A stretch of 64,000 nucleotides of DNA from Convolutriloba macropyga (lineage: Eukaryota). The stretch spans positions 18,786,001 to 18,850,000 of the forward strand of contig NC_134482.1 in assembly GCF_964194025.1 (NCBI RefSeq), read 5' to 3'. Numbering within the stretch: the first letter of the stretch is position 1; each line of letters opens with the position of its first letter. Positions 1-64,000 of this stretch are shown piece after piece. The notes below the pieces were generated by a model. The model made no database searches. It had not been told where the DNA came from and worked only from the letters and a program-made list of their open reading frames with translations. The position numbers and the translations under genes were made by a program.

Positions 1-1069
1 TAACACGCAACGGATCATAGATAAAGTTTTCAGAGATGAGCTTATGATTGAAATTTCTTTGACACATTCTTCTGGCGCTTTTCTACTTAATTTTTAGTTT
101 TTGCCTGTCTTTGTTGTTGTCTTCATCGTCAATAACTTGTTGAAAAGGTATTATTTAGTAAATATGAATTACAAGCAAACTTGTTGTCCCATGGAGGCAA
201 AATTTCTCGTATTCAGTGGATTCCGTTGAAAGCTTATGAATTGAATGGCGTTGATACTACGAGTTTTCTCAAAAATATCGTGGCTCTAATGTCTTTGTTC
301 ATATTTGATTTTTTAAAAATTGTATTGATAAAAAGAGGAAACCCTTTACTGTTAAAAAATTATTTGAACATAGAAAATCTTTTTGTGAAAAGTTTTTTTC
401 TTAATACCTTGGACACTTCTCTCGCAAATTGCACTTTTTTCTTGAAATTGCTGTTTTTGCCTGTTTTTGTTCTTTAGGTAGCTTGAAATTGCTGGCAAGT
501 CTCCTAAGCTTCTAATTGAGGATTGAGTTAGTTATGTTACCCGAAGCAGTCAGTTCGTAGCCTTTAGGGGCAAAGTTTATGATATACATTTTCAAATATT
601 TTTCAAACTTTGCAGTTTTTTTATTCTTTTCGTCAAATTGTAAATTATTTTCATCAATGAGAGGTCACATCCAATTTCTTGTGTTTCAAAAAATAACATG
701 TCTACTGATATTATTTGTCACCGATGCTTTGTTTGTTGGACATTATGCGTTTTTATACAGGCATCGGGAATAGAAATTCAGTAGCGCCATCCCGGATGTA
801 AGGATATATAGTCCCTTGCTTACTCCTCCACAGGACAATTTGTGAAGTGCATAGGTACCACGAATCACCTATGCGTGCAATAGAAGCTGTAATGTAGTAA
901 GATAAAACAAAAAAAGTGCTGGATCCTATATCACCAGAGTCTGCTACATTTTAGAATAGTTCATTTCTTTGATGCATTATTGTTTGATTTTGGAGGACAA
1001 ACTAAGTAATACGTTAATGATAACAGCAAAACTGACCCTCCAAAGTCTGCAAGACATTATGAAGAGCGC

Positions 1070-4000
1070 ATTTTTTGCAAAATAGCTTCAAACAATTGTT
1101 TTTGGCTATGAAATTTTTAATGCAATCCTATAAATTAAACGCGTGAACTCTAAAGTGGGACAAATTTTTTGCATGTTTAAGGGGCCTCTCGTAGCGCATG
1201 TTTAGAGCCGCTTTTAGCAGCATGAATAAGTTAACATATTGAGAGATGCCACTGATCTAAAAGGCTCAGAGTAGATGGGTGAGAACTGAAAACGGGACAA
1301 AAGACTGTTTTTCAGGCGAACTTACCACTTACCACGAGACTATTAGGGCTTGAAAATATGCTCGCTCAGAAGGAGTAATTTTTGTCCTGGGTGCTACGTG
1401 TTTTTTGAATGCTTCGACACAAAGTTTGAAGTATTTATTGTAAACGGGTATTTTTCTGCAAAGCTTTAATTTTACATATTCTGAGCTATTCTAGAACACT
1501 ATTACCATTCTTTCAACTAAGTTTCTCATTCTTCACTTTTTGTATTTTGTGTGATCTCAAGTGCTCTCAATGTGAAATATGTTTATTGATATGGTAAAAA
1601 AAAGACTGTGAAAAAAAATTGGTCTGTAAAGGCTATAGCGCAGTCGCTACGACGGAGGAGTGCTATTCTGAGGTTCGAGAGTTGGAACCCGTGTCGGGTA
1701 CCTTTCCTTATGTAGACATGAAAATTTCTAATCAACATCATGCTGCCTAATGTTCGAGAGCAATTCTTTTTACGCGAGGTGGTTTATGTTCCTGAGTATG
1801 TTCGTGGAATGAAAGATGGCAATCCTATAAACTAAACAGATGAGCTCTAAAATATGATACAATTTTTGCATGTTTAAGGGGCTTCTCGAAGCACATGTTT
1901 AACAGCCGCCTTCAGCAGCATGGTTAAGCAAACATATTGAGAGAGGTCAATGACCTAAAAAGCTCAGGATAGATGGGCGAGAATTTAACCTGGGACAAAA
2001 TATTGTGAGTCAGGTGCAGTTACCACTAAGCTATGAGGGCTTGAAAATATGCTCTCCCAGAGGGAGGATTTACAGTCATGGGTGTTCCTTTTAATTATTC
2101 CCAAACGAATTATGAAGTATTTATTATGAGCGTGTGTTTCTGCGAAAATTTAGCTCTAAGGTTTTGCGCTTTTCTAGAACTTTCTTAGCTTTCATCTAAT
2201 TTTTTCATGCTTCACTTTCTGATTCTTGCGTGATCTCAAATGCTCCCAGTCTGAGTTATGTTTGTTGAGAAGATGAAATTGGCTGTGAGAATGGATTGAC
2301 TGTAGTCTTTTCAGCGCAGTTGTTAAGATGAAGGAACGCTATTATGAGGTTCAGGGGTTCAAAACGGTGTCTGGTACCTTTCTTTTTGTCGAAATGAAGA
2401 AAATATCTAATCAAAACCATGCCGTTTGTTGTTCGAGATCAATTCTTTTTACGATTTTTTTTACGAGAGTTGGTTTATGTTCCTGTGTGTGTTTGGGGGA
2501 TGAAAAATTATATTCCTATACATTATACGCGTGAGTTCTAAAGTGGGACATATTTAAGTCTTAAACTTCGGACAAAGCTTAAACTTTTTCATGTTTAAGG
2601 GGCCTCTCAAAGCGCATGTTTAGAAACCGAATTGAGCAGCATGGTTAAGCGATTATATCGAGAGAGATCAAAGACCTGAAAGGCGCAAAATTGGGCGAGA
2701 ACCAAACCTGGGACGAAAGACTGTTAAACAGGTGCAATTACCACGAGTCTATGAGGGCTTCAAAGTATGCTCCCCAGAGGTTGGATTTACTGACACGGGT
2801 ACTACTTATCCTTTTTAATTGCTCCCGAATGGCATTTGAAGTATTTACTATGAACGTGTGTTTCTGCAAAAGTTTAGCTGTACAGGTCTTGTACTAACAT
2901 AGAACTTTCTTAGCTTTCATCTAGTTTTTTCACGCTTCACTTTCTGATTTTTGCGTGATCTTAAATGCTCTCAGCCTGAAATATGTTTATTGATAAGATG
3001 AAAGTAGTTGTGAAAATGGATTATTTGTAATATTTTTAGCGCAGTTGTTAATAAAGAGGACTGTTTTCCTGAGGTTCGAGGGTTCAAACACGTTTCGGGT
3101 ACCTTCCTATTTGTAGACTTTAAGATTTCTAATCAAAACTCTGCCGCCTGTTATTGGAGAGCTATTCTGGCGGCGAGAGTTATATTATGTTCCTGCGTTG
3201 TTCATGGGATGAAAAGGCTAATCTTTTATATTAAACGCGTCAGCTCTTACGTAGGATGAATTTTCTGAAAGTTTAGGTTGCCTCTCAAAGCATATGTTTA
3301 AAAACTGCATTGAGCAGCATGGTTAAACGAATAAATCGAGAGAGGTCAACAAACTTAAAGGCTCAAATAGATGGGTGAGAACCAAACCTGAAACAAAAGA
3401 CTGTTAATCAGGTGCCGTTACCACTAAACTATGAGGGCTTGAAAGTATGCTCCCCGAGGGAGGATTTACTGTCATGGGTAATACGTGTTCTTTTTAATTG
3501 CTTCCAAATGAATTCTTAAGTATTTACTATAAACGTTTGTCTCTGCAAAATTATAGCTTTACAGATTCTGCTTTTTTCAGAACACTCTTAGCTTTTAACT
3601 AAATTTTTCATGCTTCTTTTTGCTTTGGCGTGATCTCAAAAGATCTCAGTCTGAAATAAGTTTATTGATAAGATAAAAGCGGTTGTGAGAATGGGCTTTT
3701 TGTAGTGTATTTACAAGTTGTAAGAAGGAGTACTGCTGTTCTGAGGGTCGAGGGTTCGAACACATGTCGGATACTTTTCTTTTCGTGCACATAAAAATTT
3801 CTAACCAATACTGTGCCGTCTGTTGTTCGAGATCAATTCCTGCGACGCGAGTCATTTTATTTGTCTCTGTGTTTATGGGGATCAAAATGCTAATCCTATA
3901 TTTTAAGCGCGTCAGTTCTAAATTTGGACAAAATTTTTGCGTGTTCAAGGGGCCTCTCAAAATGCATATTTAAAAGCCGCATTGAGCAGCATCGTCAAGC

Positions 4001-7000
4001 GATCATATCGACAGAGATCAATGAATCAAAAGGCCCAAATATGGGTGAGAACCAAACCAGGGACAAAATTCTGTTGATCAGGTGCATTTATCTCGAGGCT
4101 TTGAGGGTTTGAATGCGTGCTCTCTCAGACGGAGGATTTACTGTCTTGGGTACTATGTGCTTTTTAATTGCTCTCGAACAACATTTGAAGTATTTTTCTA
4201 AAGGTGCTTTTCTGCAAAAATTTGGCTTGTGCACAAAATCTGCTCTAATTCAGAACAATCTTATCTTTCACCTAAACTTTTTCACGCTTTACTGTTTGAT
4301 TTTTGCGTGATCTCAATTGCTCTCAAACTTAAATGTGTTGAATGATAAGATAAAAGCAGTTGTGAGAAACGCTGAATTGTATGGGTTTTGGCGCAATTGG
4401 TAAGATGGAAGACTGCTATTATGAGGATTGGGGTTTTGAATCCGTGTCTGGTACCTTCTTTTTTGTCGGCATGAAAATGTCTAATCAACACCATGCCGCC
4501 TGTTGTTCGAGAGCAATTTTTTACGCGAGTTGATTTATGTTCCTGTACGTTTTTGGGGGATGAAAAATGGTAATCCTATAAATTAAACGCGTGGGCTCTA
4601 AAATGTGACTCCATTCTCGCATGTTTAAGGGGCTTCTCGAAGCACATGTTTATTAGCCGCTTTGAGCAACATGGTTAAGCAAATATATCTAGAGATTTCA
4701 ATGACCTAAATGGCCCGAAACTGGTTGAGAACCAAACCTGGGACAAAAAATTGTGAGTAAGGTGCAGTTACAGCTTTGCAGACTTTGCGGTATTCTAGAA
4801 CGCTCTTATCTTCCTACTCAGTTTTTCACGCTTTCGATTTTTGCGTGATATCAAACGCTCTCAATCCGAAATATATTTTTTGATAAGACAAGAGTGGTTG
4901 TGAGAAACGATGGATGGTAGTGGTTTCAACGCAGATGACCACTAGTGTAGGGAAACGTTGCTGTGAAATTTGTTTCTTTTCCAAATGTGAGAATACGTCG
5001 GTGTAATATTGCCTGAAATATTCCATATATATGAATGACGTAGGTCTTCCCGAATCCTCCTCAGGACAATTTGTGAAGTGCATAGGTACCATGAATTACC
5101 TATGAGTGCATTAAGAAGCTGTAATGTCGGAAGATAAACCAAAAAAAGTGCTGGATCCTATATCACCAGAGTCTACATTTTTGAATAGTTCATTTCTTTG
5201 ATGCATTATTGTTTGATTTTGGAGGACAAACTAAGTAGTACGTTAATGATAACAGCAAAACTGACCCTCCAAAGTCTGCATGACATTATGAAGAGCGCAT
5301 TGTTTGCAAAATAGCTTCAAACAATTGTTTTTGGCTATGAAATTTTTAATGCAATCCTGTAAATTAAACGCGTGAACTCTAAAGTGGGACAAATTTTTTG
5401 CATAATTAAGGGGCCTCTCGTAGCGCATGTTAAGAGCCGCTTTTAGCAGCATGAATAAGTTAACATATTGAGCAATTCCAATGATCTAAAAGGCTCAGAT
5501 TAGATGGGTGGGACAAAAGACTGTTGGTCAGGTAAACTTACCATGAGGCTATTAGGGCTTGAAAATATGATCGCTCAGAAGGAGTATTTATTGTAAATGT
5601 GTATTTTTCTGCAACGTTTCAGTTTTACAGATTCTGCGCTACTCTAGAACACTATTTGTTCTCTTTTTTTAAACTAAAATTTGCATTCTTCACTTTTTGA
5701 TTTTTGAGTGATCTCAAGTTCTCTCATTGTGAAAAATGTTTATTGATATGGTTAGAACAATTGTGAGAAAAGTTGGTCTTTAGTGGTTATAGCGCAGTTG
5801 GTACAAAGGAGGACAGCTATTCTGAGGGTCGATGGTTTGAAACCTTGTCAGGTAGCGCCACCTTCGTAGACATGAAAAATGTGTAATCAACACCATGCCG
5901 CCTATTGTTCGAGAGCAATTCGCATGAGGCGATTCGGTCTATGTTCATGCGTTTGTTTGGGGGATGTAAATGTTAATCCGAATCCTATATATATTGAAAG
6001 CGTGAGCTCTAAATTGGGACAAACATGTTAGGGGCTTAAGGGGCCCTCAAAGCGCTTGTTAAGGAGCCGCATTGAGCAGCATGGTTAAGCAATCTTACCG
6101 AGTGACATCAATGACCTCAAAGGCCTGATGATGAGAGAGAACCAAAACTGAGACAAAATACCGTTAGTCAGGTGCTGTGCAGTTACCAGGAGTCTGTGGC
6201 GGCTTGAAAGTAGACCCATACAGAGGAAGAATTCACTGGCCTTCTTACTACGTGTCTTTTAATTGATAGCAAACGAAGTTAGAAGTATTACATTTTAACA
6301 TGTATTTTTCTTCAAAGTTTTAGGTCTTCAGATTCTGCGCTATTCCAGAACACTCTTAGCTTTCAACTAAGTTTTTCACGCTTTTTTGCGTGATCTCAAA
6401 TGCCTTATCTCAAATGTGTTTAATGATAAGATAAATGCGATTATGAGAATCGCTGGTTTGAAGTGGTTTCAGGGCAGTTGGCAAGATGGAGGACTGCAGC
6501 TATGAGGGTCCGGGATTAAAAACCGCGTCTGGTACCTTCTTTTTTTTGTCCATTTAAAAATTTCTAATCAACATCATGCAGCTTGTTGTTCGAGAGCAAA
6601 TCTCCTTATTCGAGTTGATTTACGTTCCTTTGTGTGTTTGATGACAATTGGTAATCCTATATATTAAACTTGTGAGCTCTAAAATGGGACACAATTTTGC
6701 ATTTTAAAGAGGCCTCCCGAAGTGCATGTTTAAGGGCCGTATCAAGCAGCATGTTTAAGCGATCATATCGAGAGAGTTCAATGATCTAAATGGCTCAAAC
6801 TAAATGGGTGAGAACCAAAACGGTGACAAAAGACTGTTATTTACCATGAGGCTATGAGGGCTTGAATGTAAGCTCCTCCTGAGGAAAGATTTACCTACCT
6901 GGGTACTACTTGTTTTTACTTGCTCTCGAACGAAGTTAGAAGAAGTATTAATTGTAAACGCGTGCTTTTTCAAAGTTTAAGTCGTACAGATCTTGCGGTA

Positions 7001-7260
7001 TTCTAGAAAACTTTTATCTTTCTACTCAGTTTTTCACGCTTCACTGTTCGATTTTTGCGTGATCATAAACGCTCTCAACTTGAAATATTTTTATTGATAA
7101 GATAAAAACTGATGTGAGAAACGGTGGGTGGTAGTGGTTTCCGCTGGTTTCAGGTGGTGGTTTTTAGTGGTTACAGCGCAGTTGGTAAGATGGCAGACTG
7201 CTAATCTGAAATTTGAATAATTTTCGAGAAAACTTTGAGAACAATTCGAGAGCAATTCGT
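1070..7260. repeat. Diverged tandem array, about 9 copies of a ~0.7-kb unit
   Basis: The anchor 'aagggg(c)ctctc..agc.catgtt' recurs at ~1179, 1877, 2598, 3275, 3948, 4627, 5408, 6038 and 6707. The anchors 'gttcgagagcaatt' and 'gtgatctcaa' recur with similar spacing. No ORF is conserved between units. Confidence 0.9.
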
Positions 7261-9279
7261 TCACCATTTTCCATAAAATTGCCATGAAACTAAGTTTTGA
7301 GCGAATAGTTTCAGTCGCATTGTCTAATTTTCTGCCTTTATAGTAACTATCAGTCGAAATTGAGCACGATGGTCAACCGCACAATGGTCGATCGTCACAT
7401 GTTTTAGGGCTTTTTAATCACGCAACTTAGCATAAATGCGTTTTAAACGCGCTTTACCATGATATTTAAGCCATTAATATGCACATTTTTTGCCTTCTTT
7501 GAGCTTGCGGCAAAGCAAAAACAAGCAAGTCACAAATGCCATTGTCCAGAACTTTGCTGTAGAAAGAGTGAAAGATAAGTGCAATACGCATAGATAGCGT
7601 AAGTGTTGAGACCTATGGCTGTTGAACGAGAGGCATGAGCTCGAGACCGAGTCGGTGTTAAACTGAAACGGCGGGCCGGCTAGTATATTCTTAGCCAAGC
7701 TCTTTATTCAAAGTTTGGTGTTTTTAGTTCGTTTGCGGTAACAAAAGCTCAATTAATGGATTATTTTGAAGTACTCTTCCCCGATATGTCAAAGAGTTTC
7801 TCTGGAAAAAATTTAGGAATTCAAAAAATTCCTGTGTGCGGTTCTTCTGCCGATCAAAAAAAGAACAACGAACAGACAACCATCAGAATTTCTTTGGCAT
7901 TCACTTTCCAGATTGTCATCACTCTTTCATTGCACTTTAACAATCTGGAAAGTGTACGCGTAAAAAGGTTTTGAACGTAAAGAGGTTTTGAAGTTTGTCA
8001 ATTTTTATAAAGAGGTTTGAACGTAAAGAGGTTTCGAAGATTTGTCAGCTTTATATATCGATCGACAGCCCCAGCGCCTTTCAATCAACAGCACTCACAT
8101 GAAGCTCTCAAATCATAACACATTGTTTGGAAACTAATGGTGGGACAACTCTCTTAAATTCTAACATTTTGTTATTTTAATAGCCGCAAAGCGATAGCGG
8201 CAGTTATTGGGGGCATCGTTGTTTTTTAATTCGTTGTTTCAATCGACTCTTACGACCTGACTGTGGGGAATTGACTCTTTCAATGAATTCAGTGATTTCT
8301 ACTGCTTTGCCGTTAAAATTTGTGAGAGTGATGTCATTTTTCCTGCGTTAGGTAAATTTCGTGACTTACCTCACTCAAAAGGACTTCTGAACGCCTCAAA
8401 TGAACTTTAAATTTCAAGAACATTTACTAGTTAAAGGTCACTAGTGTGCATCTAAGTAGTAGCAATCGTATATGTTCTAGTTCTTGAGTAATAGAGTCTT
8501 GAGTTTATGATTTTGAACATTATTTTCGAAAAAACCCTCAGGGATTTTCTTTATAGAGCGTATGTGTATCATAAAATTAACAGTCCAAATCTAACACAAA
8601 AATCCTAGTGGTCTATTGAAGGACTGGAGGTCAATCTGTCTATCTTATGTCTTTACTTGTTTCAATTCATGGAAGGCCCAAACGCGTCTATCGCTGCTAT
8701 TATCCGGCAATCTGCGGACTTTCTTAATTTTAGCAAAGTTTTTATCTGTGAAAGAAAATGGGTTTTATTTCTTTTCATGAAAAGTTTCCACTCAGTATTT
8801 TTCCATTATTTTATCAGCTGATACATTGTCCATAGATTTGCGAAATTTGCATTTGAACAGATTTGCGAGATTTGAACAGTAAATTGGTATCATCATCAAA
8901 GCTGTAGTTAATAATCTGTTTGCATTTCGATGGTAGATCATGAATGTATATAGTAAATAACAAGGGCCACGAATTGTTCGTTGATCGACTCAGCGCAGGT
9001 TGGCCGTTTTAACCAAGCAGTCTTTGCCAAAGATGACAGGGTGATATTTTTTGAGCGGGAAGAAGAAAACTAAAGGGCAAAAACTGTAACATAATTTTGC
9101 TCTAGCTTCTTAAAAGAGTAGAAGAGTTAGAAGAGAGCTGAAAAACTTTTGATCGAATTTTTTGGTAGTAGTAGTAAAAAACTCTATTAGCTGCATTTAT
9201 AGCTCAAATAAAAAATAAGGACTAAAATAATGAAAAACTTAACATTAAACATCACAGAAGCTTGAAAATTTCAGAAAAT

Positions 9280-11400
9280 AATTATAATCTAAACATCATA
9301 AACTCTTTCATCGACTCCTTCTGAAAAATTTTAGGTTCATCAAAGACGTCGAGAAATTCTACTGCTCACAAAAAGAAATTGGAATCAGCCAGTTTGCATG
9401 AGGTCTTTGGGACTGTTAGCTGTTGTTTTGGTCGAAGAAAATTAACACTTTTTCGATCATCAATTGAAACAAGCTCAAGTGGAAAGTCAAATCCACCAGT
9501 TATCAGTTTACTAAGAAAAATAATGTCTTTCTTTTCTAGAAGTAGGCTTAAAGGAAGAACTCTAGATTCGCGTAATGTATCAACTAGTAATTGGTTAAGG
9601 GTCAGACAAGCAGCTGTCTACGCTAACGACACATTTGAATTGAACAGTACCCAGGTCGAGGTGACCAGACCGAAGTGATCCCTGATCAGAGGAGTTTCGA
9701 GCGCACACATGTTCCCGGTGCGCTCGAATTACATGGTCTGGAAAAGGCTTCGAGCGCACTTTTGTCTGGACAATGGTCTGGAACTTGCCTGATCAGAGGC
9801 CACTTTGTTCTGGGACGGTCTGATCAGAGGTCACTTTGGTCTGGGACGGTCTGATCAGAGGCAGTTTCAAGCGCACACTAGTCTGATCAGAGGCCGATTC
9901 CAGCGCACACTAGTCTGAAGAGCGACCAATTCGAGGGAAATTTTTTTCAAGTTTTTTTTTCGTTTTCTTACTGACTTTTGTTGTCTCGGGTTAGAGTCAA
10001 CAATAAAACAGCGTTCTGATCGGAACTTCATCAGAAAATCTGATGGGTTTGATCAGAACCAAGTGGTCCAGCTGATAACAGCTGCCGGTCCCCTCAAAAA
10101 AGATTTTGAATCAAAGTAGATCAAGACGTTTTTATTCAGAGCTGTCTAAATTCATTTTTTCAGTTAAAAGCATTAAAAAAATGGCATACTCAGTAATTTT
10201 TTTGATCACTTTTTTTTGATATATTTTCATTAACAATACTTTCAGGATTGGTTTTTTGTTAGTTGAATATAAGATTGATAAAATGATAGATGAAATTAAT
10301 ATATTATAACGATATTGAGAGATTTGTTCATGTTCAAAATCATTCTTTGATCAGACTATATCGAACGAACTTTAGTCTAAACAAAGGCATTTTCGAGCGC
10401 ACTTTTGTCTGATCAGAGGTGATTTCGACCGCACTTTAGTCTGGGACAATTTTTTGAGCGCACTTTAGTCTGGACAATGGTCTGGAACTCATCCGGACAA
10501 TGGTCCTGAAATTTGTCGGATCAGGGGCGGCTTCGAGCGCACTTCGAGCGCACAATGATCTTCGAGCGCATACTCGTCTGATCAGAGGTCATTTTGGTCT
10601 GGGACGGTCTGATCAGAGGTCCCACTTGTCTGGGACGGTCTGATCAGAGGCGATTTCGAGCGCGACCTCAACCTGGGTAAGTGTCCTGCAGCATCGTCAA
10701 AACCAAAAACAGGTCTGGATCTTGACCAGGCATTCTCGTTGCCGTCAATGTCCGAACTGAATGAGTTATGGGCTATATCCGGGCAACCTTTCGAAAACGT
10801 GATCGCGTTTTATGAAGACTCAACAGAAATATATATAAATATATATATGGGTCTGAAATTGGGTCTGATCATAGTCTGATTAAGGTCTGGACAATGGTCT
10901 GATTTTGGGTCTGGACCATGGTCTGGAGATGGTCTGATCAGAATTCTTTCGGTCTGGAAAGTCTGATCAGAACACATTGAGTCTGGAAAGTCTGATCAGA
11001 GATTATTTCGGTCTGGAAAGTCTGATCAGAGATAATTTCGGTCTGGAAAGTCTGATCAGAGATAATTTTGGTCTGGAAAGTCTGATCAGAAGCAAATTTT
11101 GGTCTGGACCTCAACCTGGGTAGGTTCGAAGGCTTCTGCTTTCTCGGTGGGCGTTCCTAACTTAAGGTTCCGGCTCAGCATAATAGCTGCGAAACTAGCA
11201 GTTCTTTTAGGTGCCTTGAGAATTTTAAAGCAGTGCTGAGTACTAGAGTAATTGGATAAGATCTTTGCAATAAAGATGGCAGTGCTCGATATGGCGTCTT
11301 CGCTTGATTTTGGTGAGAACTTCCAGCTTTGATAAATATAGCACTGCTCGCCTCAACATGCATGGCTCGTAAGACTATTCATAGTATAAGAGCTACAAAA
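9280..11400 (-). pseudogene. Degenerate CR1-like LINE ORF2 remnants flanking the TIR element
   Basis: The minus strand near 9400-9600 translates to 'SRVLPLSLLLEKKDIIFLSKLITGGFD', like a CR1 RT C-terminus. Near 11125-11165 it reads 'LGTPTEKAEAFE', like the EN-RT linker. Confidence 0.45.
9650..11120. mobile_element. Non-autonomous TIR DNA element with subterminal repeat arrays (possibly CMC/EnSpm-like)
   Basis: Left end TA|CCCAGGTCGAGGT (9650), right end ACCTCAACCTGGG|TA (11120), and a second right end at 10665-10677. It contains many copies of the palindrome TCTGATCAGA and of TCGAGCGCAC, plus a 30-bp tandem (~5 copies) at 10951-11100. Confidence 0.8.
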
Positions 11401-12621
11401 GGAAGAGTGAAACTGGCGATTTCTCTTGAATTAAAAGGGGAGTTTGCGTAGAGTAAAAATCAGCAAACCACTGATTAATGATGCAGAGTAGAGGTAACTG
11501 TCAATTAAAATTTAAATTGATTAAAAAGAAAAACGAAAGTTTTCGAACATTGCGTTCATCTTCAGGTATAAAATATAAATGAAATCGTTTACAAAGTATT
11601 TAAACTTGTCTTTGACTCTAATTCTAAGAAATGAGTTAATAACATCGAATTTTTGAAATTATTTACATTTAAAACCACATTTACAACATTTTATTTACAC
11701 TTATTGAACTAAAACCAATTCAATTTTTATTCAGGAGTTTTTTTGGAAACACCAGGTATAATGTTTCTATTCCTGAAGAGGGATTTTTACTTTCATTCAT
11801 ATCTGTTGTTGTTTGTTACTTGTTGGGGTTGACCACATTTTGAATTAACAAGCACCAGAGTAATTTTTGAATTTCAAAACTCAAATTTTTTGTATTGGAA
11901 CTAATACCTCAATGTCAATTCCCACCCCCGGTATTCATCGCGTGTATTTAATTGCAGTGTCAGCTTTTTGATGTAGATCGCTTCTATCGTCATTAAATTT
12001 TCAACCCCGCGAAATGCATCAAGAATCTCCCATCCAATATTATGCGCTGTACCGCAACATTCAACGAGGTGTTTTCCCACAAGGGAATCCTTTTTTTGAT
12101 GCTACGAAATTCTAGTGGTAACATGTCGGCTGGTTTTGTTAATATAGATGGAACTGCATCCATTATATGGCACATTATATACCACATGGGATTTCAGATT
12201 TTAAATCAAAAGATGATTTCAGGGTGGGCAAGCAAGTTCTTAGCTTCCTTATTTTCAAAATGATTTGAATATTACACAATTTTTTCAGTCTACTTGAAAA
12301 ATTTTGAGTGATATCTCCTCTGTATTGAAAAAAAAACCTCGGTTTAGGCTCTTAATGTTTAGACGTTTTACTTTGTAAAGATGTTCATTTTTTAGGAGGG
12401 GAGTTTGCTGTAACCTTTTCCTTCGTGACTATTTTCTCCAACGTCTCATTTCTTCTAAAAAAGACCGTGTACACCATCCGGCAACGATGGATGAAGTTCG
12501 GAACATAAGGGATGATGAGTAGCATTTAGCCGGATGCTGCACTTCAAGCTGTTCCCTTCCAGACAGCGTAAAGACGGCCCAGTCACAAAATAACTAACAA
12601 GTGGAGAGGAAATCACCTATA

Positions 12622-12756
12622 NNNNNNNNNNNNNNNNNNNNNNNNNNNNNNNNNNNNNNNNNNNNNNNNNNNNNNNNNNNNNNNNNNNNNNNNNNNNNNN
12701 NNNNNNNNNNNNNNNNNNNNNNNNNNNNNNNNNNNNNNNNNNNNNNNNNNNNNNNN
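12622..12756. other. Assembly gap (135 N)
   Basis: Run of N. Confidence 1.
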
Positions 12757-12779
12757 GAAGGATTAAAAACAAAATTATG

Positions 12780-15539
12780 ATATCAAGGAAGAAGCATAGG
12801 GATAAAGCTAACCAGCCAAACACTCAGTGCAGCCTTTTCTCCTCCATGAAAGCGCTATTTGAAGTCTCACTGAGAACACGAGGCTTGAGGGTGCTACATC
12901 CCCTCAAGCAGAGTACACAGCTCCTCAGAAGTGCGAAGCTGGTTTTCGTTCGGATGTAGCTTATAGTGTCGGCGTACGGCTCTCCGCGTTTTTCGCTGAT
13001 CTTGCTAGCGAGTTGTTTCATAACGCGCGATGCTGATGGCCCAGCACCGTATGAGCATGCAAAAACCACTGCATTGAAACTGCTGTGTTCGGTTTCGCGG
13101 ATTCGCTCTTCGTACTTATTTCGCTTGGTGCTCTCGTGTTATTTGTATGCATCTTTTATGGTCTTAGGGCAGCTCTTCGCGTGAGGGTTGAAAATCTTCA
13201 CATCGAAGAAAGTGCGATTAAAGCGGGAGCCCCAGAGACCGTTTGATTTGATGTCCAGTCGAGCGTCATCATCAGTAGTTGTGGAAATACTCGAGACAAT
13301 TTTTCCATTGAGCGACCGAAGTTTTGGCTTTATCTGGACATCGTGGCAAACCTCATCCATCAAGTTTGCAAGCACGTCTCCAATTTCGTTGTGTTGTAGG
13401 TGCGTATATCCGCCTTTGGCGCAATGTAGGGTATGAGTGAGGCTAAATTGTTTCCTGCATGGGCATATCGCTGCCGTGTTCTTCGCTTCCCAGGTGTAGC
13501 GAAGTGCTATTCCGTCACGGAACTCAGTCTTCGTGAGGTCAAAACTATGTTTTGATAACGGAAGCGCGTTAAGCCAGCTAGATGCTCCTTTATCGAGGCC
13601 AGCTGGATAGTATATTTCTTTTCTTGTAGATTGTTTTCGATTCTGGATTTTTTCGAGATGAGTTCACGTTGCATGTCTGGTTTCTGTCGGAGACTGATCT
13701 TTGTTTTTTCTAATTCACATTGTTGAATTTCGAATGAATCATTAGTGAATGACGCCAATGGACTTGAGAGTTAAATTAATTGCTCAAAATTTTTGTGAAG
13801 ATCTTGGAGGGCGATGTTAATCCCACCCATTCTGATAGGGAGAAAAAAGGTCTCTTTCCTCTTGGATTATTTCTTTGCTTACGGTGTTCGGTATGACTCG
13901 GCCAAGCCGCTCCTCCACCTTGTCTAGAACCCCGTGCATGGAAGGTGTAGTACGCGAGAGGAAGATCAACTTCTGTTGAACCCCCTTCGTCAAACATGCA
14001 TTGGCATTCTGGGGAGAGGTGAGAGCAAATTGACCAAGTCTGTCCCAACTTTTTGTGTATTTAATTTCTGCATTTTTCAGGATATTTTTACTGGCCTCAG
14101 ATCCACTGATAACTGATTCCAGGACTCGAGTGCCCTAAGTGATTTCCACATTTGTGCCTGCAAACACAGTTGAGGCTTGGCGCTCGCTTCCTGGCTTAAT
14201 TATCAACCGACACTTCGGAGGATTGAAAAGATATCCGTACTTGGGACCAAGCTGAGTGAGATTGTCGAAGAGTGCCCTGATATCTTTTAACTTACCGACA
14301 ACGCTACCATCATCAGCATACAATTTTTGTGTCAAGGAGTCATTGTGAAGTTTAATCTTAGGGTAGGATTGCGATTCCATACATTGCCATCGCAAGGGAA
14401 TCACCTTGTGTCGTACCTTGCTGAGACAGAATGCTGGGCTTACCAATGTAGAGATGAGACGGATGGCTATAGGAATTCTGTAAGGCATCAAGCAATGATG
14501 GTTGTAGGGCTTTCACGTTCTCTAATGCTGTTTGTCTATTGAGCACGTTAAATGCGTTTTTTTTGCATCAATTAGTAGAATTGCTTCGTTTTCGTGGTCA
14601 TCAAAACATTGGCGAAACGAATGTAGACCCGGCACTGCCTTGAGTCTTCATTGCATGCTTTCGGATGAACCTAGCACTGATTTTGTCGAAAATATTGGGG
14701 CTGGTAAGGAAGCGTGCGCGGATGTTTGCTCTGAATGCAGTTGGGCTCCAAGGGTTGCCCTTCAGGATGTTTGTCGCGTAAAAACTCGAGGACCGGTCAA
14801 CCGTCTTTGAGATAGGGAGGTGCGGGCACGCCGCCTTATGTTCATCCGCAAGAACACGAATAGCATTACTGATCTTACCACGAGACATGAAATCGTTGAA
14901 AATCTTGAGGTCAGAGTGCTGCTTTTTGTTTCTTGAATTCATTCTCATTTGGATTGCCTTGGCTTCACAGAACAGTTCTGAGAAGTTGCATCTGTCACAT
15001 GCACGCAATCTATGCTTGATAATCTTATTGTTCGATCCGTCGTCCGTGTTCTTTGTTCGACTGATAGTTAAGTGCAAAATTATCATACAGAGGGTCAGAG
15101 ATATATGGATCTATCCGTGTTTACGGCAATCGCGGAGAGGACACTGTGAAGGGCTTCGGCTAACTGTTCCCCTATCTTGTACTTACTGAGCATGAAGCAC
15201 GATGAACTAACATTCAAAACACAAGAAATTGTTCTAAAAATGAAATCAGTGAGAATGGTAAAACCTGACGTGATGAAGGAAGGTGGTTGGCATCAAAACA
15301 TCCCATTCGCGGAGCCTACTAACATGCAAAAACACAAGAAATTGTTCTAAAAATGATATCAGTTGGAATGATACGATCTGATGTGATGAGTTGGGGTGGG
15401 AGATTGGTTCACTCGCCTACGGCTGGGGTGGCGAGGCTTGAAAAGGTGTAGGTTTGATTCAGCCCAGCGCGCACACGTTTTTGAAAATACAGCGGAGGTA
15501 AATTTGCTCTATTTAATAAGTTTATTACAACAATTATGC
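12780..15539 (-). mobile_element. CRE-clade non-LTR retrotransposon (RT plus restriction-like endonuclease), frameshifted
   Basis: ORF pieces carry 'QGTTQGDSLAMAMYG', 'YADDG' and 'LGPKYGY', a Cys/His knuckle ('HTLHCAKGG...HNEI'), and the RLE motifs 'ARLDIKSNGLW..TFFDVKIFNPHA' and 'VFACSYGAGP'. The 5' end is the SL-like motif at 15509-15539. Confidence 0.85.
15509..15539 (-). other. SL-like motif copy A (GCATAATTGTTGTAATAAACTTATTAAATAG)
   Basis: 29/31 match to the consensus of the copies in this window. It lies at the 5' boundary of the CRE element. Confidence 0.75.
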
Positions 15540-15544
15540 TAAAA

Positions 15545-15880
15545 ATTAAGAATACTGGAGGACCACTCGGATATTGGTTTTCAGTCCAGATCTCTTGATT
15601 TTTCTTAAGAGCTACATCAAAGGATTGCCAGTCAGCAGTCGCATTAAAAATCCTATACACAGTCCCCTTAATCACAAATTTTCTTATGTTCTAACGGTGC
15701 ACAGCTACGGAAATTTGGGATTATACCGGTATCGGTTTTTTGATACCAATGACAGCTAATTTTCCTATCTTCATTTACGTTTATGTTTAGATCTAGGAAT
15801 GCCAGGTCTCCACTAGCGTTTGGTGTCTCAAGAGTGAATTGTTGTAATGTAGATTAATGTAGTATGGGATTTGATTTTGT
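15545..15880 (-). mobile_element. Penelope-like element RT C-terminal fragment
   Basis: The minus strand gives 'QFTLETPNASGDLAFLDLNINV', 'KTDTGIIPNFRSCAPLEHK' and 'KGTVYRIFNATADWQSFDVALKKNQEIWTENQYP', typical of the PLE RT thumb region. It may extend, degraded, to ~16400. Confidence 0.75.
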
Positions 15881-16718
15881 TTTTAGCCACGCAAAGACTA
15901 TTTTCATAGACAAAAAGCTCTTGGATTAACGAGCTTAAAATTTTTCTTGAAGGATAGGAGGACAACGGACTGATTGCTGGAGATAGCTTCTGTATATTTT
16001 GTAGTAGTAATAGTAGTACAGGATTTCGGATCTAGGCCCTCGGGTTTTTATTGTTTTCGGTTTTTGAATTAGATCATGAGTTGCGTCCATGAGTTTTCAT
16101 AGTGGATTGCAGCATCCACATAGTCAGAAAATTGTCCACGTGCATGTTTTCACCTCATCGTTAACGTTTTCGAAGTAGTGCCAATAAATTGTTAGCGGTT
16201 GCTTTAGCTGTCATATCAATAACTCGCGACATAATTGTAGAGTATCATAGTTCGTCTGAAAAAATTGCCGTCGGATTGTTTTGAGTCTGTTTCGGTATTT
16301 TGATTCCTTACTGCTACCTTGTGTATTGAACTGTACTTCACCAAAAAGCTTCATTTTTGCATGGTGTTTGTTGCTGAGTATCAATCCGAGAAGTAAATCG
16401 TGCAAAAGTAAATTCGAGCAGAAGAAAATTCGATATATCTTCTAGAATTCTGAATCATGTGTTTTGATTTATTTTTATTCTGATAGCTTCCGTGAATGTT
16501 TATATAGATATATCCTTAAGATAAGTTTCCGTAACTTTCGTAAATCGATACAATAGTTGAAATTGTTTGAAGCAAAACGTCCGATATGTCCCCTCAAATG
16601 CAAATTATCTTTTGATGACAGATTTTATCTCCCCATTATGAATTCATTATTTATGTCTTTTAGAGGATGGCTTCGCTTTCAATTGACAGTTTTTGAATCT
16701 GTTGATTTTAAGATTATC

Positions 16719-16988
16719 ATGATATCTTCTGGAGTAGAGCCGATGCAAATTGACGACGACGATCAAAATGACGGCGCCTCTCACGGTATAAACGATGCCT
16801 CAGATAGGCCATTTGGGAGTGGAGAATCGTTGGCCCCCGATTTTAAAGTTCAATCTTCCTCAATCGACCTTGATGCTCTTTCCCTGCAGTACTCTGAACT
16901 CTACCGAGTACATCGTTTGGTTTTCATCGCTGATCACTGTCCGGCTGTTCGAAGGGACGCTTTGATACTGGCGATTAAAGCAATTGAG
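16719..16988 (+). CDS. GPS1: COP9 signalosome subunit 1 (CSN1/COPS1), coding exon 1
   Basis: Reads MISSGVEPMQID...SIDLDALSLQYSELYRVHRLVFIADHCP. The donor is GAG|GTAATA at 16989 (phase 0). The ATG is preceded by an acceptor-like TTTTAAG ending at 16712. Confidence 0.9.
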
Positions 16989-17989
16989 GTAATAATAGAT
17001 TTTGATGGTTGATGGCTAAATCAATTTCACTATGAGTGTTCGCCGACACGGGATTTTGTCAAGAAAATATGGAATTTAGCTGACGGCTCTATTTGGATAC
17101 GTGAGCCGATCTGATTGGCTAAAATGTCACTAGTGCTTCCAACCATCCCATTACAAATGTGCGGTCAAGTTGTCCGCTTAAATTCGCATTAAGAAAATTG
17201 TTTCTGTCTGCCAATTCGACAGTCTCATAATTTCCCTCGCTGTGAACTAAAAAGATTTTCGTACCATTGTTAACAACTGCATTTTTCTTTACTACTCCGA
17301 ACGTCGGTTGTACGCATTAGAGGCATCAGGGTCTGAGGCGCTCTCCTGATGGAAAATTCTGCAACGGCAATAGTGGATGGAGGGAACTTTTTTTACAATT
17401 GTTTGTTTGATTAATTGCCGCCCCCGTCAGCCTCTCAACTGTTAGTTTCTGAACTTTTGAGATGGTCTTTTTGACAAGGATTGATCAATTGATGTACTGG
17501 TCAGGTTAATTAGTTCTGCTTGTCATTCAATCCCTTGGATTGTATTTCAGTACTTGACCTGCTATGTTTTTATTTTTGTAACATGTTTTCACACCTTTTT
17601 CATGACTTTGAGCTTTCAAAATTGAATAAAAAGCGAAAGCTTAGCGGGCATCAATTTTCATTGATGCCCTTAGTCGCGTTTAATAGTGCCTCCAGTTATT
17701 AGAGTGGTGAAGCTACTGCGAAGGCTGTATTTCAATGTTAAAAGGTCATTTTTAGGAATTTTTGAGCCCAAAATGTTGCAATTTTTCGCGTTTTTTAGTC
17801 TTTTCCACTTTTTTGTCGGACGTGTCTGAAATTGAGGTTTTTAAAAGTTGATAAAAGTCTTTTGCCAGAAATAAATGTTTTTACTATTTTAAGAGCTACA
17901 TTTTTTGGTACTAGAAACATACAAATTTATTCTAAGTTTTACATTTTTTTCTTTTCCAATTTTTTGAATTTTTGAGTTTTTTCGCCCTA

Positions 17990-18700
17990 GGTGTCAAGGA
18001 ACCTCCTCTAGTGTTTGACAATAGGTTGCTGCATAGTTATTGGTAATATAATGGCTTTCAACATTTTAACAGCACGAATTTTACCATTTTTTTTGACGAA
18101 ACTTGCATTTTTTTTAATTATTTATCATTATTTAATCGACCTGCAGGAGCCAGGAAACCTCCTCTAGGGTTTGATAATGGGTTACTGTAAACTTTTTATT
18201 GGCCAGGGAATGGTTTTCAACATGTTAATATCACATTATAGCAATATTTGATAAAACTTGCAATCTTTGTTTTTCTTGAAAATTTTTGTCTTTTTTATAG
18301 GTTTCTCCAGCTTCAAGGACCAATGTTTGATAATATATTACTGCATGGTTTCTGGTGGCAATGAAATAGATTTTAACATTTTAATCTCTTTATTAGTCTT
18401 TTATTCAGTTTTGTCGGACTAAGTGCCAGGCAGCTGACTTCAGGGCTGGATAGTAAGTTAGTGCAAAGTTGCTAGGGGCAATGGAATGGTTTTGAACTTT
18501 TCAATATCACAAATTTTTGAATTATTTTGATAAATTTTGTTTATTCAAATTTACTGAAATTTTATGATCCAAAATTATCGATGTTTATGAGCCAGTGAAA
18601 ATATTTAGGGCTTGAAATAGGGATACTGGATAGTCCGTGGAGACTATGAAATGGTTCTGATGATATAAATATTAGGATTTTTAGCAAATTTTTGTTAAAA
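17990..18700. repeat. Degenerate ~150-bp tandem repeat, about 5 copies
   Basis: An 'ctag(t/g)gtttga.aat.ggtt.ctg' -like motif occurs at ~18008, 18162, 18322, 18440 and 18606, each followed by 'atgg.tttcaacat.ttaa'. Confidence 0.55.
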
Positions 18701-19333
18701 TTTGGAATTGTTTATAATCATTGAGTTTTCATTTTTTGAATTTAACTGTCCTTGCTGGCCAACGAAACTTTTTTGCAGACTAGTTTGAACTCTTTTCAGA
18801 ATTTGAAGGTTTTTGTCATATTTTTAGCTACCTTCAGTGGCAAATAGATCTCTTCCAAGGCTTGTGAGTAAATGAGTATATTAATTTGTATCATTTTTCG
18901 CCTTCAGGGTAAAGGGTTCAAGAGTTTTAGCATTGATTGTTTTTGTTTAGTGTTTGAGTTTCTCAACTACCATTTTGTCTTCTTGGCTGGGATTGTTCAA
19001 TTGATCTTTCGGTCAGGTACCTTAATTCTCAGTTTTTCATTCAATTCTTTGGAATGTATTTCAGGACTTGTTCTGCTGTTTTGAAATTTGCTTTACTTTT
19101 CGATCACGTTTTTCGTTTTACATAAATCGCGGCTTTCACGTTTGACGTGTGACTTACTTCACTCACTGTTTCAACTAAATGGATTTTCACAAGATCAAAA
19201 TCAAAAGAGACCTGAGAAACCGAGAAAGCCCGGTCATTTAGTCATTGAAAAATAGATTATCAAATTTCCTTAGACCGCTTGCTAGCTGCCATTGGTACTA
19301 GCTTATTAGCTCTCAGTCTACAAGCTGAATTAA

Positions 19334-22300
19334 TCATATTTTTCGAAGCGAACTGAAACTCCACGCCAAATTAGAACACGGTTTCCAAAAAAACTAAATT
19401 CGGTCAATTTATCTCTTTTTCTGTTTCAATCCTGATCCGCATCAATCGCGTGTAAGGTGGCTATTTTCTGGCAATCTACCGGCTATGTTTTAAGTTTATT
19501 TTATTTAGAATCATTTTTTGATAAACTTATTAAACAGCCTTTCATTGATTCATCTTGTGTGGAAAACTTTTCTTGGGAGGGTTTTGAATACAATACGCTG
19601 AATGTAAATGAGTTATCACATCTTCAAGAGCTCGCCTGCTAAGGCCTGCTTACTTCTGGCCAATTCCCAGGCTCAAGATCTGTACAAAATCCTGCACTAT
19701 GAGTAAGAAGTCGAGTGGAAGTTCCACATTATTCGGAAACACGCGAAGAGAGTTTCGTATTAGACGAAAGCCCTCAACAAATAGAAAATTTTGCAACAAT
19801 TTTAAAAGAAAAAAATTTAAATGAAAAGCACAGCGAAGCAACCAACAAAAAGGCAACACTAGCGTTAGAGAGTGTATTCGTCTGGGCCAAGTCCCGGTAG
19901 TCGGTGATTGTTTCTCTAGCAATTAAATTTGAGGTATTTTTTTTATTTCCTCACAGTCTTTCAGTATCAATAGGAGTAGGTGAAAAAATTAATCAGCTTA
20001 TCTTATTCCGCGGGGTCCTTCAAGATATCCAGGAATAGGATAAATAAGCTTCTTGTCTTTTAAATTGCGCCGCAACATTCCGAAATGTCACAAAACGAAA
20101 AAAGCAGTACTGCAAAGTAACGCTGCCACAGACAAACAAATTACGAGCGTATCATGTAATACGACTGAAAAATAAAAAAATATTGTCATGGGAGCCGTTG
20201 AGTGATCCACTGGATAGAATAAGTCAGTTTGCATTTAATTTAGAAAATGCACCAAATAATATTGCAACCGTCCAAGCTGAAATCAAAAGCCTCAGAGCAC
20301 ACAGTGACGATGAACAAAATGTATCTGTACAAAAACAAGCTTGCTACGCTGAAGCCGTTAAAAGTACGGTCAAGTCAAACGGAACCATGGGTAAAAGAAT
20401 CCCCTGTGTTCGAGAGCTTTCAGAGGGTAGTACCAATACAAGATTGGAACACATAAATATGGTCATCGATTATCATGAAATACAGGAAGTTAAACTAACC
20501 AGGGTATTAATGCTTGGCAAAGTAGATCGATCCAAAACAACACCATATACAATTGTCATCAACTTGGAAAATTCCTTTAGAAATACTCACTTTCAAAGAA
20601 GCGTATCAAACTTGACTATAAACCGGAAAACCAATTAATTTTTAGTTCAGAGTTTTAATCTTGAACGTTGCTATGTCAACAAACGATGCCCTATTACGTC
20701 GGCAGCTGATTGAAACTGTTTTTAAACCCCAACTTTTTTGTATCAGAAATTTTGGAGTTAAATACGGGAAAACAACAGCTGGTTTATCGGACGACACGGG
20801 ATCGTCAATTTACTAATTGAAGTTACAATTAAGGTTCTAACGTTGTTAAATCTGAGATGCCGTACAATATTTGCGATTGCTCTGCCGACAAAGAATTGAC
20901 ATTATTTGAATCGCAGAAACGTGACTCACTCCCAAAATCTTCATTGTCACTCTTTTTCCTTGCCTATCAAGACTAGAGAAATTATCGAAAGTCTGCAGTC
21001 ATGAAAAGCAAACATGGAGGGGTGCTCAATGCAGTAGAAATGCTCTGAAACGCGAACTGCTCATTTAAAAAATGTGACGCCAGTTTTCCTACTTCTAAAG
21101 ACGAATAAACGGCTCTATCTTGATTGGTTTCTCCTATAACACGACTGAAGTTTTTATCGTTGGACAGAGAGCAAGATGCTTACGGTTCTTTTGGATCGTG
21201 AACAACTGAAAGCAACAAATATGCGAGGTCAGATTTGAATGTCAGCTAATGATTATGAAAATACCATCCATGAGTTTGACTTTAACTACACAATTGTTCT
21301 CACACTCAATTGGTTGTTTTTTTTACAATACGGAACTAATAACTCACTCCTTCATCGACTCGTTAGTTAAAGATTACCAAATTAACTGAAAAAATCCGAT
21401 CACCTTCCCTCATGCTAACGTCATTTTTGAGTGCCTTGTTCCATATGTTGCCACTGACATATATCGCCTCCAAAAAAGCAGATTAGGAAGCTTTTCAGTG
21501 GTATGTTTGGTGATAACTATGCCTTTCAACCCCAACCTCTTTGACAACCTAAATTTCTTGGCTCGATGAAAAATAAAACAGAAGTTTCCAAAAATAAAGA
21601 AAGAAAGAAAGAAATTATTTCTCACGAGTACAAAATATAAATCTATTAAATATAATTTATTTATGAAGAGACTCGGAGGGGACAGACAACCGGACTATGT
21701 GTCCTCAAAATCCTGCCATTCGTAGTTGAACTTACTTGTGTAATAGTTGCTCAATAGTAAAAGAGAAAAAAAATGAGAAATTTAAATTTTTTTCGAATTT
21801 TTTTTTCATGAGTTTTCTGTTCTTTTAATGGAAAATCAACCAAGAGCTTAACCATAGACGACTATTAACAGCTACGGTTGTAGACGAGCCTTAATTGAGT
21901 TTACAAGAATTTTTTTTTGAAAGTTCAGAATTTTTCAATTTGCAACAGAATCGCAAATTTTTTTTAAATGATAGCCATATCTCCTGAAATATTGGTCCTA
22001 GAGGGGTCATTCTTTTTCACCAGAAAGCCAACTATTTTTGGGTACTCCTGTAGCATGCAGGCAAGGGGTATGGATTTTTTGGGTACCTATAAGGAAAAAT
22101 TATATGACCAATTCGTCATTATGGAGAATAAGAAATCTTTCAATTTATGATAAAAATTACTCAACTCTTTTGAATTTTGGTTTTCAGCATTATCGAATAG
22201 GTTTTGTTTGGCGAGGCAGTTGAACAGCTTTCTAGCACGGTACTTTACTGATAGTCTTTCAATTTTTTTCTTACAAATCGGTTCATGAAGGACATTCAGG

Positions 22301-25300
22301 GAGTCATTTCTGGCGAATTTTTTCTTATTAAAAATAAAACATTTTATTCAAAAAATTTTCTGAATGTAAGCCATGAATAGAACGAAGAACAAACTTGAGC
22401 AGCTCATAAATATGCAGTTCATACCCGGTTAGAATCTTATGCTTGACAAATATATCTTCAGAATGATCAGAGCGCCTACGAAAATAAATAAATTTAATAT
22501 TTTTTTTCTGAAGTAGATATATTTTCAAACTTGACGCATTTGAGCGACCGTAAACTAATACACCATATTGAACTACTGCATTTATGTTACTTTTATAATA
22601 TCTTATAAGTAATTTCCGCGGTACATAATGTCTAATCTAGTCATATTTTTCGAAGCGAACTGAAACTCCACGCCAAATTAGAACACGGTTTCCAAAAAAA
22701 CTAAATTCGGTCAATTTATCTCTTTTTCTGTTTCAATCCTGATCCGCATCAAGCGCGTGTAAGGTGGCTATTTTCTGGCAATCTACCGGCTATGTTTTAA
22801 GTTTATTTTATTTAGAATCATTTTTTGATAAACTTATTAAACAGCCTTTCATTGATTCATCTTGTGTGGAAAACTTTTCTTGGGAGGGTTTTGAATACAA
22901 TACGCTGAATGTAAATGAGTTATCACATCTTCAAGAGCTCGCCTGCTAAGGCCTGCTTACTTCTGGCCAATTCCCAGGCTCAAGATCTGTACAAAATCCT
23001 GCACTATGAGTAAGAAGTCGAGTGGAAGTTCCACATTATTCGGAAACACGCGAAGAGAGTTTCGTATTAGACGAAAGCCCTCAACAAATAGAAAATTTTG
23101 CAACAATTTTAAAAGAAAAAAATTTAAATGAAAAGCACAGCGAAGCAACCAACAAAAAGGCAACACTAGCGTTAGAAAGTTGTATTCGTCTGGGCCAAGT
23201 CCCGGTAGTCGGTGATTGTTTCTCTAGCAATTAAATTTGAGGTATTTTTTTTATTTCCTCACAGTCTTTCAGTATCAATAGGAGTAGGTGAAAAAATTAA
23301 TCAGCTTATCTTATTCCGCGGGGTCCTTCAAGATATCTAGGAATAGGATAAATAAGCTTCTTGTCTATTAAATTGCGCCGCAACATTCCGAAATGTCACA
23401 AAACGAAAAAAGCAGTACTGCAAAGTAACGCTGCCACCGACAAACAAATTACGAGCGTATCATGTAATACGACTGAAAAATAAAAAAATATTGTCATGGG
23501 AGCCGTTGAGTGATCCACTGGATAGAATAAGTCAGTTTGCATTTAATTTAGAAAATGCACCAAATAATATTGCAACCGTCCAAGCTGAAATCAAAAGCCT
23601 CAGAGCACACAGTGACGATGAACAAAATGTATCTGTACAAAAACAAGCTTGCTACGCTGAAGCCGTTAAAAGTACGGTCAAGTCAAACGGAACCATGGGT
23701 AAAAGAATCCCCTGTGTTCGAGAGCTTTCAGAGGGTAGTACCAATACAAGATTGGAACACATAAATATGGTCATCGATTATCATGAAATACAGGAAGTTA
23801 AACTAACCAGGGTATTAATGCTTGGCAAAGTAGATCGATCCAAAACAACACCATATATAATTGTCATCAACTTGGAAAATTCCTTTAGAAATACTCACTT
23901 TCAAAGAAGCGTATCAAACTTGACTATAAACCGGAAAACCAATTAATTTTTAGTTCAGAGTTTTAATCTTGAACGTTGCTATGTCAACAAACGATGCCCT
24001 ATTACGTCGGCAGCTGATTGAAACTGTTTTTAAACCCCAACTTTTTTGTATCAGAAATTTTGGAGTTAAATACGGGAAAACAACAGCTGGTTTATCGGAC
24101 GACACGGGATCGTCAATTTACTAATTGAAGTTACAATTAAGGTTCTAACGTTGTTAAATCTGAGATGCCGTACAATATTTGCGATTGCTCTGCCGACAAA
24201 GAATTGACATTATTTGAATCGCAGAAACGTGACTCACTCCCAAAATCTTCATTGTCACTCTTTTTCCTTGCCTATCAAGACTAGAGAAATTATCGAAATT
24301 CTGCAGTCATGAAAAGCAAACATGGAGGGGTGCTCAATGCAGTAGAAATGCTCTGAAACGCGAACTGCTCATTTAAAAAATGTGACGCCAGTTTTCCTGC
24401 TTCTAAAGACGAATAAACGGCTCTATCTTGATTGGTTTCTCCTATAACACGACTGAAGTTTTTATCGTTGGACAGAGAGCAAGATGCTTACGGTTCTTTT
24501 GGATCGTGAACAACTGAAAGCAACAAATATTTCATCTGTTATAATTACAGGTGCTATGAATTTTGCGAGGTCAGATTTGAATGTCAGCTAATGATTATGA
24601 AAATACCATCCATGAGTTTGACTTTAACTACACAATTGTTCTCACACTCAATTGGTTGTTTTTTTTACAATACGGAACTAATAACTCACTCCTTCATCGA
24701 CTCGTTAGTTGAAGATTACCAAATTAACTGAAAAAATCCGATCACCTTCCCTCATGCTAACGTCATTTTTGAGTGCCTTGTTCCATATGTTGCCACTGAC
24801 ATATATCGCCTCCAAAAAAGCAGATTAGGAAGCTTTTCAGTGGTATGTTTGGTGATAACTATGCCTTTCAACCCCAACCTCTTTGACAACCTAAATTTCT
24901 TGGCTCGATGAAAAATAAAACAGAAGTTTCCAAAAATAAAGAAAGAAAGAAAGAAATTATTTCTCACGAGTACAAAATATAAATCTATTAAATATAATTT
25001 ATTTATGAAGAGACTCGGAGGGGACAGACAACCGGACTATGTGTCCTCAAAATCCTGCCATTCGTAGTTGAACTTACTTGTGTAATAGTTGCTCAATAGT
25101 AAAAGAGAAAAAAAATGAGAAATTTAAATTTTTTTCGAATTTTTTTTCATGAGTTTTCTGTTCTTTTAATGGAAAATCAACCAAGAGCTTAACCATAGAC
25201 GACTATTAACAGCTACGGTTGTAGACGAGCCTTAATTGAGTTTACAAGAATTTTTTTTTGAAAGTTCAGAATTTTTCAATTTGCAACAGAATCGCAAATT

Positions 25301-28300
25301 TTTTTTAAATGATAGCCATATCTCCTGAAATATTGGTCCTAGAGGGGTCATTCTTTTTCACCAGAAAGCCAACTATTTTTGGGTACTCCTGTAGCATGCA
25401 GGCAAGGGGTATGGATTTTTTGGGTACCTATAAGGAAAAATTATATGACCAATTCGTCATTATGGAGAATATAGAAATCTTTCAATTTATGATAAAAATT
25501 ACTCAACTCTTTTGAATTTTGGTTTTCAGCATTATCGAATAGGTTTTGTTTGGCGAGGCAGTTGAACAGCTTTCTAGCACGGTACTTTACTGATAGTCTT
25601 TCAATTTTTTTCTTACAAATCGGTTCATGAAGGACATTCAGGGAGTCATTTCTGGCGAATTTTTTCTTATTAAAAATAAAACATTTTATTCAAAAAATTT
25701 TCTGAATGTAAGCCATGAATAGAACGAAGAACAAACTTGAGCAGCTCATAAATATGCAGTTCATACCCGGTTAGAATCTTATGCTTGACAAATATATCTT
25801 CAGAATGATCAGAGCGCCTACGAAAATAAATAAATTTAATATTTTTTTTCTGAAGTAGATATATTTTTTTCAAACTTGACGCATTTGAGCGACCGTAAAC
25901 TAATACACCATATTGAACTATTGCATTTATGTTACTTTTATAATATCTTATAAGTAATTTCCGCGGTACATAATGTCTAATCTAGTCATATTTTTCGAAG
26001 CGAACTGAAACTCCACGCCAAATTAGAACACGGTTTCCAAAAAAACTAAATTCGGTCAATTTATCTCTTTTTCTGTTTCAATCCTGATCCGCATCAAGCG
26101 CGTGTAAGGTGGCTATTTTCTGGCAATCTACCGGCTATGTTTTAAGTTTATTTTATTTAGAATCATTTTTTGATAAACTTATTAAACAGCCTTTCATTGA
26201 TTCATCTTGTGTGGAAAACTTTTCTTGGGAGGGTTTTGAATACAATACGCTGAATGTAAATGAGTTATCACATCTTCAAGAGCTCGCCTGCTAAGGCCTG
26301 CTTACTTCTGGCCAATTCCCAGGCTCAAGATCTGTACAAAATCCTGCACTATGAGTAAGAAGTCGAGTGGAAGTTCCACATTATTCGGAAACACGCGAAG
26401 AGAGTTTCGTATTAGACGAAAGCCCTCAACAAATAGAAAATTTTGCAACAATTTTAAAAGAAAAAAATTTAAATGAAAAGCACAGCGAAGCAACCAACAA
26501 AAAGGCAACACTAGCGTTAGAAAGTTGTATTCGTCTGGGCCAAGTCCCGGTAGTCGGTGATTGTTTCTCTAGCAATTAAATTTGAGGTATTTTTTTTATT
26601 TCCTCACAGTCTTTCAGTATCAATAGGAGTAGGTGAAAAAATTAATCAGCTTATCTTATTCCGCGGGGTCCTTCAAGATATCTAGGAATAGGATAAATAA
26701 GCTTCTTGTCTATTAAATTGCGCCGCAACATTCCGAAATGTCACAAAACGAAAAAAGCAGTACTGCAAAGTAACGCTGCCACCGACAAACAAATTACGAG
26801 CGTATCATGTAATACGACTGAAAAATAAAAAAATATTGTCATGGGAGCCGTTGAGTGATCCACTGGATAGAATAAGTCAGTTTGCATTTAATTTAGAAAA
26901 TGCACCAAATAATATTGCAACCGTCCAAGCTGAAATCAAAAGCCTCAGAGCACACAGTGACGATGAACAAAATGTATCTGTACAAAAACAAGCTTGCTAC
27001 GCTGAAGCCGTTAAAACTACGGTCAAGTCAAACGGAACCATGGGTAAAAGAATCCCCTGTGTTCGAGAGCTTTCAGAGGGTAGTACCAATACAAGATTGG
27101 AACACATAAATATGGTCATCGATTATCATGAAATACAGGAAGTTAAACTAACCAGGGTATTAATGCTTGGCAAAGTAGATCGATCCAAAACAACACCATA
27201 TACAATGGTCATCAACTTGGAAAATTCCTTTAGAAATACTCACTTTCAAAGAAGCGTATCAAACTTGACTATAAACCGGAAAACCAGTTAATTTTAAGTT
27301 CAGAGTTTTAATCTTGAACGTTGCTATGTCAACAAACGATGCCCTATTACGTCGGCAGCTGATTGAAACTGTTTTTAAACCCCAACTTTTTTGTATCAGA
27401 AATTTTGGAGTTAAATACGGGAAAACAGCAGCTGGTTTATCGGACAACACGGGATCGTCAATTTACTAATTCAAGTTACAATTAAGGTTCTAACGTTGTT
27501 AAATCTGAGATGCCGTACAATATTTGCGATTGCTCTGCCGACAAAGAATTGACATTATCTCTTTTTCCTTGCCTATCAAGACTAGAGAAATTATCGAAAT
27601 TCTGCAGTCATGAAAAGCAAACATGGAGGGGTGCTCAATGCAGTAGAAATGCTCTGAAACGCGAACTGCTCAATTAAAAAATGTGACGCCAGGTTTCCTA
27701 CTTCTAAAAAACGGTTCTATCTTGATTGGTTTCTCCTATAACACGACTTAAGTTTCTATCGTTGGACAGAGAACAAGATGCTTACGGTTCTTTTGGATCG
27801 TGAACAACTGAAAGCAACAAATATTTCATCTGTTATAATTACAGGTGCTATGAATTTTGCGAGGGCAGATTTGAATGTCAGCTAATGATTATGAAAATAC
27901 CATCCATGAGTTTGACTTTAACTACACAATTGTTCTCAAACTCAATTGGTTGTTTTTTTTTACAATACGGAACTAATAACTCACTCCTTCATCGACTCGT
28001 TAGTTAAAGATTACCAAATTAACCAAAAAAATCTGCGATCACCTTCCTATCCATGCTAACGTCATTTTTGAGTGCCTTGTTCCATATGTCGCCACTGACA
28101 TATATCGCCTCCAAAAAAGCAGATTAGGAATCTTTTCAGTGGTATGTTTGGTGATAACTATGCCTTTCAACCCCAACCTCTTTGACAACCTAAATTTCTT
28201 GGCTCGATGAAAAATAAAACAGAAGTTTCCAAAAAAAAATAAAGAAAGAAAGAATTTATTTCTCACGAGTACAAAATATAAATCTATTAAATATAATTTA

Positions 28301-29282
28301 TTTATAAAGAGACTCGGAGGGGACAGACAACGGGACTATGTGTCCTCAAAATCCTGCCCTTCGTAGTTGAACTTACTTGTGTAATAGTTGCTCAATAGTA
28401 AAATAGAATAAAAAATGAGAAATTAAAATTTTTTTCGAATTTTTTTTCATGAGTTTTCTGTTCTTTTAATGGAAAATCAACCAAGAGCTTAACCATGGAT
28501 GACTATTAACAGCTACGGTTGTAGACGAGCCTTAATTGAGGTTACAAGAATTTTTTTTTGAAAGTTCAGAATTTTTCAATTTGCAACAGAATCGCAATTT
28601 TTTTTAAATGATAGCCATATCTCCTGAAATATTGGTCCTAGAGGGGTCATTCTTTTTCACCAGAAAGCCAACTATTTTTGGGTACTCCTGTAGCATGCAG
28701 GCAAGGTTATGGATTTTTTGGGTACCTATAAGGAAAAAATATATTTGACCAATTCGTCATTATTGAGAATATAGAAATCTTTCAATTTATGATAAAAATT
28801 ACTCAACTTTTTTGAATTTTGGTTTTCAACATTATCTAAAAGGTTTTGTTTGGCGAGGCAGTTGAACAGCTTTTTAGCACGGTACTTTACTGATAGTCTT
28901 TCAATTTTTTTCTTACAAATCGGTTCATGAAGGACATTCAGGGAGTCATTTCTGGTGAATTTTTTCTTATTAAAACAAAACATTTTATTCAAAAAATTTT
29001 CTGAATGTAAGCCATGAATAGAACGAAGAACAAACTTGAGCAGCTCATAAATATGCAGTTCATACCCGGTTAGAATCTTATGCTTGACAAATATATCTTC
29101 AGAATGATCAGAGCGCCTACGAAAATAAATAAATTTAATATTTTTTTTCTGAAGTAGATATATTTTTTTCGAACTTGACGCATTTGAGCAACCGTAAACT
29201 AATACACCATATTGAACTATTGCATTTATGTTACTTTTATAATATCTTATAAGTAATTTCCGCGGTACATAATGTCTAATCT
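19334..29282. repeat. Tandem triplication of a ~3.3-kb block (19334-22640, 22641-25985, 25986-29282)
   Basis: Identical ORFs at 19457, 22764 and 26109 (offsets 3307 and 3345). Both junctions read 'atgtctaatctagtcatattttt'. Confidence 0.95.
19457..21400 (+). mobile_element. Degenerate LINE 5' part (ORF1-like plus APE-like remnant), repeated in each triplication unit
   Basis: The 151-aa ORF at 20183-20638 has a coiled-coil stretch, 'YAEAVK' and 'RVLMLGK...PYTIVINL', like LINE ORF1. A degenerate SL-like motif lies at 19505-19537. The head sequence recurs at ~49583. Confidence 0.55.
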
Positions 29283-31575
29283 TCGAAATAATCCCACACT
29301 GTTTTCCTAGTCTCTTTTTCACATAATCTATATGAGCAAGAAAAGATAGTTTGGAATCTAATCTTAAACCAAGATACTTACATACTTGTTTAAGAGAAAC
29401 TGGACAATTATTTATAGTAAATGATGGAAAGGAAGCACTCATGTTTATATTCATTTGTACAGTTTTTTCTATGTTAAGAGATAACTTGTTTGATTCAAGC
29501 CAACAACTTATCTCTTTCAGATCTGATTCTATTTGAGTCCTATTACATCCTATTGAGGATATATTTGTGTCATCGGCAAAAAGAATTATATCAGTATGTT
29601 TGCTACACTCAGGTAAGTCATGAATATATATTTTGAACAACAAAGGTCCAAGTATTGATCCCTGTGGAACTCCACAGTTCACTTTTCTCCAATTCGATAA
29701 ATGACCATTTATTTCAACCTTTTGTTATCTGTTTGCGAGGTATGATTGAAACCACTTCAAACAATTGCCACGAATACCATATCTTTCTAATTTCCAGAGC
29801 AAAATTTGATGATCTATTGTATCGAATGCCTTTTTGAGGTCAAGGAAGAAACTTAAAACTGGCAGATCATTGCAATTTCTAATTTTTTCAATAAATTCTA
29901 CGAGGGCATCAATTGTACTTTGTTTAAGTCGAAAGCCAAATTGTTTGCATGAGAATAGCAAATGCTTTTCAAAAAATGGTATACTCTGTTGTACATAACT
30001 CGCTCAAAAATTTTGCTCCAGATACTCAACAAAGATATAGGTCGATAATTGTTTTCATCAGTTTTATCACCCTCTTTATGAAGTGGAATAACTTTAGCTT
30101 CAGCGAGAATCTTTGGAAACACACCTTCCCTAAATAACATGTTAATTAGTTCACAGAGAAATGGAGCGATAATATCCGAACTGATCTTTATCAAGATGTT
30201 ACTCAAATTATCTAGACCAGATTATGATTTACTATCAAGTTCATTCATGATGCTTAGGATTTCCTCATCGGAAGTTTTATATAAGAACATGGATTTATTA
30301 TTACACGTGATTGATCTCAATGGTGCATCTGGTATTTTCGAGGCAATCTTCTTACTAATATCTGCAAAATAGTCATTAAAAGAGTTAGCAATCTCATCAT
30401 TTGTCACGTTTAAACTAGTACTTGATTTGAGAAATGGTACATTTTTACTCACTTGATTTCTACCGGAAAGATCCTTAAGTAATTTATATGTTTGTCTTGA
30501 GTCTCCTATGCAAGATTCGAAACGATTCCCGTAAAAATCTGTTTTGGCAATTTTGACTGAATTTTCAAACTTGGTACGTAATCTCTCGAAGTTATTTAAA
30601 TGACTGATGTTTCTTGTGCTTTTCCATTTACGATGAGCCTTGTTTTTATATGTTCTTAGATTTTTAATCTCATTGGACACCCATTTTGGATTCTTATATG
30701 ACTCATTATTGAACGTTCTGAAAGGAGCGAATTCATCGGTTATCTGAAGGAAAAACTTTTGAAATTGATTAAAAGCTGCATCAGCATTAACCGCATTCAG
30801 TATTGTTGTCTTATAGGCATGCATAAAATTTTTCAATTCCGATTTATATCGACATATCTCTCTTACATTTTTTAGGAAAGACGTATCACGGTATTTGAAT
30901 GTTGGACTAACATCGCAACATTTTCGCCATTTAATTAAGACTGGATAATGATCTGAGAAACTTTGATGATCAAGTACAAGGCCTTCGGGTGATGTCATAT
31001 TTTGGTGGACTATATGATCTATGCAAGTTTTGGATGAACTTGTAACTCTGATTGGGGCGGGTTCAAATAAATCAAATCCAGTTGAAACTATTGTGTTTTT
31101 GTAATTTTTTACTAGTTGATTTTCTTTGAAAATATCGAGGTTCAAATCACCACACATTATAAATGGAACTTTTGTTGATGAAAAGTTTTCCATTGATATA
31201 TCCATTTTCTCAATGAATTCGGTTTTGTTGTTCCTAGGCGGATTATATATAACTAGTACTCTAAACATGTTATCACCCTTACATACATCAGCCATTAGTG
31301 CTTCATCCAAATTAGTACTTATTTCTTTCATCAAGGTGTAATCATTTTTCACTTGAATCATTACATCACCACCTTTAGAGATACGGGTTTTAGCTATTAA
31401 TTGATTATAGCCATGAACTAAGTGACATTTCGGATCATCATTTTCTGTTAACCAAGTTTTGCTTAGACATAAAACAGAAGGAGGAGACTCAAGACCAGGT
31501 ATAAGTGCTTCCAAATTGTCCAGGTTCTTTTTTATGGAACGTACATTGATATGCATAATAGTTACTTGATTAAGT
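28726..31575 (-). pseudogene. LINE ORF2 (APE endonuclease plus reverse transcriptase), disrupted
   Basis: Consecutive ORF pieces 30222-31643, 29898-30206, 29725-29961 and 28726-29682 together give the canonical domain order. Confidence 0.9.
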
Positions 31576-32596
31576 TCCTTTTTTGGCATTCCAAAACTTA
31601 GTATTTTTATCAGTTGCATTTTTTCCTGACTCAGTATCAACATTATCAGTAACTTTTTCCTTGGTAACTTCCTTCAAAGCCAGCACTAGCGCGGGAACAA
31701 GATTTTTCACAATATCATTTACCAAGTTGGGATGGTCATAAGGCGTTTCATCTTTCTCCATTGATGGGGATAGCTGCATTCTTTTTCGTTTCACACTTTG
31801 AGTAACAGTGCTCATGGGTTTTCGGGTCAAATTAGGCATTTGCATGGGCGTATTGATACATTTACCAATTTCAAATACCGGTTTGGGTGGTGTAGACTTC
31901 TTAGAAAGACCCGGGGCAACAAAATCACGGAGTTCATTAGTTGATTTAACTTGAGCAGCATCAGCATTGGGCAGATTCTGGTTGTAGGCATAGACATCTT
32001 GTTTCCTAGTAAAAGTTAGAAGGCCCATTTGTTTTGCTTCAGTTCTACTTCCCGGTCCCGCGGAGCTAGATATTCTTCAATTTGTACGGGTCGTCCTAAT
32101 GAATTGCTCATGCCCTTGAGCCAGGTTCTTCTTCGCCATATTAAATCACGGTCCTGGTGATATATAAACTTCACGATTATAGGGGCGTTCGGGCTTTGGT
32201 TTAATGGGTGACACGCTGCTAGGCTGGTGGGGTTGAAATTTAGTTGCAAAATCTGTTTGAAGAGAAACATAATGCTTGATAGTGCGTCGCCTTTGCATTC
32301 GACTTTGTAGAAACTTAGGCACAGTTTTCTCGAGTACTTTTCAAGTTCAACAATTCGCTCATCCCGTTTGTGTATTGCATTTAAGTTGATGTTCATCATA
32401 TCTTTCATGTGTCCTTGACTCTGTTTAAGCCTCCTCAGTTCACTGTCCTGCTTTATTATCATTCGCATCATTTTTCGCATAAGATCTTTCATCGTCGAAC
32501 CCACATCATCGTCATCATCTAGTTTTTCAACTTCGTCCGCAATAGAGTCAACGTCAACTTAAAGCATTCTTCAAGATCATCAAATTCCATGTTCAT
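31570..32596 (-). pseudogene. LINE ORF1 (coiled coil plus L1-type RRM), frameshifted
   Basis: Reads 'ERIVELEKYSRKLCLSF...ACHPL...PIIVKFI..QDRD'. The ATG at 32596 is 3 nt after SL-like copy B. Confidence 0.8.
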
Positions 32597-32599
32597 TCT

Positions 32600-32631
32600 C
32601 TATTTTAATAAGTTTATCACAACAATTGGGC
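32600..32631 (-). other. SL-like motif copy B (GCCCAATTGTTGTGATAAACTTATTAAAATAG)
   Basis: Internal to the LINE and directly before the ORF1 ATG. Confidence 0.75.
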
Positions 32632-32781
32632 TAATAATCCAATTACTGACAACGGGGAACCTCAAGGTAGCCTTTTGCGATCAGCACTGTGAGGGGGGAA
32701 TGTAAGAGACCTCAATCTTAACCTCTTCCAGCGGAACCTCAAGGTAGCCTAATCTGGAAGAACAAAAAGACTAAGAGTAAC

Positions 32782-33430
32782 TTACTTTACCAGGTACTGC
32801 AGATACACCGACAGTCCTTTGCTGTACTTCTTGTATAACACCTTCTCCTTGATGAGATTGCGCAGATTGTTTAGACCGTCTTCGTTTAAGTGAATGAGGT
32901 CCTTTTTGCTGAAGTACCGTGCACCTGTTAAGTATTGTTTGACGGACCTGTAGTTCCACTCTACTTTACAGGGCTTTTTGGGTTTGCGTTCAGCTACGTA
33001 CTGTAAGAGGTCGTTGACGGCTTTCGTTCTTGTTTTGTTTTCGTCACGTTCTGGCACTCCCAGCACGAAGACAGAGGGTGCTCGGTTGCAAAGGAAGTTT
33101 GCGAGCTCAACAATATCGTCTGCTGCTTTTCTGGCAGAAGTAAGGGAGAGTTCAGTGAAATTGTAAAGGTCATCACCTCCAATGAAATGAATTATGATGT
33201 CAAACAGACCAGCTGGGGGGACGTAGTCGTAGGCGTGTCTGACAGGCACCTGGTAGGGAGACAATATTGAGGTTGCCTGCGTCCAGGTAGCGTGCCTGAG
33301 AGTGCAAGAAGGAAGTACTTCGTCGATGATGTTCTGGTGACGTGATATCTGGACTTCTTCCTCTCTGACATTCAGGACCTTTTCTCTAAAATCCTCCAAC
33401 GGGAGGCCTTCCACAAAAGGTCGCAAGCAT
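32782..33430 (-). pseudogene. Stand-alone SGNH/GDSL esterase-like ORF of the LINE
   Basis: Contains 'FIGGDDL' (block III) and 'DLIHLNEDG' (block V DxxH). An alternative frame near 33300 gives 'YFLLA-SQARYL...IVSLPG' (blocks I/II). Confidence 0.7.
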
Positions 33431-33437
33431 TACAAAT

Positions 33438-33468
33438 CTATTTAATAAGTTTTTCACAACAATTAGGC
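33438..33468 (-). other. SL-like motif copy C (GCCTAATTGTTGTGAAAAACTTATTAAATAG)
   Basis: 30/31 match to the consensus. An ATG follows 7 nt downstream, and two partial copies lie upstream at 33469-33501. Confidence 0.8.
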
Positions 33469-33739
33469 TTTCACAACAAATCATCATTATCACAACAAAT
33501 CACGGTGCAACGTGCAGCACTTCATCGTGGATCTCATCACTTCTATAAAGCGTCAAACATAATAAAGTGCCTTAAAAAGAGATCAACAGGAAGGTTATTT
33601 TTGCATTGTTCAAAAAAGTGGAAAAGACTTGAAACGAAATTCAAGGATCCAGTGATATGGAAGTTTGCAGTTATTGAAAATTGATGTTTCTGTAAAATTC
33701 GAAAATCCACCCCTACAAAAATCATTGACCTGAAATCGT

Positions 33740-35140
33740 TTGGTACCAAAATGTTGAGATCGAATTTATTTGTGTAGTTTTTTTGTAAATGTTGCTTATT
33801 GCTAATCCTTACCGCGAAATGCTGTTCTTAAGTGAAGAAAAAGAATGAAAAGTTAATGCTAGGAAGAATGAAAGCTTGATTTTTGTTGCTGTGTATTTAT
33901 CTATCTTTTGTTCTCCCTTGAAGTAAATTTGTTTTTTCTTTCTCTATTTAAAAACAGAATTTCGCGGTAAGGAATAATAAACACCCATTTCATACAAAAA
34001 AACTTCACAAGTAAACTCGAGCTCAACGTGGAGGGATGTTGACATTTTGGTTGCAAATGATTTCGAGTGATTGCGCAGGCTAGAGTTTCAATCATTTAAG
34101 TTTTTTGTATGTTTTATACAGAACCAGCAAATACCACTCAACAAATACTAAAACTACCAACCACATCAGTTCCTATCGTTAAGTTTTATTTGAATTCAGC
34201 ATTAATTGTTTTGGTTGATTTTGATTTCGTCAAATGGTTGGTTTTTACTGTCAGTTGTATAATTTAGTTCCTTATCCAAGTTTTCGTTTCCTTGTTTAAA
34301 GATGCAGTATTGTTTTATGTTAATTGTTGCTTATCAAGTACACCACAGAAGATCTATTAATCTCTGAGAACATCTCGTCACAGTTTGTTTGTTGATTAAC
34401 TGTCCGCCAATCAGAAAATGCTAAATTTCACTGCTGAATTTTTTTGGCTGGTTTTGCGATTACAAATGTTCCACGTGGTTGGTACTTGAGGTCAATTTTG
34501 GTATGATGGGCAATGTTTATGAGCGAGCTCTAGCTTAGGCAGACACAAATTTCATTTCGATGCCCATTTTTTAAAAGTGAACGATTTTGACTGATGTGGT
34601 TGGGAGTTTTATTATTTGTTGAGTTATGTGTTTGTTTTGTATAAAAGTTGCAACCTGCATTCAAAAAACTTTTAAATGTTGGGAACTCTAGCCTGCGCAA
34701 TGACTCGGAATTATTTGGACCCAGAATGTCAAAACGCCCAACACGCTGAGTTTGAGTTTATTTAAGTAGTTCTTTTTTGTAAATCGTGTTTTTTACTATT
34801 CTTAACCGCGGAATTCTAGTTTTAAGAAATGAAAGAATTTGTTTCTAGGAAGAACGAAAAAAAAGAGCGAAAGAGTCTTCGTTCTTCCTTTTTTTACTTA
34901 AAAACAGAATTTCGCGGTAAGGATTAATGATAGGCTCCCATTTCATACAAAAACAACTACACAACAAACTCGCGCCGAGCGGGGAGGGGTGTTAACATTT
35001 TGGTTCCAAATAATTTCAAGTCATTGCGCTGGCTAGAGTTTAAAACATTTGAGATTTTTTTAATGTAGGTTGAAACTTTTATACAAAACCAGCAAATATT
35101 ACTCAACAGATACTAAAACTCCTAAACACATCAGTTCCAA
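33740..35140. repeat. Alternating-orientation (fold-back) repeat cluster
   Basis: 'aaaaacagaatttcgcggtaagga...gcgc.ggctagagtt' occurs at ~33950 and ~34900. Inverted copies occur at ~34600-34825 and, partially, at ~33780-33830. Confidence 0.75.
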
Positions 35141-35149
35141 TCGTCCAGT

Positions 35150-35408
35150 TTTATGTAAAAAGATGTGGATTAAACGAACGAAAACAAACTTAAGTAGTTC
35201 GCAAAGATGTAATTCGAAGACATTGAGCACATTTCGTTTTTGGAAAGAGTCAAACCAAAGCTTCTTCCTGAAGTGGTGTTCCGTTTGCATTTGCAGTATG
35301 CGAAGCAGCGTTGAGGAAGAGAAACAGTCGTAAATCAAGACAGTTTGATAGATTTGCTATTAGAGTTATAATTGAGAATGAATGCCTTTTGTTACACAAT
35401 GACGTAGA

Positions 35409-35409
<1 letters not shown>
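35150..35409 (-). mobile_element. 3' RT fragment of the older Crack-like LINE interrupted by the L2 element
   Basis: 'LRHCVTK' and 'LNVFELHLCELLKFV' parallel 'IRHYVPR' and 'YELHIYELLKFV' of the 28726-29682 RT. Confidence 0.7.

Positions 35410-35483
<74 letters not shown>
35410..35483. repeat. (TCA)n microsatellite, about 25 units; the (GAT)n 3' tail of the L2 element
   Basis: Perfect trinucleotide run about 230 nt downstream of the RT stop on the minus strand. Confidence 0.9.
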
Positions 35484-36840
35484 GTTTGTTTATACACTTC
35501 TTTCTTCAGACTCAGAAGTGTACTGTTTCGTATTAGGAGTAAAAATGTTCACGGAAAAGAAATGTTTTTAAAGCTGATTTGAACTGATCAACTCCATTCT
35601 GTTCTCTGATCCACTTGGGGAGTTTGTTCCACAAGACAGCACCTTGGTAATCAAAAGCATCTCGTCCAAGTTTTGAAGACCTTTTGAGTACAACCAATAC
35701 CACTCCATTTCAGGAAGTTTTTGCTCGTTTTTCAAACACGTCTAAATAGTCTGGAATCAGATCTTTGTGAAAAAGGCTTTTGTAGACAAGCAGAAGTATT
35801 TTAAAACGAATTCTCATATAAATCGGCAGCCAGTGATGGTCATGAAGGTGAATTGATATAGAGCACCAAGGATGTAGCCGGTAATCAAATCTACATGCCC
35901 GATTTTGGACCTTTTGGAGAATGGACAATTTTTTCATGCCAAGTCCGTTAAGGATCGAATTGCAGTAATCTAGGCGACTCATGATTAAGCATCTAACCAG
36001 CAGTATGCGTGTTTCAAAATCAACAAAATTTCGAAGAGAGTGGAGTATTCGGAGGTAGTGAAAGCAGTTTTTGGCAACAGTTTTTACTTGCTTCTCCATG
36101 TCAAGGTGTTTTTCAATTGTAACGCCAAGGCATTTCAGGGAGTTAGATAGCTTTACTTCAACGTTTCTGACTTTTATGGAGCTGATACTTGGCGCATTCT
36201 TTACGCTTGAAATGAGAATGGCTTCTGTTTTACTTTCGTTAACCTGTAGGCCAGCATTCGCAAACCAGTATAAAACTTTTTTCATTACTTCCTGGTTTAC
36301 TTGACTTAACATTTCTTCAATTTTCGTAAGTTCATTCTTCAAAAATTCTTTTTCGGATTTCTTATCGGATGAGCAATCGTTACAGCACCACAGAAGGGTG
36401 CCTGTTTTGACAAGAGTTACATCTAGTGAGGGGTAGGCACAGGATGAATGAACTTTTTTCGAGCATACATGGCACTCCATTGAGTTTTCCGTAATTTTAC
36501 TCGAGCAAAGAACGCATTGCTCAGTGATAAAGAGAGAACAAGTGTTCTGACTCGCCTCGTCAGTTGGTGGCGTGCAGTCGGTCGAGAGGGCGTCAGTTTC
36601 CATCGTAGAGTCCACACAGACAACCACTATCACGATCGCACTCGAATGTTCTTTCCGGACCAAGGTTGTTGAGTTCTTTGCTGTATTTTTTAAAAAGGAG
36701 CTTTTCTTTGATGAGGTTTTTAATGTTATTCACTCCTTCTGAGGTCAGATGAACGAGGGCCTTTTCCTTGTGGTGATGGTTCTTCAGGTGACGAAATTGA
36801 ATGTACTTAGATAGACTGAGGAACTTGGTAGATAGACGGA

Positions 36841-39287
36841 GGTAATCAAATCTACATGCCCGATTTTGGACCTTTTGGAGAATGGACAATTTTTTCATGC
36901 CAAGTCCGTTAAGGATCGAATTGCAGTAATCTAGGCGACTCATGATTAAGCATCTAACCAGCAGTATGCGTGTTTCAAAATCAACAAAATTTCGAAGAGA
37001 GTGGAGTATTCGGAGGTAGTGAAAGCAGTTTTTGGCAACAGTTTTTACTTGCTTCTCCATGTCAAGGTGTTTTTCAATTGTAACGCCAAGGCATTTCAGG
37101 GAGTTAGATAGCTTTACTTCAACGTTTCTGACTTTTATGGAGCTGATACTTGGCGCATTCTTTACGCTTGAAATGAGAATGGCTTCTGTTTTACTTTCGT
37201 TAACCTGTAGGCCAGCATTCGCAAACCAGTATAAAACTTTTTGAATGGTAAGTTCAACGGAATTTGCATTGAAGATGTTTTGAAGAGCATTCAAAGTAGA
37301 GGATGGTGTCATCAGCATATAGTTGATAATTTACTTTAATTTCTTTGAGTAGGTCACCCAACGGTGTAAGATAGACACTGAAAAGCATAGGCCCAAGAAT
37401 GGAACCCTGAGGTAAACCAGAATCGAGAAGTGCAGGTTTTGAGACTGAATCGTTGACTAAAACAAGTTGTGTTCTTCCCAAGAGATAAGACTGAAGCCAC
37501 TTTTTGGCTGTATACCTTATGCCAAAACGATCTTCACAAATATGTAAGAGAACTTTGTGGTTCAGTGTATCAAAAGCCGCCTGCAAGTCGAGAGCCACTG
37601 TAAAAACAAACGAATGTTTATCAAGCATCTTTCGTGTGTTCATGAAAGTATGCAATAAGGCAGTTTCTGTGGAGAAAGTTTCACGGTAGGCGGATTGCTG
37701 ATCATCTAGGGGTGAGTTCACATTAAAATAACTTATAATTTGCTCAAATGCAAGACATTCAAGGACTTTGGATAAAAAGATTAGGTTACTAATAGGTCTA
37801 TAATTTGATAGAATTTCAGGATCAAGACTTTCATTTTTCAGCTTGGGAATCACTATCGCAATCTTGAAATCATCTGGAAAAACTCCTTGTTCAAATGACG
37901 TATTGAAAAGTAAGATTATTGTAGGCATAAAAGATGCTGAGAAATCTTTAAACACTGTAGATGGAATTACGTCGTGGTAGCTATTCGATGCTGATGTTTT
38001 CGCTAGGGCCCTTTGTAAGCTTTCCTCACTGACAGCTGCAAATTTTGCAAACCGAGGCGAGATTTTATTGCAGTGTACAGTAAACTTGGAAAATTTCGAG
38101 GTGATTTTGCAGACTTTTTTCCGGAAAAAGATTACAAATCTTTCAGCTAGGGCGCTTGCGTTCGTAAAACTCGGGGGCTTTAACTCACAGCCTTTCCCTA
38201 GGAGTGAATTCAAGATCTGGAACTTTTTTCTGTCTGGAGCTTTTGAAATATCACAAAGATTTTTGTCAAAGAATAATTTCTTTTTTCTATAGTAGAGATT
38301 TTGGTACTCTATAGCCTTGCTGAGGTCACTCTGAGCTGCTTTTGTCCGTTGTTTTCGGAATTCGCGCTCTTTTTTCCCTTTGTTCTTTTTTGATGCTATG
38401 AGATCGTCGTCGAAAAATGGGCATTTCTTGTGAAAACCTTTTCGTTGAATCGGTGGTGCATAGAAATCAACGTAACTACGAATGATGTCTAGGAACCATT
38501 TACATAAAGTATTCGGGTCGTCTGAAGTTCTAAGCGTGATTGCTGATGATATTTCAATTTCCTCGGCAACATTTTTCCAAGGCACTCATTTTAAATTGCG
38601 ATATGTGAAAGGGCGATTTCTGTGTTTTGGTTTATCAGAAACCGGCATGCCAAACTCAATCAAAAAATGATCACTGAAATCCAGTTGCTGAACAATCATT
38701 GGACAATTTTCGTAGTGTGTGGGCAAAAAGACTTGATCCAAAGTGTTACCATGTTTATGCGTGGGTTCGTGAACACGTGCTGACAACTCTAATGTGCTAA
38801 ATAGTTCCAAGATCAAATTTGCATATTTATTTTGGGTATTAAAATGGAGATTGAAATCGCCTAGGCAGATGACTTCATCGTAATCCAACGCCAAGGGGAC
38901 AACTTTTTCAGAGAATTCATCGTAGAACTTCAGGGATGAGGTACCAGGTATATGGTAAACAACTAGGAAGAGATAGGGCTTGGAGTGGAGCTTCAATTCA
39001 ATGGCTAACATCTCAAACGTGTCTGTTAGAGCAAAATCAATTATTTTGGCGTGAAAATTCACTTTATATATGAAACAGAGGCCGCCCCCTTCTCGTGAGA
39101 CCCTGGCATGTGAGTAATGAGAGTAGTTGTCTGAATGTTCGTAGCACTGCTCAAGAAGAAATTCCTCGTCCGAACGTTGCCACGTTTCACATAAAATAAA
39201 AACATCTGGATTGGATAGCATTATAAGTGAACTGATTTTCGAGCACTTGTTTCTCACTGATCGCGAATTCAAGAGGCCAATTTTCAT
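36841..39287 (-). pseudogene. L2 ORF2 (APE plus RT) with one in-frame TGA (38586-38588) and one frameshift (~37250-37320)
   Basis: ORFs 38586-39287 and 37254-38585 are in the same frame. The reading continues in 36593-37318. Confidence 0.88.
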
Positions 39288-39314
39288 TGAGTCCTTGAGC
39301 CGCTCAGGGAGTAG

Positions 39315-40217
39315 TCAGCTTCTGGGAAGATTTTTGAGCCACTGCCAGGCTCTTTCGTTCAGTCTGAACCTTCCAATGAGAATCCCTTGAGGCCAATTTT
39401 CAGCTTTTTCAATTTCTTCAATATCTTTTTCTTGAAAAACCGCATGGAAAGATTTATATGGTGATTCTTGTTTTGAGACTTCTCTGATATGTAGCAATTC
39501 TACACCAATTCCGGTACAGTATTGTTTGATATCGTCGTCGGTTGTTTCTCGTTGAGCCATACCTATGTACACATGCCTCCTGGACAGATTGGGTTTGCGA
39601 GGGGGGATAGCCTTGAAATTTGAGTTTGCAGATCCATCTCCGACTGCAATGATAGGGGCTGGCTTCACTGTTCTCTGTTTCGTTGGAGCTGCTTTTGGAT
39701 CGGCCGCTTCATTCGTTGAATGGAAAGTTTTCCGTTTCTTTGACTTCTGAGAGGAATCAGACATCATGCTGGATTGAGAGGGCTCACGAGATCGTGAGTC
39801 AAACCTCTTTGACTTCAGGATCTCAGCAAAAGTTAGATGAGATGCCGTGGCCGCTGTAGGCGCTGAGTCGGAAGATTCGACACGCGAGCGAAACTTCATT
39901 ACTTCCTGGTTTACTTGACTTAACATTTCTTCAATTTTCGTAAGTTCATTCTTCAAAAATTCTTTTTCGGATTTCTTATCGGATGAGCAATCGTTACAGC
40001 ACCACAGAAGGGTGCCTGTTTTGACAAGAGTTACATCTAGTGAGGGGTAGGCACAGGATGAATGAACTTTTTTCGAGCATACATGGCACTCCATTGAGTT
40101 TTCCGTAATTTTACTCGAGCAAAGAACGCATTGCTCAGTGATAAAGAGAGAACAAGTGTTCTGACTCGCCTCGTCAGTTGGTGGCGTGCAGTCGGTCGAG
40201 AGGGCGTCAGTTTCCAT
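39315..40217 (-). CDS. L2 ORF1 with N-terminal PHD finger, coiled coil and C-terminal RRM-like domain (intact)
   Basis: Contains CVLC..CHVC..HSSC..WCCNDC (C4HC3) and 'RHVYIG...SFHAVF...ENWPQGILIGRF'. First ATG (METDAL) is at 40217. Confidence 0.8.
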   Translation of the reverse strand: METDALSTDCTPPTDEASQNTCSLFITEQCVLCSSKITENSMECHVCSKKVHSSCAYPSLDVTLVKTGTLLWCCNDCSSDKKSEKEFLKNELTKIEEMLSQVNQEVMKFRSRVESSDSAPTAATASHLTFAEILKSKRFDSRSREPSQSSMMSDSSQKSKKRKTFHSTNEAADPKAAPTKQRTVKPAPIIAVGDGSANSNFKAIPPRKPNLSRRHVYIGMAQRETTDDDIKQYCTGIGVELLHIREVSKQESPYKSFHAVFQEKDIEEIEKAENWPQGILIGRFRLNERAWQWLKNLPRS

Positions 40218-40819
40218 CGTAGAGTCCACACAGACAACCACTATCACGATCGCACTCGAATGTTCTTTCCGGACCAAGGTTGTTGAGTTCTTTGCTGTAT
40301 TTTTTAAAAAGGAGCTTTTCTTTGATGAGGTTTTTAATGTTATTCACTCCTTCTGAGGTCAGATGAACGAGGGCCTTTTCCTTGTGGTGATGGTTCTTCA
40401 GGTGACGAAATTGAATGTACTTAGATAGACTGAGGAACTTCCACTTCGACTCTTTGGCTAACTTGGTAAGGATCTTATTGATTTCGTCCGCTCTCTAACA
40501 GTGAGTCCCTCTCTGAGGAATTCCCAGGATATAAACTTTTTTATAGCGTTCGGCAGTGAAATCGCCCAGTTTCTTGTTGTTTGGCAATCAGAGTTGCTGG
40601 TGTGGCCGACGGGATATTGTTATCGAAAGCGTTGTTCCCACCGATGAAAATAATGAATGTTTCGCACCGCTCAGTGCTCGGGAGATAGTCGTATGAGTGC
40701 TTGACCTGACCTCCGGGAAGCGACAAAACTGAGAAATTTCCAGTGAACAGGTCTTTAACTTGCGAGTCAGATATCATAAAAACTTTCGTTTGAGCTCTTC
40801 TAAAGATGTGATATCTCAT
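40207..40819 (-). pseudogene. Stand-alone SGNH esterase-like ORF of the L2 element (frameshifted near 40545-40580)
   Basis: Contains 'FMISDSQ', 'LSLPGG', 'FIGGNN', 'LVHLTSEG' and 'IKEKLLFKKYSK'. It aligns by eye with 32782-33430. Confidence 0.72.
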
Positions 40820-41090
40820 CTAAAACTCTGGTGAAACCTGAAGGTATCTGTGGAGTTTAGATGAGATGGTGATGAATGGAGATTACTCCGAAACTCCGGT
40901 GAAACCTGAAGGTATCTGTGGAGTGTGAAAGGAGCACTGTTAATTGCTTTCAGATATAGAACAATAACAGCTTGCAGATAAAGAATTGCTTGCTTCCAGA
41001 TATAGAACAATAACAGCTTGCAGTTTGTGCACTTTTAATCATCAATCAAGGGCATCCACGGCTACCCTGATAATCAAAGCAGATCTGAAA

Positions 41091-41121
41091 CTTTTTAATA
41101 AATTTATCACAACAATTAGGC
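41091..41121 (-). other. SL-like motif copy D (GCCTAATTGTTGTGATAAATTTATTAAAAAG)
   Basis: 29/31 match to the consensus. It lies about 50 nt inside the 5' end of the L2 element and is followed by TTTCAG. Confidence 0.75.
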
Positions 41122-41172
41122 TAAACCTAACCCCACAAAGCTCACGTGTTACCATGCAACTCTGCTCTGCGC

Positions 41173-43540
41173 TCTATTTGATAAGAAACTTCTCAATCCA
41201 TTAAATCGCCTTTACACGGATACTCTAGCAACAGTTTTCTTTGTATTTCATGATCGAGGAAAGCAAATGCTTTTTAAAACAAAAAATTAGAAGAGTTAAT
41301 TTTTTGATGTCTTGGTCTCTCTGCCAGCTCGGCCAATGAGTCATCCAATTTGGAGCCAGGTTTGCGGATGGGTATTGTCTTTGCCCGTTGTAATTCACTT
41401 GGGAGAAAACCTTTTTTTAAACCCATATTCATTAATCTTGTGAGACGCGATATAAGCTCAGGGGCAATAAATTTCAATAATATATTGCTTAGATGACTGT
41501 CTCCAGATGAGAACTTATTATCCGAGTCATTGAATATTTCCTGAACTTCTGGTTCATTCACGGGGAAGAAAAACATGAAAAATGAAAAACTCTCAGGAAA
41601 ATGAAGGACATTAGGGAGAGATACTTTAAGGTTTTTCACTTACAGAGCTAAAAAAATCGATCAGTATTTCAACAATTGTCAAAGGTGACGGTAAATCAGA
41701 GCACGTTACGTATTGTGAGAAAGCTGGCAGAGTATGGTCTTTAACGGATTGACCTTTTAAATCATTTAATGACTTAAATATTTGCCTTGAGTCTCCAATA
41801 CGAGATCGAAACCTCTTTTAATATTGATTTTTTGAGGTCTCCACCTCTTTGGCAAAATTTTCCCGCAGCTTTTTGCATTTTTTTTCATATTGTCAACATT
41901 AGGGTCCATCTTCGATTGTCTGTGCAATTTATTACGTTTGGAGCACAAACTTTTTCGCCTATTGGAATACCATTTAGCTCTTATTTCTGCACTTTGCCAA
42001 TGGAGAGAACTGGTATGTTACCTCAGAGACAACTTTATGGAAATAAGCAAATGAATCATTTTTGTGATTATTGTCAACTAGAAAATTCTGTGTTAACAGT
42101 AGTTCAGGTTGTAGAAAACCAATATCTCGAAAAATACAATTGCTCGTATATTAATGCCACAGGAAATGAAGATTCGGAACGGATCGGTTAAATTCTGATT
42201 TTCAGGTACTCCTGCTAAACTTTTGTATATTTTTTTGATAAAAAGTTTGTATTTTTTTGATAAAAAGTGAGCAAGGCAGGTGGAACATTCATCAATTACT
42301 CTGGTTGTTTTTTTCGACCAACATGTCAAATTCATTTGATTCGATGATGTTTATATACTGCTTCGTGAGATAAATTTTAACCAACATGTCTTAAAATCTC
42401 CAGACTGCTGTTGGTTTTGAACTTGGTATCTTTTCATGACACATCAGAATCCTCCAGGAATGCCATCTTTTTAGAGCTTGGAGGATTATAGCAGGAAAGT
42501 GAAGATAGAAGTCAGGACAGTGAAGATAGAATAATTTTTTTTCTGAAATTTCTGTTTCTTCAATCAAATTGACATCTCTATTTATTTTGATAGCACTACA
42601 TGTCCTAGAGTCACGAGCTTTAGAGGAAAATGATTATATTCTTTAATTATTTTTTAGCCAAGTTTCACTTAAGCAAATTATAGACGGTGGGGGCTAAAGG
42701 CTGTATACTAGTGCTACAAACTTAATTGTTTTTCTTCAGCGATCGCACATTCAAATGCTGTTTATAAAGGGTACTAAAATTGCGCAGTGCATTAACTGGA
42801 GATTTTTTTAAAGTTTCAAGATTATGAATGCTTTGTTAGTTTCTGGTTTCTTTTGCTGATCTTTGTTAATCAATATTTCACATTGGCGCTTCAATGTCTC
42901 AAGGATGTTTCTGCCAGTTTTTTTCTACCTCATCATGCTCATGTTTGCATTATGTCGACAAAATCTTGCAATGATTGGGCTTCCAGCCGGATCCCTCGAT
43001 GGCTGACGCTGGGAAATAGATAAACCTTCAATATTAAATGTTTTTCATAGCTTTCCAAATATCTACATTGGTTTTCAATGTGCAATCCGCGAACTTCTGC
43101 TCACTGTTCTCTGGAATTCGTGTGATTCGGTTGTTGTCGCGCCGGTTATAAGTTTCTAGTTCCTCAGCGTCGATGTTTTGAGATTGCAAAGCCTTTCTTG
43201 GAAACATGAATCTGCCGTAAATACATCCTGCACTTCATCCTTCACAGCTGCGATGGATTCTTCAATCATGTAGTTGGTAAATTTTTGGCAATATTTTTTG
43301 TATGGCATCCTCTATCCTTTGCATCGGCTCATTTTCGTCTTCTAAAATAGGATTTCAAGGCTCTTTTCTTATCAAGTGGTTTAACTGATGTAGGCGGAGT
43401 TTGGCCTTGATAACGGAGAACTGGTCGGGCAATCGAGTGTTCCAGACCAAAGGTATCATTAGTGTCGGTCTTTGTGCTAGCATCAATGTCTGCATTTTCA
43501 TCTCTGAAACTATTTAATTAGTTTATCACAACAATTAGGC
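41173..43540 (-). mobile_element. Older, degraded Crack-like LINE (ORF1, APE, RT N-terminus)
   Basis: ORF 41274-41639 reads 'NKFSSGDSHLSNILLKFIAPE...AKTIPIRKPGSKLD', with 'IGDSRQIF' near 41790 and APE remnants at 42100-42800. It starts with SL-like copy E. Confidence 0.8.
43510..43540 (-). other. SL-like motif copy E (GCCTAATTGTTGTGATAAACTAATTAAATAG)
   Basis: 30/31 match to the consensus, followed by TTTCAGAG-ATG. Confidence 0.8.
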
Positions 43541-44026
43541 TAATATTAATGAGTAAAATAGTTTCAGATACAAAATTGTGTACGGATCTGGTTTCAGTTG
43601 CAATAAGAAATGTTTACTGAAGACGCCAGGAATCTTTTTACTAGTTTGTATGCTACAATCACTCATTTATTAGTAGAAAAAATTGAAGTTATCGGTAACC
43701 TGCTCTCTTGTTCACAAATTAGATGTAGCGAATGGTCCCGGATTTTTTACGACCTCTGCACTGCAAATGAAAAAATATACTAGTCAAATAATTTATTTGT
43801 AATTCTAGTAATATACTAAAAGTTTTCTAATAGATTTAACTAATTATTACTGTCTCTGATGTACTCATTTTCACCATTAAGATTTTGTCTGCTCGGAATA
43901 ACTTGTTTCCAAAAACTTTTTTTTACTAAAATGCATTCGAATGAGGTAATTTATTTGTACCAGCAGCTGAGTTTCGTGTTCAATGTGTTTTACAAATCGC
44001 ATTTTAATTGGTAGTTCACTGTTTAG

Positions 44027-44297
44027 AGTACCAACAATGTTGAGATGTACAAAAAGCTCCATTTGCTCCTGAATGAAACTGCTTCCACTGCCAATGGGAA
44101 TCAAAATGGCTCCTCAGTTGAAAACTCTGAACGACCCAACCCACAATTTGACAAAGTCTGGGTAGACACTTGCCTCCGGACATCCAACTCAAGATATGAA
44201 AAATTGGACGCTGATTTGCGGAGTTACAAGTCGAACTCTATTAAGGAGAGTATTCGCAGAGGTCACAATGACATGGGAAAGCACTTTCTTAACACAG
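44027..44297 (+). CDS. GPS1: CSN1 coding exon 2
   Basis: TTTAG|STNNVEMYKKLH...EKLDADLRSYKSNSIKESIRRGHNDMGKHFLNT|GTAATG. The 'SIKESIRRGH' motif is diagnostic for CSN1. Confidence 0.95.
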
Positions 44298-44591
44298 GTA
44301 ATGCAGATCTGAAAATGAAGTAATCTATTTTGAACTACTTGCCTTGCAGTTAAAGACTCGGGTAAATTAAAAGATGTCCCCCCGTTTTTAGATAGAAACA
44401 TCTGACTTCATAAAAAACATGTGGTAATAGGATTGCTTTGATTCTGGGGTGAGGTGGGGGTACAAACGGAAAAGATAAGGAAGTTTTCTTCTTCATAAAA
44501 TCCGACAAACATAGGCACCATTCAACCAATCAAACCCCCCCTTTTTTTTAAAAAAAATAAATTTTGGTTGCAATCAACAGCAGAAATAGAG

Positions 44592-44950
44592 GGTTCTACT
44601 TCTTTTCACCCCTATTCATTTAACGCCCTACCATTTAACCCCTCTATCATTTCGCCCATCTATCATTTCATCCCCCCAATTAGCAGTCGACATTAAAGGC
44701 ATGTTTTGTCAATTAAGAGGATAAATTAATCCCACGTTCGGTTGTGATAGTTTCATATCAAGTCCCACGGGCCGCGGAGTCAGGGCAATGGCCCGCGAGG
44801 CATGACCAAATGATTATATTGCTAATTTTTAATGAGAAAGATTAAAATCGGGGTTAAAGGATAGAGGGGTTAAATGATACAGGGGTGAGTAAATGGGGGT
44901 TAATTGATAGGGGGTTAGTTAAATGAATAGGGGTGAAAAAGCGGGACACC
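44592..44950. mobile_element. Mutator-like MITE with 9-bp target-site duplication in CSN1 intron 2
   Basis: GAAATAGAG flanks both sides (44583-44591 and 44951-44959). Inverted ends are 'ttttcacccctattcatttaac' and 'gttaaatgaataggggtgaaaa'. Confidence 0.8.
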
Positions 44951-45164
44951 GAAATAGAGCATCAATCTTAGAGTCCCGAGTATTCGTCAACAAACGAAAG
45001 GGGAAAAAGTTGAAAGAACAGATGAAGAGTGATGTGACAGAAATAATTTAGAGAAGGAGGTTATCAACTAGCGCCATTATAGTGATAAAGCAAGTATTTT
45101 AGTTTGATTTTTAAACATTTACTGTTGAATAATTGATGATTTAATTGTGATTTTTGCCTCTCAG

Positions 45165-45420
45165 GTGATGTGCAGGCTGCTCTCAAGTGTTTCACGAGAA
45201 CACGTGACTACTGCACTTCGAGCAAACACATTCTTGACATGTGTTTCAATGTGATCGGAGTAAACATAATGCTGAAGAATTGGTTTCATGTGCAGAGTTA
45301 TGTGTTAAAGGCAGAACAGACCCAAGAACAGTCCACGCAAGAGACACTTCCTAAAAAAGTGCACAATAAAAATGCCTGGCTCAGATGTGCTACTGGAGTG
45401 TCAGAGTTGGCATTTAAGAG
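45165..45420 (+). CDS. GPS1: CSN1 coding exon 3
   Basis: CTCAG|GDVQAALKCFTRTRDYCT...NWFHVQSYVLKAEQ...|GTTTGC. Splice phases 1 and 2 are consistent with the neighbouring exons. Confidence 0.95.
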
Positions 45421-45845
45421 GTTTGCCTTTAAATTCATTTCATTTTAACGAAATTAAGATGTCGTTTGAGAGTTAAATTAGTTCTGCTGTAACTATAATT
45501 TAAAACTGCAAAACACTACACAGCATGGACGTCAAAAGAGCTATAAAGGTCATCAAGTTGACGCCCGTGTGACATAAGAAGTCAATTTAGAAAACAAACT
45601 GTTCATCAAGCTAAGCACGATATGATCTTAACTGGAGTTTCCAGAACTTTTTTCATAGAAACTGTCTAAAGCAAATGTACCAAAAGTATTTCAAGTAAAG
45701 ATGTCAAAGTTTTGTTTTAGACGTATTAGTCAACTATGCTTTCGGAGTTGAATTGTTTCTAGATGTTGAGATGACTATTTGATGGCGAATAATTTGTGCC
45801 TCAAGTTCAGAGACCAGAACTAAATTTGTCCTGTTTATATTATAG

Positions 45846-46560
45846 GTATAGAGCAACGGCAAAAGCATTCATCGGAATTTCGCCAGAAAACTGCCCGGAT
45901 GATTTCCTCTCACCGTCTAATGTCGCTCTGTACGGAGGTCTGTGTGCTCTGGCCTGCTACAACCGAGACGAGTTAAAAGACCACGTTCTATCAAATGCCC
46001 ATTTCAAACAGCTTCTGGAAACTGAGCCTCAATTACGTGAAGTAATCACGTCTTTCCATGGTTCCAATTACCACAGATGTTTCAAAATTATGGACGAAAT
46101 GCGAAATAACTGGCTGTTGGATATATATTTATCAAGTCATGTTGACACTTTGTATAACATGATCAGAGAACGAGCTTTATGTCAGTATTTCGGATCTTAC
46201 TCTTCAATTGATATGCGAAAAATGGCGGCTGCTTTCAACACTTCTGTGGATGAATTACAAGAAGAATTATCTCTTTTGATACAAAATGACGCTATCAAAG
46301 GTCGCATTGACTCACACAACAAAATACTTTTTGCAAAAGAGACTAACTACAGAACTGTAATTATGGATAAAGCGCTGGAACTAGGCCAAGAGTTTGAGAG
46401 GAAAAGTAGCGTTATGTTAGCTAAGTGTGCTCTAGTCAAAGCGAAAGTTGTCGTTGGTGGAAAACAGGGTGGGGGTCGTAGCGAACAACAGGCGACTTCC
46501 AGTTCATCACAAATGAGAAACGGAAACTTTTCGGGTGGTCATATGATTTTTGGCTCCTAG
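45846..46560 (+). CDS. GPS1: CSN1 coding exon 4 (PCI domain)
   Basis: Contains 'SPSNVALYGGLCALA', 'LLDIYLSSHVDTLYNMIRERALCQYF' and 'MAAAFNTSV..GRIDSHNKIL'. The four exons sum to 1512 nt, in frame. Confidence 0.96.
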
Positions 46561-46707
46561 ATACTCATATAAACTAGATTTATAACACGGTAGGAACCCA
46601 TTTTCAGTTAAAATTGAGCTAAATAATGGAATCATTGCTTTGAATGATCAGTTTGAACCATTGATTGGTTGGTTGGTTGTTCATTTTGCGTTAGTCGATT
46701 AAATTGG

Positions 46708-46828
46708 AATAAAATGTTTTATCTAAAGTGCTGAATAATTTGATCGACGTTAAACGATCGTTTCGTCTTGTATCGAGCTCAAATATTTGATTAGCAATTA
46801 AGTGTGTCGTGTATTGTTCCTGTTTCAG
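46708..46828 (+). promoter_or_regulatory. AATAAA poly(A) signal of CSN1, followed by a U-rich spacer and an unpaired 3' splice acceptor (TGTTTCAG)
   Basis: AATAAA at 46708-46713, 'attgttcctgtttcAG' ending at 46828, and the next ATG at 46911. Confidence 0.55.
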
Positions 46829-46910
46829 ATTACAGTCTGTTTTGTATCATCGTTTTGTAGACATTTCGTATCAAAATTTTGTAGTATTTCACGCGCCATT
46901 ACACACGTGA

Positions 46911-47316
46911 ATGAAACCCAATTTTAGCTCAGGATTTGACCAGTCTTCATCAAATAAACAAAACGACCTAAACAACCCTCCATCGAAATCTGGAAGTTTA
47001 AGGAATCATTCCCGATGTAGCAGTGGAGAAGTGGGGAGTTTGATTGCTGCACCTGCCCCCCAAAGTGGGCTTTCCCAGGCGCACGATGAGCTGACAGTGC
47101 GTGAAATACTTTCATCCCTTTTCCCGCCATTCAGGGAAACTGGGCCCGTTTTGTTAGCTCAGAGCGATGCCTTAATGCAGCGAGAATTTGGCGGTCAGCT
47201 CGAAAAATTCTTGAATGATTTTCTATTACAAGCAAAGCCTATGCTCCAATGGATTAGAGACGATGCGAAAAATGCTCTGTTGAATCGAGAGTTTTGTCCC
47301 GCTATTCTTCCCGAAG
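46911..47316 (+). CDS. PLEKHG4/PLEKHG4B/ARHGEF40-family RhoGEF, coding exon 1
   Basis: 'ILSSLFPPFRETGPVLLAQ...FLNDFLLQAK' matches the family N-terminus (LY/FPPF..T.P.LL.Q). The donor is GAAG|GTAAG. Confidence 0.8.
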
Positions 47317-47354
47317 GTAAGACTTAAGGTCATAATGAAAAACTTCCCTTATGC

Positions 47355-48930
47355 TTCTAGTTATACTGCTTACATGACATTTATTGCTCCTTCACTATTA
47401 AAGTCAAATTCGAAGCATATAAGTAAGTGACAGTACTTGTTTAGGTCGATTCGAACAAAATTTGAAAACACGAAGAGATCAAATTTTTACATTACTCGCA
47501 TTACTCTGAAGGAAATTTTGAGTTTAAAATTTCGTTCACTTTACTAAGTGGCTTATGCGACTTTTTCGGCGCAGTTTTTTAAGTCTCAATGTTATCTTTG
47601 TAGGCTGAAGTCTTCTCTTCTATATTTATGTTTGGGGTCATTTTTTACCGCTTTAAGCATACACTAAAATCTTTGATACGAATGTAAGATGTTTTTGTTA
47701 TTTTGCCGTATAAGCTTTTTAGCGGTTTTTTTTGTTCGCATGCCAGTTGATTTTCCTAAAGAAATTTGGCCAAATTAATTTTTTTTGCCTGTTTTGATCT
47801 TATCTGCCAATTTTCATTTGTTTTATGCTTCTCAATATTTTTTCTCGCTCAACTGCTTACTTAGAAGTGAACCATAGATGCTGTTATTAAAAAGATACAA
47901 TTGAATATTTGATATTTCAGTCTTCGCTGAACTGAGTTGTCGTCACTTTTTTGCCTTGAGTTTTTGCTTTTTTCGTGCTGCAGAATATATCTTTGGTCAC
48001 ACTTGTATTACTACTCTCTGAAAATGGCTATCTTTGCGCTCAAATTAAGTTGCATGATTGGTATTGGGGCGTTTTCTTTGAAGATATGTTAATACTTTCT
48101 CATTTTGATGTCAAATTAAGTTGCGGAAGCAATTATTGTCAAGGTGTTGGGCGTTTTCAAAATTTGCAAAATTGTAGCTTCACCGTTTTGACTTTTCGAG
48201 TGACATATAGCAGTGGAAAAATTTTTGCTTCACCGTTTTGACTTTTCGAGTGACTTGACTTTTTCGTTTTGCGTGGTACAAATTTCTCTTGTTCACAAGT
48301 GTCAACAGCTGACCTCAAATGGCGGAAGCTCAATACTAGAAGTCAAATGAAAAGTGCGCCAAAATTGATATATTTTTTTAAATTAAGTTTCGTTAGTGGT
48401 TATAGGGGTAAGTAATAACCTCCTATGACGTTATTTGAAGCCCCCCTTAACGTCCCCCGCAGATGAAGCCGGCTGCAATAGATTAGAGCTCCCACAAGTC
48501 GTTGGAGAGCAATTCTTCGACGTTATTTGGTTAGGTTTATACTGCTTACATGACAATTGCTCCCTCACTTTTAAATATAGTTAAGTGACCGCACTTGTTT
48601 AGGAATTCGAAAACACGCGGGGAAGAGTAATTTTTTACACTATTCCGCTTTACTCTGAATGAGAGTAAAAAGTTTTCTTCACTTTAATGAGCGGCTTTTT
48701 CAATGCAGTTTTTAGTCTTTATGCTATTTAGTCTTATATATAGTTTGGGGTCAATTTTGACCACTTTAAGCTTATACTATGATTTTTGATTTTTATTATT
48801 TTGCCGGATCAGATTTTTAGCGGCTTTCTCATTCGAATGCAAGTTGTTTTTGCTTAAGAAAATGTACCAAATTAAATTAATTTTGGGTCTGTTTTTGAAT
48901 GTTTTCTGACCGCGTTTTTTATCCTTCTGA
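47355..48930. repeat. Two diverged direct copies of a ~0.4-0.5-kb repeat (~47360-47850 and ~48538-48930)
   Basis: Both begin 'ttatactgcttacatgaca' and share 'ttactctgaa', 'tttggggtca' and 'tttttagcgg'. A separate ~140-bp repeat at ~48415-48535 recurs at ~55105-55265. Confidence 0.7.
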
Positions 48931-51627
48931 ATATTTTTTTGCTCAAAAAAAATAAGGCTGGTGGCTGTTTTTTTCATTTGCCTTTGCGGCAATTTCATTT
49001 GAGTTCTATAACTTTAACTCCATTTTTTCCCATCTAATAGACTTTCCATTTCTTTTTCTATTTTTTTTTTAAATTCTTTGTTTATTAATAGCCGCCCTCA
49101 TCTTCTCAGCCAGCTATTATTGCGCTCGTATTTTTTTTTACTTCGTCAAACTTTTTTTCGCTTTACCATTTTGCCGCTTTTTCGACATTTTGCGTGAAAT
49201 CTTTTTGACTTCTCTAGGCTAGTTTCTCTCTTCTCTCATTCTGCTAAAAGTGAATTTGAACATCAGTTGCTAAGCAAAGCAATTCAAAATGAACAGAGTC
49301 GGTATAAAAAATTGAAGTCAGAAATAGAAACGGGATAAACCCATAAAGCCCAATTTTAGATGCCCGCTATTTGAACGTCGTTCCTATAAGTCTTAGTTAC
49401 CACCTCTAATGCTTATTGGTGTTGATAGTTGCCCCTGTAGCCTCTCTCTAAGAAACAGAAGTATGTTCAACTACGAAATGCCATCAAAATAAATCGGACT
49501 TAAAAAATGTTTTTGTACAAAAATTTTTTTTTTCAATATATTCTATTCTTTCAATCCCAATCATGCTTATTGGAATCAACGGCGGCTATTTTCCTGCAAT
49601 CTGCCGGATATGTTTGTGTTCGTCTGATTGTTAAATTAATCTAAATCTGTTTTATTGTATTAGTGTTTGTATTATTGGAGTTATTTGAACGTTTTGTTGG
49701 CCTATTTTTTACTGAAAGAAAAGATTTTTTTGTTTTGTTTGGGATATCTACGTTTAGTGTTTTGTCGGATGTATTGACTGTCACTGAATTAGTTTGAAAG
49801 GATTTTTAGAAAAATATTTGAAAAAGGTTCGTTTTTGTTCTCTGTTCGCATAGAATCAATATTTTTGGATAGTTCTTCAAAATTTTGTTTTTTAAGGCTG
49901 CAAAACTGAGCGGAGCTATATTGCGGTGCTCTTGGTTTTTACAAGAATTTTAATTGTATTGCTGTGCTGTAAAAGGTAATTTTTTTCACGCTGGAGTAGA
50001 GAGAAAGTGGAGCTGGAATAAGCGGAGCGAAATTTGAGAAGATATAAGGAGTGATTTTATCAAAAGTGCTTTTTAAAGTGGAGTGGGAGGATGGTGTTGA
50101 AACAGATTTTGGTTTCTTGAACGCGTTTTTTCTGCGTGCGGCAATTTGAATTCTGTTTTTTTTTCTGTTGCTTTTGTTTGCGTTACGAATACTTTTAAAT
50201 GCAATAGGTTTGTTCAAACAATGCTTAGTTGCACTTGTTTAAGCCATCAAATTGCAAAAAATGGTTTTCAAAAACTTTGACGCTATTTATCTTCATGAAT
50301 TAATTGCTTTTTGGTTTTTTGTTTTTTTGTTGTTTTGTTATCTTATCTCATCTCTGATCGGTCTCATTGTCTGTATTGCGTCTTGTTTGAATTAGTTTCC
50401 TGATTTGAAATTGATCGTTTAAAGACATTGACACCAACTCTTTTCGAAAAGTTTTGGCGGTTTTTTTTTCATCTTTTGTTTTTTTTTGCTGTATCGCTTA
50501 ATCTTATTATGAACATTTCTGTGAGGCTCTCTTCTGTTTTCCATTTTGATCACTTCAAAATTTTTTTCCACATCACGAAAAGTTTTCACTACTTTGGCTC
50601 CACTTAAAGTTTTTTTTCGGAATTTTGCCCTTCGTAGCTTTTTGTTGTTTTGTCACTTAGTCGCATTAATTAATGTTCTCTGTGGCTTTTTAATTTGGCA
50701 TGCTGGAGCTTTTGTAGGGTTTCAAAGTTGCATGTGTTATCGAATTTGACAAAGACTTTTTCCAAATATGAGTTTTTTTGGATTATGACCGTTTTGTTAT
50801 TGTTTTTTCTTGTGCTGTCGGTAAGTCTCATTAATGATAGGCCTTCATTGCTCTCCCACTAGGCATATAATGGATTTATATAATGGTATATATAAAGGTA
50901 TAGGTTTATAGCTAATAATTTAATTGGCTTCGACACCATTTGTTTTCGACTAATTTTGGGCTTTTGATTGTTGCCGCTTTTATTGCTACTTTCGTTGAGT
51001 GTTCCCCAATCGTTTTCTTCAATGTTGACACACTCTGATAGAAATTGCAATAGATGTTGAAGAATTCAATTTCTATTTGCGTGTTTGAATGACTTTGATG
51101 CCCCTTATTTTCAATGACATTCGTAAAATTTTTTGACGAATGTCGTTTGTGTTCTTTTGTTTTTTCTGCAGTCGTTTTCTACAATTTCGGCGTTTGCTTT
51201 CTAAGCAGCCATTGTGTAAATGTGTTCTCAAGACCTTGTTGGAGATGATAACCTCGATAACAGTATTTTTCTGAAAGAATTGAAATGAATTTGTTTTGTT
51301 GGTTTTAAAGTGTTCTGTTTTTGTAGTTTTTGTTTTTTTTCGTGGACGTCTTGTTATTTATGTTGTTTGATATCGGAGACTGATATTTTTCTCTTCAGTT
51401 ACTTCAATTCTTTGATTTGTAATTCAGGATTTGTCCTGCTATGTTTTTTGTTCAGTCGTCTGACGCTATTTTTTGTTTTACATTTGTTCTAGAATATTTG
51501 TCGCTTCACCTTTTTGGTCACTCTTTCAATTTTGATTCTTTCTTTTTTTCGTGACCCAATTTGCGTGCATTCAAAAATTGTGTCTGTTGCTAAATTAAAA
51601 TGGAACGTGTGATGAACTGTAATAAGG

Positions 51628-51698
51628 GACAGTTAGCCGAGTGGTTAATTATTCTGATTCTTACGCCGGGGATTTAGGTTCGAACCCCTGAGCTGTCA
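51628..51698 (+). pseudogene. tRNA-like sequence (tRNA pseudogene or SINE head)
   Basis: The acceptor stem GACAGTT/AGCTGTC pairs. It has an A box (TAGCCGAGTGG) and a B box (GGTTCGAACCC). The anticodon and D stems pair poorly; the possible anticodon is CTT. Confidence 0.6.
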
Positions 51699-52752
51699 AT
51701 TCTTTTTGAATCCAAAAATGTCCTCTATGATAGAATTAAGAGTTTTTAATTAAAATTTTTTGGGTGGCAGCGATAACCTTTTTTTCAGCCCATTTTTGTA
51801 TGTTTCTATGTGTATTTCACGGCACGCAAGTTTAATTCGCAGCAATTCCGTCATTTTCCCGGCTTTGTTCTTGATGTGTCTATTATCTGTTAAGAGAAAT
51901 GAGTGAGCAAAAAAAGCTATCACAATTCTGTTGAGAAATATTGTTGACCCCTTTGTGCTTTATTAATTAAATACACCAATGAGCGCGTAGTCAAAATTTT
52001 ACTTTAAGCAGATTTCTGAGTCTTCTGAGAATTTTTTAAAATTTATTTAATTGTTCTGTTCCTAAAACTTACTGAGAGCGCAGCTATCTCAAAATAAATT
52101 TCTTCATTGGTGTATTTAGTTTGAAAACAATCCAAGGAGAAGGAAACAAAATGAACTAAAAGTGATGTCATGAGAAAGTGATGCTATGGAATCTGCTTAG
52201 ATTATCTCGTTTCACTCAGTGAAGTAATTGGTTCCACTAAATAAGGCTACAAGAGAATATTGAGATCATTTGATAAGTTTAAAACTTGAATGGACAATGT
52301 TTTTATTATTTAGTTTTCTTAAAACACAGGGGAGTTCAAGATTTTTTGGCTGGCTTAGAACTGTAATGGTGAAGAAATGGCTTCGCTGAAATTAGATCTG
52401 TTTATTTAATTCATTCAATCCAATATCGTTAGCAAAATTTCTCATGTTGAAAAGGAGTTACTTTTTATTTTAAGTATCTTTGTTTTTGAATAGTTGTTTT
52501 GAATATAAAATTCTAACGCACATATGGCCATAGCGTTGATACTTGAATTATTCAGTTTTCTTAACCAGTTCTATAAAAATGAAAAGTTGGCTTTGAACAG
52601 TAATTTTGATCAGTAAGATATGACTAATGCATACAACTGCAGACTTTGAAGACCTTTTCAGTTTTCTGTGCTTTATTTATTATTAGAGAGAATAAAAAGA
52701 GCTCTTTGGTTGATGAATATTTTCAACTTTAATGAGCGATATGCGATTTCAG

Positions 52753-53067
52753 GCTGGCCGTTAGTTTTCAACAAAGGAGTTGTGGTGAACTTGTTCGATA
52801 TCTCAGAATCGCATCTGCAATCGGGTGATTTCTACCTTATCCTTGCCAAAGACAAATTGACCAATCAAACACAAGCAGGCAACTTGCCTTCCACCAATGA
52901 GAACTTGGACCTATTTGTGAAGTTTTTCGCACGTGGGACTGTTCATTCGTTCAAAGTTGGAGCTGAGAATTTCGAAGATCTGTTTTCGGAGGAATTTATG
53001 CACAGTGTTCCATTAGAAATGCACCAGGATGTTGTACTGCAGAATGTCCTCTGCTCTTCTAACAGAG
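52753..53067 (+). CDS. PLEKHG4/ARHGEF40-family RhoGEF, coding exon 2
   Basis: TTTCAG|GWPLVFNKGVVVNL...LQSGDFYL (family motif GWPL...GDFYL). Donor AG|GTATAT, phase 1-1. Confidence 0.85.
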
Positions 53068-53879
53068 GTATATCGCTTAGAAGTTGTCAATACCCAATGC
53101 CAAAATACCCAAATATACACAATATTTTAATTTTTGGCACATTGGGTTAATTGTCATGTAACCGGCTTAGAATTTAGCTTATTAACTTTTTAGTCAACTC
53201 TTTCAATTTTTACCCCCCCCCCCCCCCCGCCTCTCCAAATACGCAACTGTGCGAGGTCTTCAAATTCCCCGTTACTATTTTACCATTAGTGTTTTTATCG
53301 TATCGTATTATGAAAGTCAATCTTTGTTGTCTTGTCATAATTGATTGATTCACGGCAGCGTTTCCTCTTTTTAGTTCTTTTTTTTTCGCTTTTAATTCGC
53401 TTGAAAAAATGGTTGTTAGTTTATTCACATTGAGTATTGTTAACTGAGCACAAAGAGCGTATGAGCGTTTTTTGAGGGCATTTTGGTTAAATCGAGTTAA
53501 GCGAAGTGAGCGTTTGAAAATCTGGTCTCTTTCAAATAACACAGTTTAAAAGCTGTTCATATTCTACTGCTGCTTTTGTGTGTAAACTTGATAAAAATGT
53601 GTTTCAATTGACTTCTCAGTTTAGGTAGATTAATGGTATGCAAAATGGTTACGTGAATGGGTATCGAAAAGAGGGGGCGATTGAGACGATCGTTTATAAA
53701 GAGGATTGGAGATTTTATTATGGATATTTCGGATGTTCTTTTCGATCTGTTGGAGTGTAAGTCAAATATCTGTAATCGGATACCTTTATCAATGTGTTAT
53801 TGACGTCAATAACATCGGACAAAAAACCGGTAAAAGAGCATCAAAAAAGACGTCACCGTCTAAAACACTTGTTGCTATG

Positions 53880-54165
53880 TATAGTCTGTCCCATAAAGTT
53901 TAAATAATCGAACGTTCGAAAACACCTAAAACATGCAATCTGAATGTCAACGTTTTCTCCATTAAGCTTTCATTCGTCAATTTTTTTCTACGTCTTTTAA
54001 ATTTGAACTCTCATAGTAAGTCCCGTAAAGTTGCAACGCAAGCGAACGTTCGAAAAGCTCGGGGCGTGCAAATGTGCAGTGTTTTGCTAGATATTTCTAT
54101 GTTTTAAATTTGAACTTTGACCTTTCAACGTTCGAAAGCCTTGCAACTTTATGGGACTGACTATA
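53880..54165. mobile_element. Short TIR element (MITE), TA-flanked
   Basis: Inverted pair 'tatagtctgtcccataaagtt' and 'aactttatgggactgactata', with an extra left-end copy at ~54014. Confidence 0.7.
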
Positions 54166-57100
54166 CTATACACGTTGCTTTATATCGTTTTGAATTGAAT
54201 TGCGAAAGAGTGTTTCCATCTTTATTACAGTCAATCAGACGTGCATTATTAATGGTAATAGAAATATTTCAATTTTTTTATTGGCAGATGCAATATGGTC
54301 AAAAAGTTACATTTTCAAGTTGAAAATACTTAGCGGAAACTTAATAAATTTAACATAGGTTTAGTGGCTGTTCATCCTATTTCGTTCATTCTTGGAGCAG
54401 ACAAAGGTGCATAATGGCATCAGACTTTTGTTTCTGGCTACAATTATGTGAAGGGGAAAAATGGCGCAAAATACAAATATCGCGTGCAATGATAATGCAA
54501 CCCTAGAATTTGTTATAGGATTAAGCTTGATAATCTCTGCGGTGTAATTTGCATATTGAAAAACTTTCTAGCCTTTTCTATGTTCACTGCCATTTGCTGT
54601 TTAATCTTTATGGTTTTTTTTTTCGTTTTTTTTTGAGATTTCAAACGGAAAAGCGCCGTCAGGGATATTACTAATTGTTTCCTTTAACTTAGTTTTAATA
54701 GCATATGTTGCAACAATGATTGGATTGTGAAAAACAGAACACAAAATGTGTTTGTTTGTCTTTTTCAGAAGATAAGGCTAGTCTGTAGTCACGGCTGCTA
54801 AGCTGAAATTACAAGCCGTGTTAGCAGCCGTGTTAAGAGATGCGGACACAATCATCTTCATAGTTTAATTTTGAACGTCTAGCCAAAAGTGGAAAGAAAA
54901 TACATGCGTGATGAAGAACAGCCAATACTATTGTAAACCCAATGTTGTAGACAACTCTATAGGTGTACGACATTTTCATTTTTAAACAATGATCAATTGG
55001 GCGTAGACAACCAATTAAATAAATTTTCCCATCTTCTGTAATTAATTGCTCTTGAACGAAACTGGTGCCATTTTTTACTTTAAATCTTAATAGTGGTGTA
55101 TGTTAACCTCTAATGTGGTTATTTGAAGCCCACTATTGAACTTCTTAGTCCCATTTAGGCTTCCCCTCCCTCCTCCCCCCCCCCCGACTGAAGCAGGCTG
55201 CAATTGATTAGAGCTCCCACTAGTCCTCCGAGAGCAATTCTTCCGACGTTTAGTCGGTTATGTTATTGTTCCGACCCACTTTAGTGGGGGGAGGAACTAT
55301 ATACTCAAATAGTTTTTTTTTCAGTCAGTCTTGGCTGATCGATTTAATCATCGTAGAGTTCTGAGTGGTATCATTAGAAAGCCCGTCCAGCGTAGAATAT
55401 GGAATTAGAGAGATTTTTTGATTTTCGCTTTTTACGGTGTTATCGAGGTTTAAATTTTGTGAATTGGAGACAATATTTCGATGTTTTCCCTTTTCCGTAT
55501 TTTTTGGCCAAATTTCCGTCAATTTTGCTTAAATTTGTTAAAATTGTTAACGGTAGTGGTATTAATTTTATCTTTAGGGGAGGGATAGAGTAGGGATGCT
55601 GAATTGTTCGATCCGAGTTTTTATGCTAATTTCCTCAAATTTCACCTTTGTCAAAAAAAGGGACCAAATATTTCTTTTCCTCTCTTTCTTTAATTTTGCC
55701 GGAAGTATAGACCTGAAAACTGTGGTTTTGTTCTTAGTAAGCGCCAAAAGAGGTAGATGTACTCCCACTGGCTTTAGGAGTATTCTCGAATAATAATTTT
55801 GCCAGTTTTTTTTTGCACATTTAAACTCGATAATTATACAAAATGCTTTATTTTTGATACTGTTTTTTTCAAAATTGATTCATTTCCCAACTATTTGAGC
55901 AATTGAGTGTTTTTTTTAGAAGCGAAGCGGAGCAATATCAGGGCTGCTCTTGATCTCACCATAGATTCTTACGTTAAAACAATTACTTAGATTTTAAATG
56001 GGTGTGAACTTTTTCAAAATATTTTTGCATTTATAGATCTTGTAAATAAATGACAAGTTTCAAATCAGGGCTCAAGTACTGACAGATACTATTTACTTAA
56101 AATGAGGCCCAACAAACATTGTGGTTTCAGAGTTAAGCTCATGGTTTTTATGGTTCTGACCAATTGTTTTCGAAAAATTTGTTTTGCTTTCATTCGAAAT
56201 ACTTTTTGTAATCCAATGACTTAGTCTCCCCAATCAAAGATTCAATTGGCTTCGTTAAGAAGTCTTAGTTAACCTAGACATTTCTTTCAGTTATGTAATG
56301 TCTTTTATGACTTAAAATATATTTGTTTTGAGAAATTGTTCAACTTCTGGCGTAGTCTCGGTTAAAACAGGCGAAAACCCATTTCTGGTGAGTTATAGTT
56401 TAACTTTGTATCGGTTTTATGTTTAACTAATGGTTTCTGGTACTACGAGTTTTCAATTTTTCCTTTTTGAGCATAATTTCACATTTTGCTGTTGAATTAC
56501 CACTTTATTGACAAGTCCAATTGAAGGAAAGCATGTTTGTAAAAATGCACAGCGTTGAAGGAGGCGTATCTGAATGTTTTTGTTGAATAGTTTATGCTCC
56601 TGGGCTGAAACAGTTCTCTAGCAAAATTATGGATTTGTTTTCAAATATTTGTTTTCAATAACATTTTTCAAAGTCTTTCGGTCGATATATAGCTTAGTCT
56701 ATGTAAAGACAGGTCAAAACCCGTTTCCAATAAGTCATAGTTTTATCTTTATAGCAGATTTAGTTTCGACCATTTGTTTTTAGGCTTTTTTACGAGATTT
56801 TTTGAATTGTTTGATTTCATGTTCGTAGTTCTAAAGTTTTTTCCTTTTTTTTAAATTACAACATTACTAGTAGGTCCCATTGGCTTCACAAAAAAATGTG
56901 CAATTGAACATTTTTATAATGTTCTTAGTGACAAACTTCACTGCCATTTTCGCGCAAGTTAAAATGATCTTTTTTAATTTTGTGGGTATTGTCTTTTTTT
57001 GTAGTTATGACGTACACTGGATAACTACAGGTCTCAATTGCTTCCTATTGAAATATAAATGAACAATTTAATGATTTCAGTTAATGTTAAATTAAATCAC

Positions 57101-60100
57101 TTCGAAGGTTATTGTTTTCTAGGAATTTTTTGGCACTTTACTTTATTTGCTGTTTTGTCGACCTGTTATCCATTCGGTTGAGAACAGGTCCATAATCTTT
57201 TCTAACGAAGGATAGGTTAATTTGTTTTATTTAGGTTTTATCTGATGCGATTTTGATTTTGTTTTTTTTACTATATAGATCAAGTTTTAGCCGTAATTAA
57301 TGTTTATTTTTTTGTCTTTTCTCGTAATCCTATTAACAAGTTTCATCGGCCCTCTAATGTGGCATTAGTGGCAGGTCTCATCGGTCATCTAATTGCGCAA
57401 TTTTTTGCCCTTTAGTGGTTTGTATTAGCTTTTTCTAACTCTACGTCAATTGTTCTTGAACGGTATCTGATTTTTTGAAAGTATACTATCTCTTCCTCAT
57501 TTGATAGCCAATTAAGTCAAATGTGGATGAGCGGGTTGGGAACAGTGCTTACGCACATTACCGAGCCTCCTTGTTAAAACATTTCTTCAACCTAATGTAA
57601 CAAATTTACGAGCTTATACCATGCTGCACTAGTCTTGTGGTCTTAGGGGTATTTTGTGTCGTTAAATACAAATATGGTATAATGTGTGGCACGGACCTAA
57701 TAATGCCAAGTTTTTTTTGGTTCTATTTGCTATTTTTGAAAATGGCCGAAATGAAATATGACAAAAAGTTAGTTTATCTAGCTGCAGTTATTGGATTTTG
57801 TCAACAGAGTTGATTGAAGTGAATGAAAATTAGAACTAGCTTTAAGCTTGTTAACCTGCACTTTGAAATTTAACTTTGTAGAATCAAGTATTTCAGTCAA
57901 TTACATTCCGAATTATTATATTGTTTAATAGGCGCGAAGAGCTGTTTTTGGTTTCTCCGTGGCTTTTACTTCTCGAAGAGGAGTATTGGTTTATTAAGTT
58001 TTTTTTTGCCGGAAGTACTGTTCGTTCAGGCGGCGTTTTGACCTAAAAGCGAAAGAGTTGTTGTGTGCCTTAATTTTTCTGAGCGAGAGAGGTTTTTTGA
58101 TCACGCGCTGCGTTCAGTGAATGACTCTTCGACTTAAAAGTGTTTTTTAACAGAATGGCACATAAATAACGGTTTTTTTTTGCCGTTTGTCTAATTGGCC
58201 CACTTTTTTGGATACCACAAGGCTTTGCAGAGCCAAATAATGCGTTTCAAGTTCAAAATTAGCACATTTTTCTTGATTTTTGCGGTTAAATTTTGGCTTT
58301 TTGTCCATTAATTTTTCGGATCTTTCAATTTGGATCAAAAATCAGTTTATATGGCTGCTTCCCATTGGTAATTCATAAACTGAATGCCTCTTCCTACCGC
58401 GTGGTAATTTTGTTTTATAAAATTGTGCACATCCTAATCCGATTTTACTAGTTTTTTAATTATTTTATCTTGATTTTCTAGAAACGGTCTTTTTTGTAGC
58501 ATCAGGATAGTTTCGTTCTATTATTAATTCATTTTTTTGGCGTTCAGTTTTTGAAATACAGTTAACATTTTTTCACAAATGCAATTTTGAAAGTTTTTTG
58601 ACCTTGCAATATATTTCAAACGTTTCCACCAATCTTTGAATTTTGTTTGTGCTTTTGTTATCTGTGCAGTAGGATGGAAGTCTAGAATACTAAATTTTGA
58701 ATTATCTGTTTTTTAATTTTGATTTTCAACTTTCAAGAATCAAGAAGTAGTTCTTTTGTTCCTGTGTTTCTTACATTGTGTCTAATTTCTGAATATTCTA
58801 GCATCCATCATACTAGCATTCCTCTACCACGTATATTTATTCGTTTTGCTCTTCGGTTAAAAAATTTCGAACGAGTTTAATTTTTCTTAGGATTTTGTCA
58901 CTTGGTTCTTTGGTTTGCAATTAATTTCATTCAACAGATGCAGCAGTGGGAATTTGTTAGAAATACTTAGAAATTTCTACTGATTACTGCTTTCTGCAGT
59001 TTGTTTTGAGGGCTTCGGTAATTTTTATTTTGCCTTTAATTTTGAAATAGTTTGATTTCATTTTGTCTATCACATCTCCAACAAGGAAGAGGAATATCTA
59101 ATTTTGGTCTTAATAGCAGTACACTGACAACTAAGTGTATTGATTTTAGAGTGTTTGTTTTTAGTGTTTGTTTTTTTTGAAAAATTTAATTTATCTGCCT
59201 TATGTTTGCACAAAATCTCTTTTCGAGTATTACAGTTGATTGCGGAGTTTTTTTTCAAGACCAGTATATGACTTATCCCATGACAATTTATAGCACTGCC
59301 AGTTTTTGGAGCCACTCAGTATTTTGACCACCCTAAGAATATTGAACATTTTTTTAACGTTACCAAATATTTTGTGTAATTTGGCTGCATTCCTTTCTCG
59401 TTGACTTTGGTATAAATTTTGGCATTCTTTTCAAATCAAACCCGTTGTGGTGAAGAATTGATGGTTAAATACAAAAGGTTATGGTAGCAGCTGCATTTAC
59501 GGTGTTTTGTGAAGGTTTTACTCTTCGAGTTGCTTCCAGAATTCGTCCAACTATGTATTAATTGGTCGACCTCAGTTTTTTTTACAACCATTTGGGAGTT
59601 CGAATCTTTTTAATGACTCCCTGGCGCTTCGCGGCTACTAATAATTTTTTAAAAATCGTTCGTAATCAAGCACAGGATTTGAAATCAGCTTTTGAAAAAG
59701 CTTGGTGAGAACTGTTTGATAGCCGCTGTCATCCTATCAAATTTTATTGCACTGGTGCTCTGACGATTTTTAAAATTTGTTCACACGTTTTTGATGCCAG
59801 TGAAGTCAAATGCCAGTGAGTCAAATTAGATTGGCGGTGATGGTCACAGTGGAATAGTAAGAAAACGAAGGAGTAGTTTAGTGCGTGATTTTGTTTAAGC
59901 TGCTTTTAAAGTGGAGTGAGAAATTGGTGTTGGGACGAGCTATCGGTTTTTGAAATCGAATTTGTTTCCAAGCGGCAGTTTCACTTCTATCTTTTCTATC
60001 TTTGATGATTTTTTCTTCCTTACTTTCTTACATAATGGTTAATAGACGCAATCAATCTATCCAGGGCTATCATTTAGGCTTTTTTTGTCATCCATGAATC

Positions 60101-60753
60101 TGATTGTTGTTTTTTGTATGATGTTTTCAAACATTTTTCCATGTTGTTTTTTGTATGATGTTTTCAAACATTTTTCCATGACATCGAGCTTTTATAACAG
60201 GATAAACACCCAGTGAGCGTTAAGCTTCATTAGAGGATCTAAGCTGCCTTTAATTGTCTTTCCAGTGCTTAGAGTGCTCAAGCTGCTGGCAAGGCCTAAA
60301 TGCAATATGAGCAAGGTGAAATGTTTATTTTTGGGATTATTTGAGCCCAAAATTGTGCAATTTGTGACGTTTTTTCGTCATATGATATTTTTTGTTTGAT
60401 TGGGGTAAAATTCACGTTTTTCAAAGGCGACAAATGTCTTTTGCAAGCCTTAAGTTCTTTTTATGTCCGTTTTTTGAGCTATATCTTTTGTTAATGCATA
60501 CTTAAGACTCGCAAATTGATTTTTATCACTTTGAAATTTTTGTCATTATCATGTGTTTTTTTATCCTCAGCGCACAGTGAAACTTCCAATGAGTTACTGC
60601 ATAGTTTTTAAGTTAACAACCCCAGCCAGGTCTGTTTCTGTGATTTGAGAGCAATTAACCGGACCTTAGTCAGCTATACTTCTTTATTGCTGTTGACCAA
60701 ATTAGTTCTTAATTTTTAGTGTTCCTTTTTTTATTTGGTAACTGTTGTTTCAG

Positions 60754-60993
60754 GCATTGTGAATTATTCGTGGGCGGATGTTGTTCTCACCAAAACAGCT
60801 GGATGTTCCTCAGACGAGGGGGCATCTGAGAGTGGGGGAGGCAACTCCTATTTTTACGACCGGGTTCCATTCGGTTCCAGGCCTCGAACTTCCCTCAAGA
60901 ATGCGACATCAGCTCTGTCTTCGAGTCTTCCCGATTTGACCTTATCTGGCATTGACGTGGAACTTACTAATTATTCATCCTCTATTGCTCAGG
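60754..60993 (+). CDS. RhoGEF coding exon 3
   Basis: TTTCAG|GIVNYSWADVV...SSIAQ|GTAAG. 240 nt, phase 1-1, GC-richer than its flanks. Confidence 0.75.
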
Positions 60994-61941
60994 GTAAGAA
61001 ACACTTTTCGGTATCGAATTGAAGATAGTTGATACTGATAAGCTGTGAAAACTCGATTGTGGTGGTTTTGTACGTATATTGAACATTATTATGAGCTGAC
61101 TCTGAATATGAAAACTGAGACAATTCATATTATTTCAATTTTATTGGACCTTTTGGGTACTTGTTCAAAAACGATGTTTCTCGTAACTCGAATCAGATTA
61201 GATTGTCGATCCTGCAATCTTGTTCATGATAATCTACGATTAGTTTATGCTAATTAACTTTTTGCAAATGCCGCAGTCTTAGGAACAAAAGTGGCGACAA
61301 TGCAGTGAGTTTTGTAACAAATGGTTTCTCTTGCATATGAGTTCCTGCAGTTTACCATGATAGTTCTCGCGTATAGTTCAGCAGAAAAGTTTTCGAAACA
61401 TTTTCTCATTATATGTCTCAAAACAAGCTCAATGCTTTGGAAGTTTTATTGCATAGTTCACGTTTAGAGCTGAAAGCTCTTAGGATTTTGATAAAAAATA
61501 TAATCCGGATTTCAATATTTCAGTGAATATTTTTTAACAAAAGTTAACGATAATTTTGAGGTATTGTAAAAAATAATTTTCTATCTGAATGTTTAGCCGA
61601 ATATTGATTGTTAGAACACTTGTTTAATCATGCTTCTCTTTAATTACCACCAATTTTTGTTCAAAACAAATTATCGATAAAATTATGGGCGTCATCAATA
61701 TAGAAAAGGAAATATGTTCAAACTTGAAAGCGTTCCTCTTAATCGAAATTGTTGCTTTCAGAACTCATTTAATTCATTTCTCAATAAATCGCTCCGCCTG
61801 TTTTCATTCAATCAACTATTTTGCTAAGAGGAAAAAGCAACACAAGTAAAAATTTAGAAAGCATTGCATTTATTTGCCATTTACAGAAAAGGTTGAATTT
61901 ATTCGGTTCACAACCTTGATTTAACTTGGTTTATTTTTCAG

Positions 61942-64000
61942 CAAATCCCTCCTCAAATTCAACACGACAATGTTCCATCAACTCGATTAATGTTCAAAAT
62001 TCTTGCACAGCCACGATAGAACACCATATAGAACCCAAAATAGCCACTCGGAACCCGATCACGCCTCTAAGAAGGTCAACCTCGATGCGAAAGGCGGACT
62101 CGTTGACTAGATCGATATTAGCATTAAATATGGTTAGTCACCGAAGATCAGCTACGCCGTCGTACATGAGTGGCGACAGCTCATGTAATAGTACTTTGAC
62201 ATCAGGAGGAGGTCTTGTTGATAATTCGTCTTCATTCGGTGGATCCACGAGTTCAATTGACCAATCAGACGACAGTGCGCATGATATTCGTAAATTGTCG
62301 GTCGGATCGGCGGGTGCGTTGCCCATTCTCGCCCGAAGTACAAGTCGAAAGAAACAGTTTACAGCCGAGTTCAGCAGTTCAACGAGCTCTTTAAGCGATT
62401 CGGTTGCAAATCAAGCTTTAGATTTGAATTTCGAGCTGTTAGATTGTGGAGCACTGAAGTTAACGTGTGGCGAAGATTCGCATAAATCACGAATTGTGGA
62501 AGTTTTGGCGAACAATCCAATATTGAACATTACAGAATCACAAGAAATTGCCAGACTTATTTGTTATTTCCACAGTTGTTTATCCGCAGTAGAGCAAGCT
62601 AGAGGTCTGTGTTTAATTGTCGACGGTCGAGTTACCAGAAAAAATTCACTGGAAAAAGTGGCAGAGGCGTTTCGCGTGGCTGAAGAACTGTCAGTTGGTG
62701 CTATTTCGAGAATCATTATTTTGTGTGGAAATTCTGGCAGTACTTTATTTCATTCTATCAATTTTAGCCTAGATCCATCCAAAGTTGAATTCTTCAATAA
62801 AGCAGACGCGTTTTATAACGCAATTCCCAAACAGCAACTAACGAGTACGTTCAATGGCAATTTGTCCAATCATCACGAGGAATGGGTCAGGTTCAGAATG
62901 AAGTTAGAGCCCTATGTGAACAGCTGTGAGTTAGCTTTGACCCAAATCGGAAAGTGCAAGAAAATTTACAATCACAACTTTTTACCCTCAAAACTGAAGG
63001 AATTGAATCGGGTTTTGAAGGAACACCAAACAGCAATCACAAAGTTAAGAAACGAGCAAGCTCTCTGCAGCAACAACAATCAGATTTTAGCGCGATTGAG
63101 AGAAGAAGCGACTGTTATTTCCGAGTTCCCAGACGCTTACGATGCTGTCGATTCTGCCGAACGTCTGCAAATGAGACTCAATTCTGAGTTTTGTGAACTT
63201 GAAGCTCATTCCAGGAGTTACATCACAGCTATCGAAGCGGCCATTGCGGCTAGGCAGTTCACAGATGAATATCGGAAAATTCTGAGCTGGTTCCAAAAAC
63301 GAGGCGAAGTTTTTCTCGAGGACAGTTTGTTGGGAGACAATTTACAATCATTAATGAATGCTGAGAAGGAATTTGACAGGTTCAACTACCACGCTATGAA
63401 GTATTGTGAGAAGGCAGGAGATATAATTGACGAAGCTTCTCAACTCAACAATCATGATGTAAGAACGAAATCAGATCATTTGAAGAACATTGTTCAATCC
63501 TTTGTCGCTAAAATGGACGCGAGAAAAACCCAAATTGAAAATATGCTGCAGATTTACCAACACATTGATCGGGCAATTGACTGGGCGCTTAATGGAATGC
63601 ACTTTTTGGCCAAAATGAATATGGATCGTGTCCACAGCGAAGCAGGTTGTCTGAAGTTGCTGAAAAATCTGGAAAGATATCAAGCCAAATATCCTCAAAT
63701 TACGAACGAAATGTTTGATAGAATGGAAGCCTTGAGCATCGATCTTGCCAATGAAAATTTACATCAGCAGTTAAAGTTTGCGAGAGAACGTTGTAAAAAT
63801 ATAGACGGTCTTTTTGCGAAACGACAAGCATCAATTACCAAAAGCTTAGACGTATTTCGATGTGTCCCAGTTTACGTCAACAAAACTCATCAGAATAAAC
63901 GATCGAATTCGGCTCTTCATCAAGTGGTAGCATTGCCTGAAATTGAGAGTTCGAGTGCTGCTGAAGATACGGACGGAGATATGCTGGATTCGGAACCCTC
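61942..64000 (+). CDS. RhoGEF coding exon 4 (Ser-rich region, Sec14/CRAL-TRIO domain, spectrin-like repeats); runs off the window
   Basis: Follows TTTTTCAG and reads 'GLCLIVDGR' and 'IPKQQLTSTFNGNLSNHHEEWVRFRMKLE', then helical repeats. It is absent from the ORF track, consistent with no stop before the window end. Confidence 0.85.

What the first reader, a model, noticed from the sequence alone, without database searches (positions are those of the whole stretch)
15509..43540. The same 31-nt spliced-leader-like exon heads retrotransposons of three different clades
Seen: the motif GCCTAATTGTTGTGATAAACTTATTAAATAG (at most 2 differences) occurs at 15509-15539 (CRE), 32600-32631 and 33438-33468 (Crack-like), 41091-41121 (L2) and 43510-43540 (older Crack-like). 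A degenerate copy lies at 19505-19537 and its two duplicates. Each copy is sense to its element and at the 5' end or just before an ORF (ATG 3, 7 and 8 nt downstream in three cases). It ends in AG, and apart from a few bases the flanks are unrelated. Known: SL exons are short, AU-rich, often end in AG and are joined just upstream of start codons. From memory the motif resembles an SL reported from acoels; this is unverified. Inference: unrelated LINE families have captured the host SL by reverse transcription of trans-spliced RNA and kept it as a DNA-encoded leader, possibly for translation or host-mRNA mimicry.
Basis: partly seen in the sequence, partly recalled or inferred. Interest (0 to 1): 0.95.

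Follow-up and report, generated by a model that had tools for sequence, protein, structure and literature searches.

The report
Host spliced leader heads many LINEs
In this acoel-type worm genome, roughly a thousand LINE retrotransposons from several unrelated lineages begin with a DNA copy of the host's 31-base spliced leader, so their RNAs were trans-spliced like host mRNAs before being copied back into the genome.

Summary
The motif lies on the minus strand at all five stated sites, each at the exact 5' end of a LINE or just before one of its ORFs.

It is the host spliced leader (SL). It equals the published Symsagittifera roscoffensis SL. About 1,500 copies are SL RNA genes (GT donor, Sm-like site, two hairpins) in arrays on contig C9.

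About 1,000 further copies are dispersed. Of 30 sampled blind, 27 sit directly upstream of sense LINE ORFs, and two more share a LINE 5' leader. These cover three architectures with an apurinic/apyrimidinic-type endonuclease (APE) and one lineage lacking it, with restriction-like endonuclease (RLE) motifs.

In four families a "long" copy (SL + leader ending TTTCAG) pairs with a "short" copy in which the SL is fused exactly after that TTTCAG. This is the signature of trans-splicing followed by retrotransposition.

Stacked leaders, a composite SL-ORF0-SL-ORF1-ORF2 element and inherited spacer variants show that the leader persists in master copies.

No RNA run could be obtained, so any present-day role (self-renewing acceptor, translation) is inferred. 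Clade names (CRE, Crack, L2) could not be verified.

I found no paper describing this. Five other first-stage notes on this genome report the same pattern. I rate it a new variant of a known kind.

The parts
15509..15542 (-). SL head (TTA + leader, 2 mismatches) of element A, the RLE-type LINE
   Evidence: 29 genomic copies of this family's 5' end, nearly all directly behind an SL end
12757..15508 (-). Body of element A, decayed. RT YADD at 14309-14320, CCHC-like motif at 13448-13465, D..DVK motif at 13196-13261. The 3' end is lost in the N run 12622-12756
   Evidence: Relatives L074 and L087 have an N-terminal PHD finger, with RT beginning about 230 aa in and no APE domain
33438..33470 (-). 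First SL head of composite element B (1 mismatch)
   Evidence: Three other copies (90% identical) start exactly here
32635..33437 (-). ORF0 unit of element B (214-aa ORF at 32782-33426, no Pfam hit)
32600..32634 (-). Second, internal SL of element B (TTA + leader, one substitution and one extra A), with ATG 3 nt downstream
   Evidence: Four other copies start exactly at this leader
28235..32599 (-). Element B ORF1 (pieces 32016-32504 and 31570-32028), APE (30222-31643), RT (28726-29682) and 3' UTR. The 3' end is approximate, near a (TTTC)n run
41085..41124 (-). SL head of element C (TTA + leader, 2 mismatches) followed by a TTTCAG spacer (41085-41090)
   Evidence: Sister copies carry a truncated SL + TTTCAG (L062) or SL fused without TTTCAG (L063)
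35412..41084 (-). Element C body: PHD-finger ORF1 39315-40277, APE 38586-39287, RT 37254-38585, internal 100% duplications, (GAT)n tail 35412-35483
43504..43543 (-). SL head of element D (TTA + leader, 1 mismatch) + TTTCAG spacer, with ATG 8 nt after the leader
41190..43503 (-). Element D body. It is decayed (ORF1a-type and APE remnants) and appears interrupted by element C
19516..19537 (+). Partial SL-like 3' fragment (18/20), repeated at 22823-22844 and 26168-26189. It is not the head of a repeated element

Best explanation
The motif is the exon of the host's spliced-leader RNA. LINE transcripts in this animal are SL trans-spliced at ordinary 3' splice sites (typically TTTCAG|) in their 5' leader or in upstream flanking sequence. 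These transcripts probably often start from neighbouring promoters. When a trans-spliced RNA is reverse-transcribed to its 5' end during target-primed insertion, the leader becomes the first 32-34 bases of the new DNA copy.

This has happened in several unrelated LINE lineages, and the leader is then transmitted as part of the master elements, a few bases upstream of the first ATG. Repeated rounds explain four patterns: long and short forms, stacked leaders, 5' transduction of flanking sequence (including a whole extra ORF0), and copies that start at an internal leader.

Shown: the identity of the motif with the SL, its position at LINE 5' termini, junctions at acceptor sites, and inheritance of leader-linked variants.

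Inferred: that the encoded leader, whose last bases are ...ATAG, is itself re-used as a trans-splice acceptor. Under that reading, read-through transcripts regenerate a capped, full-length template without the element needing its own promoter.
For: Identity with the host SL:
- The motif equals the published S. roscoffensis SL.
- About 1,509 copies continue with GTAA, in arrays on C9.
- The gene RNA folds into two hairpins around a single-stranded U-rich stretch, z = -5.6.

Position at LINE heads:
- Among the first 30 exact hits on contig C1, 27 have sense LINE ORFs immediately downstream. Nine have ORF1a, six ORF1c + APE, seven PHD-ORF1 + APE, and five are RLE-type.
- Two more share a LINE 5' leader, and one is followed by a sulfatase-domain ORF.
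- Upstream flanks within families are unrelated.

Trans-splicing signature:
- L021 (SL + 30 nt ending TTTCAG) pairs with L004 (SL fused right after), with 368/370 identity downstream.
- The same holds for L007/L006, L013/L008 (383/395) and window C/L062 versus L063.
- SL+TTTCAG occurs 290 times, and no SL gene has such an extended exon.
- Only the exon, never the SL intron, is attached.

Persistence in master copies:
- All 53 copies of a 20-nt start module sit behind the SL, either directly or via a 6-nt spacer whose variants (TTTCAG, TTTTAG, TTCTAG) each recur in 7-15 copies.
- The RLE-type family shows two recurrent junction forms.

Re-capture:
- L001 carries SL + 27 nt + an older SL + the element.
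- Composite B recurs in three more copies starting at the first leader, and four copies start at the second.

Independent data:
- A separate ENA assembly holds a full-length copy with an exact SL head, ORF1, APE-RT ORF2 and a (TTC)n tail.
- Contigs from four DNA runs reach the leader from both flanks at the two sites laid, elements C and D.
Against: No RNA data could be obtained, and the four listed runs behave as DNA. Trans-splicing of these elements today, and re-use of the encoded leader as an acceptor, therefore rest on DNA footprints only.

In the RLE-type family some junction variants (leader joined 3, 9 or 11 nt before the same element sequence) do not follow an AG in the longer form. 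Part of that variation needs another cause, such as an indel in a master copy or untidy 5' joining.

The blind sample is small (30 loci, with 1.5 kb downstream each). It contains only perfect leaders, so it is biased toward young copies.

Target-site duplications were not established.

That this genome is S. roscoffensis itself is inferred from the identical SL, GC content and size. It is not given.
Confidence: 0.85

Rival explanations
1. Target-site model. The elements, above all the RLE-type one, are site-specific for the SL sequence, as CRE1, SLACS, CZAR and NeSL-1 are. The leader upstream of them would then be the interrupted target, not a captured 5' end.
For: RLE-bearing LINEs that insert into SL genes are known (papers listed). 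Another first-stage note (s1-200734) reports a CRE-like copy with a 14-bp duplication inside an SL-like motif. All copies of the RLE-type family abut the leader's 3' end with variable junctions, which resembles untidy R2-type 5' junctions. The 3' end of window element A is hidden by an N run.
Against: None of the 29 copies of the RLE-type family lies in the C9 arrays, which hold about 60% of all leader copies. The leader upstream is always complete, including the extra TTA, and its own upstream flank is neither the SL promoter nor shared between copies. A related RLE-type family has the usual LINE-head spacer (TTTCAT) between leader and ATG. APE-type families show junctions exactly at acceptor sites.
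Confidence: 0.05
2. Template-switch model. The LINE reverse transcriptase jumps from the 5' end of LINE RNA onto abundant SL RNA, as in U6-L1 chimeras in mammals. No trans-splicing would be involved.
For: 5' junctions are untidy. Partial direct or inverted leader pieces lie just upstream of several heads (L005, L024, L038, L083, window 33486-33500), so template jumps and snap-back do occur at these ends.
Against: A jump onto SL RNA would bring in its 3' part (the intron), yet only the exon is attached, ending exactly at the donor site. Fusion points coincide with the base after TTTCAG in the sister long form in four families.
Confidence: 0.03
3. Captured once, then self-sufficient. The leader was acquired by trans-splicing but now serves as, or lies next to, an internal promoter that starts transcription at its first base. 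It would be inherited as plain DNA and not renewed by further trans-splicing.
For: Spacer and junction variants are inherited with the leader. Copies start at the same base as the SL gene transcript would. From memory: in Ascaris the SL sequence is an intragenic promoter element of its own gene.
Against: LINE heads lack the conserved upstream block of the SL genes. Stacked leaders and short forms show that fresh trans-splicing keeps occurring. Of the first 100 dispersed leader copies listed, 95 have a canonical 25-nt leader core, even though the LINE families that carry such heads share only 40-54% ORF1 protein identity. That is easier to explain by renewal from the host SL pool.
Confidence: 0.12
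4. Chance similarity or assembly artefact.
For: None found.
Against: Shuffles give 0 expected hits. The reversed control gives 0 against 2,493. An independent assembly shows the same leader head, and four DNA runs hold sequence up to the leader on both sides at the two sites laid.
Confidence: 0.01

Closest known systems
Dinoflagellate retrogenes with relict DinoSL (PMC6050394, PMC5585692, PMC12014239)
   Same: The spliced leader of a trans-spliced RNA is copied into DNA at the 5' end of a retroposed copy. Repeated rounds leave several leaders in a row.
   Different: There the copies are host genes, and the older leaders are 5'-truncated because the new leader is spliced onto an AG inside the old one. 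Here the carriers are autonomous LINEs of several lineages, the leaders are complete, and stacked leaders are separated by transduced sequence.
SL-carrying transposon transcripts in Hydra (PMC12220107; about 30% of TE Iso-Seq reads start with an SL)
   Same: Transposon RNAs use the host's SL trans-splicing.
   Different: That is an RNA-level observation. A DNA-encoded leader at LINE termini, junction pairs and inheritance in master copies are not described there.
SL-gene-specific LINEs: CRE1/CRE2, SLACS, CZAR (trypanosomatids) and NeSL-1 (C. elegans)
   Same: LINEs are physically linked to the spliced-leader sequence. One lineage here lacks an N-terminal APE and carries RLE-like motifs, as those elements do.
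   Different: Those elements insert into SL genes, so the leader is their target. Here the leader-headed copies are dispersed, none of 29 lies in the SL arrays, and the leader is their own 5' terminus. A separate, truly array-specific LINE does exist here, but it abuts the leader with its 3' end.
HDV-like ribozymes at the 5' end of R2, L1Tc and other LINEs (PMC3185411, PMC3383444)
   Same: Both are ways for a promoter-less LINE to obtain a defined 5' end out of a longer co-transcript.
   Different: The ribozyme cuts itself free and leaves an uncapped end. Here the host spliceosome would supply a capped leader, and the processing signal is host-derived.
L1 5' transduction and U6-L1 chimeric retrocopies (from memory)
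   Same: Upstream sequence or a small nuclear RNA ends up at the 5' side of a LINE-mediated insertion.
   Different: Here the added piece ends exactly at a splice donor and is joined exactly at splice acceptors. That points to splicing rather than read-through alone or template switching.

Membership tests
Spliced-leader RNA gene / SL exon | Exon sequence found at the 5' ends of many unrelated host mRNAs | tested here: met
   The motif is identical to the SL reconstructed from unmapped transcript 5' ends in S. roscoffensis, where 30% of genes are trans-spliced (PMC9911081). This is by literature only. It could not be repeated on RNA of this assembly.
Spliced-leader RNA gene / SL exon | Exon followed directly by a GT splice donor | tested here: met
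   ATAG|GTAAGTAT in the gene copies; 1,509 hits with GTAA.
Spliced-leader RNA gene / SL exon | Sm-type single-stranded site flanked by hairpins in a short RNA of about 100 nt | tested here: met
   Hairpin 1 pairs the leader's 3' half with the intron. A free U-rich ...AUUUG... stretch follows, then a 10-bp hairpin. MFE -34.1, z -5.6. No Rfam family matches.
Spliced-leader RNA gene / SL exon | Multicopy tandem arrays | tested here: met
   Units of 1.06-2 kb on C9 at about 23.1-23.8 Mb and 62.06-64.45 Mb.
APE-type non-LTR retrotransposon (CR1/L2-like group) | ORF2 with an apurinic-type endonuclease followed by a reverse transcriptase | tested here: met
   Exo_endo_phos and RVT_1 in elements B and C, and in L092 ORF2. 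An APE ORF lies within 1.5 kb of the leader in 23 sampled loci.
APE-type non-LTR retrotransposon (CR1/L2-like group) | ORF1 with a PHD finger, and a short-repeat 3' tail | tested here: met
   PHD finger in C ORF1. (GAT)n tail of C and (TTC)n tail of L092.
APE-type non-LTR retrotransposon (CR1/L2-like group) | Placement in the named clades L2 and Crack by RT phylogeny with reference elements | not testable with these tools
   No reference LINE library was available. B and C are deeply divergent (APE 21.6% identity) and have unrelated ORF1 types.
RLE-type non-LTR retrotransposon (CRE/NeSL/R2 group) | RT not preceded by an APE domain; N-terminal zinc finger | tested here: met
   In L087 and L074 a PHD finger lies at residues 8-52 and RT begins near residue 233, with no Exo_endo_phos hit.
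RLE-type non-LTR retrotransposon (CRE/NeSL/R2 group) | CCHC motif and a PD-(D/E)XK-type endonuclease after the RT | tested here: inconclusive
   Motifs are seen by eye in window A (CPC..H..C, then LD..17..DVK). There is no Pfam, PDB or Atlas support.
RLE-type non-LTR retrotransposon (CRE/NeSL/R2 group) | CRE-clade hallmark: site-specific insertion into SL genes | tested here: not met
   0 of 29 family copies lie in the SL arrays, and the window copy has a non-promoter upstream flank.
Retroposed copy carrying a relict spliced leader (dinoflagellate type) | DNA-encoded leader at the exact 5' end of a retroposed sequence, with unrelated flank upstream | tested here: met
Retroposed copy carrying a relict spliced leader (dinoflagellate type) | Older leaders truncated by splicing onto an AG inside the leader | tested here: not met
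   The leader has no internal AG. Stacked leaders are full-length and separated by 27 nt to 0.8 kb.

The most novel reading that the evidence does not exclude
SL trans-splicing is a regular step of the LINE life cycle in this animal. The DNA-encoded leader would be a self-renewing 3' splice site, with a branch-point-like CCTAAT 26 nt before its terminal AG. Any read-through transcript would then be cut and capped exactly at the element's first base. That would be a third solution to the LINE 5'-end problem, beside internal promoters and HDV-like ribozymes. The same mechanism would let LINEs pick up new upstream ORFs by splicing further upstream, as in the SL-ORF0-SL-ORF1-ORF2 composite.
Probability: 0.45. 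Interest if true: 0.88.

Novelty: new variant of a known kind. Interest (0 to 1): 0.8.

Why it matters
How LINEs without a strong internal promoter keep producing full-length, translatable RNA is a long-standing question. Here several unrelated lineages carry the host's own leader as their first bases. The DNA footprints show repeated trans-splicing before insertion.

If the encoded leader works as a renewable acceptor, it is a new way for a genomic parasite to borrow host RNA processing. It also gives a natural tag for full-length insertions, for 5' transduction and for the capture of new ORFs by LINEs.

The idea can be tested directly in other SL-using animals such as Hydra, flatworms, tunicates, rotifers and nematodes.

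There is a practical consequence too. About 1,000 genomic leader copies will disturb SL-based gene annotation and operon calls in this genome.

Tried and rejected
RNA evidence:
- The four runs listed behave as DNA: uniform depth near 66 and a total contig length near genome size.
- A second search restricted to RNA-Seq listed none.
- A Logan contig with a leader-headed ORF1 (L091) starts inside the leader exactly where a 31-mer graph would break. It therefore says nothing about an RNA 5' end.
- A search for transcript-derived proteins of the gene downstream of CSN1 found only 56-70% relatives.

More loci:
Downstream classification therefore rests on 1.5-kb flanks.
- One look-up timed out.

Other checks:
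- Extended-exon idea: no SL gene has TTTCAG before its donor, so this was rejected.
- Host first-exon source for the 20-nt start module: no copy without a leader was seen among 53, so this was rejected.
- Inheritance test with rare leader variants. The variants AAAAAG and AAATTT occur in 10 and 3 SL genes, and in 4 and 2 of the first 100 dispersed copies. This was too weak to separate renewal from inheritance.
- RLE domain confirmation by Pfam, PDB sequences and Atlas gave no usable hit.
- TRF found no array because the 3.3-kb period exceeds its limit.
- Rfam found no SL family.
- A target-site duplication for L092 was not evident.

Full report
OBSERVATION

The 31-nt motif occurs four times in the window at 1-2 mismatches, all on the minus strand: 15509-15539, 33438-33468, 41091-41121 and 43510-43540. 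None is expected in shuffles. The fifth site, 32600-32631, differs by one substitution and one extra A.

Each copy is in sense with the retroelement ORFs that follow it. The first ATG lies 3, 7 and 8 nt downstream at 32600, 33438 and 43510.

The 'degenerate' copies are on the plus strand at 19516-19537, 22823-22844 and 26168-26189. They match 18 of the last 20 leader bases. They do not head a repeated element: a high-copy repeat ends just before them, and the sequence after them exists only in this local 3.3-kb triplication.

WHAT THE MOTIF IS

A full-text search found the exact string in the genome paper of the acoel Symsagittifera roscoffensis. There it is the trans-spliced leader reconstructed from unmapped transcript 5' ends, and 30% of genes are trans-spliced.

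The window's genome is 1.18 Gb with about 37% GC in this window. It holds 2,493 copies at <=2 mismatches, against none for the reversed control. Of these, 1,509 continue with GTAA.

These copies are tandem units of 1.06-2 kb on contig C9, at about 23.1-23.8 Mb and 62.06-64.45 Mb. The sequence after the exon is a consensus donor (GTAAGTAT). The RNA folds into a hairpin that pairs the leader's 3' half with the intron, then a free U-rich stretch with AUUUG, then a 10-bp hairpin (z = -5.6). This is the architecture of an SL RNA gene. Rfam has no model for it.

WHERE THE OTHER COPIES ARE

About 1,000 copies are not genes. 606 have a perfect 25-nt core and are not followed by G.

As a blind sample I took the first 30 perfect hits on contig C1, with 1.5 kb on each side. 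Downstream ORFs were clustered with each other and with the window's elements, then scanned against Pfam.

Twenty-seven loci have sense LINE ORFs starting within a few to a few hundred bases of the leader:
- Nine have one ORF1 type (ORF1a), seven of them with a recognisable APE ORF within the 1.5 kb.
- Six have a second, unrelated ORF1 (ORF1c) plus APE.
- Seven have a PHD-finger ORF1 (six with a recognisable APE ORF downstream), like window element C.
- Five belong to a lineage with an ORF0 and a PHD-RT protein without APE, like window element A.

Two further loci share the 5' leader of one of these families. One is followed by a sulfatase-domain ORF, a candidate retrocopy of a host mRNA.

Flanks upstream of the leader are unrelated even between copies that are 97-99% identical downstream. 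The second refutation criterion (no enrichment at retroelement 5' ends) therefore also fails.

An independent ENA assembly contains a full-length copy: exact leader, 312-aa ORF1, 872-aa APE-RT ORF2 and a (TTC)n tail. At the two sites laid (elements C and D), contigs of four DNA runs reach the leader from both flanks.

HOW THE LEADER GOT THERE

In four families there are two junction forms.
- L021 has the leader plus 30 nt ending in TTTCAG. L004 has the leader fused to the very next base, with 368/370 identity after that point.
- L007/L006 and L013/L008 (383/395) behave the same way.
- In the window's element C family, two copies have leader+TTTCAG and one has the leader fused directly.

A fusion exactly after a consensus 3' splice site, involving only the exon part of the SL RNA, is what trans-splicing produces. 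It is not what a template jump onto SL RNA or a target-site insertion would produce.

Leader+TTTCAG occurs 290 times, and no SL gene carries such an extended exon.

The bases before the leader are A (55/60), TA (45/60) and TTA (36/60), the same as in the SL gene. The cDNAs therefore reached the true 5' end of an SL that is 1-3 nt longer than published.

Untidy 5' joins are common: partial direct or inverted leader pieces, and short duplications of the flank. They fit reverse transcriptase reaching an RNA end.

PERSISTENCE AND RE-CAPTURE

A 20-nt start module, encoding MSQRGM, heads two unrelated ORF1 types. All 53 copies retrieved, those whose 15th upstream base is A or T, sit behind the leader, either directly or through a 6-nt spacer. 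The spacer variants TTTCAG, TTTTAG and TTCTAG each recur in 7-15 copies. The leader-plus-spacer is therefore inherited in master lineages.

The family of window element A has 29 copies. At least 26 abut a leader end, with two recurrent junction forms.

L001 carries leader + 27 nt + an older, mutated leader + the element. That is a transcript that began upstream of a leader-headed source copy and was trans-spliced again.

Window element B is leader-ORF0-leader-ORF1-ORF2. Three other copies (90% identical, on other contigs) start exactly at the first leader and run through the second. Four start exactly at the second. So LINEs both gain upstream ORFs and shed them through this route.

WHAT IS INFERRED

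The encoded leader ends in ATAG and contains CCTAAT 26 nt upstream of that AG. It could therefore act as branch site, tract and acceptor for a new leader, regenerating itself from any read-through transcript.

This would explain two things. Leader+spacer forms persist although use of the spacer's own AG deletes the spacer. And of the first 100 dispersed leader copies listed, 95 have a canonical 25-nt leader core, even though the LINE families that carry such heads share only 40-54% ORF1 protein identity.

It remains an inference. No RNA run was obtainable. An internal-promoter role is the main alternative for maintenance.

RIVALS

The target-site model is serious only for the RLE-type lineage, because CRE-like elements elsewhere target SL genes and another first-stage note reports a leader-derived duplication. 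Against it:
- None of the 29 copies lies in the arrays that hold about 60% of all leader copies.
- The leader is always complete, with a non-promoter flank.
- A related RLE-type family has the usual LINE-head spacer between leader and ATG.

Some junction variants in this family do not follow an AG, so part of that variation has another cause. The 3' end of the window copy lies in an N run (12622-12756) and was left unread.

COMPARISON WITH WHAT IS KNOWN

Three things are known. Leaders are copied into DNA at the head of retroposed host genes in dinoflagellates. Hydra transposon transcripts carry SLs, about 30% of TE Iso-Seq reads. And there are LINEs that insert into SL genes.

Six full-text searches found no description of a DNA-encoded host leader forming the 5' terminus of autonomous LINEs of several lineages. 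The library does not cover all journals.

The clade names CRE, Crack and L2 could not be tested. What was tested is endonuclease type, ORF1 architecture and depth of divergence (APE of B versus C is 21.6% identical).

EARLIER NOTES

Five other first-stage notes on other pieces of this genome describe leader-headed LINEs. Notes on this window describe the two-leader element and the TTTCAG spacer.

One note places the leader about 50 nt inside the L2 element. Sister copies diverge immediately upstream of the leader, so the leader is the family's 5' end. A 12-mer resembling a leader end lies 52 nt further upstream (41174-41185) and may be a remnant of an earlier round, or chance.

VERDICT

I rate it a new variant of a known kind, of high interest. 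The functional step is still to be shown with RNA.

Noticed in passing
L044, L045, L048, L055, L056 (SL array on C9); 46 junctions genome-wide: A different LINE (RVT_1 + zf-RVT, with a C-terminal CCHC) ends with its 3' tail exactly at the first base of the SL exon. 44 of 46 such junctions lie inside the two SL arrays. This is a truly SL-gene-specific LINE in an acoel-type genome, and it replaces the gene's promoter-side flank.
   Followed up: partly
60 dispersed leader copies (L001-L090 and window): The copied leader is preceded by A (92%), TA (75%) or TTA (60%), as in the SL gene. The real SL exon is probably 32-34 nt, 1-3 nt longer at the 5' end than the published sequence.
   Followed up: yes
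window 32600-33470 (-) and three other loci (C4:46.73 Mb, C16:16.70 Mb, C12:6.54 Mb): Composite element with two leaders (leader-ORF0-leader-ORF1-ORF2). It was retrotransposed as a unit. Four other copies begin at the second leader.
   Followed up: yes
L003, L005, L008, L012-L014, L016, L082, L084, L092; 53 genomic copies: A 20-nt module giving the first six codons (MSQRGM) is shared by two otherwise unrelated ORF1 types and always follows the leader. This suggests exchange of 5' heads between LINE families.
   Followed up: partly
L038, L083, L005, L024, L001; window 33486-33500; L019-L021, L025: Just upstream of leader heads there are partial direct leader pieces, inverted leader pieces abutting the leader, or 10-20 nt tandem duplications of the flank. 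These look like template jumps or snap-back at the RNA 5' end.
   Followed up: no
window 35880-37242 and 39895-40440: Element C carries two 100% identical internal duplications (40440-39895 = 36826-36281; 37242-36841 = 36281-35880). This is either a very recent rearrangement or an assembly problem.
   Followed up: no
window 41174-41185 (-): A 12-mer matching the leader's 3' end with one mismatch lies 52 nt upstream of element C's leader. It may be a truncated older leader with transduced flank; chance is not excluded.
   Followed up: no
L027 (C1:73.05 Mb): A perfect leader is followed 0.85 kb downstream by a sulfatase-domain ORF. It is a candidate leader-tagged retrocopy of a host mRNA, and the only non-LINE case among the 30 sampled.
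   Followed up: no
C9:62.58-63.78 Mb and C9:23.72, 63.51, 64.45 Mb: Rare SL gene variants exist: ...AAAAAG in 10 genes and ...AAATTT... in 3 genes. The same variants appear in a few percent of LINE heads, including window element C.
   Followed up: partly
L074 2274-2340 (+): A leader with a mutated end, followed by sequence resembling the SL intron. It is a candidate SL RNA pseudogene, next to an RLE-type leader-headed element on the other strand.
   Followed up: no
window 45796-46560 (+) and 46823-46911: A CSN1 exon (PCI domain) is followed, 260 nt after its stop, by a TTTCAG and then the ATG of the next gene. It is untested because no RNA was available.
   Followed up: no
   Followed up: no

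Follow-up and report, generated by a model that had tools for sequence, protein, structure and literature searches.

LINEs that carry an esterase have been described among the CR1-like and L2 elements, where the esterase is a domain of the ORF1 protein (type IV ORF1p, as in ZfL2-1; PMC3905857), and reticulate evolution of ORF1, with ORF1 modules passing horizontally from one LINE lineage to another, has been proposed (PMC4120745). The evidence that 5’ ORF modules of the esterase, PHD and RRM types are exchanged comes from incongruent trees; the events themselves are rarely visible. We analyzed a 64,000-nt stretch of DNA from Convolutriloba macropyga (referred to as ‘the window’) that contains a LINE with two copies of a spliced leader (SL), one at its 5’ end and one internal. 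Like the CR1-like and L2 elements, this LINE encodes an SGNH esterase with its catalytic blocks 5’ of an ORF2 with AP-endonuclease and reverse transcriptase domains. Unlike them, it has the esterase as a stand-alone ORF upstream of a separate ORF1. A further difference is that here the acquisition event can still be traced, since both parents and the exact breakpoint are identifiable.

Other systems resemble this locus in its leaders or in its chimeric structure. Retrogenes of dinoflagellates carry SL relics, including tandem and multiple ones, that result from repeated trans-splicing and retroposition (PMC6050394, PMC5585692, PMC12014239). As in those genomes, we found DNA-encoded SLs at the 5’ ends of retroposed sequences, but our host is a metazoan (an acoel), the tagged sequences are autonomous LINEs rather than host genes, and the second SL lies 837 nt inside the LINE, behind the whole captured ORF, instead of being stacked at the 5’ end. 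L1 elements are known to generate 5’ transductions and template-switch chimeric retrocopies (U6/L1 and other chimeras; PMC11838501, PMC4476161). There, as here, a LINE copy gains foreign RNA or upstream sequence on its 5’ side and passes it on to daughter insertions. In our case, however, what was added is a coding 5’ module taken from another LINE, the fusion gave rise to a small family, and the junction lies at the trans-spliced, capped 5’ end that a full-length recipient would have had. Finally, the SL-resolved operons of nematodes, tunicates and flatworms share with this element several cistrons per transcript, an SL before a downstream cistron and an organism that carries out SL trans-splicing, but in operons the SL is added to RNA post-transcriptionally, whereas here it is DNA-encoded and drifting, with two lineage-specific changes. 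Our literature search, which was not exhaustive and included the rotifer Hebe paper, turned up no earlier report of animal LINEs headed by an SL, nor of a LINE with an SL enclosed in it.

The motif is the host spliced leader

In the window there are five matches to the 24-nt core of the motif, each on the minus strand, compared with none expected from 100 shuffles. When we aligned the five contexts, they defined a sharply bounded 32-nt unit (AGCC...AAATAG) with unrelated flanks on both sides. A full-text literature search with the last 20 nt of the motif matched only the Symsagittifera roscoffensis genome papers, in which this sequence is the trans-spliced leader of the species and 30% of the genes are trans-spliced. 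In the window’s own genome (1.18 Gb) the motif is the exon of SL RNA genes, with AAATAG as the end of the exon and GTAAGT as the start of the sequence beyond it. The motif is the SL of the host.

That genome contains 2750 SL matches with three or fewer mismatches. About 1380 of these are SL RNA genes, found mostly in tandem arrays on contig 9, where the 32 nt lead into GTAAGT, a segment complementary to the 3’ half of the SL and a GC stem-loop. About half of the 2750 matches are dispersed, with flanks that differ on both sides. At every dispersed locus that we inspected (30 of 30), a full SL stops at the last base of the exon, with varied sequence after it, often including an ATG within about 10 nt, and unrelated DNA before it; in these 30 loci and in the five window copies the junction always falls after AAATAG.

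Alternative SL acceptors are present inside single families (L005 vs L006, L003 vs L019 and L043 vs L040-42). L006 has the SL followed by 38 nt ending in TTTCAG, and then the sequence that in L005 directly adjoins the SL; L019 is related to L003, and L043 to L040-42, in the same way. Such alternative junctions within families are a prediction of repeated trans-splicing and retroposition, and not of insertion into SL genes. On this evidence, trans-splicing was probably the source of the SLs on these elements. In addition, 260 dispersed SLs are directly followed by TTTCAG. A longer SL exon ending in TTTCAG was considered as an explanation for this frequent combination and was rejected, since no instance of SL and TTTCAG followed by GTRAGT exists.

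Layout and coding capacity of the two-leader element

The LINE with two leaders extends from position 33469 to position 28237 of the window on the minus strand (5233 bp; all features given here are on that strand). It consists of an SL, a short uORF, the SGNH esterase ORF, a 149-nt spacer, a second SL, ORF1, ORF2 (endonuclease and reverse transcriptase) and a (TTCT)n tail. The 5’-terminal SL (copy C, 33438–33469), which supplies the first base of the element, is 32 nt long, has one private mismatch to the canonical SL, and matches the published SL and the exon of the SL RNA genes. The original prediction placed this copy before an esterase ATG at 33430. The position of the SL was correct, but direct reading of the sequence shows that this ATG opens a uORF of 14 codons plus stop (33386–33430), which belongs to the donor 5’ UTR and is in a different frame from the esterase. 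The esterase ORF (32782–33371) starts at the ATG at 33371 (MSERKKSRYH...), as the intact copy L062 and homologues indicate.

Downstream of the esterase lies the intercistronic spacer of the donor family (32643–32781), which is also found in donor copies L035–L039; homology to the donor stops at 32643. It contains the 18-bp direct repeat reported earlier, exact at both positions (32656–32673 and 32733–32750) where none was expected, and its RNA fold was not significant (z = –1.8). The fusion junction is occupied by a 10-nt filler, TTGGATTATT (32633–32642), which is identical or nearly so in all four chimeric copies and occurs in neither parental family. It is followed by the internal SL (copy B, 32600–32632), which has 33 nt because of one extra A and carries C for T at position 5; this is the place where esterase-less recipient copies begin with a canonical SL. 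As originally proposed, copy B precedes an ORF1 start at 32596: the intact L063 copy begins there with MNMEFDD. The esterase stop and this ATG are 186 nt apart. ORF1 (31570–32596) is followed by ORF2 (28726–31643), which encodes an AP-type endonuclease and a reverse transcriptase (Pfam Exo_endo_phos, E 9.6e-6; RVT_1, E 7e-14), and by a 3’ UTR with a (TTCT)n microsatellite tail and no poly(A) (28237–28725), a 3’ end common to chimeric and esterase-less copies.

The window copy is dead, with esterase, ORF1 and ORF2 each disrupted. Its esterase has lost 2 nt at each of two places, one of which is catalytic block I, and 47 nt close to the 3’ end; its ORF1 is frameshifted after ~20 codons, and its ORF2 is split among several frames. 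An intact esterase ORF of 211 aa is present in L062 (7174–7809, minus strand). It contains the SGNH catalytic blocks I, II, III and V, the first of which is frameshifted in the window copy, and the corresponding ADS, PGA, invariant GGND and DxxH blocks are shared by L062 and about 11–12 homologues from a protein collection. The Pfam match to Lipase_GDSL_2 was sub-threshold (E 3e-4), and a sequence search of the PDB with the esterase returned nothing meaningful. An AF2 model built on the alignment of homologues (pLDDT 71.6) matched only SGNH hydrolases in the PDB. These were sialate O-acetylesterase, PAF-AH and TesA, with TM scores of about 0.5–0.57 and a probability of 1.0 for the top matches; the esterase of the zebrafish retrotransposon ZfL2-1 (4c1b) appeared lower in the list. 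The catalytic blocks and the predicted fold together identify this ORF as an SGNH (GDSL-like) esterase. It has its own stop and forms an ORF apart from ORF1 rather than a domain of the ORF1 protein.

The recipient ORF1 is intact in L063 (6191–7144, minus strand; 317 aa) and has 12 further homologues. No Pfam domain was found in ORF1 or in these 12 proteins, and PDB searches with ORF1 alone and with an ORF1 profile returned nothing meaningful. A single-sequence AF2 model (pLDDT 45) shows a long N-terminal helix at low confidence and is too poor for a structure search, so the type of ORF1 remains a lead, which comes from its atlas neighbors, the Baculo_FP_2nd and L1 RBD-like clusters. When the reverse transcriptase and the endonuclease were compared with PDB sequences, the matches gave no information on clade.

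Nested LINEs are dense in the window. One of them, originally placed at 41173–43540 and here delimited as 43545 to 41125, had been described as a related element that starts with the SL and shows no esterase. It does so, but its kinship to the chimeric LINE is limited: the nucleotide match comprises the SL only, and short endonuclease and reverse transcriptase segments are 34–80% identical at the amino-acid level. In the neighboring LINE (41124 to about 35000), an esterase is paired with a PHD-like, cysteine-rich ORF1.

One junction between two LINE families in four insertions

The two-leader layout of the window recurs in three other copies, located on contig 12, on contig 4 and on contig 16 about 2 Mb away. 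These copies (L061, L062 and L063) and the window copy align from the first base of the SL to the 3’ tail with 91–93% identity, and their flanks are unrelated on both sides. All four start exactly at the first base of the 5’ SL. In all four, the donor sequence stops at GGTCAGTAA and is followed by the 10-nt filler, and the internal SL has the same two variant positions. A search centered on the junction yielded 27 candidates, all of which were scored; 4 of the 27 span the junction. Since the same layout and an identical junction occur in copies with different flanks, the two-leader arrangement arose once and was then copied. The original prediction had asked whether this layout is present in other genomic copies, or whether the esterase is never linked to ORF1-ORF2 elsewhere. 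It is linked to them in three further copies, through the same junction, and the four copies are independent insertions.

In a tree of the ORF1 region the four chimeric copies form one group (support 100/99), with shorter terminal branches (0.02–0.047) than the esterase-less copies (0.05–0.072). The four esterase-less copies that we sampled all fall outside the chimeric clade, and no markers of the chimeric lineage were found in them. The chimeric family has four copies, all of them broken. The 2-nt deletion in esterase block I is common to the window copy and L061, which is at odds with the ORF1 tree and implies recurrence or recombination.

Both parent families were identified. Copies of the donor family, E (L035–L039), have a 5’-truncated SL, the same uORF, the esterase and the spacer with both 18-bp repeats. 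After GGTCAGTAA, they run on into a different ORF, a cysteine-rich zinc-finger ORF (MTRTSCHTCGKK...), and then into Exo_endo_phos_2 and RVT_1, the native order of the donor being esterase, spacer, zinc-finger ORF1 and its own ORF2. The part of the chimera derived from E is its 5’ 827 nt, i.e. the SL, the uORF, the esterase ORF and most of the spacer. The presence of the 18-bp repeat in the donor copies means that it predates the fusion and is not a product of it. The original proposal that an SL-headed esterase cassette had been put in front of an already SL-headed LINE is thus borne out as to origin by the same junction in four copies, but the cassette is not free-standing: because donor copies continue into their own LINE, it is the 5’ module of another element.

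Copies of the recipient family, L (L040–L043 and L064–L066), carry a canonical SL at the position of copy B and the same ORF1, ORF2 and 3’ tail; this family also exists without the esterase. E is only a distant relative of L: their reverse transcriptases are ~32–36% identical in conserved blocks. The chimeric esterase segments are as near to donor copies L037–L039 as to one another, and a tree of this segment does not separate chimeric from donor copies, which suggests that the capture took place shortly before the spread of the family.

Origin of the fusion and role of the internal leader

We consider it likely that the two-leader element is a recombinant LINE in which the 5’ part of an E-family element was fused once to a complete, SL-headed L element, and that the internal SL is the scar of this fusion. 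RNAs of the recipient L (ORF1, ORF2 with AP-endonuclease and reverse transcriptase, and the (TTCT)n tail) would acquire the 32-nt SL of the host by trans-splicing, and DNA copies of L would begin with the SL for that reason. In one event, the 5’ 827 nt of E would then have become attached, with the 10-nt filler in between, to base 1 of a full-length L element that had an SL at its head. A single junction at the recipient’s true 5’ end in four independent insertions is the pattern called for by 5’ transduction or template switching.

Both of these routes fit. In the first, an L copy would have landed, in sense orientation, within the spacer of an E copy, and a transcript trans-spliced at E’s usual 5’ acceptor and ending at the 3’ end of L would have been retrotransposed, which amounts to a 5’ transduction. 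In the second, the reverse transcriptase would have jumped from the 5’ end of the L RNA onto an E RNA. We slightly favor the first. Short double-SL heads, in which two SLs are separated by 45–74 nt, are found at L001/2, L048, L051 and L070; they seem to be smaller-scale products of the same process and make 5’ transduction plausible. A search for the progenitor locus (the 3’ end of L, then the remainder of the donor spacer) gave 0 matches, with an exact pattern that would miss diverged copies. Whichever route was taken, the chimera would afterwards have retrotransposed at least four times. The internal SL would be the fossil 5’ end of the recipient’s trans-spliced RNA; in the chimeric RNA it would be an uncapped internal sequence, with the downstream ORFs translated as in other multi-ORF LINEs.

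We next consider whether the internal SL has a function. The 5’ SLs of the four chimeric copies show five changes, all private, whereas the internal SL has its two changes common to all four. Small as the numbers are, the private changes are compatible with each round of retrotransposition adding a new canonical SL; once inserted, both SLs decay at roughly the neutral rate. We infer from these sequence patterns that the internal SL is probably without function. The suggestion that each cistron has its own leader, as in a pre-resolved operon, is therefore not supported: the internal SL is DNA-encoded, would be internal and uncapped in the RNA, and carries two mutations shared by the family, and the sampled esterase-less copies lie outside the chimeric clade.

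An alternative that we regard as unlikely, though the best of those considered, is that the chimera is resolved in an operon-like manner, with the internal SL and the U-rich filler acting as a 3’ splice acceptor, so that one transcript would give both a full-length, esterase-first RNA and a freshly SL-capped ORF1-ORF2 mRNA. The internal SL is nearly intact, and two acceptor-like AGs in a U-rich context bracket it (...GATTATTAG before CC and ...TTAAAATAG before AGAATG). At six places in the genome an SL is joined to an SL that lacks its first AG (0 in the control), the mark that re-trans-splicing onto a DNA-encoded SL would leave, and the 260 SLs followed by TTTCAG and the families with alternative junctions point in the same direction. 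Extended to these LINEs in general, this idea would make DNA-encoded SLs working parts: the AGs at both ends of the SL would let read-through transcripts be re-trans-spliced into 5’-complete capped mRNAs, and the chimera’s internal SL would resolve its three-ORF RNA. We hold this broader version to be just as doubtful. Under it, the AGs of a retroposed SL would often be reinforced by the TTTCAG that follows. Against operon-like resolution, 4 of the 4 sampled SL-ORF1 copies are outside the chimeric clade and lack its markers. Moreover, four full-length chimeric copies exist, and hence the RNA is not always cut at the internal SL, which has itself drifted by two shared changes.

It is considerably less probable that each DNA-encoded SL is an internal promoter or initiator, with transcripts starting at both SLs and no trans-splicing involved. 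Thousands of copies do begin precisely at base 1 of the SL, and intragenic SL promoter elements have been described for the SL RNA genes of the nematode Ascaris, which offers an analogy. However, the conserved sequence that precedes the SL in arrays of SL RNA genes is missing from the retrocopies, splicing must have occurred repeatedly, rather than a promoter being inherited, to produce the tandem SL(AG)SL relics and the different SL junctions seen within a single family, and the changes in the 5’ SLs of the four chimeric copies are all private. A chance juxtaposition of an esterase fragment and LINE insertions, or an assembly artefact, has nothing in its favor except the high density of nested LINEs in the window, and we give it very little weight: it is ruled out by the four copies, each with flanks of its own and starting precisely at a 5’ SL, which have the junction, the filler and the variant internal SL in common and three of which lie on other chromosomes or at a distant site. 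LINEs specific for SL genes exist in nematodes and trypanosomatids, but the least credible reading of all, that the SLs are target remnants of a LINE inserting site-specifically into SL RNA genes (NeSL / SLACS / CRE type), is contradicted by the flanks of the four copies, which are unique DNA outside SL genes, lacking both the upstream region of such a gene and, behind the element, a GTAAGT intron, by SLs complete to the last base of the exon across many unrelated families, and by the AP-type endonuclease of ORF2.

The two diagnostic changes in the internal SL separate a DNA-encoded from a freshly spliced leader in RNA and so provide a direct test of acceptor re-use. A canonical SL directly on AGAATGAAC or CCCAATTG in RNA of the chimeric lineage would mean that the internal SL is used as an acceptor. 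If SLs were indeed working parts, re-trans-splicing would replace an internal promoter, and the chimeric RNA would give rise to an esterase-first genomic RNA and an ORF1-ORF2 mRNA. On the recombinant-LINE reading that we favor, the host SL served as a natural tag that marks the first base of the recipient’s mature RNA inside the recombinant. Both parents persist in the genome, and the recombinant reached at least four sites. The SL-relic phenomenon, which we otherwise found documented only for host genes of dinoflagellates, is thereby extended to an animal and to a transposon, and the two-leader element would illustrate one specific way in which a LINE can acquire an additional ORF.

An esterase-bearing neighbour and a shared esterase deletion

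The LINE next to the chimeric element carries an esterase natively. It lies on the minus strand, from window position 41124 to about 35000, and has a native spliced leader (SL) head followed by TTTCAG and no internal SL. Its minus-strand features run from the N-terminal part of an SGNH esterase ORF (40819-40541) through a PHD-like zinc-finger ORF1 (40277-39315) and an endonuclease (39287-38586) to the RT (38585-37254). At 37318-35710, towards the 3' end, lies a rearranged duplicate in which the C-termini of the esterase and the RT and the first 128 aa of ORF1 appear a second time.

Within the chimeric copies, we found an identical 2-nt deletion in esterase block I of both the window copy (at about 33302) and L061, another chimeric locus (columns 173-174 of alignment A5). 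Despite this common deletion, L061 pairs with a third chimeric copy, L063, on the tree of the ORF1 region. Taken together, the alignment and the tree imply either that the deletion recurred or that source copies recombined.

Other SL-headed elements and truncated copies in the window

An older SL-headed LINE occupies 43545-41125 on the minus strand. It is truncated on its 3' side by insertion of the neighbouring element, and its resemblance to the studied LINE is at the protein level only. The fifth SL copy in the window (15508-15540, minus strand, two mismatches) stands at the head of a different repeat family (...CAAATTTACCTCCGCTGTATTTT), copies of which at loci L001 and L002 have a double-SL head. 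The 64-kb window holds five SL-headed elements, and every one lies on the minus strand. Chance (1 in 16) may account for this; alternatively, the elements may have inserted into a transcription unit on that strand, or be read through from one.

The family that supplied ORF1, ORF2 and the 3' end of the chimera is also represented by two 5'-truncated 3' ends on the minus strand, at 21596-22638 and 24938-25983, which have a common truncation point and about 97% identity to the studied copy. Both are enclosed in what appears to be a 3.3-kb tandem repeat, which on its plus strand also contains a 23-mer resembling the SL (19515, 22822 and 26167).

Sequence around element-heading SLs

Just 5' of many element-heading SLs, parts of the SL or of the neighbouring target sequence recur in a stuttered fashion, both in the window (33470-33505, minus strand) and at loci L001, L004, L020, L022 and L038. 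Upstream of the studied LINE, incomplete copies of SL nt 7-20 occur twice before AGCC. Such stuttering suggests that slippage or repeated template jumps occur while the 5' junction forms.

On the 3' side, TTTCAG directly follows about 260 dispersed SLs genome-wide, across many unrelated element families; two of these SLs lie within the window, at 41094-41124 and 43513-43545. A search of the genome for SL gene variants whose exon has TTTCAG as its end found none. One idea is that this acceptor-like hexamer provides tandem acceptors that would let copies be re-spliced.

Finally, exact SL-SL tandems whose second member is missing the initial AG (...AAATAG|CCTAATTG...) occur at six places in the same genome, on contigs 2, 4, 7, 9 and 11, versus none in the control. 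This join is the signature that re-trans-splicing onto a DNA-encoded SL would leave, and dinoflagellate relic leaders carry a like signature.

Follow-up and report, generated by a model that had tools for sequence, protein, structure and literature searches.

Our analysis indicates that LINEs of the acoel Convolutriloba macropyga carry an SGNH/GDSL esterase of about 205 aa as a stand-alone first cistron, and that one LINE family (family A) probably arose when a portable 5' module bearing this esterase was joined onto a leader-capped LINE. As read from the DNA, family A acquired its esterase gene recently, and the join is still marked by a fossil spliced leader.

Two decayed three-ORF LINEs

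The window (the whole 64,000-nt stretch of DNA that was analysed) contains two LINEs, A and B, with the layout esterase, RNA-binding or PHD-type ORF1 and APE-RT in three ORFs. Their features are as follows.

28237..33469, minus strand: LINE element A, full length, decayed (leader, esterase ORF, spacer, fossil leader, ORF1, APE-RT ORF2, (TTCT)n tail)
33438..33469, minus strand: spliced leader at the 5' end of A (31 nt plus the preceding A; one mismatch in the 24-nt core)
32787..33371, minus strand: esterase ORF of A, a remnant (ATG at 33371; ancestral stop at 32787-32789; deletions near 33303, 33245 and 32816)
32643..32786, minus strand: last, non-coding part of the 5' module that families A and X share, ending ...GTCAGTAA
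32633..32642, minus strand: 10-nt filler between module and fossil leader, in family A only (six-copy alignment)
32600..32632, minus strand: fossil spliced leader within A (one substitution and one extra A relative to the leader)
31570..32596, minus strand: ORF1 of A, coiled-coil type, frameshifted (ATG at 32596, 3 nt past the fossil leader)
28726..31643, minus strand: fragmented ORF2 of A, encoding APE endonuclease and reverse transcriptase (Pfam Exo_endo_phos; RT pieces by profile)
35411..41122, minus strand: LINE element B (leader, 271-nt 5' UTR, esterase ORF, PHD ORF1, APE, RT, (GAT)24 tail)
41091..41122, minus strand: spliced leader at the 5' end of B, by match to the leader
40207..40819, minus strand: esterase ORF of B, a remnant (2-nt deletion near 40576; stop at codon 109)
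39315..40217, minus strand: ORF1 of B, 300 aa (PHD finger and, by eye, an RRM-like C-terminal part)
38586-39287, minus strand: APE of B (Pfam Exo_endo_phos, E 5.5e-12)
37254-38585, minus strand: RT of B (Pfam RVT_1, E 2.9e-22)
35880..36826, minus strand: rearrangement private to the window copy of B (self-BLAST)

Element A is ~91% identical over ~5.1-5.3 kb to copies on contigs C16 (L048) and C4 (L053), with flanks that differ between copies, and element B is 92-97% identical to L046, L047, L054 and L057. The two are only distantly related: their RTs share 25-30% identity and lie on separate starred branches ~2.4 substitutions per site apart. Both 3' tails are microsatellites. The ORF1 of A, of which an intact 318-aa frame is present in L048, gave no Pfam or PDB sequence match, and its ESM-Atlas feature neighbours, which fall in FP25K-like and L1 RBD-like clusters, weakly suggest an L1-type RRM. 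The ORF1 of B matches the Pfam PHD family (E 8e-5 to 3e-4), and its PDB matches are PHD fingers. The rearrangement in B consists of two duplications, each 100% identical to its source: 36281-36826 repeats 39895-40440 (the esterase C-terminus and ORF1 N-terminus), and 35880-36281 repeats 36841-37242 (402 nt of RT). Neither is seen in L046, L047, L054 or L057.

The two esterase regions are decayed copies of one protein family. All five motifs that a sequence-only reading of this DNA had listed as common to them are present on the minus strand, the SLPG of the A copy having been shifted into an adjacent frame by small deletions; the start which that reading had placed at 33430 in A has to be moved to the ATG at 33371. 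Both copies are dead. Measured against the intact ORFs, the A remnant has 95.2% identity and has lost 2 nt at codon 23, 2 nt at codon 43 and 47 nt at codon 187; the B remnant has 97.4% identity, lacks 2 nt at codon 82 and is interrupted by a stop at codon 109. Single-sequence searches found no Pfam or PDB match for the decayed window ORFs and no PDB match for the intact ORF of family A, so that intact copies and profiles were required; broken genes were compared piece by piece, each piece being aligned to profiles. The intact counterpart of the A esterase lies in L002 (1426-2061, minus strand, 211 aa), and those of B in L032 (1135-1749, minus strand, 204 aa) and L057 (213 aa). BLASTP aligns the L002 and L032 proteins over their full length with 34% identity (E 3e-46), and a 92-aa N-terminal piece of the B copy, searched against the whole genome in six frames, finds an intact family-A copy on C4 (E 9.4e-17). 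In two protein libraries, homologues measure 74-320 aa, almost all of them being 200 aa or less, and a word-index protein search with the esterase returned 23 ENA proteins only.

Element copies begin with the acoel spliced leader

The SL-like leader of the sequence-only reading is a genuine acoel spliced leader. It is identical to the published SL of Symsagittifera roscoffensis, and over 2000 instances of leader followed by GT are present, the majority within large tandem arrays on contig C9; the unit of one array has a GTAAGT donor and a hairpin. Full-length element copies begin exactly with the SL exon and pass into element sequence with no SL intron, while their upstream flanks are unrelated to one another. 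Their RNA templates were therefore trans-spliced before being copied into DNA.

A chimeric junction in family A

Family A and an otherwise unrelated PHD-type family, X, share the leader, the esterase ORF and the following 144 nt at 81-95% nucleotide identity. Along the alignment, identity stays at 0.67-0.97 up to ~32643 and then drops to a background of 0.18-0.4, a sharp break beyond which the element bodies have no nucleotide similarity, while dS between the esterases is only 0.10-0.16. The A-type junction is found at exactly four genome loci and the X-type junction at four others plus L052, each family having ~4-5 full-length copies. The changes in the fossil leader are common to the A-family copies checked.

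We propose that the portable module comprised the leader, a short UTR, the esterase ORF and ~144 nt, and that it came from the lineage of family X and was joined upstream of the RNA of a leader-capped two-ORF LINE. The old leader of that progenitor would thereby have been trapped between esterase and ORF1. We place the joining step most likely at the RNA or cDNA level, perhaps by a reverse transcriptase that, at the 5' end of the A-progenitor RNA, switched to an esterase-bearing RNA as its template, or perhaps by insertion of a progenitor copy into an X copy followed by read-through.

Breakpoints alone do not separate RNA from DNA events, and the X copies are more alike in the module (94%) than in their bodies (83.5%), which could reflect gene conversion. 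A real exchange made between DNA copies, by ectopic recombination, conversion or segmental rearrangement, deserves serious weight, but we consider it unlikely, because the trapped leader shows that the recipient had already been trans-spliced, either as the processed RNA or as a cDNA copied from it in full length, and that the join was made precisely at its 5' end. The window copy of B has moreover re-copied its own 5' region internally at 100% identity, as expected of a template-switching RT.

A BEL/Pao LTR element carries the same esterase ORF. It is conceivable, although we would not count on it, that jumps of the RT from the 5' end of a leader-capped LINE to another retroelement RNA are a general route by which cistrons are stacked across LINE clades and LTR elements. 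Were this so, the outcome would be operon-like three-ORF retrotransposons, and family A, with its trapped leader, would give the first record of such a capture at the sequence level.

The first ORF belongs to the SGNH hydrolases

Pfam, AF2 and Foldseek all point to SGNH hydrolases, in agreement with what had been proposed from the DNA letters. One ORF passes the Pfam Lipase_GDSL cutoff (24.2 bits against 23.6), the other ORFs falling under the cutoffs with matches that are still significant (E 3e-4; best member 1.5e-8); among 54 family members, Lipase_GDSL_2 is matched in 29 and Lipase_GDSL in 15. The AF2 model (pLDDT 95.1, pTM 0.91) has a flavodoxin-like alpha/beta/alpha fold, for which Foldseek returned 54 PDB hits at E <= 0.001 with TM-scores of 0.55-0.62. 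Nearly all of the functionally described proteins among the best 50 of these 54 hits are SGNH/GDSL-type enzymes. The matches include PAF-AH and the ORF1 esterase of the zebrafish LINE ZfL2-1 (4c1b; E 3.6e-4), whose 20% identity is the highest among the matches listed; by sequence only, the esterase profile matches 4c1b weakly (E 0.8-1.3).

The catalytic blocks are readily recognised in an alignment of 14 ORFs. The Asp-Ser pair of block I (xDSQ), which includes the nucleophile, is invariant in 14/14, the motif having been destroyed by a 2-nt deletion in the window copy of A. The Gly of LPG in block II and the GGN of block III are likewise invariant, and both the Asp that follows GGN and the His of block V are at least 90% conserved. 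In most families an Asp stands three residues before this His. Family B and L024 have Ala at that position, and family B has GGNN instead of GGND, so the esterase of family B may be catalytically weakened. Between esterase copies dN/dS is 0.34-0.56 in most pairs and 0.95 in one pair of family C copies; between families dS is saturated and dN is 0.42-0.46.

These losses in family B, together with a weak Pfam OSK match, would suit a protein that has the fold without the chemistry, either an inactive relic or a structural or lipid-binding factor. Oskar is an example of such a non-catalytic SGNH-fold protein. We find this reading rather improbable, as families with 25-64% identity have retained the Ser, Gly, Asn and His positions, and many copies still have an open ORF. 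The esterase is presumably translated and active, and by analogy with the ZfL2-1 ORF1 esterase its role is probably lipid or membrane binding during RNP assembly.

The esterase is separate from ORF1

Intact copies of both families have the esterase as an ORF of its own, as the sequence-only reading had supposed, and in none of them is it fused to ORF1. It starts 7-24 residues ahead of block I and is followed by a separate ORF1, after 84 nt in family C and 300 nt in family E. In family A (L002), the ORF1 ATG lies ~190 nt past the esterase stop, behind the fossil leader. In family B (L032, the window copy and L057), the esterase stop (40207-40209 in the window) and the ORF1 ATG (40215-40217) overlap by 11 nt in different frames, and two genes are called there in an independent assembly. 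A 433-aa frame in L047 that fuses part of the esterase with ORF1 results from frameshifts in a decayed copy and is not a family feature.

An esterase-ORF1 fusion might still be made by programmed frameshifting across the short overlap in B, which is conserved in at least three copies, or by splicing out of the spacer in A, where the esterase stop lies in a splice-donor-like GGTAAAG context. This seems very unlikely to us: the B overlap contains ORF1's own ATG, the A spacer contains a complete leader with the ORF1 ATG 3 nt later, and two candidate acceptors, checked by eye, lead to stops and not to a fusion. The gaps in families C and E and the short length of nearly all library homologues also speak for separate proteins.

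Leader-capped, esterase-less retrocopies, a sign of internal trans-splicing before ORF1, were not found for B or X in an exact-pattern search, and none of four copies with A's own ORF1 5' region is without the module. As the families are small, these negatives carry little weight.

Trees and esterase-less relatives

The esterase had been suggested to be a mobile module exchanged between clades, on the basis of A and B. That pair is uninformative on exchange, being only 34% identical, and the suggestion stands instead through families A and X and through relatives of A that have no esterase. The esterases of A and X are 72-90% identical and their RTs only 24-32%. Esterase and RT trees compared over about a dozen elements are incongruent: the esterases of A and X interleave (100/100), whereas the RT of X is placed with family D (100/99), and congruence is rejected in AU tests (p = 3.9e-4 and 6e-6). 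Eight relatives of the A body were sampled, with ORF1s 50-75% identical to that of A; each opens with the leader, and an esterase is seen in none. In the closest, L058 and L059, a terminal leader is joined to a near-identical ORF1 start.

Vertical inheritance from a three-ORF ancestor, with the A-X similarity put down to strong conservation, would suit A and B, about equally distant in esterase (34-39%) and RT (25-30%), but is highly improbable overall and already contradicted for A by A-X identity that runs through non-coding UTR and spacer and then ends abruptly, by the low esterase dS beside dissimilar bodies, by the AU tests and by the eight relatives without the ORF. Transfer of the module from an X-like lineage to A is well supported; the module may have come not from X itself but from a third lineage.

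LINE esterases have been puzzling: they substitute for an RNA-binding ORF1 in scattered clades, and horizontal acquisition of such an ORF had only been inferred. The acoel elements have the esterase as an additional cistron beside a conventional ORF1, and it therefore looks accessory rather than a substitute for RNA binding. One acquisition has been kept with its breakpoint, an apparent donor lineage, esterase-less sister elements and a trapped leader as timestamp, so that a single organism now allows direct tests of how non-LTR elements capture modules and of what the esterase does.

Comparison with known systems

Trans-splicing of host genes is described in the S. roscoffensis genome paper (PMC9911081); the leader there is the same, but here it sits on LINE copies. 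In the open literature searched, we found no paper on acoel retrotransposons describing leader-capped LINE copies or an internal fossil leader.

An SGNH esterase is known from the type IV ORF1p of CR1/L2/RTEX LINEs (Kapitonov & Jurka 2003; Schneider et al. 2013, PMC3905857), and esterase ORF1s of the Jockey superfamily were reported from vertebrate subgroups only (PMC4120745). As in ZfL2-1 (4c1b), the acoel esterase lies upstream of APE-RT in a non-LTR retrotransposon and has the same four catalytic blocks, with a similar PGA motif in block II, and like type IV ORF1p it is scattered across LINE clades. At the same time, known LINE esterases are ORF1 itself, with a coiled coil ahead and no RNA-binding ORF1 in the element (PMC3905857), whereas the acoel protein is a bare ORF of 200-215 aa that lacks a coiled coil and has a Cys-rich tail, with ORF1 (coiled-coil or PHD-type) encoded separately behind it.

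In bdelloid rotifers, a GDSL esterase ORF3 occurs in LTR retrotransposons and in Penelope-like Athena elements (Rodriguez et al. 2017, PMC5408684). Both cases have a separate accessory esterase ORF across unrelated retroelement classes, read in rotifers as gene sharing and found here in LINEs and BEL/Pao. The rotifer ORF3 lies downstream of pol and is set apart from LINE esterases, with no breakpoints or joining mechanism shown (PMC5408684); the acoel esterase, by contrast, is the first cistron and its junction is preserved.

A further parallel is the Jockey superfamily, in which the ORF1 region is modular, with inferred exchange between CR1 and L2, while ORF2 is tree-like (Metcalfe & Casane 2014, PMC4120745). 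Both cases involve modular exchange in the 5' region, inferred in Jockey elements from phylogeny and domain patterns (PMC4120745). In family A, a whole extra ORF has been added, the event is recent (as judged from the nucleotide identity with X), and its breakpoint is marked by a trapped spliced leader.

Two LINEs with a separate esterase ORF

The peptide motifs listed in the sequence-only reading were present in both stretches for which they had been listed, and these stretches belong to two decayed minus-strand non-LTR retrotransposons, elements A and B:

28237-33469, minus strand: element A, with a leader at its 5' end and a (TTCT)n tail at its 3' end
33371, minus strand: ATG of the A esterase ORF
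32600-32632, minus strand: decayed second (fossil) leader of A
32596, minus strand: ATG of A ORF1, 3 nt past the second leader
35411-41122, minus strand: element B, with a leader at its 5' end and a (GAT)24 tail at its 3' end
40819-40207, minus strand: B esterase ORF
35880-36826, minus strand: internal re-copy private to this B copy, inside the RT

Element A runs in the order leader, 66-nt UTR, esterase ORF, 144-nt non-coding tail, 10-nt filler, fossil leader, ORF1, APE-RT and (TTCT)n, and element B in the order leader, 271-nt UTR, esterase ORF, PHD-type ORF1, APE, RT and (GAT)24. Both window esterases are dead. In A, 2 nt have been deleted at codon 23 (within the catalytic Asp-Ser motif) and again at codon 43, and 47 nt at codon 187; in B, 2 nt have been deleted at codon 82, and codon 109 is a stop. 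A 92-aa fragment from the N-terminus of the B copy, searched against all six frames of the 1.18-Gb genome, retrieved an intact family-A copy (E 9.4e-17), and the intact ORFs of A (locus L002, 211 aa) and B (L032, 204 aa) are 34% identical over 208 residues (E 3e-46); judged by sequence, the A-B similarity is far beyond chance.

Profile and structure comparisons bore out the proposed identity of this protein as an SGNH esterase. Intact copies gave weak, consistent GDSL matches (Lipase_GDSL 24.2 bits, cutoff 23.6), and among 1.84 billion representative proteins a profile turned up 638 relatives, the 150 best of which are all 74-320 aa long; Lipase_GDSL_2 was matched by 29 and Lipase_GDSL by 15 of 54 aligned members. 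The AlphaFold model, built with a 54-member alignment, has a pLDDT of 95.1, and its top Foldseek matches are all SGNH hydrolases (PAF acetylhydrolase, sialate O-acetylesterase, TesA and, at E 3.6e-4, 4c1b, the ORF1 esterase of the ZfL2-1 retrotransposon). Among 14 sequences, the Asp-Ser of block I, the Gly of block II and the Gly-Gly-Asn of block III are invariant and the block V His is nearly so; in family B, block III reads GGNN and the Asp of block V is absent. The C-terminal tail is Cys-rich and conserved, and dN/dS is 0.34-0.56 in most copy pairs. By analogy with the ZfL2-1 esterase (PMC3905857), the protein probably has a role in lipid or membrane binding.

A stop codon ends the esterase in intact copies of A (L002), B (L032, L057) and two further families, C (L044) and E (L025), and is followed by a gap of 84-300 nt before ORF1 or, in B, by an 11-nt overlap of the esterase stop with the ATG of the 300-aa PHD-type ORF1 in a different frame, which suggests termination-reinitiation coupling. 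The gene caller of an independent assembly likewise annotated separate genes for the B esterase and for ORF1. In-frame fusion with ORF1 was seen in no family, and the earlier claim of a separate esterase ORF stands. On the 5' side of some LINEs, esterase ORFs form tandem arrays with a period of about 1.2-1.3 kb (L037-L039, C15:16.88 Mb; L025/L029, C5:56.47 Mb; L044), reminiscent of 5' monomer arrays.

For A ORF1 (L048 6672-7625, minus strand), the nearest ESM-Atlas clusters are an FP25K-like C-terminal domain (baculovirus, 0.92) and an L1 RBD-like one (0.90), features that hint, as a lead only, at a place with the L1-like type II ORF1 proteins. Two RT C-terminal fragments about 3.3 kb apart (22090-22636 and 25444-25981, both minus strand; the latter A-like by eye) correspond to one and the same stretch of the RT profile, which points to 5'-truncated copies or a local duplication. 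The sequence immediately upstream of B's leader (41274-41639, minus strand) is an N-terminal RT piece from a different LINE, so B may have inserted beside or into an older element.

The leader marks trans-spliced 5' ends

The 31-nt leader heads A, B and several other elements, starting at the exact point where the flanks of copies diverge, and is identical to the published spliced leader of the acoel Symsagittifera roscoffensis (PMC9911081). Followed by GT, it occurs more than 2000 times in the genome, most of the listed sites lying on contig C9 at a spacing of about 1.1-1.8 kb in tandem arrays that resemble spliced-leader RNA genes:

C9:23.14-23.78 Mb: tandem array
C9:62.06-62.13 Mb: tandem array

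In the single unit inspected (L056), the leader comes with a GTAAGT donor, and a hairpin lies about 40 nt downstream. What had been called an "SL-like" leader is thus the genuine acoel spliced leader, and the full-length copies that it heads go back to trans-spliced RNAs. Retrocopy evidence for internal trans-splicing was sought in B and X with exact patterns and not found.

Two stacked leaders stand at the 5' ends of elements at L041 (2231-2284, minus strand) and L060 (154-207), which implies that trans-splicing and retrotransposition took place in more than one round. Two partial leader-core repeats (TTGTTGTGA...) adjoin A's leader upstream (33470-33510, minus strand), possibly remnants of stacked leaders. 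Further leader copies at 43513-43540 and 15512-15539 (both minus strand) head other unrelated sequences and are probably the 5' ends of more retro-copies.

An esterase module shared by unrelated LINE bodies

Over a module made up of the leader, the UTR, the esterase ORF and the 144-nt tail, copies of another family, X (L049, L050, L052), are 81-95% identical to A at the nucleotide level; the likeness stops sharply after ...GTCAGTAA (window position ~32643), and nothing downstream can be aligned. The X ORF1 reads as PHD-type, Pfam giving just weak zinc-finger matches, and the X RT is 24-32% identical to that of A and 42-46% to that of family D, while the A and X esterases are 72-90% identical. 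In a census of about a dozen elements, the maximum-likelihood esterase tree interleaves A and X in one clade (100/100), sister to families D/E/I, and the RT tree places X with D (100/99) and A apart. AU tests rejected an A+X clade for the RT (p = 3.9e-4) and an X+D/E/I clade without A for the esterase (p = 6e-6), so that the trees are incongruent for A and X, as the proposed swapping of modules predicts. A-type and X-type junctions each occur at at least four loci with different flanks, which rules out assembly artefacts.

A genome search with A's ORF1 as query supplied eight relatives (50-75% identical) for inspection of the upstream DNA. All eight start with a leader, and none has an esterase in the upstream DNA on the leader strand. 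In the two closest (L058, L059) the terminal leader is joined to an 'AGA ATG AAC ATG GAA...' start near-identical to the one behind A's internal leader. The A body thus goes back to a two-ORF, leader-capped lineage, in front of which the esterase module was placed. X, with esterase and RT both sister to those of D, looks like a vertical carrier, and from these sequence relationships X or a close relative looks like the donor. In three relatives (L060, L061, L064; 53-55% identical to A ORF1) the leader lies about 850 nt upstream of ORF1, across a conserved, esterase-free 5' region.

These results show that an esterase-bearing 5' module was attached to the very 5' end of a processed, leader-capped LINE RNA, or of its cDNA, and that the composite then transposed. 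The join probably arose in one of two ways: the RT switched templates when it reached the capped 5' end, or a nested insertion was read through. The re-copy in B fits a template-switching RT. It consists of 546 nt covering the esterase C-terminus and the ORF1 N-terminus, and of 402 nt of RT, both at 100% identity with their originals. Four other copies lack it, and it stems either from a template switch within one molecule during insertion or from an error of assembly.

The same esterase in a BEL/Pao element

A BEL/Pao LTR element (Pfam DUF1759, Peptidase_A17, RVT_1 and integrase) carries the same esterase ORF (205 aa), 42-51% identical to that of A and with the same C-terminal tail:

L009-L016 and L055: young BEL/Pao element with esterase ORF
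L045, 1305-4463: the same

The ORF lies 344-407 nt upstream of gag (403-407 nt in 10 of the 12 copies with both ORFs). At L045 the esterase region is duplicated before gag-pol with a 2448-nt period, which may put the ORF inside or beside the LTR.

Comparison with known elements

In the open literature searched, we found no LINE described with three ORFs of which one is a stand-alone esterase, and no work on acoel retrotransposons that reports leader-marked capture; the present analysis traced the A/X breakpoint, the fossil leader and the relatives that lack the esterase. In the Jockey superfamily, esterase ORF1s have been reported from vertebrate subgroups only (PMC4120745). The LINE esterases known so far all make up ORF1 itself, carrying a coiled coil but no RNA-binding domain (PMC3905857), whereas here the esterase is a separate ORF ahead of the element's own ORF1. 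In rotifers, GDSL ORFs are common to different retroelement classes as ORF3 (PMC5408684), while in the elements described here the esterase ORF precedes ORF1 or gag.

What the first reader, a model, noticed from the sequence alone, without database searches (positions are those of the whole stretch)
46560..46911. CSN1 and the RhoGEF look like a eukaryotic operon resolved by trans-splicing
Seen: the genes are on the same strand with 350 bp from stop to start, although their introns are up to 27 kb. AATAAA at 46708 is followed about 115 nt later by a pyrimidine-rich acceptor TGTTTCAG (46828; an alternative TTTTGTAG at 46860) with no obvious donor. The spacer has no TE. Known: nematode and tunicate operons have a short gap between the 3' end of one gene and the trans-splice site of the next, about 100 nt in C. 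elegans. Inference: this is a polycistronic unit, consistent with the SL-like motif found in the same window.
Basis: inference. Interest (0 to 1): 0.75.

Follow-up and report, generated by a model that had tools for sequence, protein, structure and literature searches.

The report
Candidate acoel CSN1–RhoGEF operon
In the acoel worm Convolutriloba macropyga a housekeeping gene (CSN1) ends 350 bases before a large RhoGEF gene on the same strand. A conserved leader-type splice acceptor lies between them and two related worms keep the same tight pairing, which fits a trans-spliced two-gene operon, but no RNA data could be reached to show a shared transcript.

Summary
CSN1 (503 aa) stops at 46558-46560. 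A 1811-aa DH-PH RhoGEF starts at ATG 46911 on the same strand. The 350-nt spacer is single copy and holds ATTAAA/AATAAA at 46698-46713 and TGTTTCAG ending at 46828.

New evidence:
- The genome has large tandem arrays of canonical spliced-leader (SL) RNA genes.
- The CSN1-to-RhoGEF pairing is kept in two other acoel species, with spacers of 570 and 216 nt.
- Against the nearer species, spacer conservation is confined to the acceptor (TTTCAG|ATTAC) and the 5' UTR behind it.

Against an obligatory operon: two further relatives have the RhoGEF, or CSN1, without the partner within about 20 kb. There the RhoGEF still has a strong acceptor before its ATG.

No RNA evidence was reachable; the four runs that hold the stretch are genomic DNA. 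SL trans-splicing of the RhoGEF is likely (about 0.7). Co-transcription with CSN1 is plausible but unproven (about 0.4).

SL trans-splicing is published for a sister acoel; I found no report of operons in acoels. This scan has already flagged several similar candidate clusters elsewhere in this genome, so this is one more instance, not a first sighting.

The parts
16719..16988 (+). CSN1 exon 1 (ATG 16719). Acceptor-like sites lie just upstream: ACAG ending 16687 and TTTTAAG ending 16712.
   Evidence: tblastn against L001 exon 1; sequence; the only stop-free spliced model gives 503 aa
44027..44297 (+). CSN1 exon 2, after a 27-kb intron
45165..45420 (+). CSN1 exon 3
45846..46560 (+). CSN1 last exon (PCI domain), stop TAG 46558-46560
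   Evidence: Pfam PCI 7e-20
46676..46693 (+). Block in the CSN1 3' UTR shared with species C (L002), containing TTCATTTTGC
   Evidence: 14/18 identical; weak on its own, with 33 of 300 shuffles giving a shared 10-mer
46698..46713 (+). Candidate poly(A) signals of CSN1: ATTAAA 46698-46703 and AATAAA 46708-46713
   Evidence: sequence; function inferred, no 3'-end reads
46714..46809 (+). Putative intercistronic stretch (or outron or promoter). Unique sequence with no block conserved in the other species.
   Evidence: the equivalent stretch is the most polymorphic part of the spacer among three close copies of species B
46810..46828 (+). Best candidate SL trans-splice acceptor: pyrimidine-rich tract plus TGTTTCAG, with the AG ending at 46828
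   Evidence: TTTCAG|ATTAC is identical in L001, L019 and L020, and CTTCAG|ATT is present in L002
46829..46910 (+). Putative 5' UTR of the RhoGEF (82 nt, no upstream ATG). Conserved blocks at 46833-46848 and 46873-46890. Alternative acceptors TTTTGTAG ending 46860 and TTTGTAG ending 46884.
   Evidence: All six 10-mers shared with L001 lie in 46823-46884; 0.65 expected, 1 of 300 shuffles reaches six
46911..47316 (+). RhoGEF exon 1 (KIAA1755_N-type N-terminal domain), donor GTAAGA at 47317
   Evidence: P0011 mapping; homologues carry PF27628 in the precomputed Pfam listing
52753..53067 (+). RhoGEF exon 2
53657..53756 (+). Alternative first coding exon of the shorter annotated isoform (P0010, 1604 aa)
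60754..60993 (+). RhoGEF exon 3
61942..64000 (+). RhoGEF exon 4 (spectrin-like region). It runs off the window; the DH-PH domains lie beyond the end.

Best explanation
CSN1 and the RhoGEF form a tightly linked, conserved same-strand pair. Its most likely mode of expression is a two-gene, SL-resolved operon.

Proposed mechanism:
1. Transcription starts upstream of CSN1 and runs through both genes.
2. The CSN1 mRNA is released by cleavage and polyadenylation shortly after ATTAAA/AATAAA (46698-46713).
3. The RhoGEF mRNA gets its capped 5' end when the 31-nt acoel spliced leader is added at the conserved acceptor TTTCAG|ATTAC (AG ending 46828), 82 nt before ATG 46911.

Shown here: the anatomy, the SL RNA genes, conservation of the acceptor and 5' UTR, and conserved linkage in three species.

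Inferred: use of that acceptor by the SL (about 0.7) and co-transcription of the two genes (about 0.4).
For: - SL machinery is present. 2026 matches to the leader plus GT against 0 in the control, in 1.1-1.8-kb tandem arrays. They have a GTAAGT donor, a U-rich Sm-like stretch and two stem-loops (z = -5.9). The leader is identical to the first 31 nt of the 32-nt published S. roscoffensis SL, where 30.2% of genes are trans-spliced (PMC9911081).
- The spacer is only 350 nt, unique and TE-free, in a locus where introns reach 27 kb and are full of LINEs.
- The same order and strand are kept with spacers of 570 nt (L001, L019, L020) and 216 nt (L002, L003).
- Against L001, spacer conservation is restricted to the acceptor and the bases behind it: 6 shared 10-mers against 0.65 expected, reached by 1 of 300 shuffles.
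- Among three close copies of species B, the stretch from the branch/pyrimidine tract to the ATG has one variable position. The roughly 100 nt in front of it is the most variable part. So no constrained promoter block is visible between the poly(A) signal and the acceptor.
- The distance from poly(A) signal to acceptor is about 115 nt here, about 95 nt in L002 and about 160 nt in L001. This matches the scale of nematode intercistronic regions, from my own knowledge of C. elegans operons.
- The spacer has no donor site, so a cis 5' exon is unlikely.
Against: - There is no RNA evidence at all. Runs X1-X4 are genomic; their contigs run straight through introns and the spacer. No transcript-derived proteins of close relatives were found.
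- In species D (L004, L005, L009) the RhoGEF has no CSN1 within about 20 kb upstream. It still has a textbook acceptor (TACTAAC ... TTGCAG) 36 nt before its ATG, so there the gene evidently works from its own promoter.
- In species E (L007, L008) CSN1 has no RhoGEF within about 20 kb downstream.
- I found no report of operons in acoels.
- The RhoGEF is a long gene with 5-8-kb introns and an annotated alternative first exon, which is atypical for a downstream operon gene.
- TTTCAG also resembles an initiator-like motif, and each single motif is close to chance level.
Confidence: 0.4

Rival explanations
1. Two separate transcription units. The RhoGEF has its own compact promoter in the spacer or in the CSN1 3' end. 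Its short outron is removed by SL trans-splicing at the conserved acceptor. The tight linkage is inherited microsynteny, not co-transcription.
For: In species D the RhoGEF lacks an upstream CSN1 yet keeps a strong acceptor 36 nt before its ATG, so an own promoter plus trans-splicing is a working arrangement for this gene. Species E has CSN1 without the RhoGEF downstream. About 30% of genes in a sister acoel are trans-spliced, and that paper makes no mention of operons. An annotated alternative first exon at 53657 shows the gene has more than one 5' end.
Against: Only about 100-160 nt lie between the likely CSN1 poly(A) signal and the acceptor. Nothing in that stretch is conserved between species, whereas the neighbouring 5' UTR is. 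It is the most polymorphic part among close copies. In a genome this rich in transposons, an untouched spacer of 216-570 nt in three species suggests more than neutral microsynteny.
Confidence: 0.33
2. No trans-splicing here. The RhoGEF is transcribed from a conventional start site in the spacer. The TTTCAG/TTTGTAG motifs are chance matches or core-promoter (initiator-like) or 5' UTR elements.
For: Single motifs are near chance: TTTCAG within 100 nt 9%, YTTYAG 20%. TCAGAT resembles the arthropod initiator TCAGTY (my own knowledge). The ATG-free zone starts at 46717, well upstream of the acceptor. About 70% of genes in the sister acoel are not trans-spliced.
Against: The acceptor has a pyrimidine-rich run-up in each species: 15 of the 20 upstream bases are pyrimidines in the window. 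A branch-point-like TACTTAC or TACTAAC precedes it in L001 and L004, though none was noted in the window or L002. A CAG or TAG acceptor sits before the ATG in all four RhoGEF loci and in both CSN1 loci examined. The exact TTTCAG|ATTAC junction is conserved.
Confidence: 0.17
3. The acceptor is used in cis. Either a non-coding 5' exon lies further upstream, or read-through CSN1-RhoGEF chimeric transcripts splice from a donor inside CSN1.
For: The acceptor is genuine-looking and conserved. The annotation shows alternative 5' exons for this gene.
Against: There is no GTRAG donor anywhere in the spacer. Any upstream exon would have to lie inside the CSN1 gene. The annotated long isoform starts its CDS at 46911 with no upstream coding exon.
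Confidence: 0.05

Closest known systems
SL trans-splicing in the acoel Symsagittifera roscoffensis (Martinez et al. 2022, PMC9911081)
   Same: The published 32-nt SL has the same first 31 nt. Here those 31 nt are followed by a GT donor in tandem SL RNA gene arrays. The acceptor sits shortly before the start codon.
   Different: That paper reports the share of trans-spliced genes (30.2%) but does not describe operons. Here the question is whether two specific genes share a primary transcript, and no RNA was available.
Caenorhabditis elegans operons (SL2-type; Blumenthal and colleagues; my own knowledge, see the Lasda & Blumenthal 2011 review cited in PMC9911081)
   Same: Same-strand genes, about 100 nt between the upstream poly(A) signal or site and the downstream trans-splice acceptor, and unrelated gene functions.
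   Different: Nematodes use a dedicated SL2 and a U-rich element for downstream genes. This acoel genome shows one leader sequence, and I looked for no second SL or Ur-like element. The genes here have very long introns.
Single-SL polycistrons of tunicates (Ciona, Oikopleura) and flatworms (Schistosoma mansoni, Macrostomum lignano) (my own knowledge)
   Same: One SL serves both monocistronic and downstream operon genes. Intergenic gaps are short. The operon is recognised by an SL acceptor close behind the 3' end of the upstream gene.
   Different: Tunicate intercistronic gaps are usually much shorter (often near zero). Those cases rest on EST or RNA-seq evidence, which is missing here.

Membership tests
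SL-resolved metazoan operon | The organism has SL RNA genes and SL trans-splicing | tested here: met
   Exact 31-nt leader plus GT in tandem arrays (2026 hits, 0 in control), GTAAGT donor, Sm-like U-run, two stem-loops. Trans-splicing itself is published only for the sister species.
SL-resolved metazoan operon | Adjacent genes on the same strand with a short, repeat-free gap | tested here: met
   350 nt, single copy
SL-resolved metazoan operon | The downstream mRNA carries the SL at an acceptor just upstream of its ATG | tested here: inconclusive
   A conserved acceptor is present. No RNA reads were reachable: the runs found are DNA.
SL-resolved metazoan operon | One primary transcript from the upstream promoter spans both genes | not testable with these tools
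   Needs nascent, nuclear or long-read RNA, or RT-PCR across 46560-46911
SL-resolved metazoan operon | No independent promoter or TSS between the genes | tested here: inconclusive
   No conserved block upstream of the acceptor, and that stretch is the most polymorphic. This is only indirect; no CAGE or chromatin data.
SL-resolved metazoan operon | Gene linkage conserved in related species | tested here: inconclusive
   Kept in three species with gaps of 350, 570 and 216 nt. Absent within about 20 kb in two others.
COP9 signalosome subunit 1 (CSN1/GPS1) | RPN7-type helical repeat followed by a PCI domain; orthology to animal CSN1 | tested here: met
   Pfam PCI 7e-20 plus RPN7 tail. The L001 orthologue of the last exons (76-77% identical to the window's last exon) gives named best hits that are animal CSN1 at 42-51% identity. 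Four-exon model of 503 aa.
Dbl-family RhoGEF (KIAA1755_N-type N-terminus, spectrin-like region, DH-PH) | DH (RhoGEF) domain followed by a PH domain | tested here: met
   P0011: PF00621 4e-29 at 1301-1469, PF22697 1.6e-28 at 1486-1589. These domains lie beyond the window end. Exon 1 homologues carry PF27628 KIAA1755_N in the precomputed listing.

The most novel reading that the evidence does not exclude
This is a genuine bicistronic operon, conserved across several convolutid acoels. It would be among the first documented operons in Xenacoelomorpha and would show that SL-resolved polycistronic transcription also operates in this early-branching or contested bilaterian lineage, even in a large, transposon-rich genome with 27-kb introns.
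Probability: 0.4. Interest if true: 0.6.

Novelty: new member of a known kind. Interest (0 to 1): 0.4.

Why it matters
SL trans-splicing and operons have arisen, or been kept, patchily across animals. Whether acoels, whose leader was described only in 2022, also package genes into operons is open in the literature I could search. A conserved pair with a mapped candidate acceptor and poly(A) signal gives a precise, cheap test: one RT-PCR, or one look at existing directional RNA-seq.

If it is positive, together with the other candidate clusters this scan has flagged in the same genome, it would extend operons to Xenacoelomorpha. It would also matter for gene annotation in acoel genomes, where merged or truncated models arise at such junctions.

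If it is negative, it shows that very tight, conserved same-strand spacing in an otherwise bloated genome can exist without co-transcription.

Tried and rejected
- RNA reads. The look-up of sequencing runs returned only four runs of one study, kind unknown. Read laying showed contigs running unbroken through introns and the spacer at 40-70x, so they are genomic DNA. No SL junctions, poly(A) ends or splice joints could be read.
- Transcript contigs through the protein collection. Searches with exon 1, the exhaustive representative search, the CSN1 C-terminal half and P0011 residues 1-320 gave only genomic ORFs of related acoels. None gave a transcript-derived protein of a close relative, so no 5' UTR with a leader could be inspected.
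- Annotated gene record. The record for P0011 is withheld because it belongs to the window's own genome, so annotated UTR limits were not available.
- Retrocopy search. I looked in G000 for a processed retrocopy of the RhoGEF 5' end that might carry the leader as a DNA fossil of trans-splicing. Only the locus itself matched.
- P0004/L006 is a 36%-identical KIAA1755_N protein from an unrelated annotated eukaryote. It says nothing about linkage and was dropped.
- Naming the related assemblies. A paper search for GCA_013332895 found nothing, so the species stay as letters B-E.
- The SL-like motifs inside the window as support for this operon: rejected. All five lie on the minus strand; four overlap TE features flagged in earlier scan notes. 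They show that the leader exists, not that this gene receives it.
- The bacterial promoter/terminator scan was not used, as it does not apply to an animal genome.

Full report
**What the window is.** Earlier notes of this scan name the genome as the acoel Convolutriloba macropyga. That agrees with a 1.176-Gb assembly and the published genome note (PMC13650328). GC content is about 36% and the introns are crowded with LINE-type ORFs.

**Checking the observation.**
- CSN1 is a four-exon gene of 503 aa: 16719-16988, 44027-44297, 45165-45420 and 45846-46560. This is the only stop-free spliced model. It is supported by tblastn against a related locus and by Pfam PCI/RPN7.
- Intron 1 of CSN1 is 27 kb. 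The stop is TAG 46558-46560.
- The next ATG-headed ORF on the same strand starts at 46911, so the spacer is 350 nt.
- That ORF is exon 1 of a RhoGEF. The NCBI/UniRef protein P0011 (1811 aa) sits in the same 90% cluster as the window's ORF and begins with it. It maps to window exons 46911-47316, 52753-53067, 60754-60993 and 61942 onward. It has DH and PH domains at residues 1301-1589, beyond the window end.
- A shorter annotated isoform (P0010) uses an alternative first coding exon at 53657-53756.
AATAAA is at 46708-46713, with ATTAAA at 46698. TGTTTCAG ends at 46828. TTTTGTAG ends at 46860. A third TTTGTAG ends at 46884. The spacer has no GTRAG donor.
- The spacer is unique in the genome. It sits at single-copy depth in four DNA runs, while nearby intronic repeats reach 10^5-10^6.
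- Taken singly the motifs are not significant. TTTCAG within 100 nt is expected 9% of the time, and AATAAA within 350 nt 23%.

**The leader exists in this genome.** The S. roscoffensis SL is published (PMC9911081). Its first 31 nt followed by GT match G000 2026 times with up to 2 mismatches, against 0 for the reversed control. Most matches lie in tandem arrays with 1.1-1.8-kb periods on one contig. One unit reads leader|GTAAGT, then a U-rich Sm-like stretch, then a GC-rich hairpin. It folds into the canonical two-stem SL RNA shape (z = -5.9).

The five SL-like motifs inside the window are all on the minus strand, and four of them overlap TE features flagged in earlier notes. They show the leader exists but say nothing about this gene pair.

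**Comparative evidence.** The exon 1 peptide found three homologous ORFs in other assemblies, all tagged KIAA1755_N. I call the window's species A and the others B to E.

| Species | Loci | Arrangement | Gap, CSN1 stop to RhoGEF ATG |
|---|---|---|---|
| A | window | CSN1 then RhoGEF, same strand | 350 nt |
| B | L001, plus close copies L019 and L020 | CSN1 then RhoGEF, same strand | 570-572 nt |
| C | L002, L003 | CSN1 then RhoGEF, same strand | 216 nt |
| D | L004, L005, L009 | RhoGEF only | no CSN1 within about 20 kb upstream; retroelements and a tRNA-like SINE instead |
| E | L007, L008 | CSN1 only | no RhoGEF within about 20 kb downstream |

- In all of these loci a downstream exon carries RhoGEF/PH domains or matches the window's large RhoGEF exon.
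- Species B is 70% identical to the window in exon 1 and 84% in the large exon. Species C is 60% and 79%. Species D is 56% and 70%, which makes it the most distant.
- The linkage is therefore conserved in a subgroup, not universally. Paralogy in D or E cannot be excluded.

**Where the spacer is conserved.**
- Between the window and species B, the spacers share six exact 10-mers. The expectation is 0.65, and 1 of 300 dinucleotide shuffles reaches six.
- All six lie at or behind the candidate acceptor: TTTCAG|ATTAC, CTGTTTTGTA and AATTTTGTAGTA.
- Species C has CTTCAG|ATT followed by a similar TTTGTA/TGTAG stretch, plus a further TTTGCAG directly abutting its ATG.
- Species D has a textbook TACTAAC ... 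pyrimidine tract ... TTGCAG 36 nt before its ATG.
- Among three close copies of species B, the roughly 115 nt from the branch/pyrimidine tract to the ATG show one variable position. The roughly 100 nt in front of that hold the densest cluster of SNPs and indels.
- CSN1 itself has an acceptor just before its ATG: TTTCAG 5 nt upstream in species B, and ACAG or TTTTAAG in the window.
- The pattern therefore is a conserved 3' splice site and 5' UTR, with an unconstrained stretch between the CSN1 3' end signals and that site.

**RNA evidence.** None could be obtained.
- The only runs holding the stretch are from one study. Their contigs run unbroken through introns and the spacer at 40-70x, so they are genomic.
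- No transcript-derived proteins of close relatives appeared in any protein search.
- The annotated record of the window's own genome is withheld.
- No retrocopy of the RhoGEF 5' end exists in G000 that might have preserved a leader junction.

**Interpretation.** The conserved acceptor with no donor in reach, in an animal with abundant SL genes and a sister species where 30% of genes are trans-spliced, makes SL addition to the RhoGEF mRNA likely. I put it at about 0.7, most probably at 46828|46829.

Whether the pre-mRNA starts at the CSN1 promoter is the real question.

*For an operon:*
- The gap is very short and transposon-free in a bloated locus.
- It is preserved at 216-570 nt in three species.
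- The distance from poly(A) signal to acceptor is about 95-160 nt.
- No conserved or constrained sequence lies where a promoter would have to sit.

*Against an operon:*
- Two relatives lack the linkage, and in one of them the RhoGEF keeps its acceptor. That shows an own promoter plus outron is a viable arrangement for this gene.
- The RhoGEF is long, has large introns and an alternative first exon.
- I found no published operon in acoels or Xenacoelomorpha.

My estimates:

| Reading | Probability |
|---|---|
| Operon | about 0.4 |
| Own promoter plus SL trans-splicing | about 0.33 |
| Conventional start site, no trans-splicing | about 0.17 |
| Cis-spliced upstream exon or read-through chimera | about 0.05 |

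**Relation to what is known.** It would work like nematode, tunicate and flatworm operons: 3' end formation of the upstream mRNA coupled to SL trans-splicing of the downstream one. With a single leader, it is closest to the tunicate and flatworm type. Membership in that class rests on two features I could not test: the SL on the downstream mRNA and a shared primary transcript. I do not file it as a proven operon.

This scan has already noted several comparable candidate clusters elsewhere in this genome. Those are leads, not independent proof.

**Verdict.** It is a good, precisely testable operon candidate, strengthened by conserved synteny and a conserved acceptor, and tempered by loss of linkage in two relatives and the complete lack of RNA evidence.

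Noticed in passing
window 20183-27291: Three tandem copies (periods 3308 and 3345 nt) of a unit encoding a near-identical 151-aa ORF (MSWEPLSDPLDRISQ...) with companion 70-75-aa ORFs, inside CSN1 intron 1. A recently amplified tandem repeat or element of unknown kind.
   Followed up: no
window 43509-43540 (minus strand): A further SL-like copy (2 mismatches to the S. roscoffensis leader) on the minus strand, about 500 nt before CSN1 exon 2. It was not among the earlier notes listed for this window and was not itself examined; by analogy with the other SL-like copies it may mark a leader-bearing retroelement.
   Followed up: no
window 16680-16718 and L001 2770-2786: CSN1 itself has acceptor-type sites just before its ATG: ACAG and TTTTAAG in the window, TTTCAG 5 nt upstream in species B. 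The upstream gene of the pair is probably trans-spliced too.
   Followed up: partly
window 53657-53756: Alternative first coding exon of the annotated shorter RhoGEF isoform (P0010). Its ATG has the same ACGTGA-ATG context as the main start at 46911. Several upstream ATGs lie between the nearest acceptor-like TCTCAG (ending 53619) and this ATG, so the model may be weak.
   Followed up: partly
window 47324/47325: An 18-nt insertion polymorphism directly behind the exon 1 donor region (intron 1) is seen in two of four DNA runs, together with many SNPs. The samples carry divergent haplotypes.
   Followed up: no
window 44564-44945, 48193-48383, 48957-49500: Short intronic stretches with summed contig depth of 10^4-10^6 in all four DNA runs, meaning extremely abundant repeats. 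They flank the single-copy CSN1 exon 3-4, spacer and RhoGEF exon 1 block.
   Followed up: no
L004 9426-9506 (minus strand): A degenerate tRNA-like sequence (probably a SINE) lies about 500 nt upstream of the RhoGEF ATG in species D, next to LINE and LTR-type ORFs. This is where CSN1 sits in the other species.
   Followed up: partly
G000 contig C9, about 23.14-23.78 Mb and 62.06-62.13 Mb: Very large tandem arrays of SL RNA genes (unit 1.07-1.8 kb) in both orientations. There are 2026 matches genome-wide with up to 2 mismatches.
   Followed up: partly
L001 8424-9431: In species B, CSN1 exons 3 and 4 are fused into one exon and intron 1 is about 100 nt, against 27 kb in the window. Intron loss and size differ sharply between close acoels while the CSN1-RhoGEF gap stays short.
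   Followed up: partly
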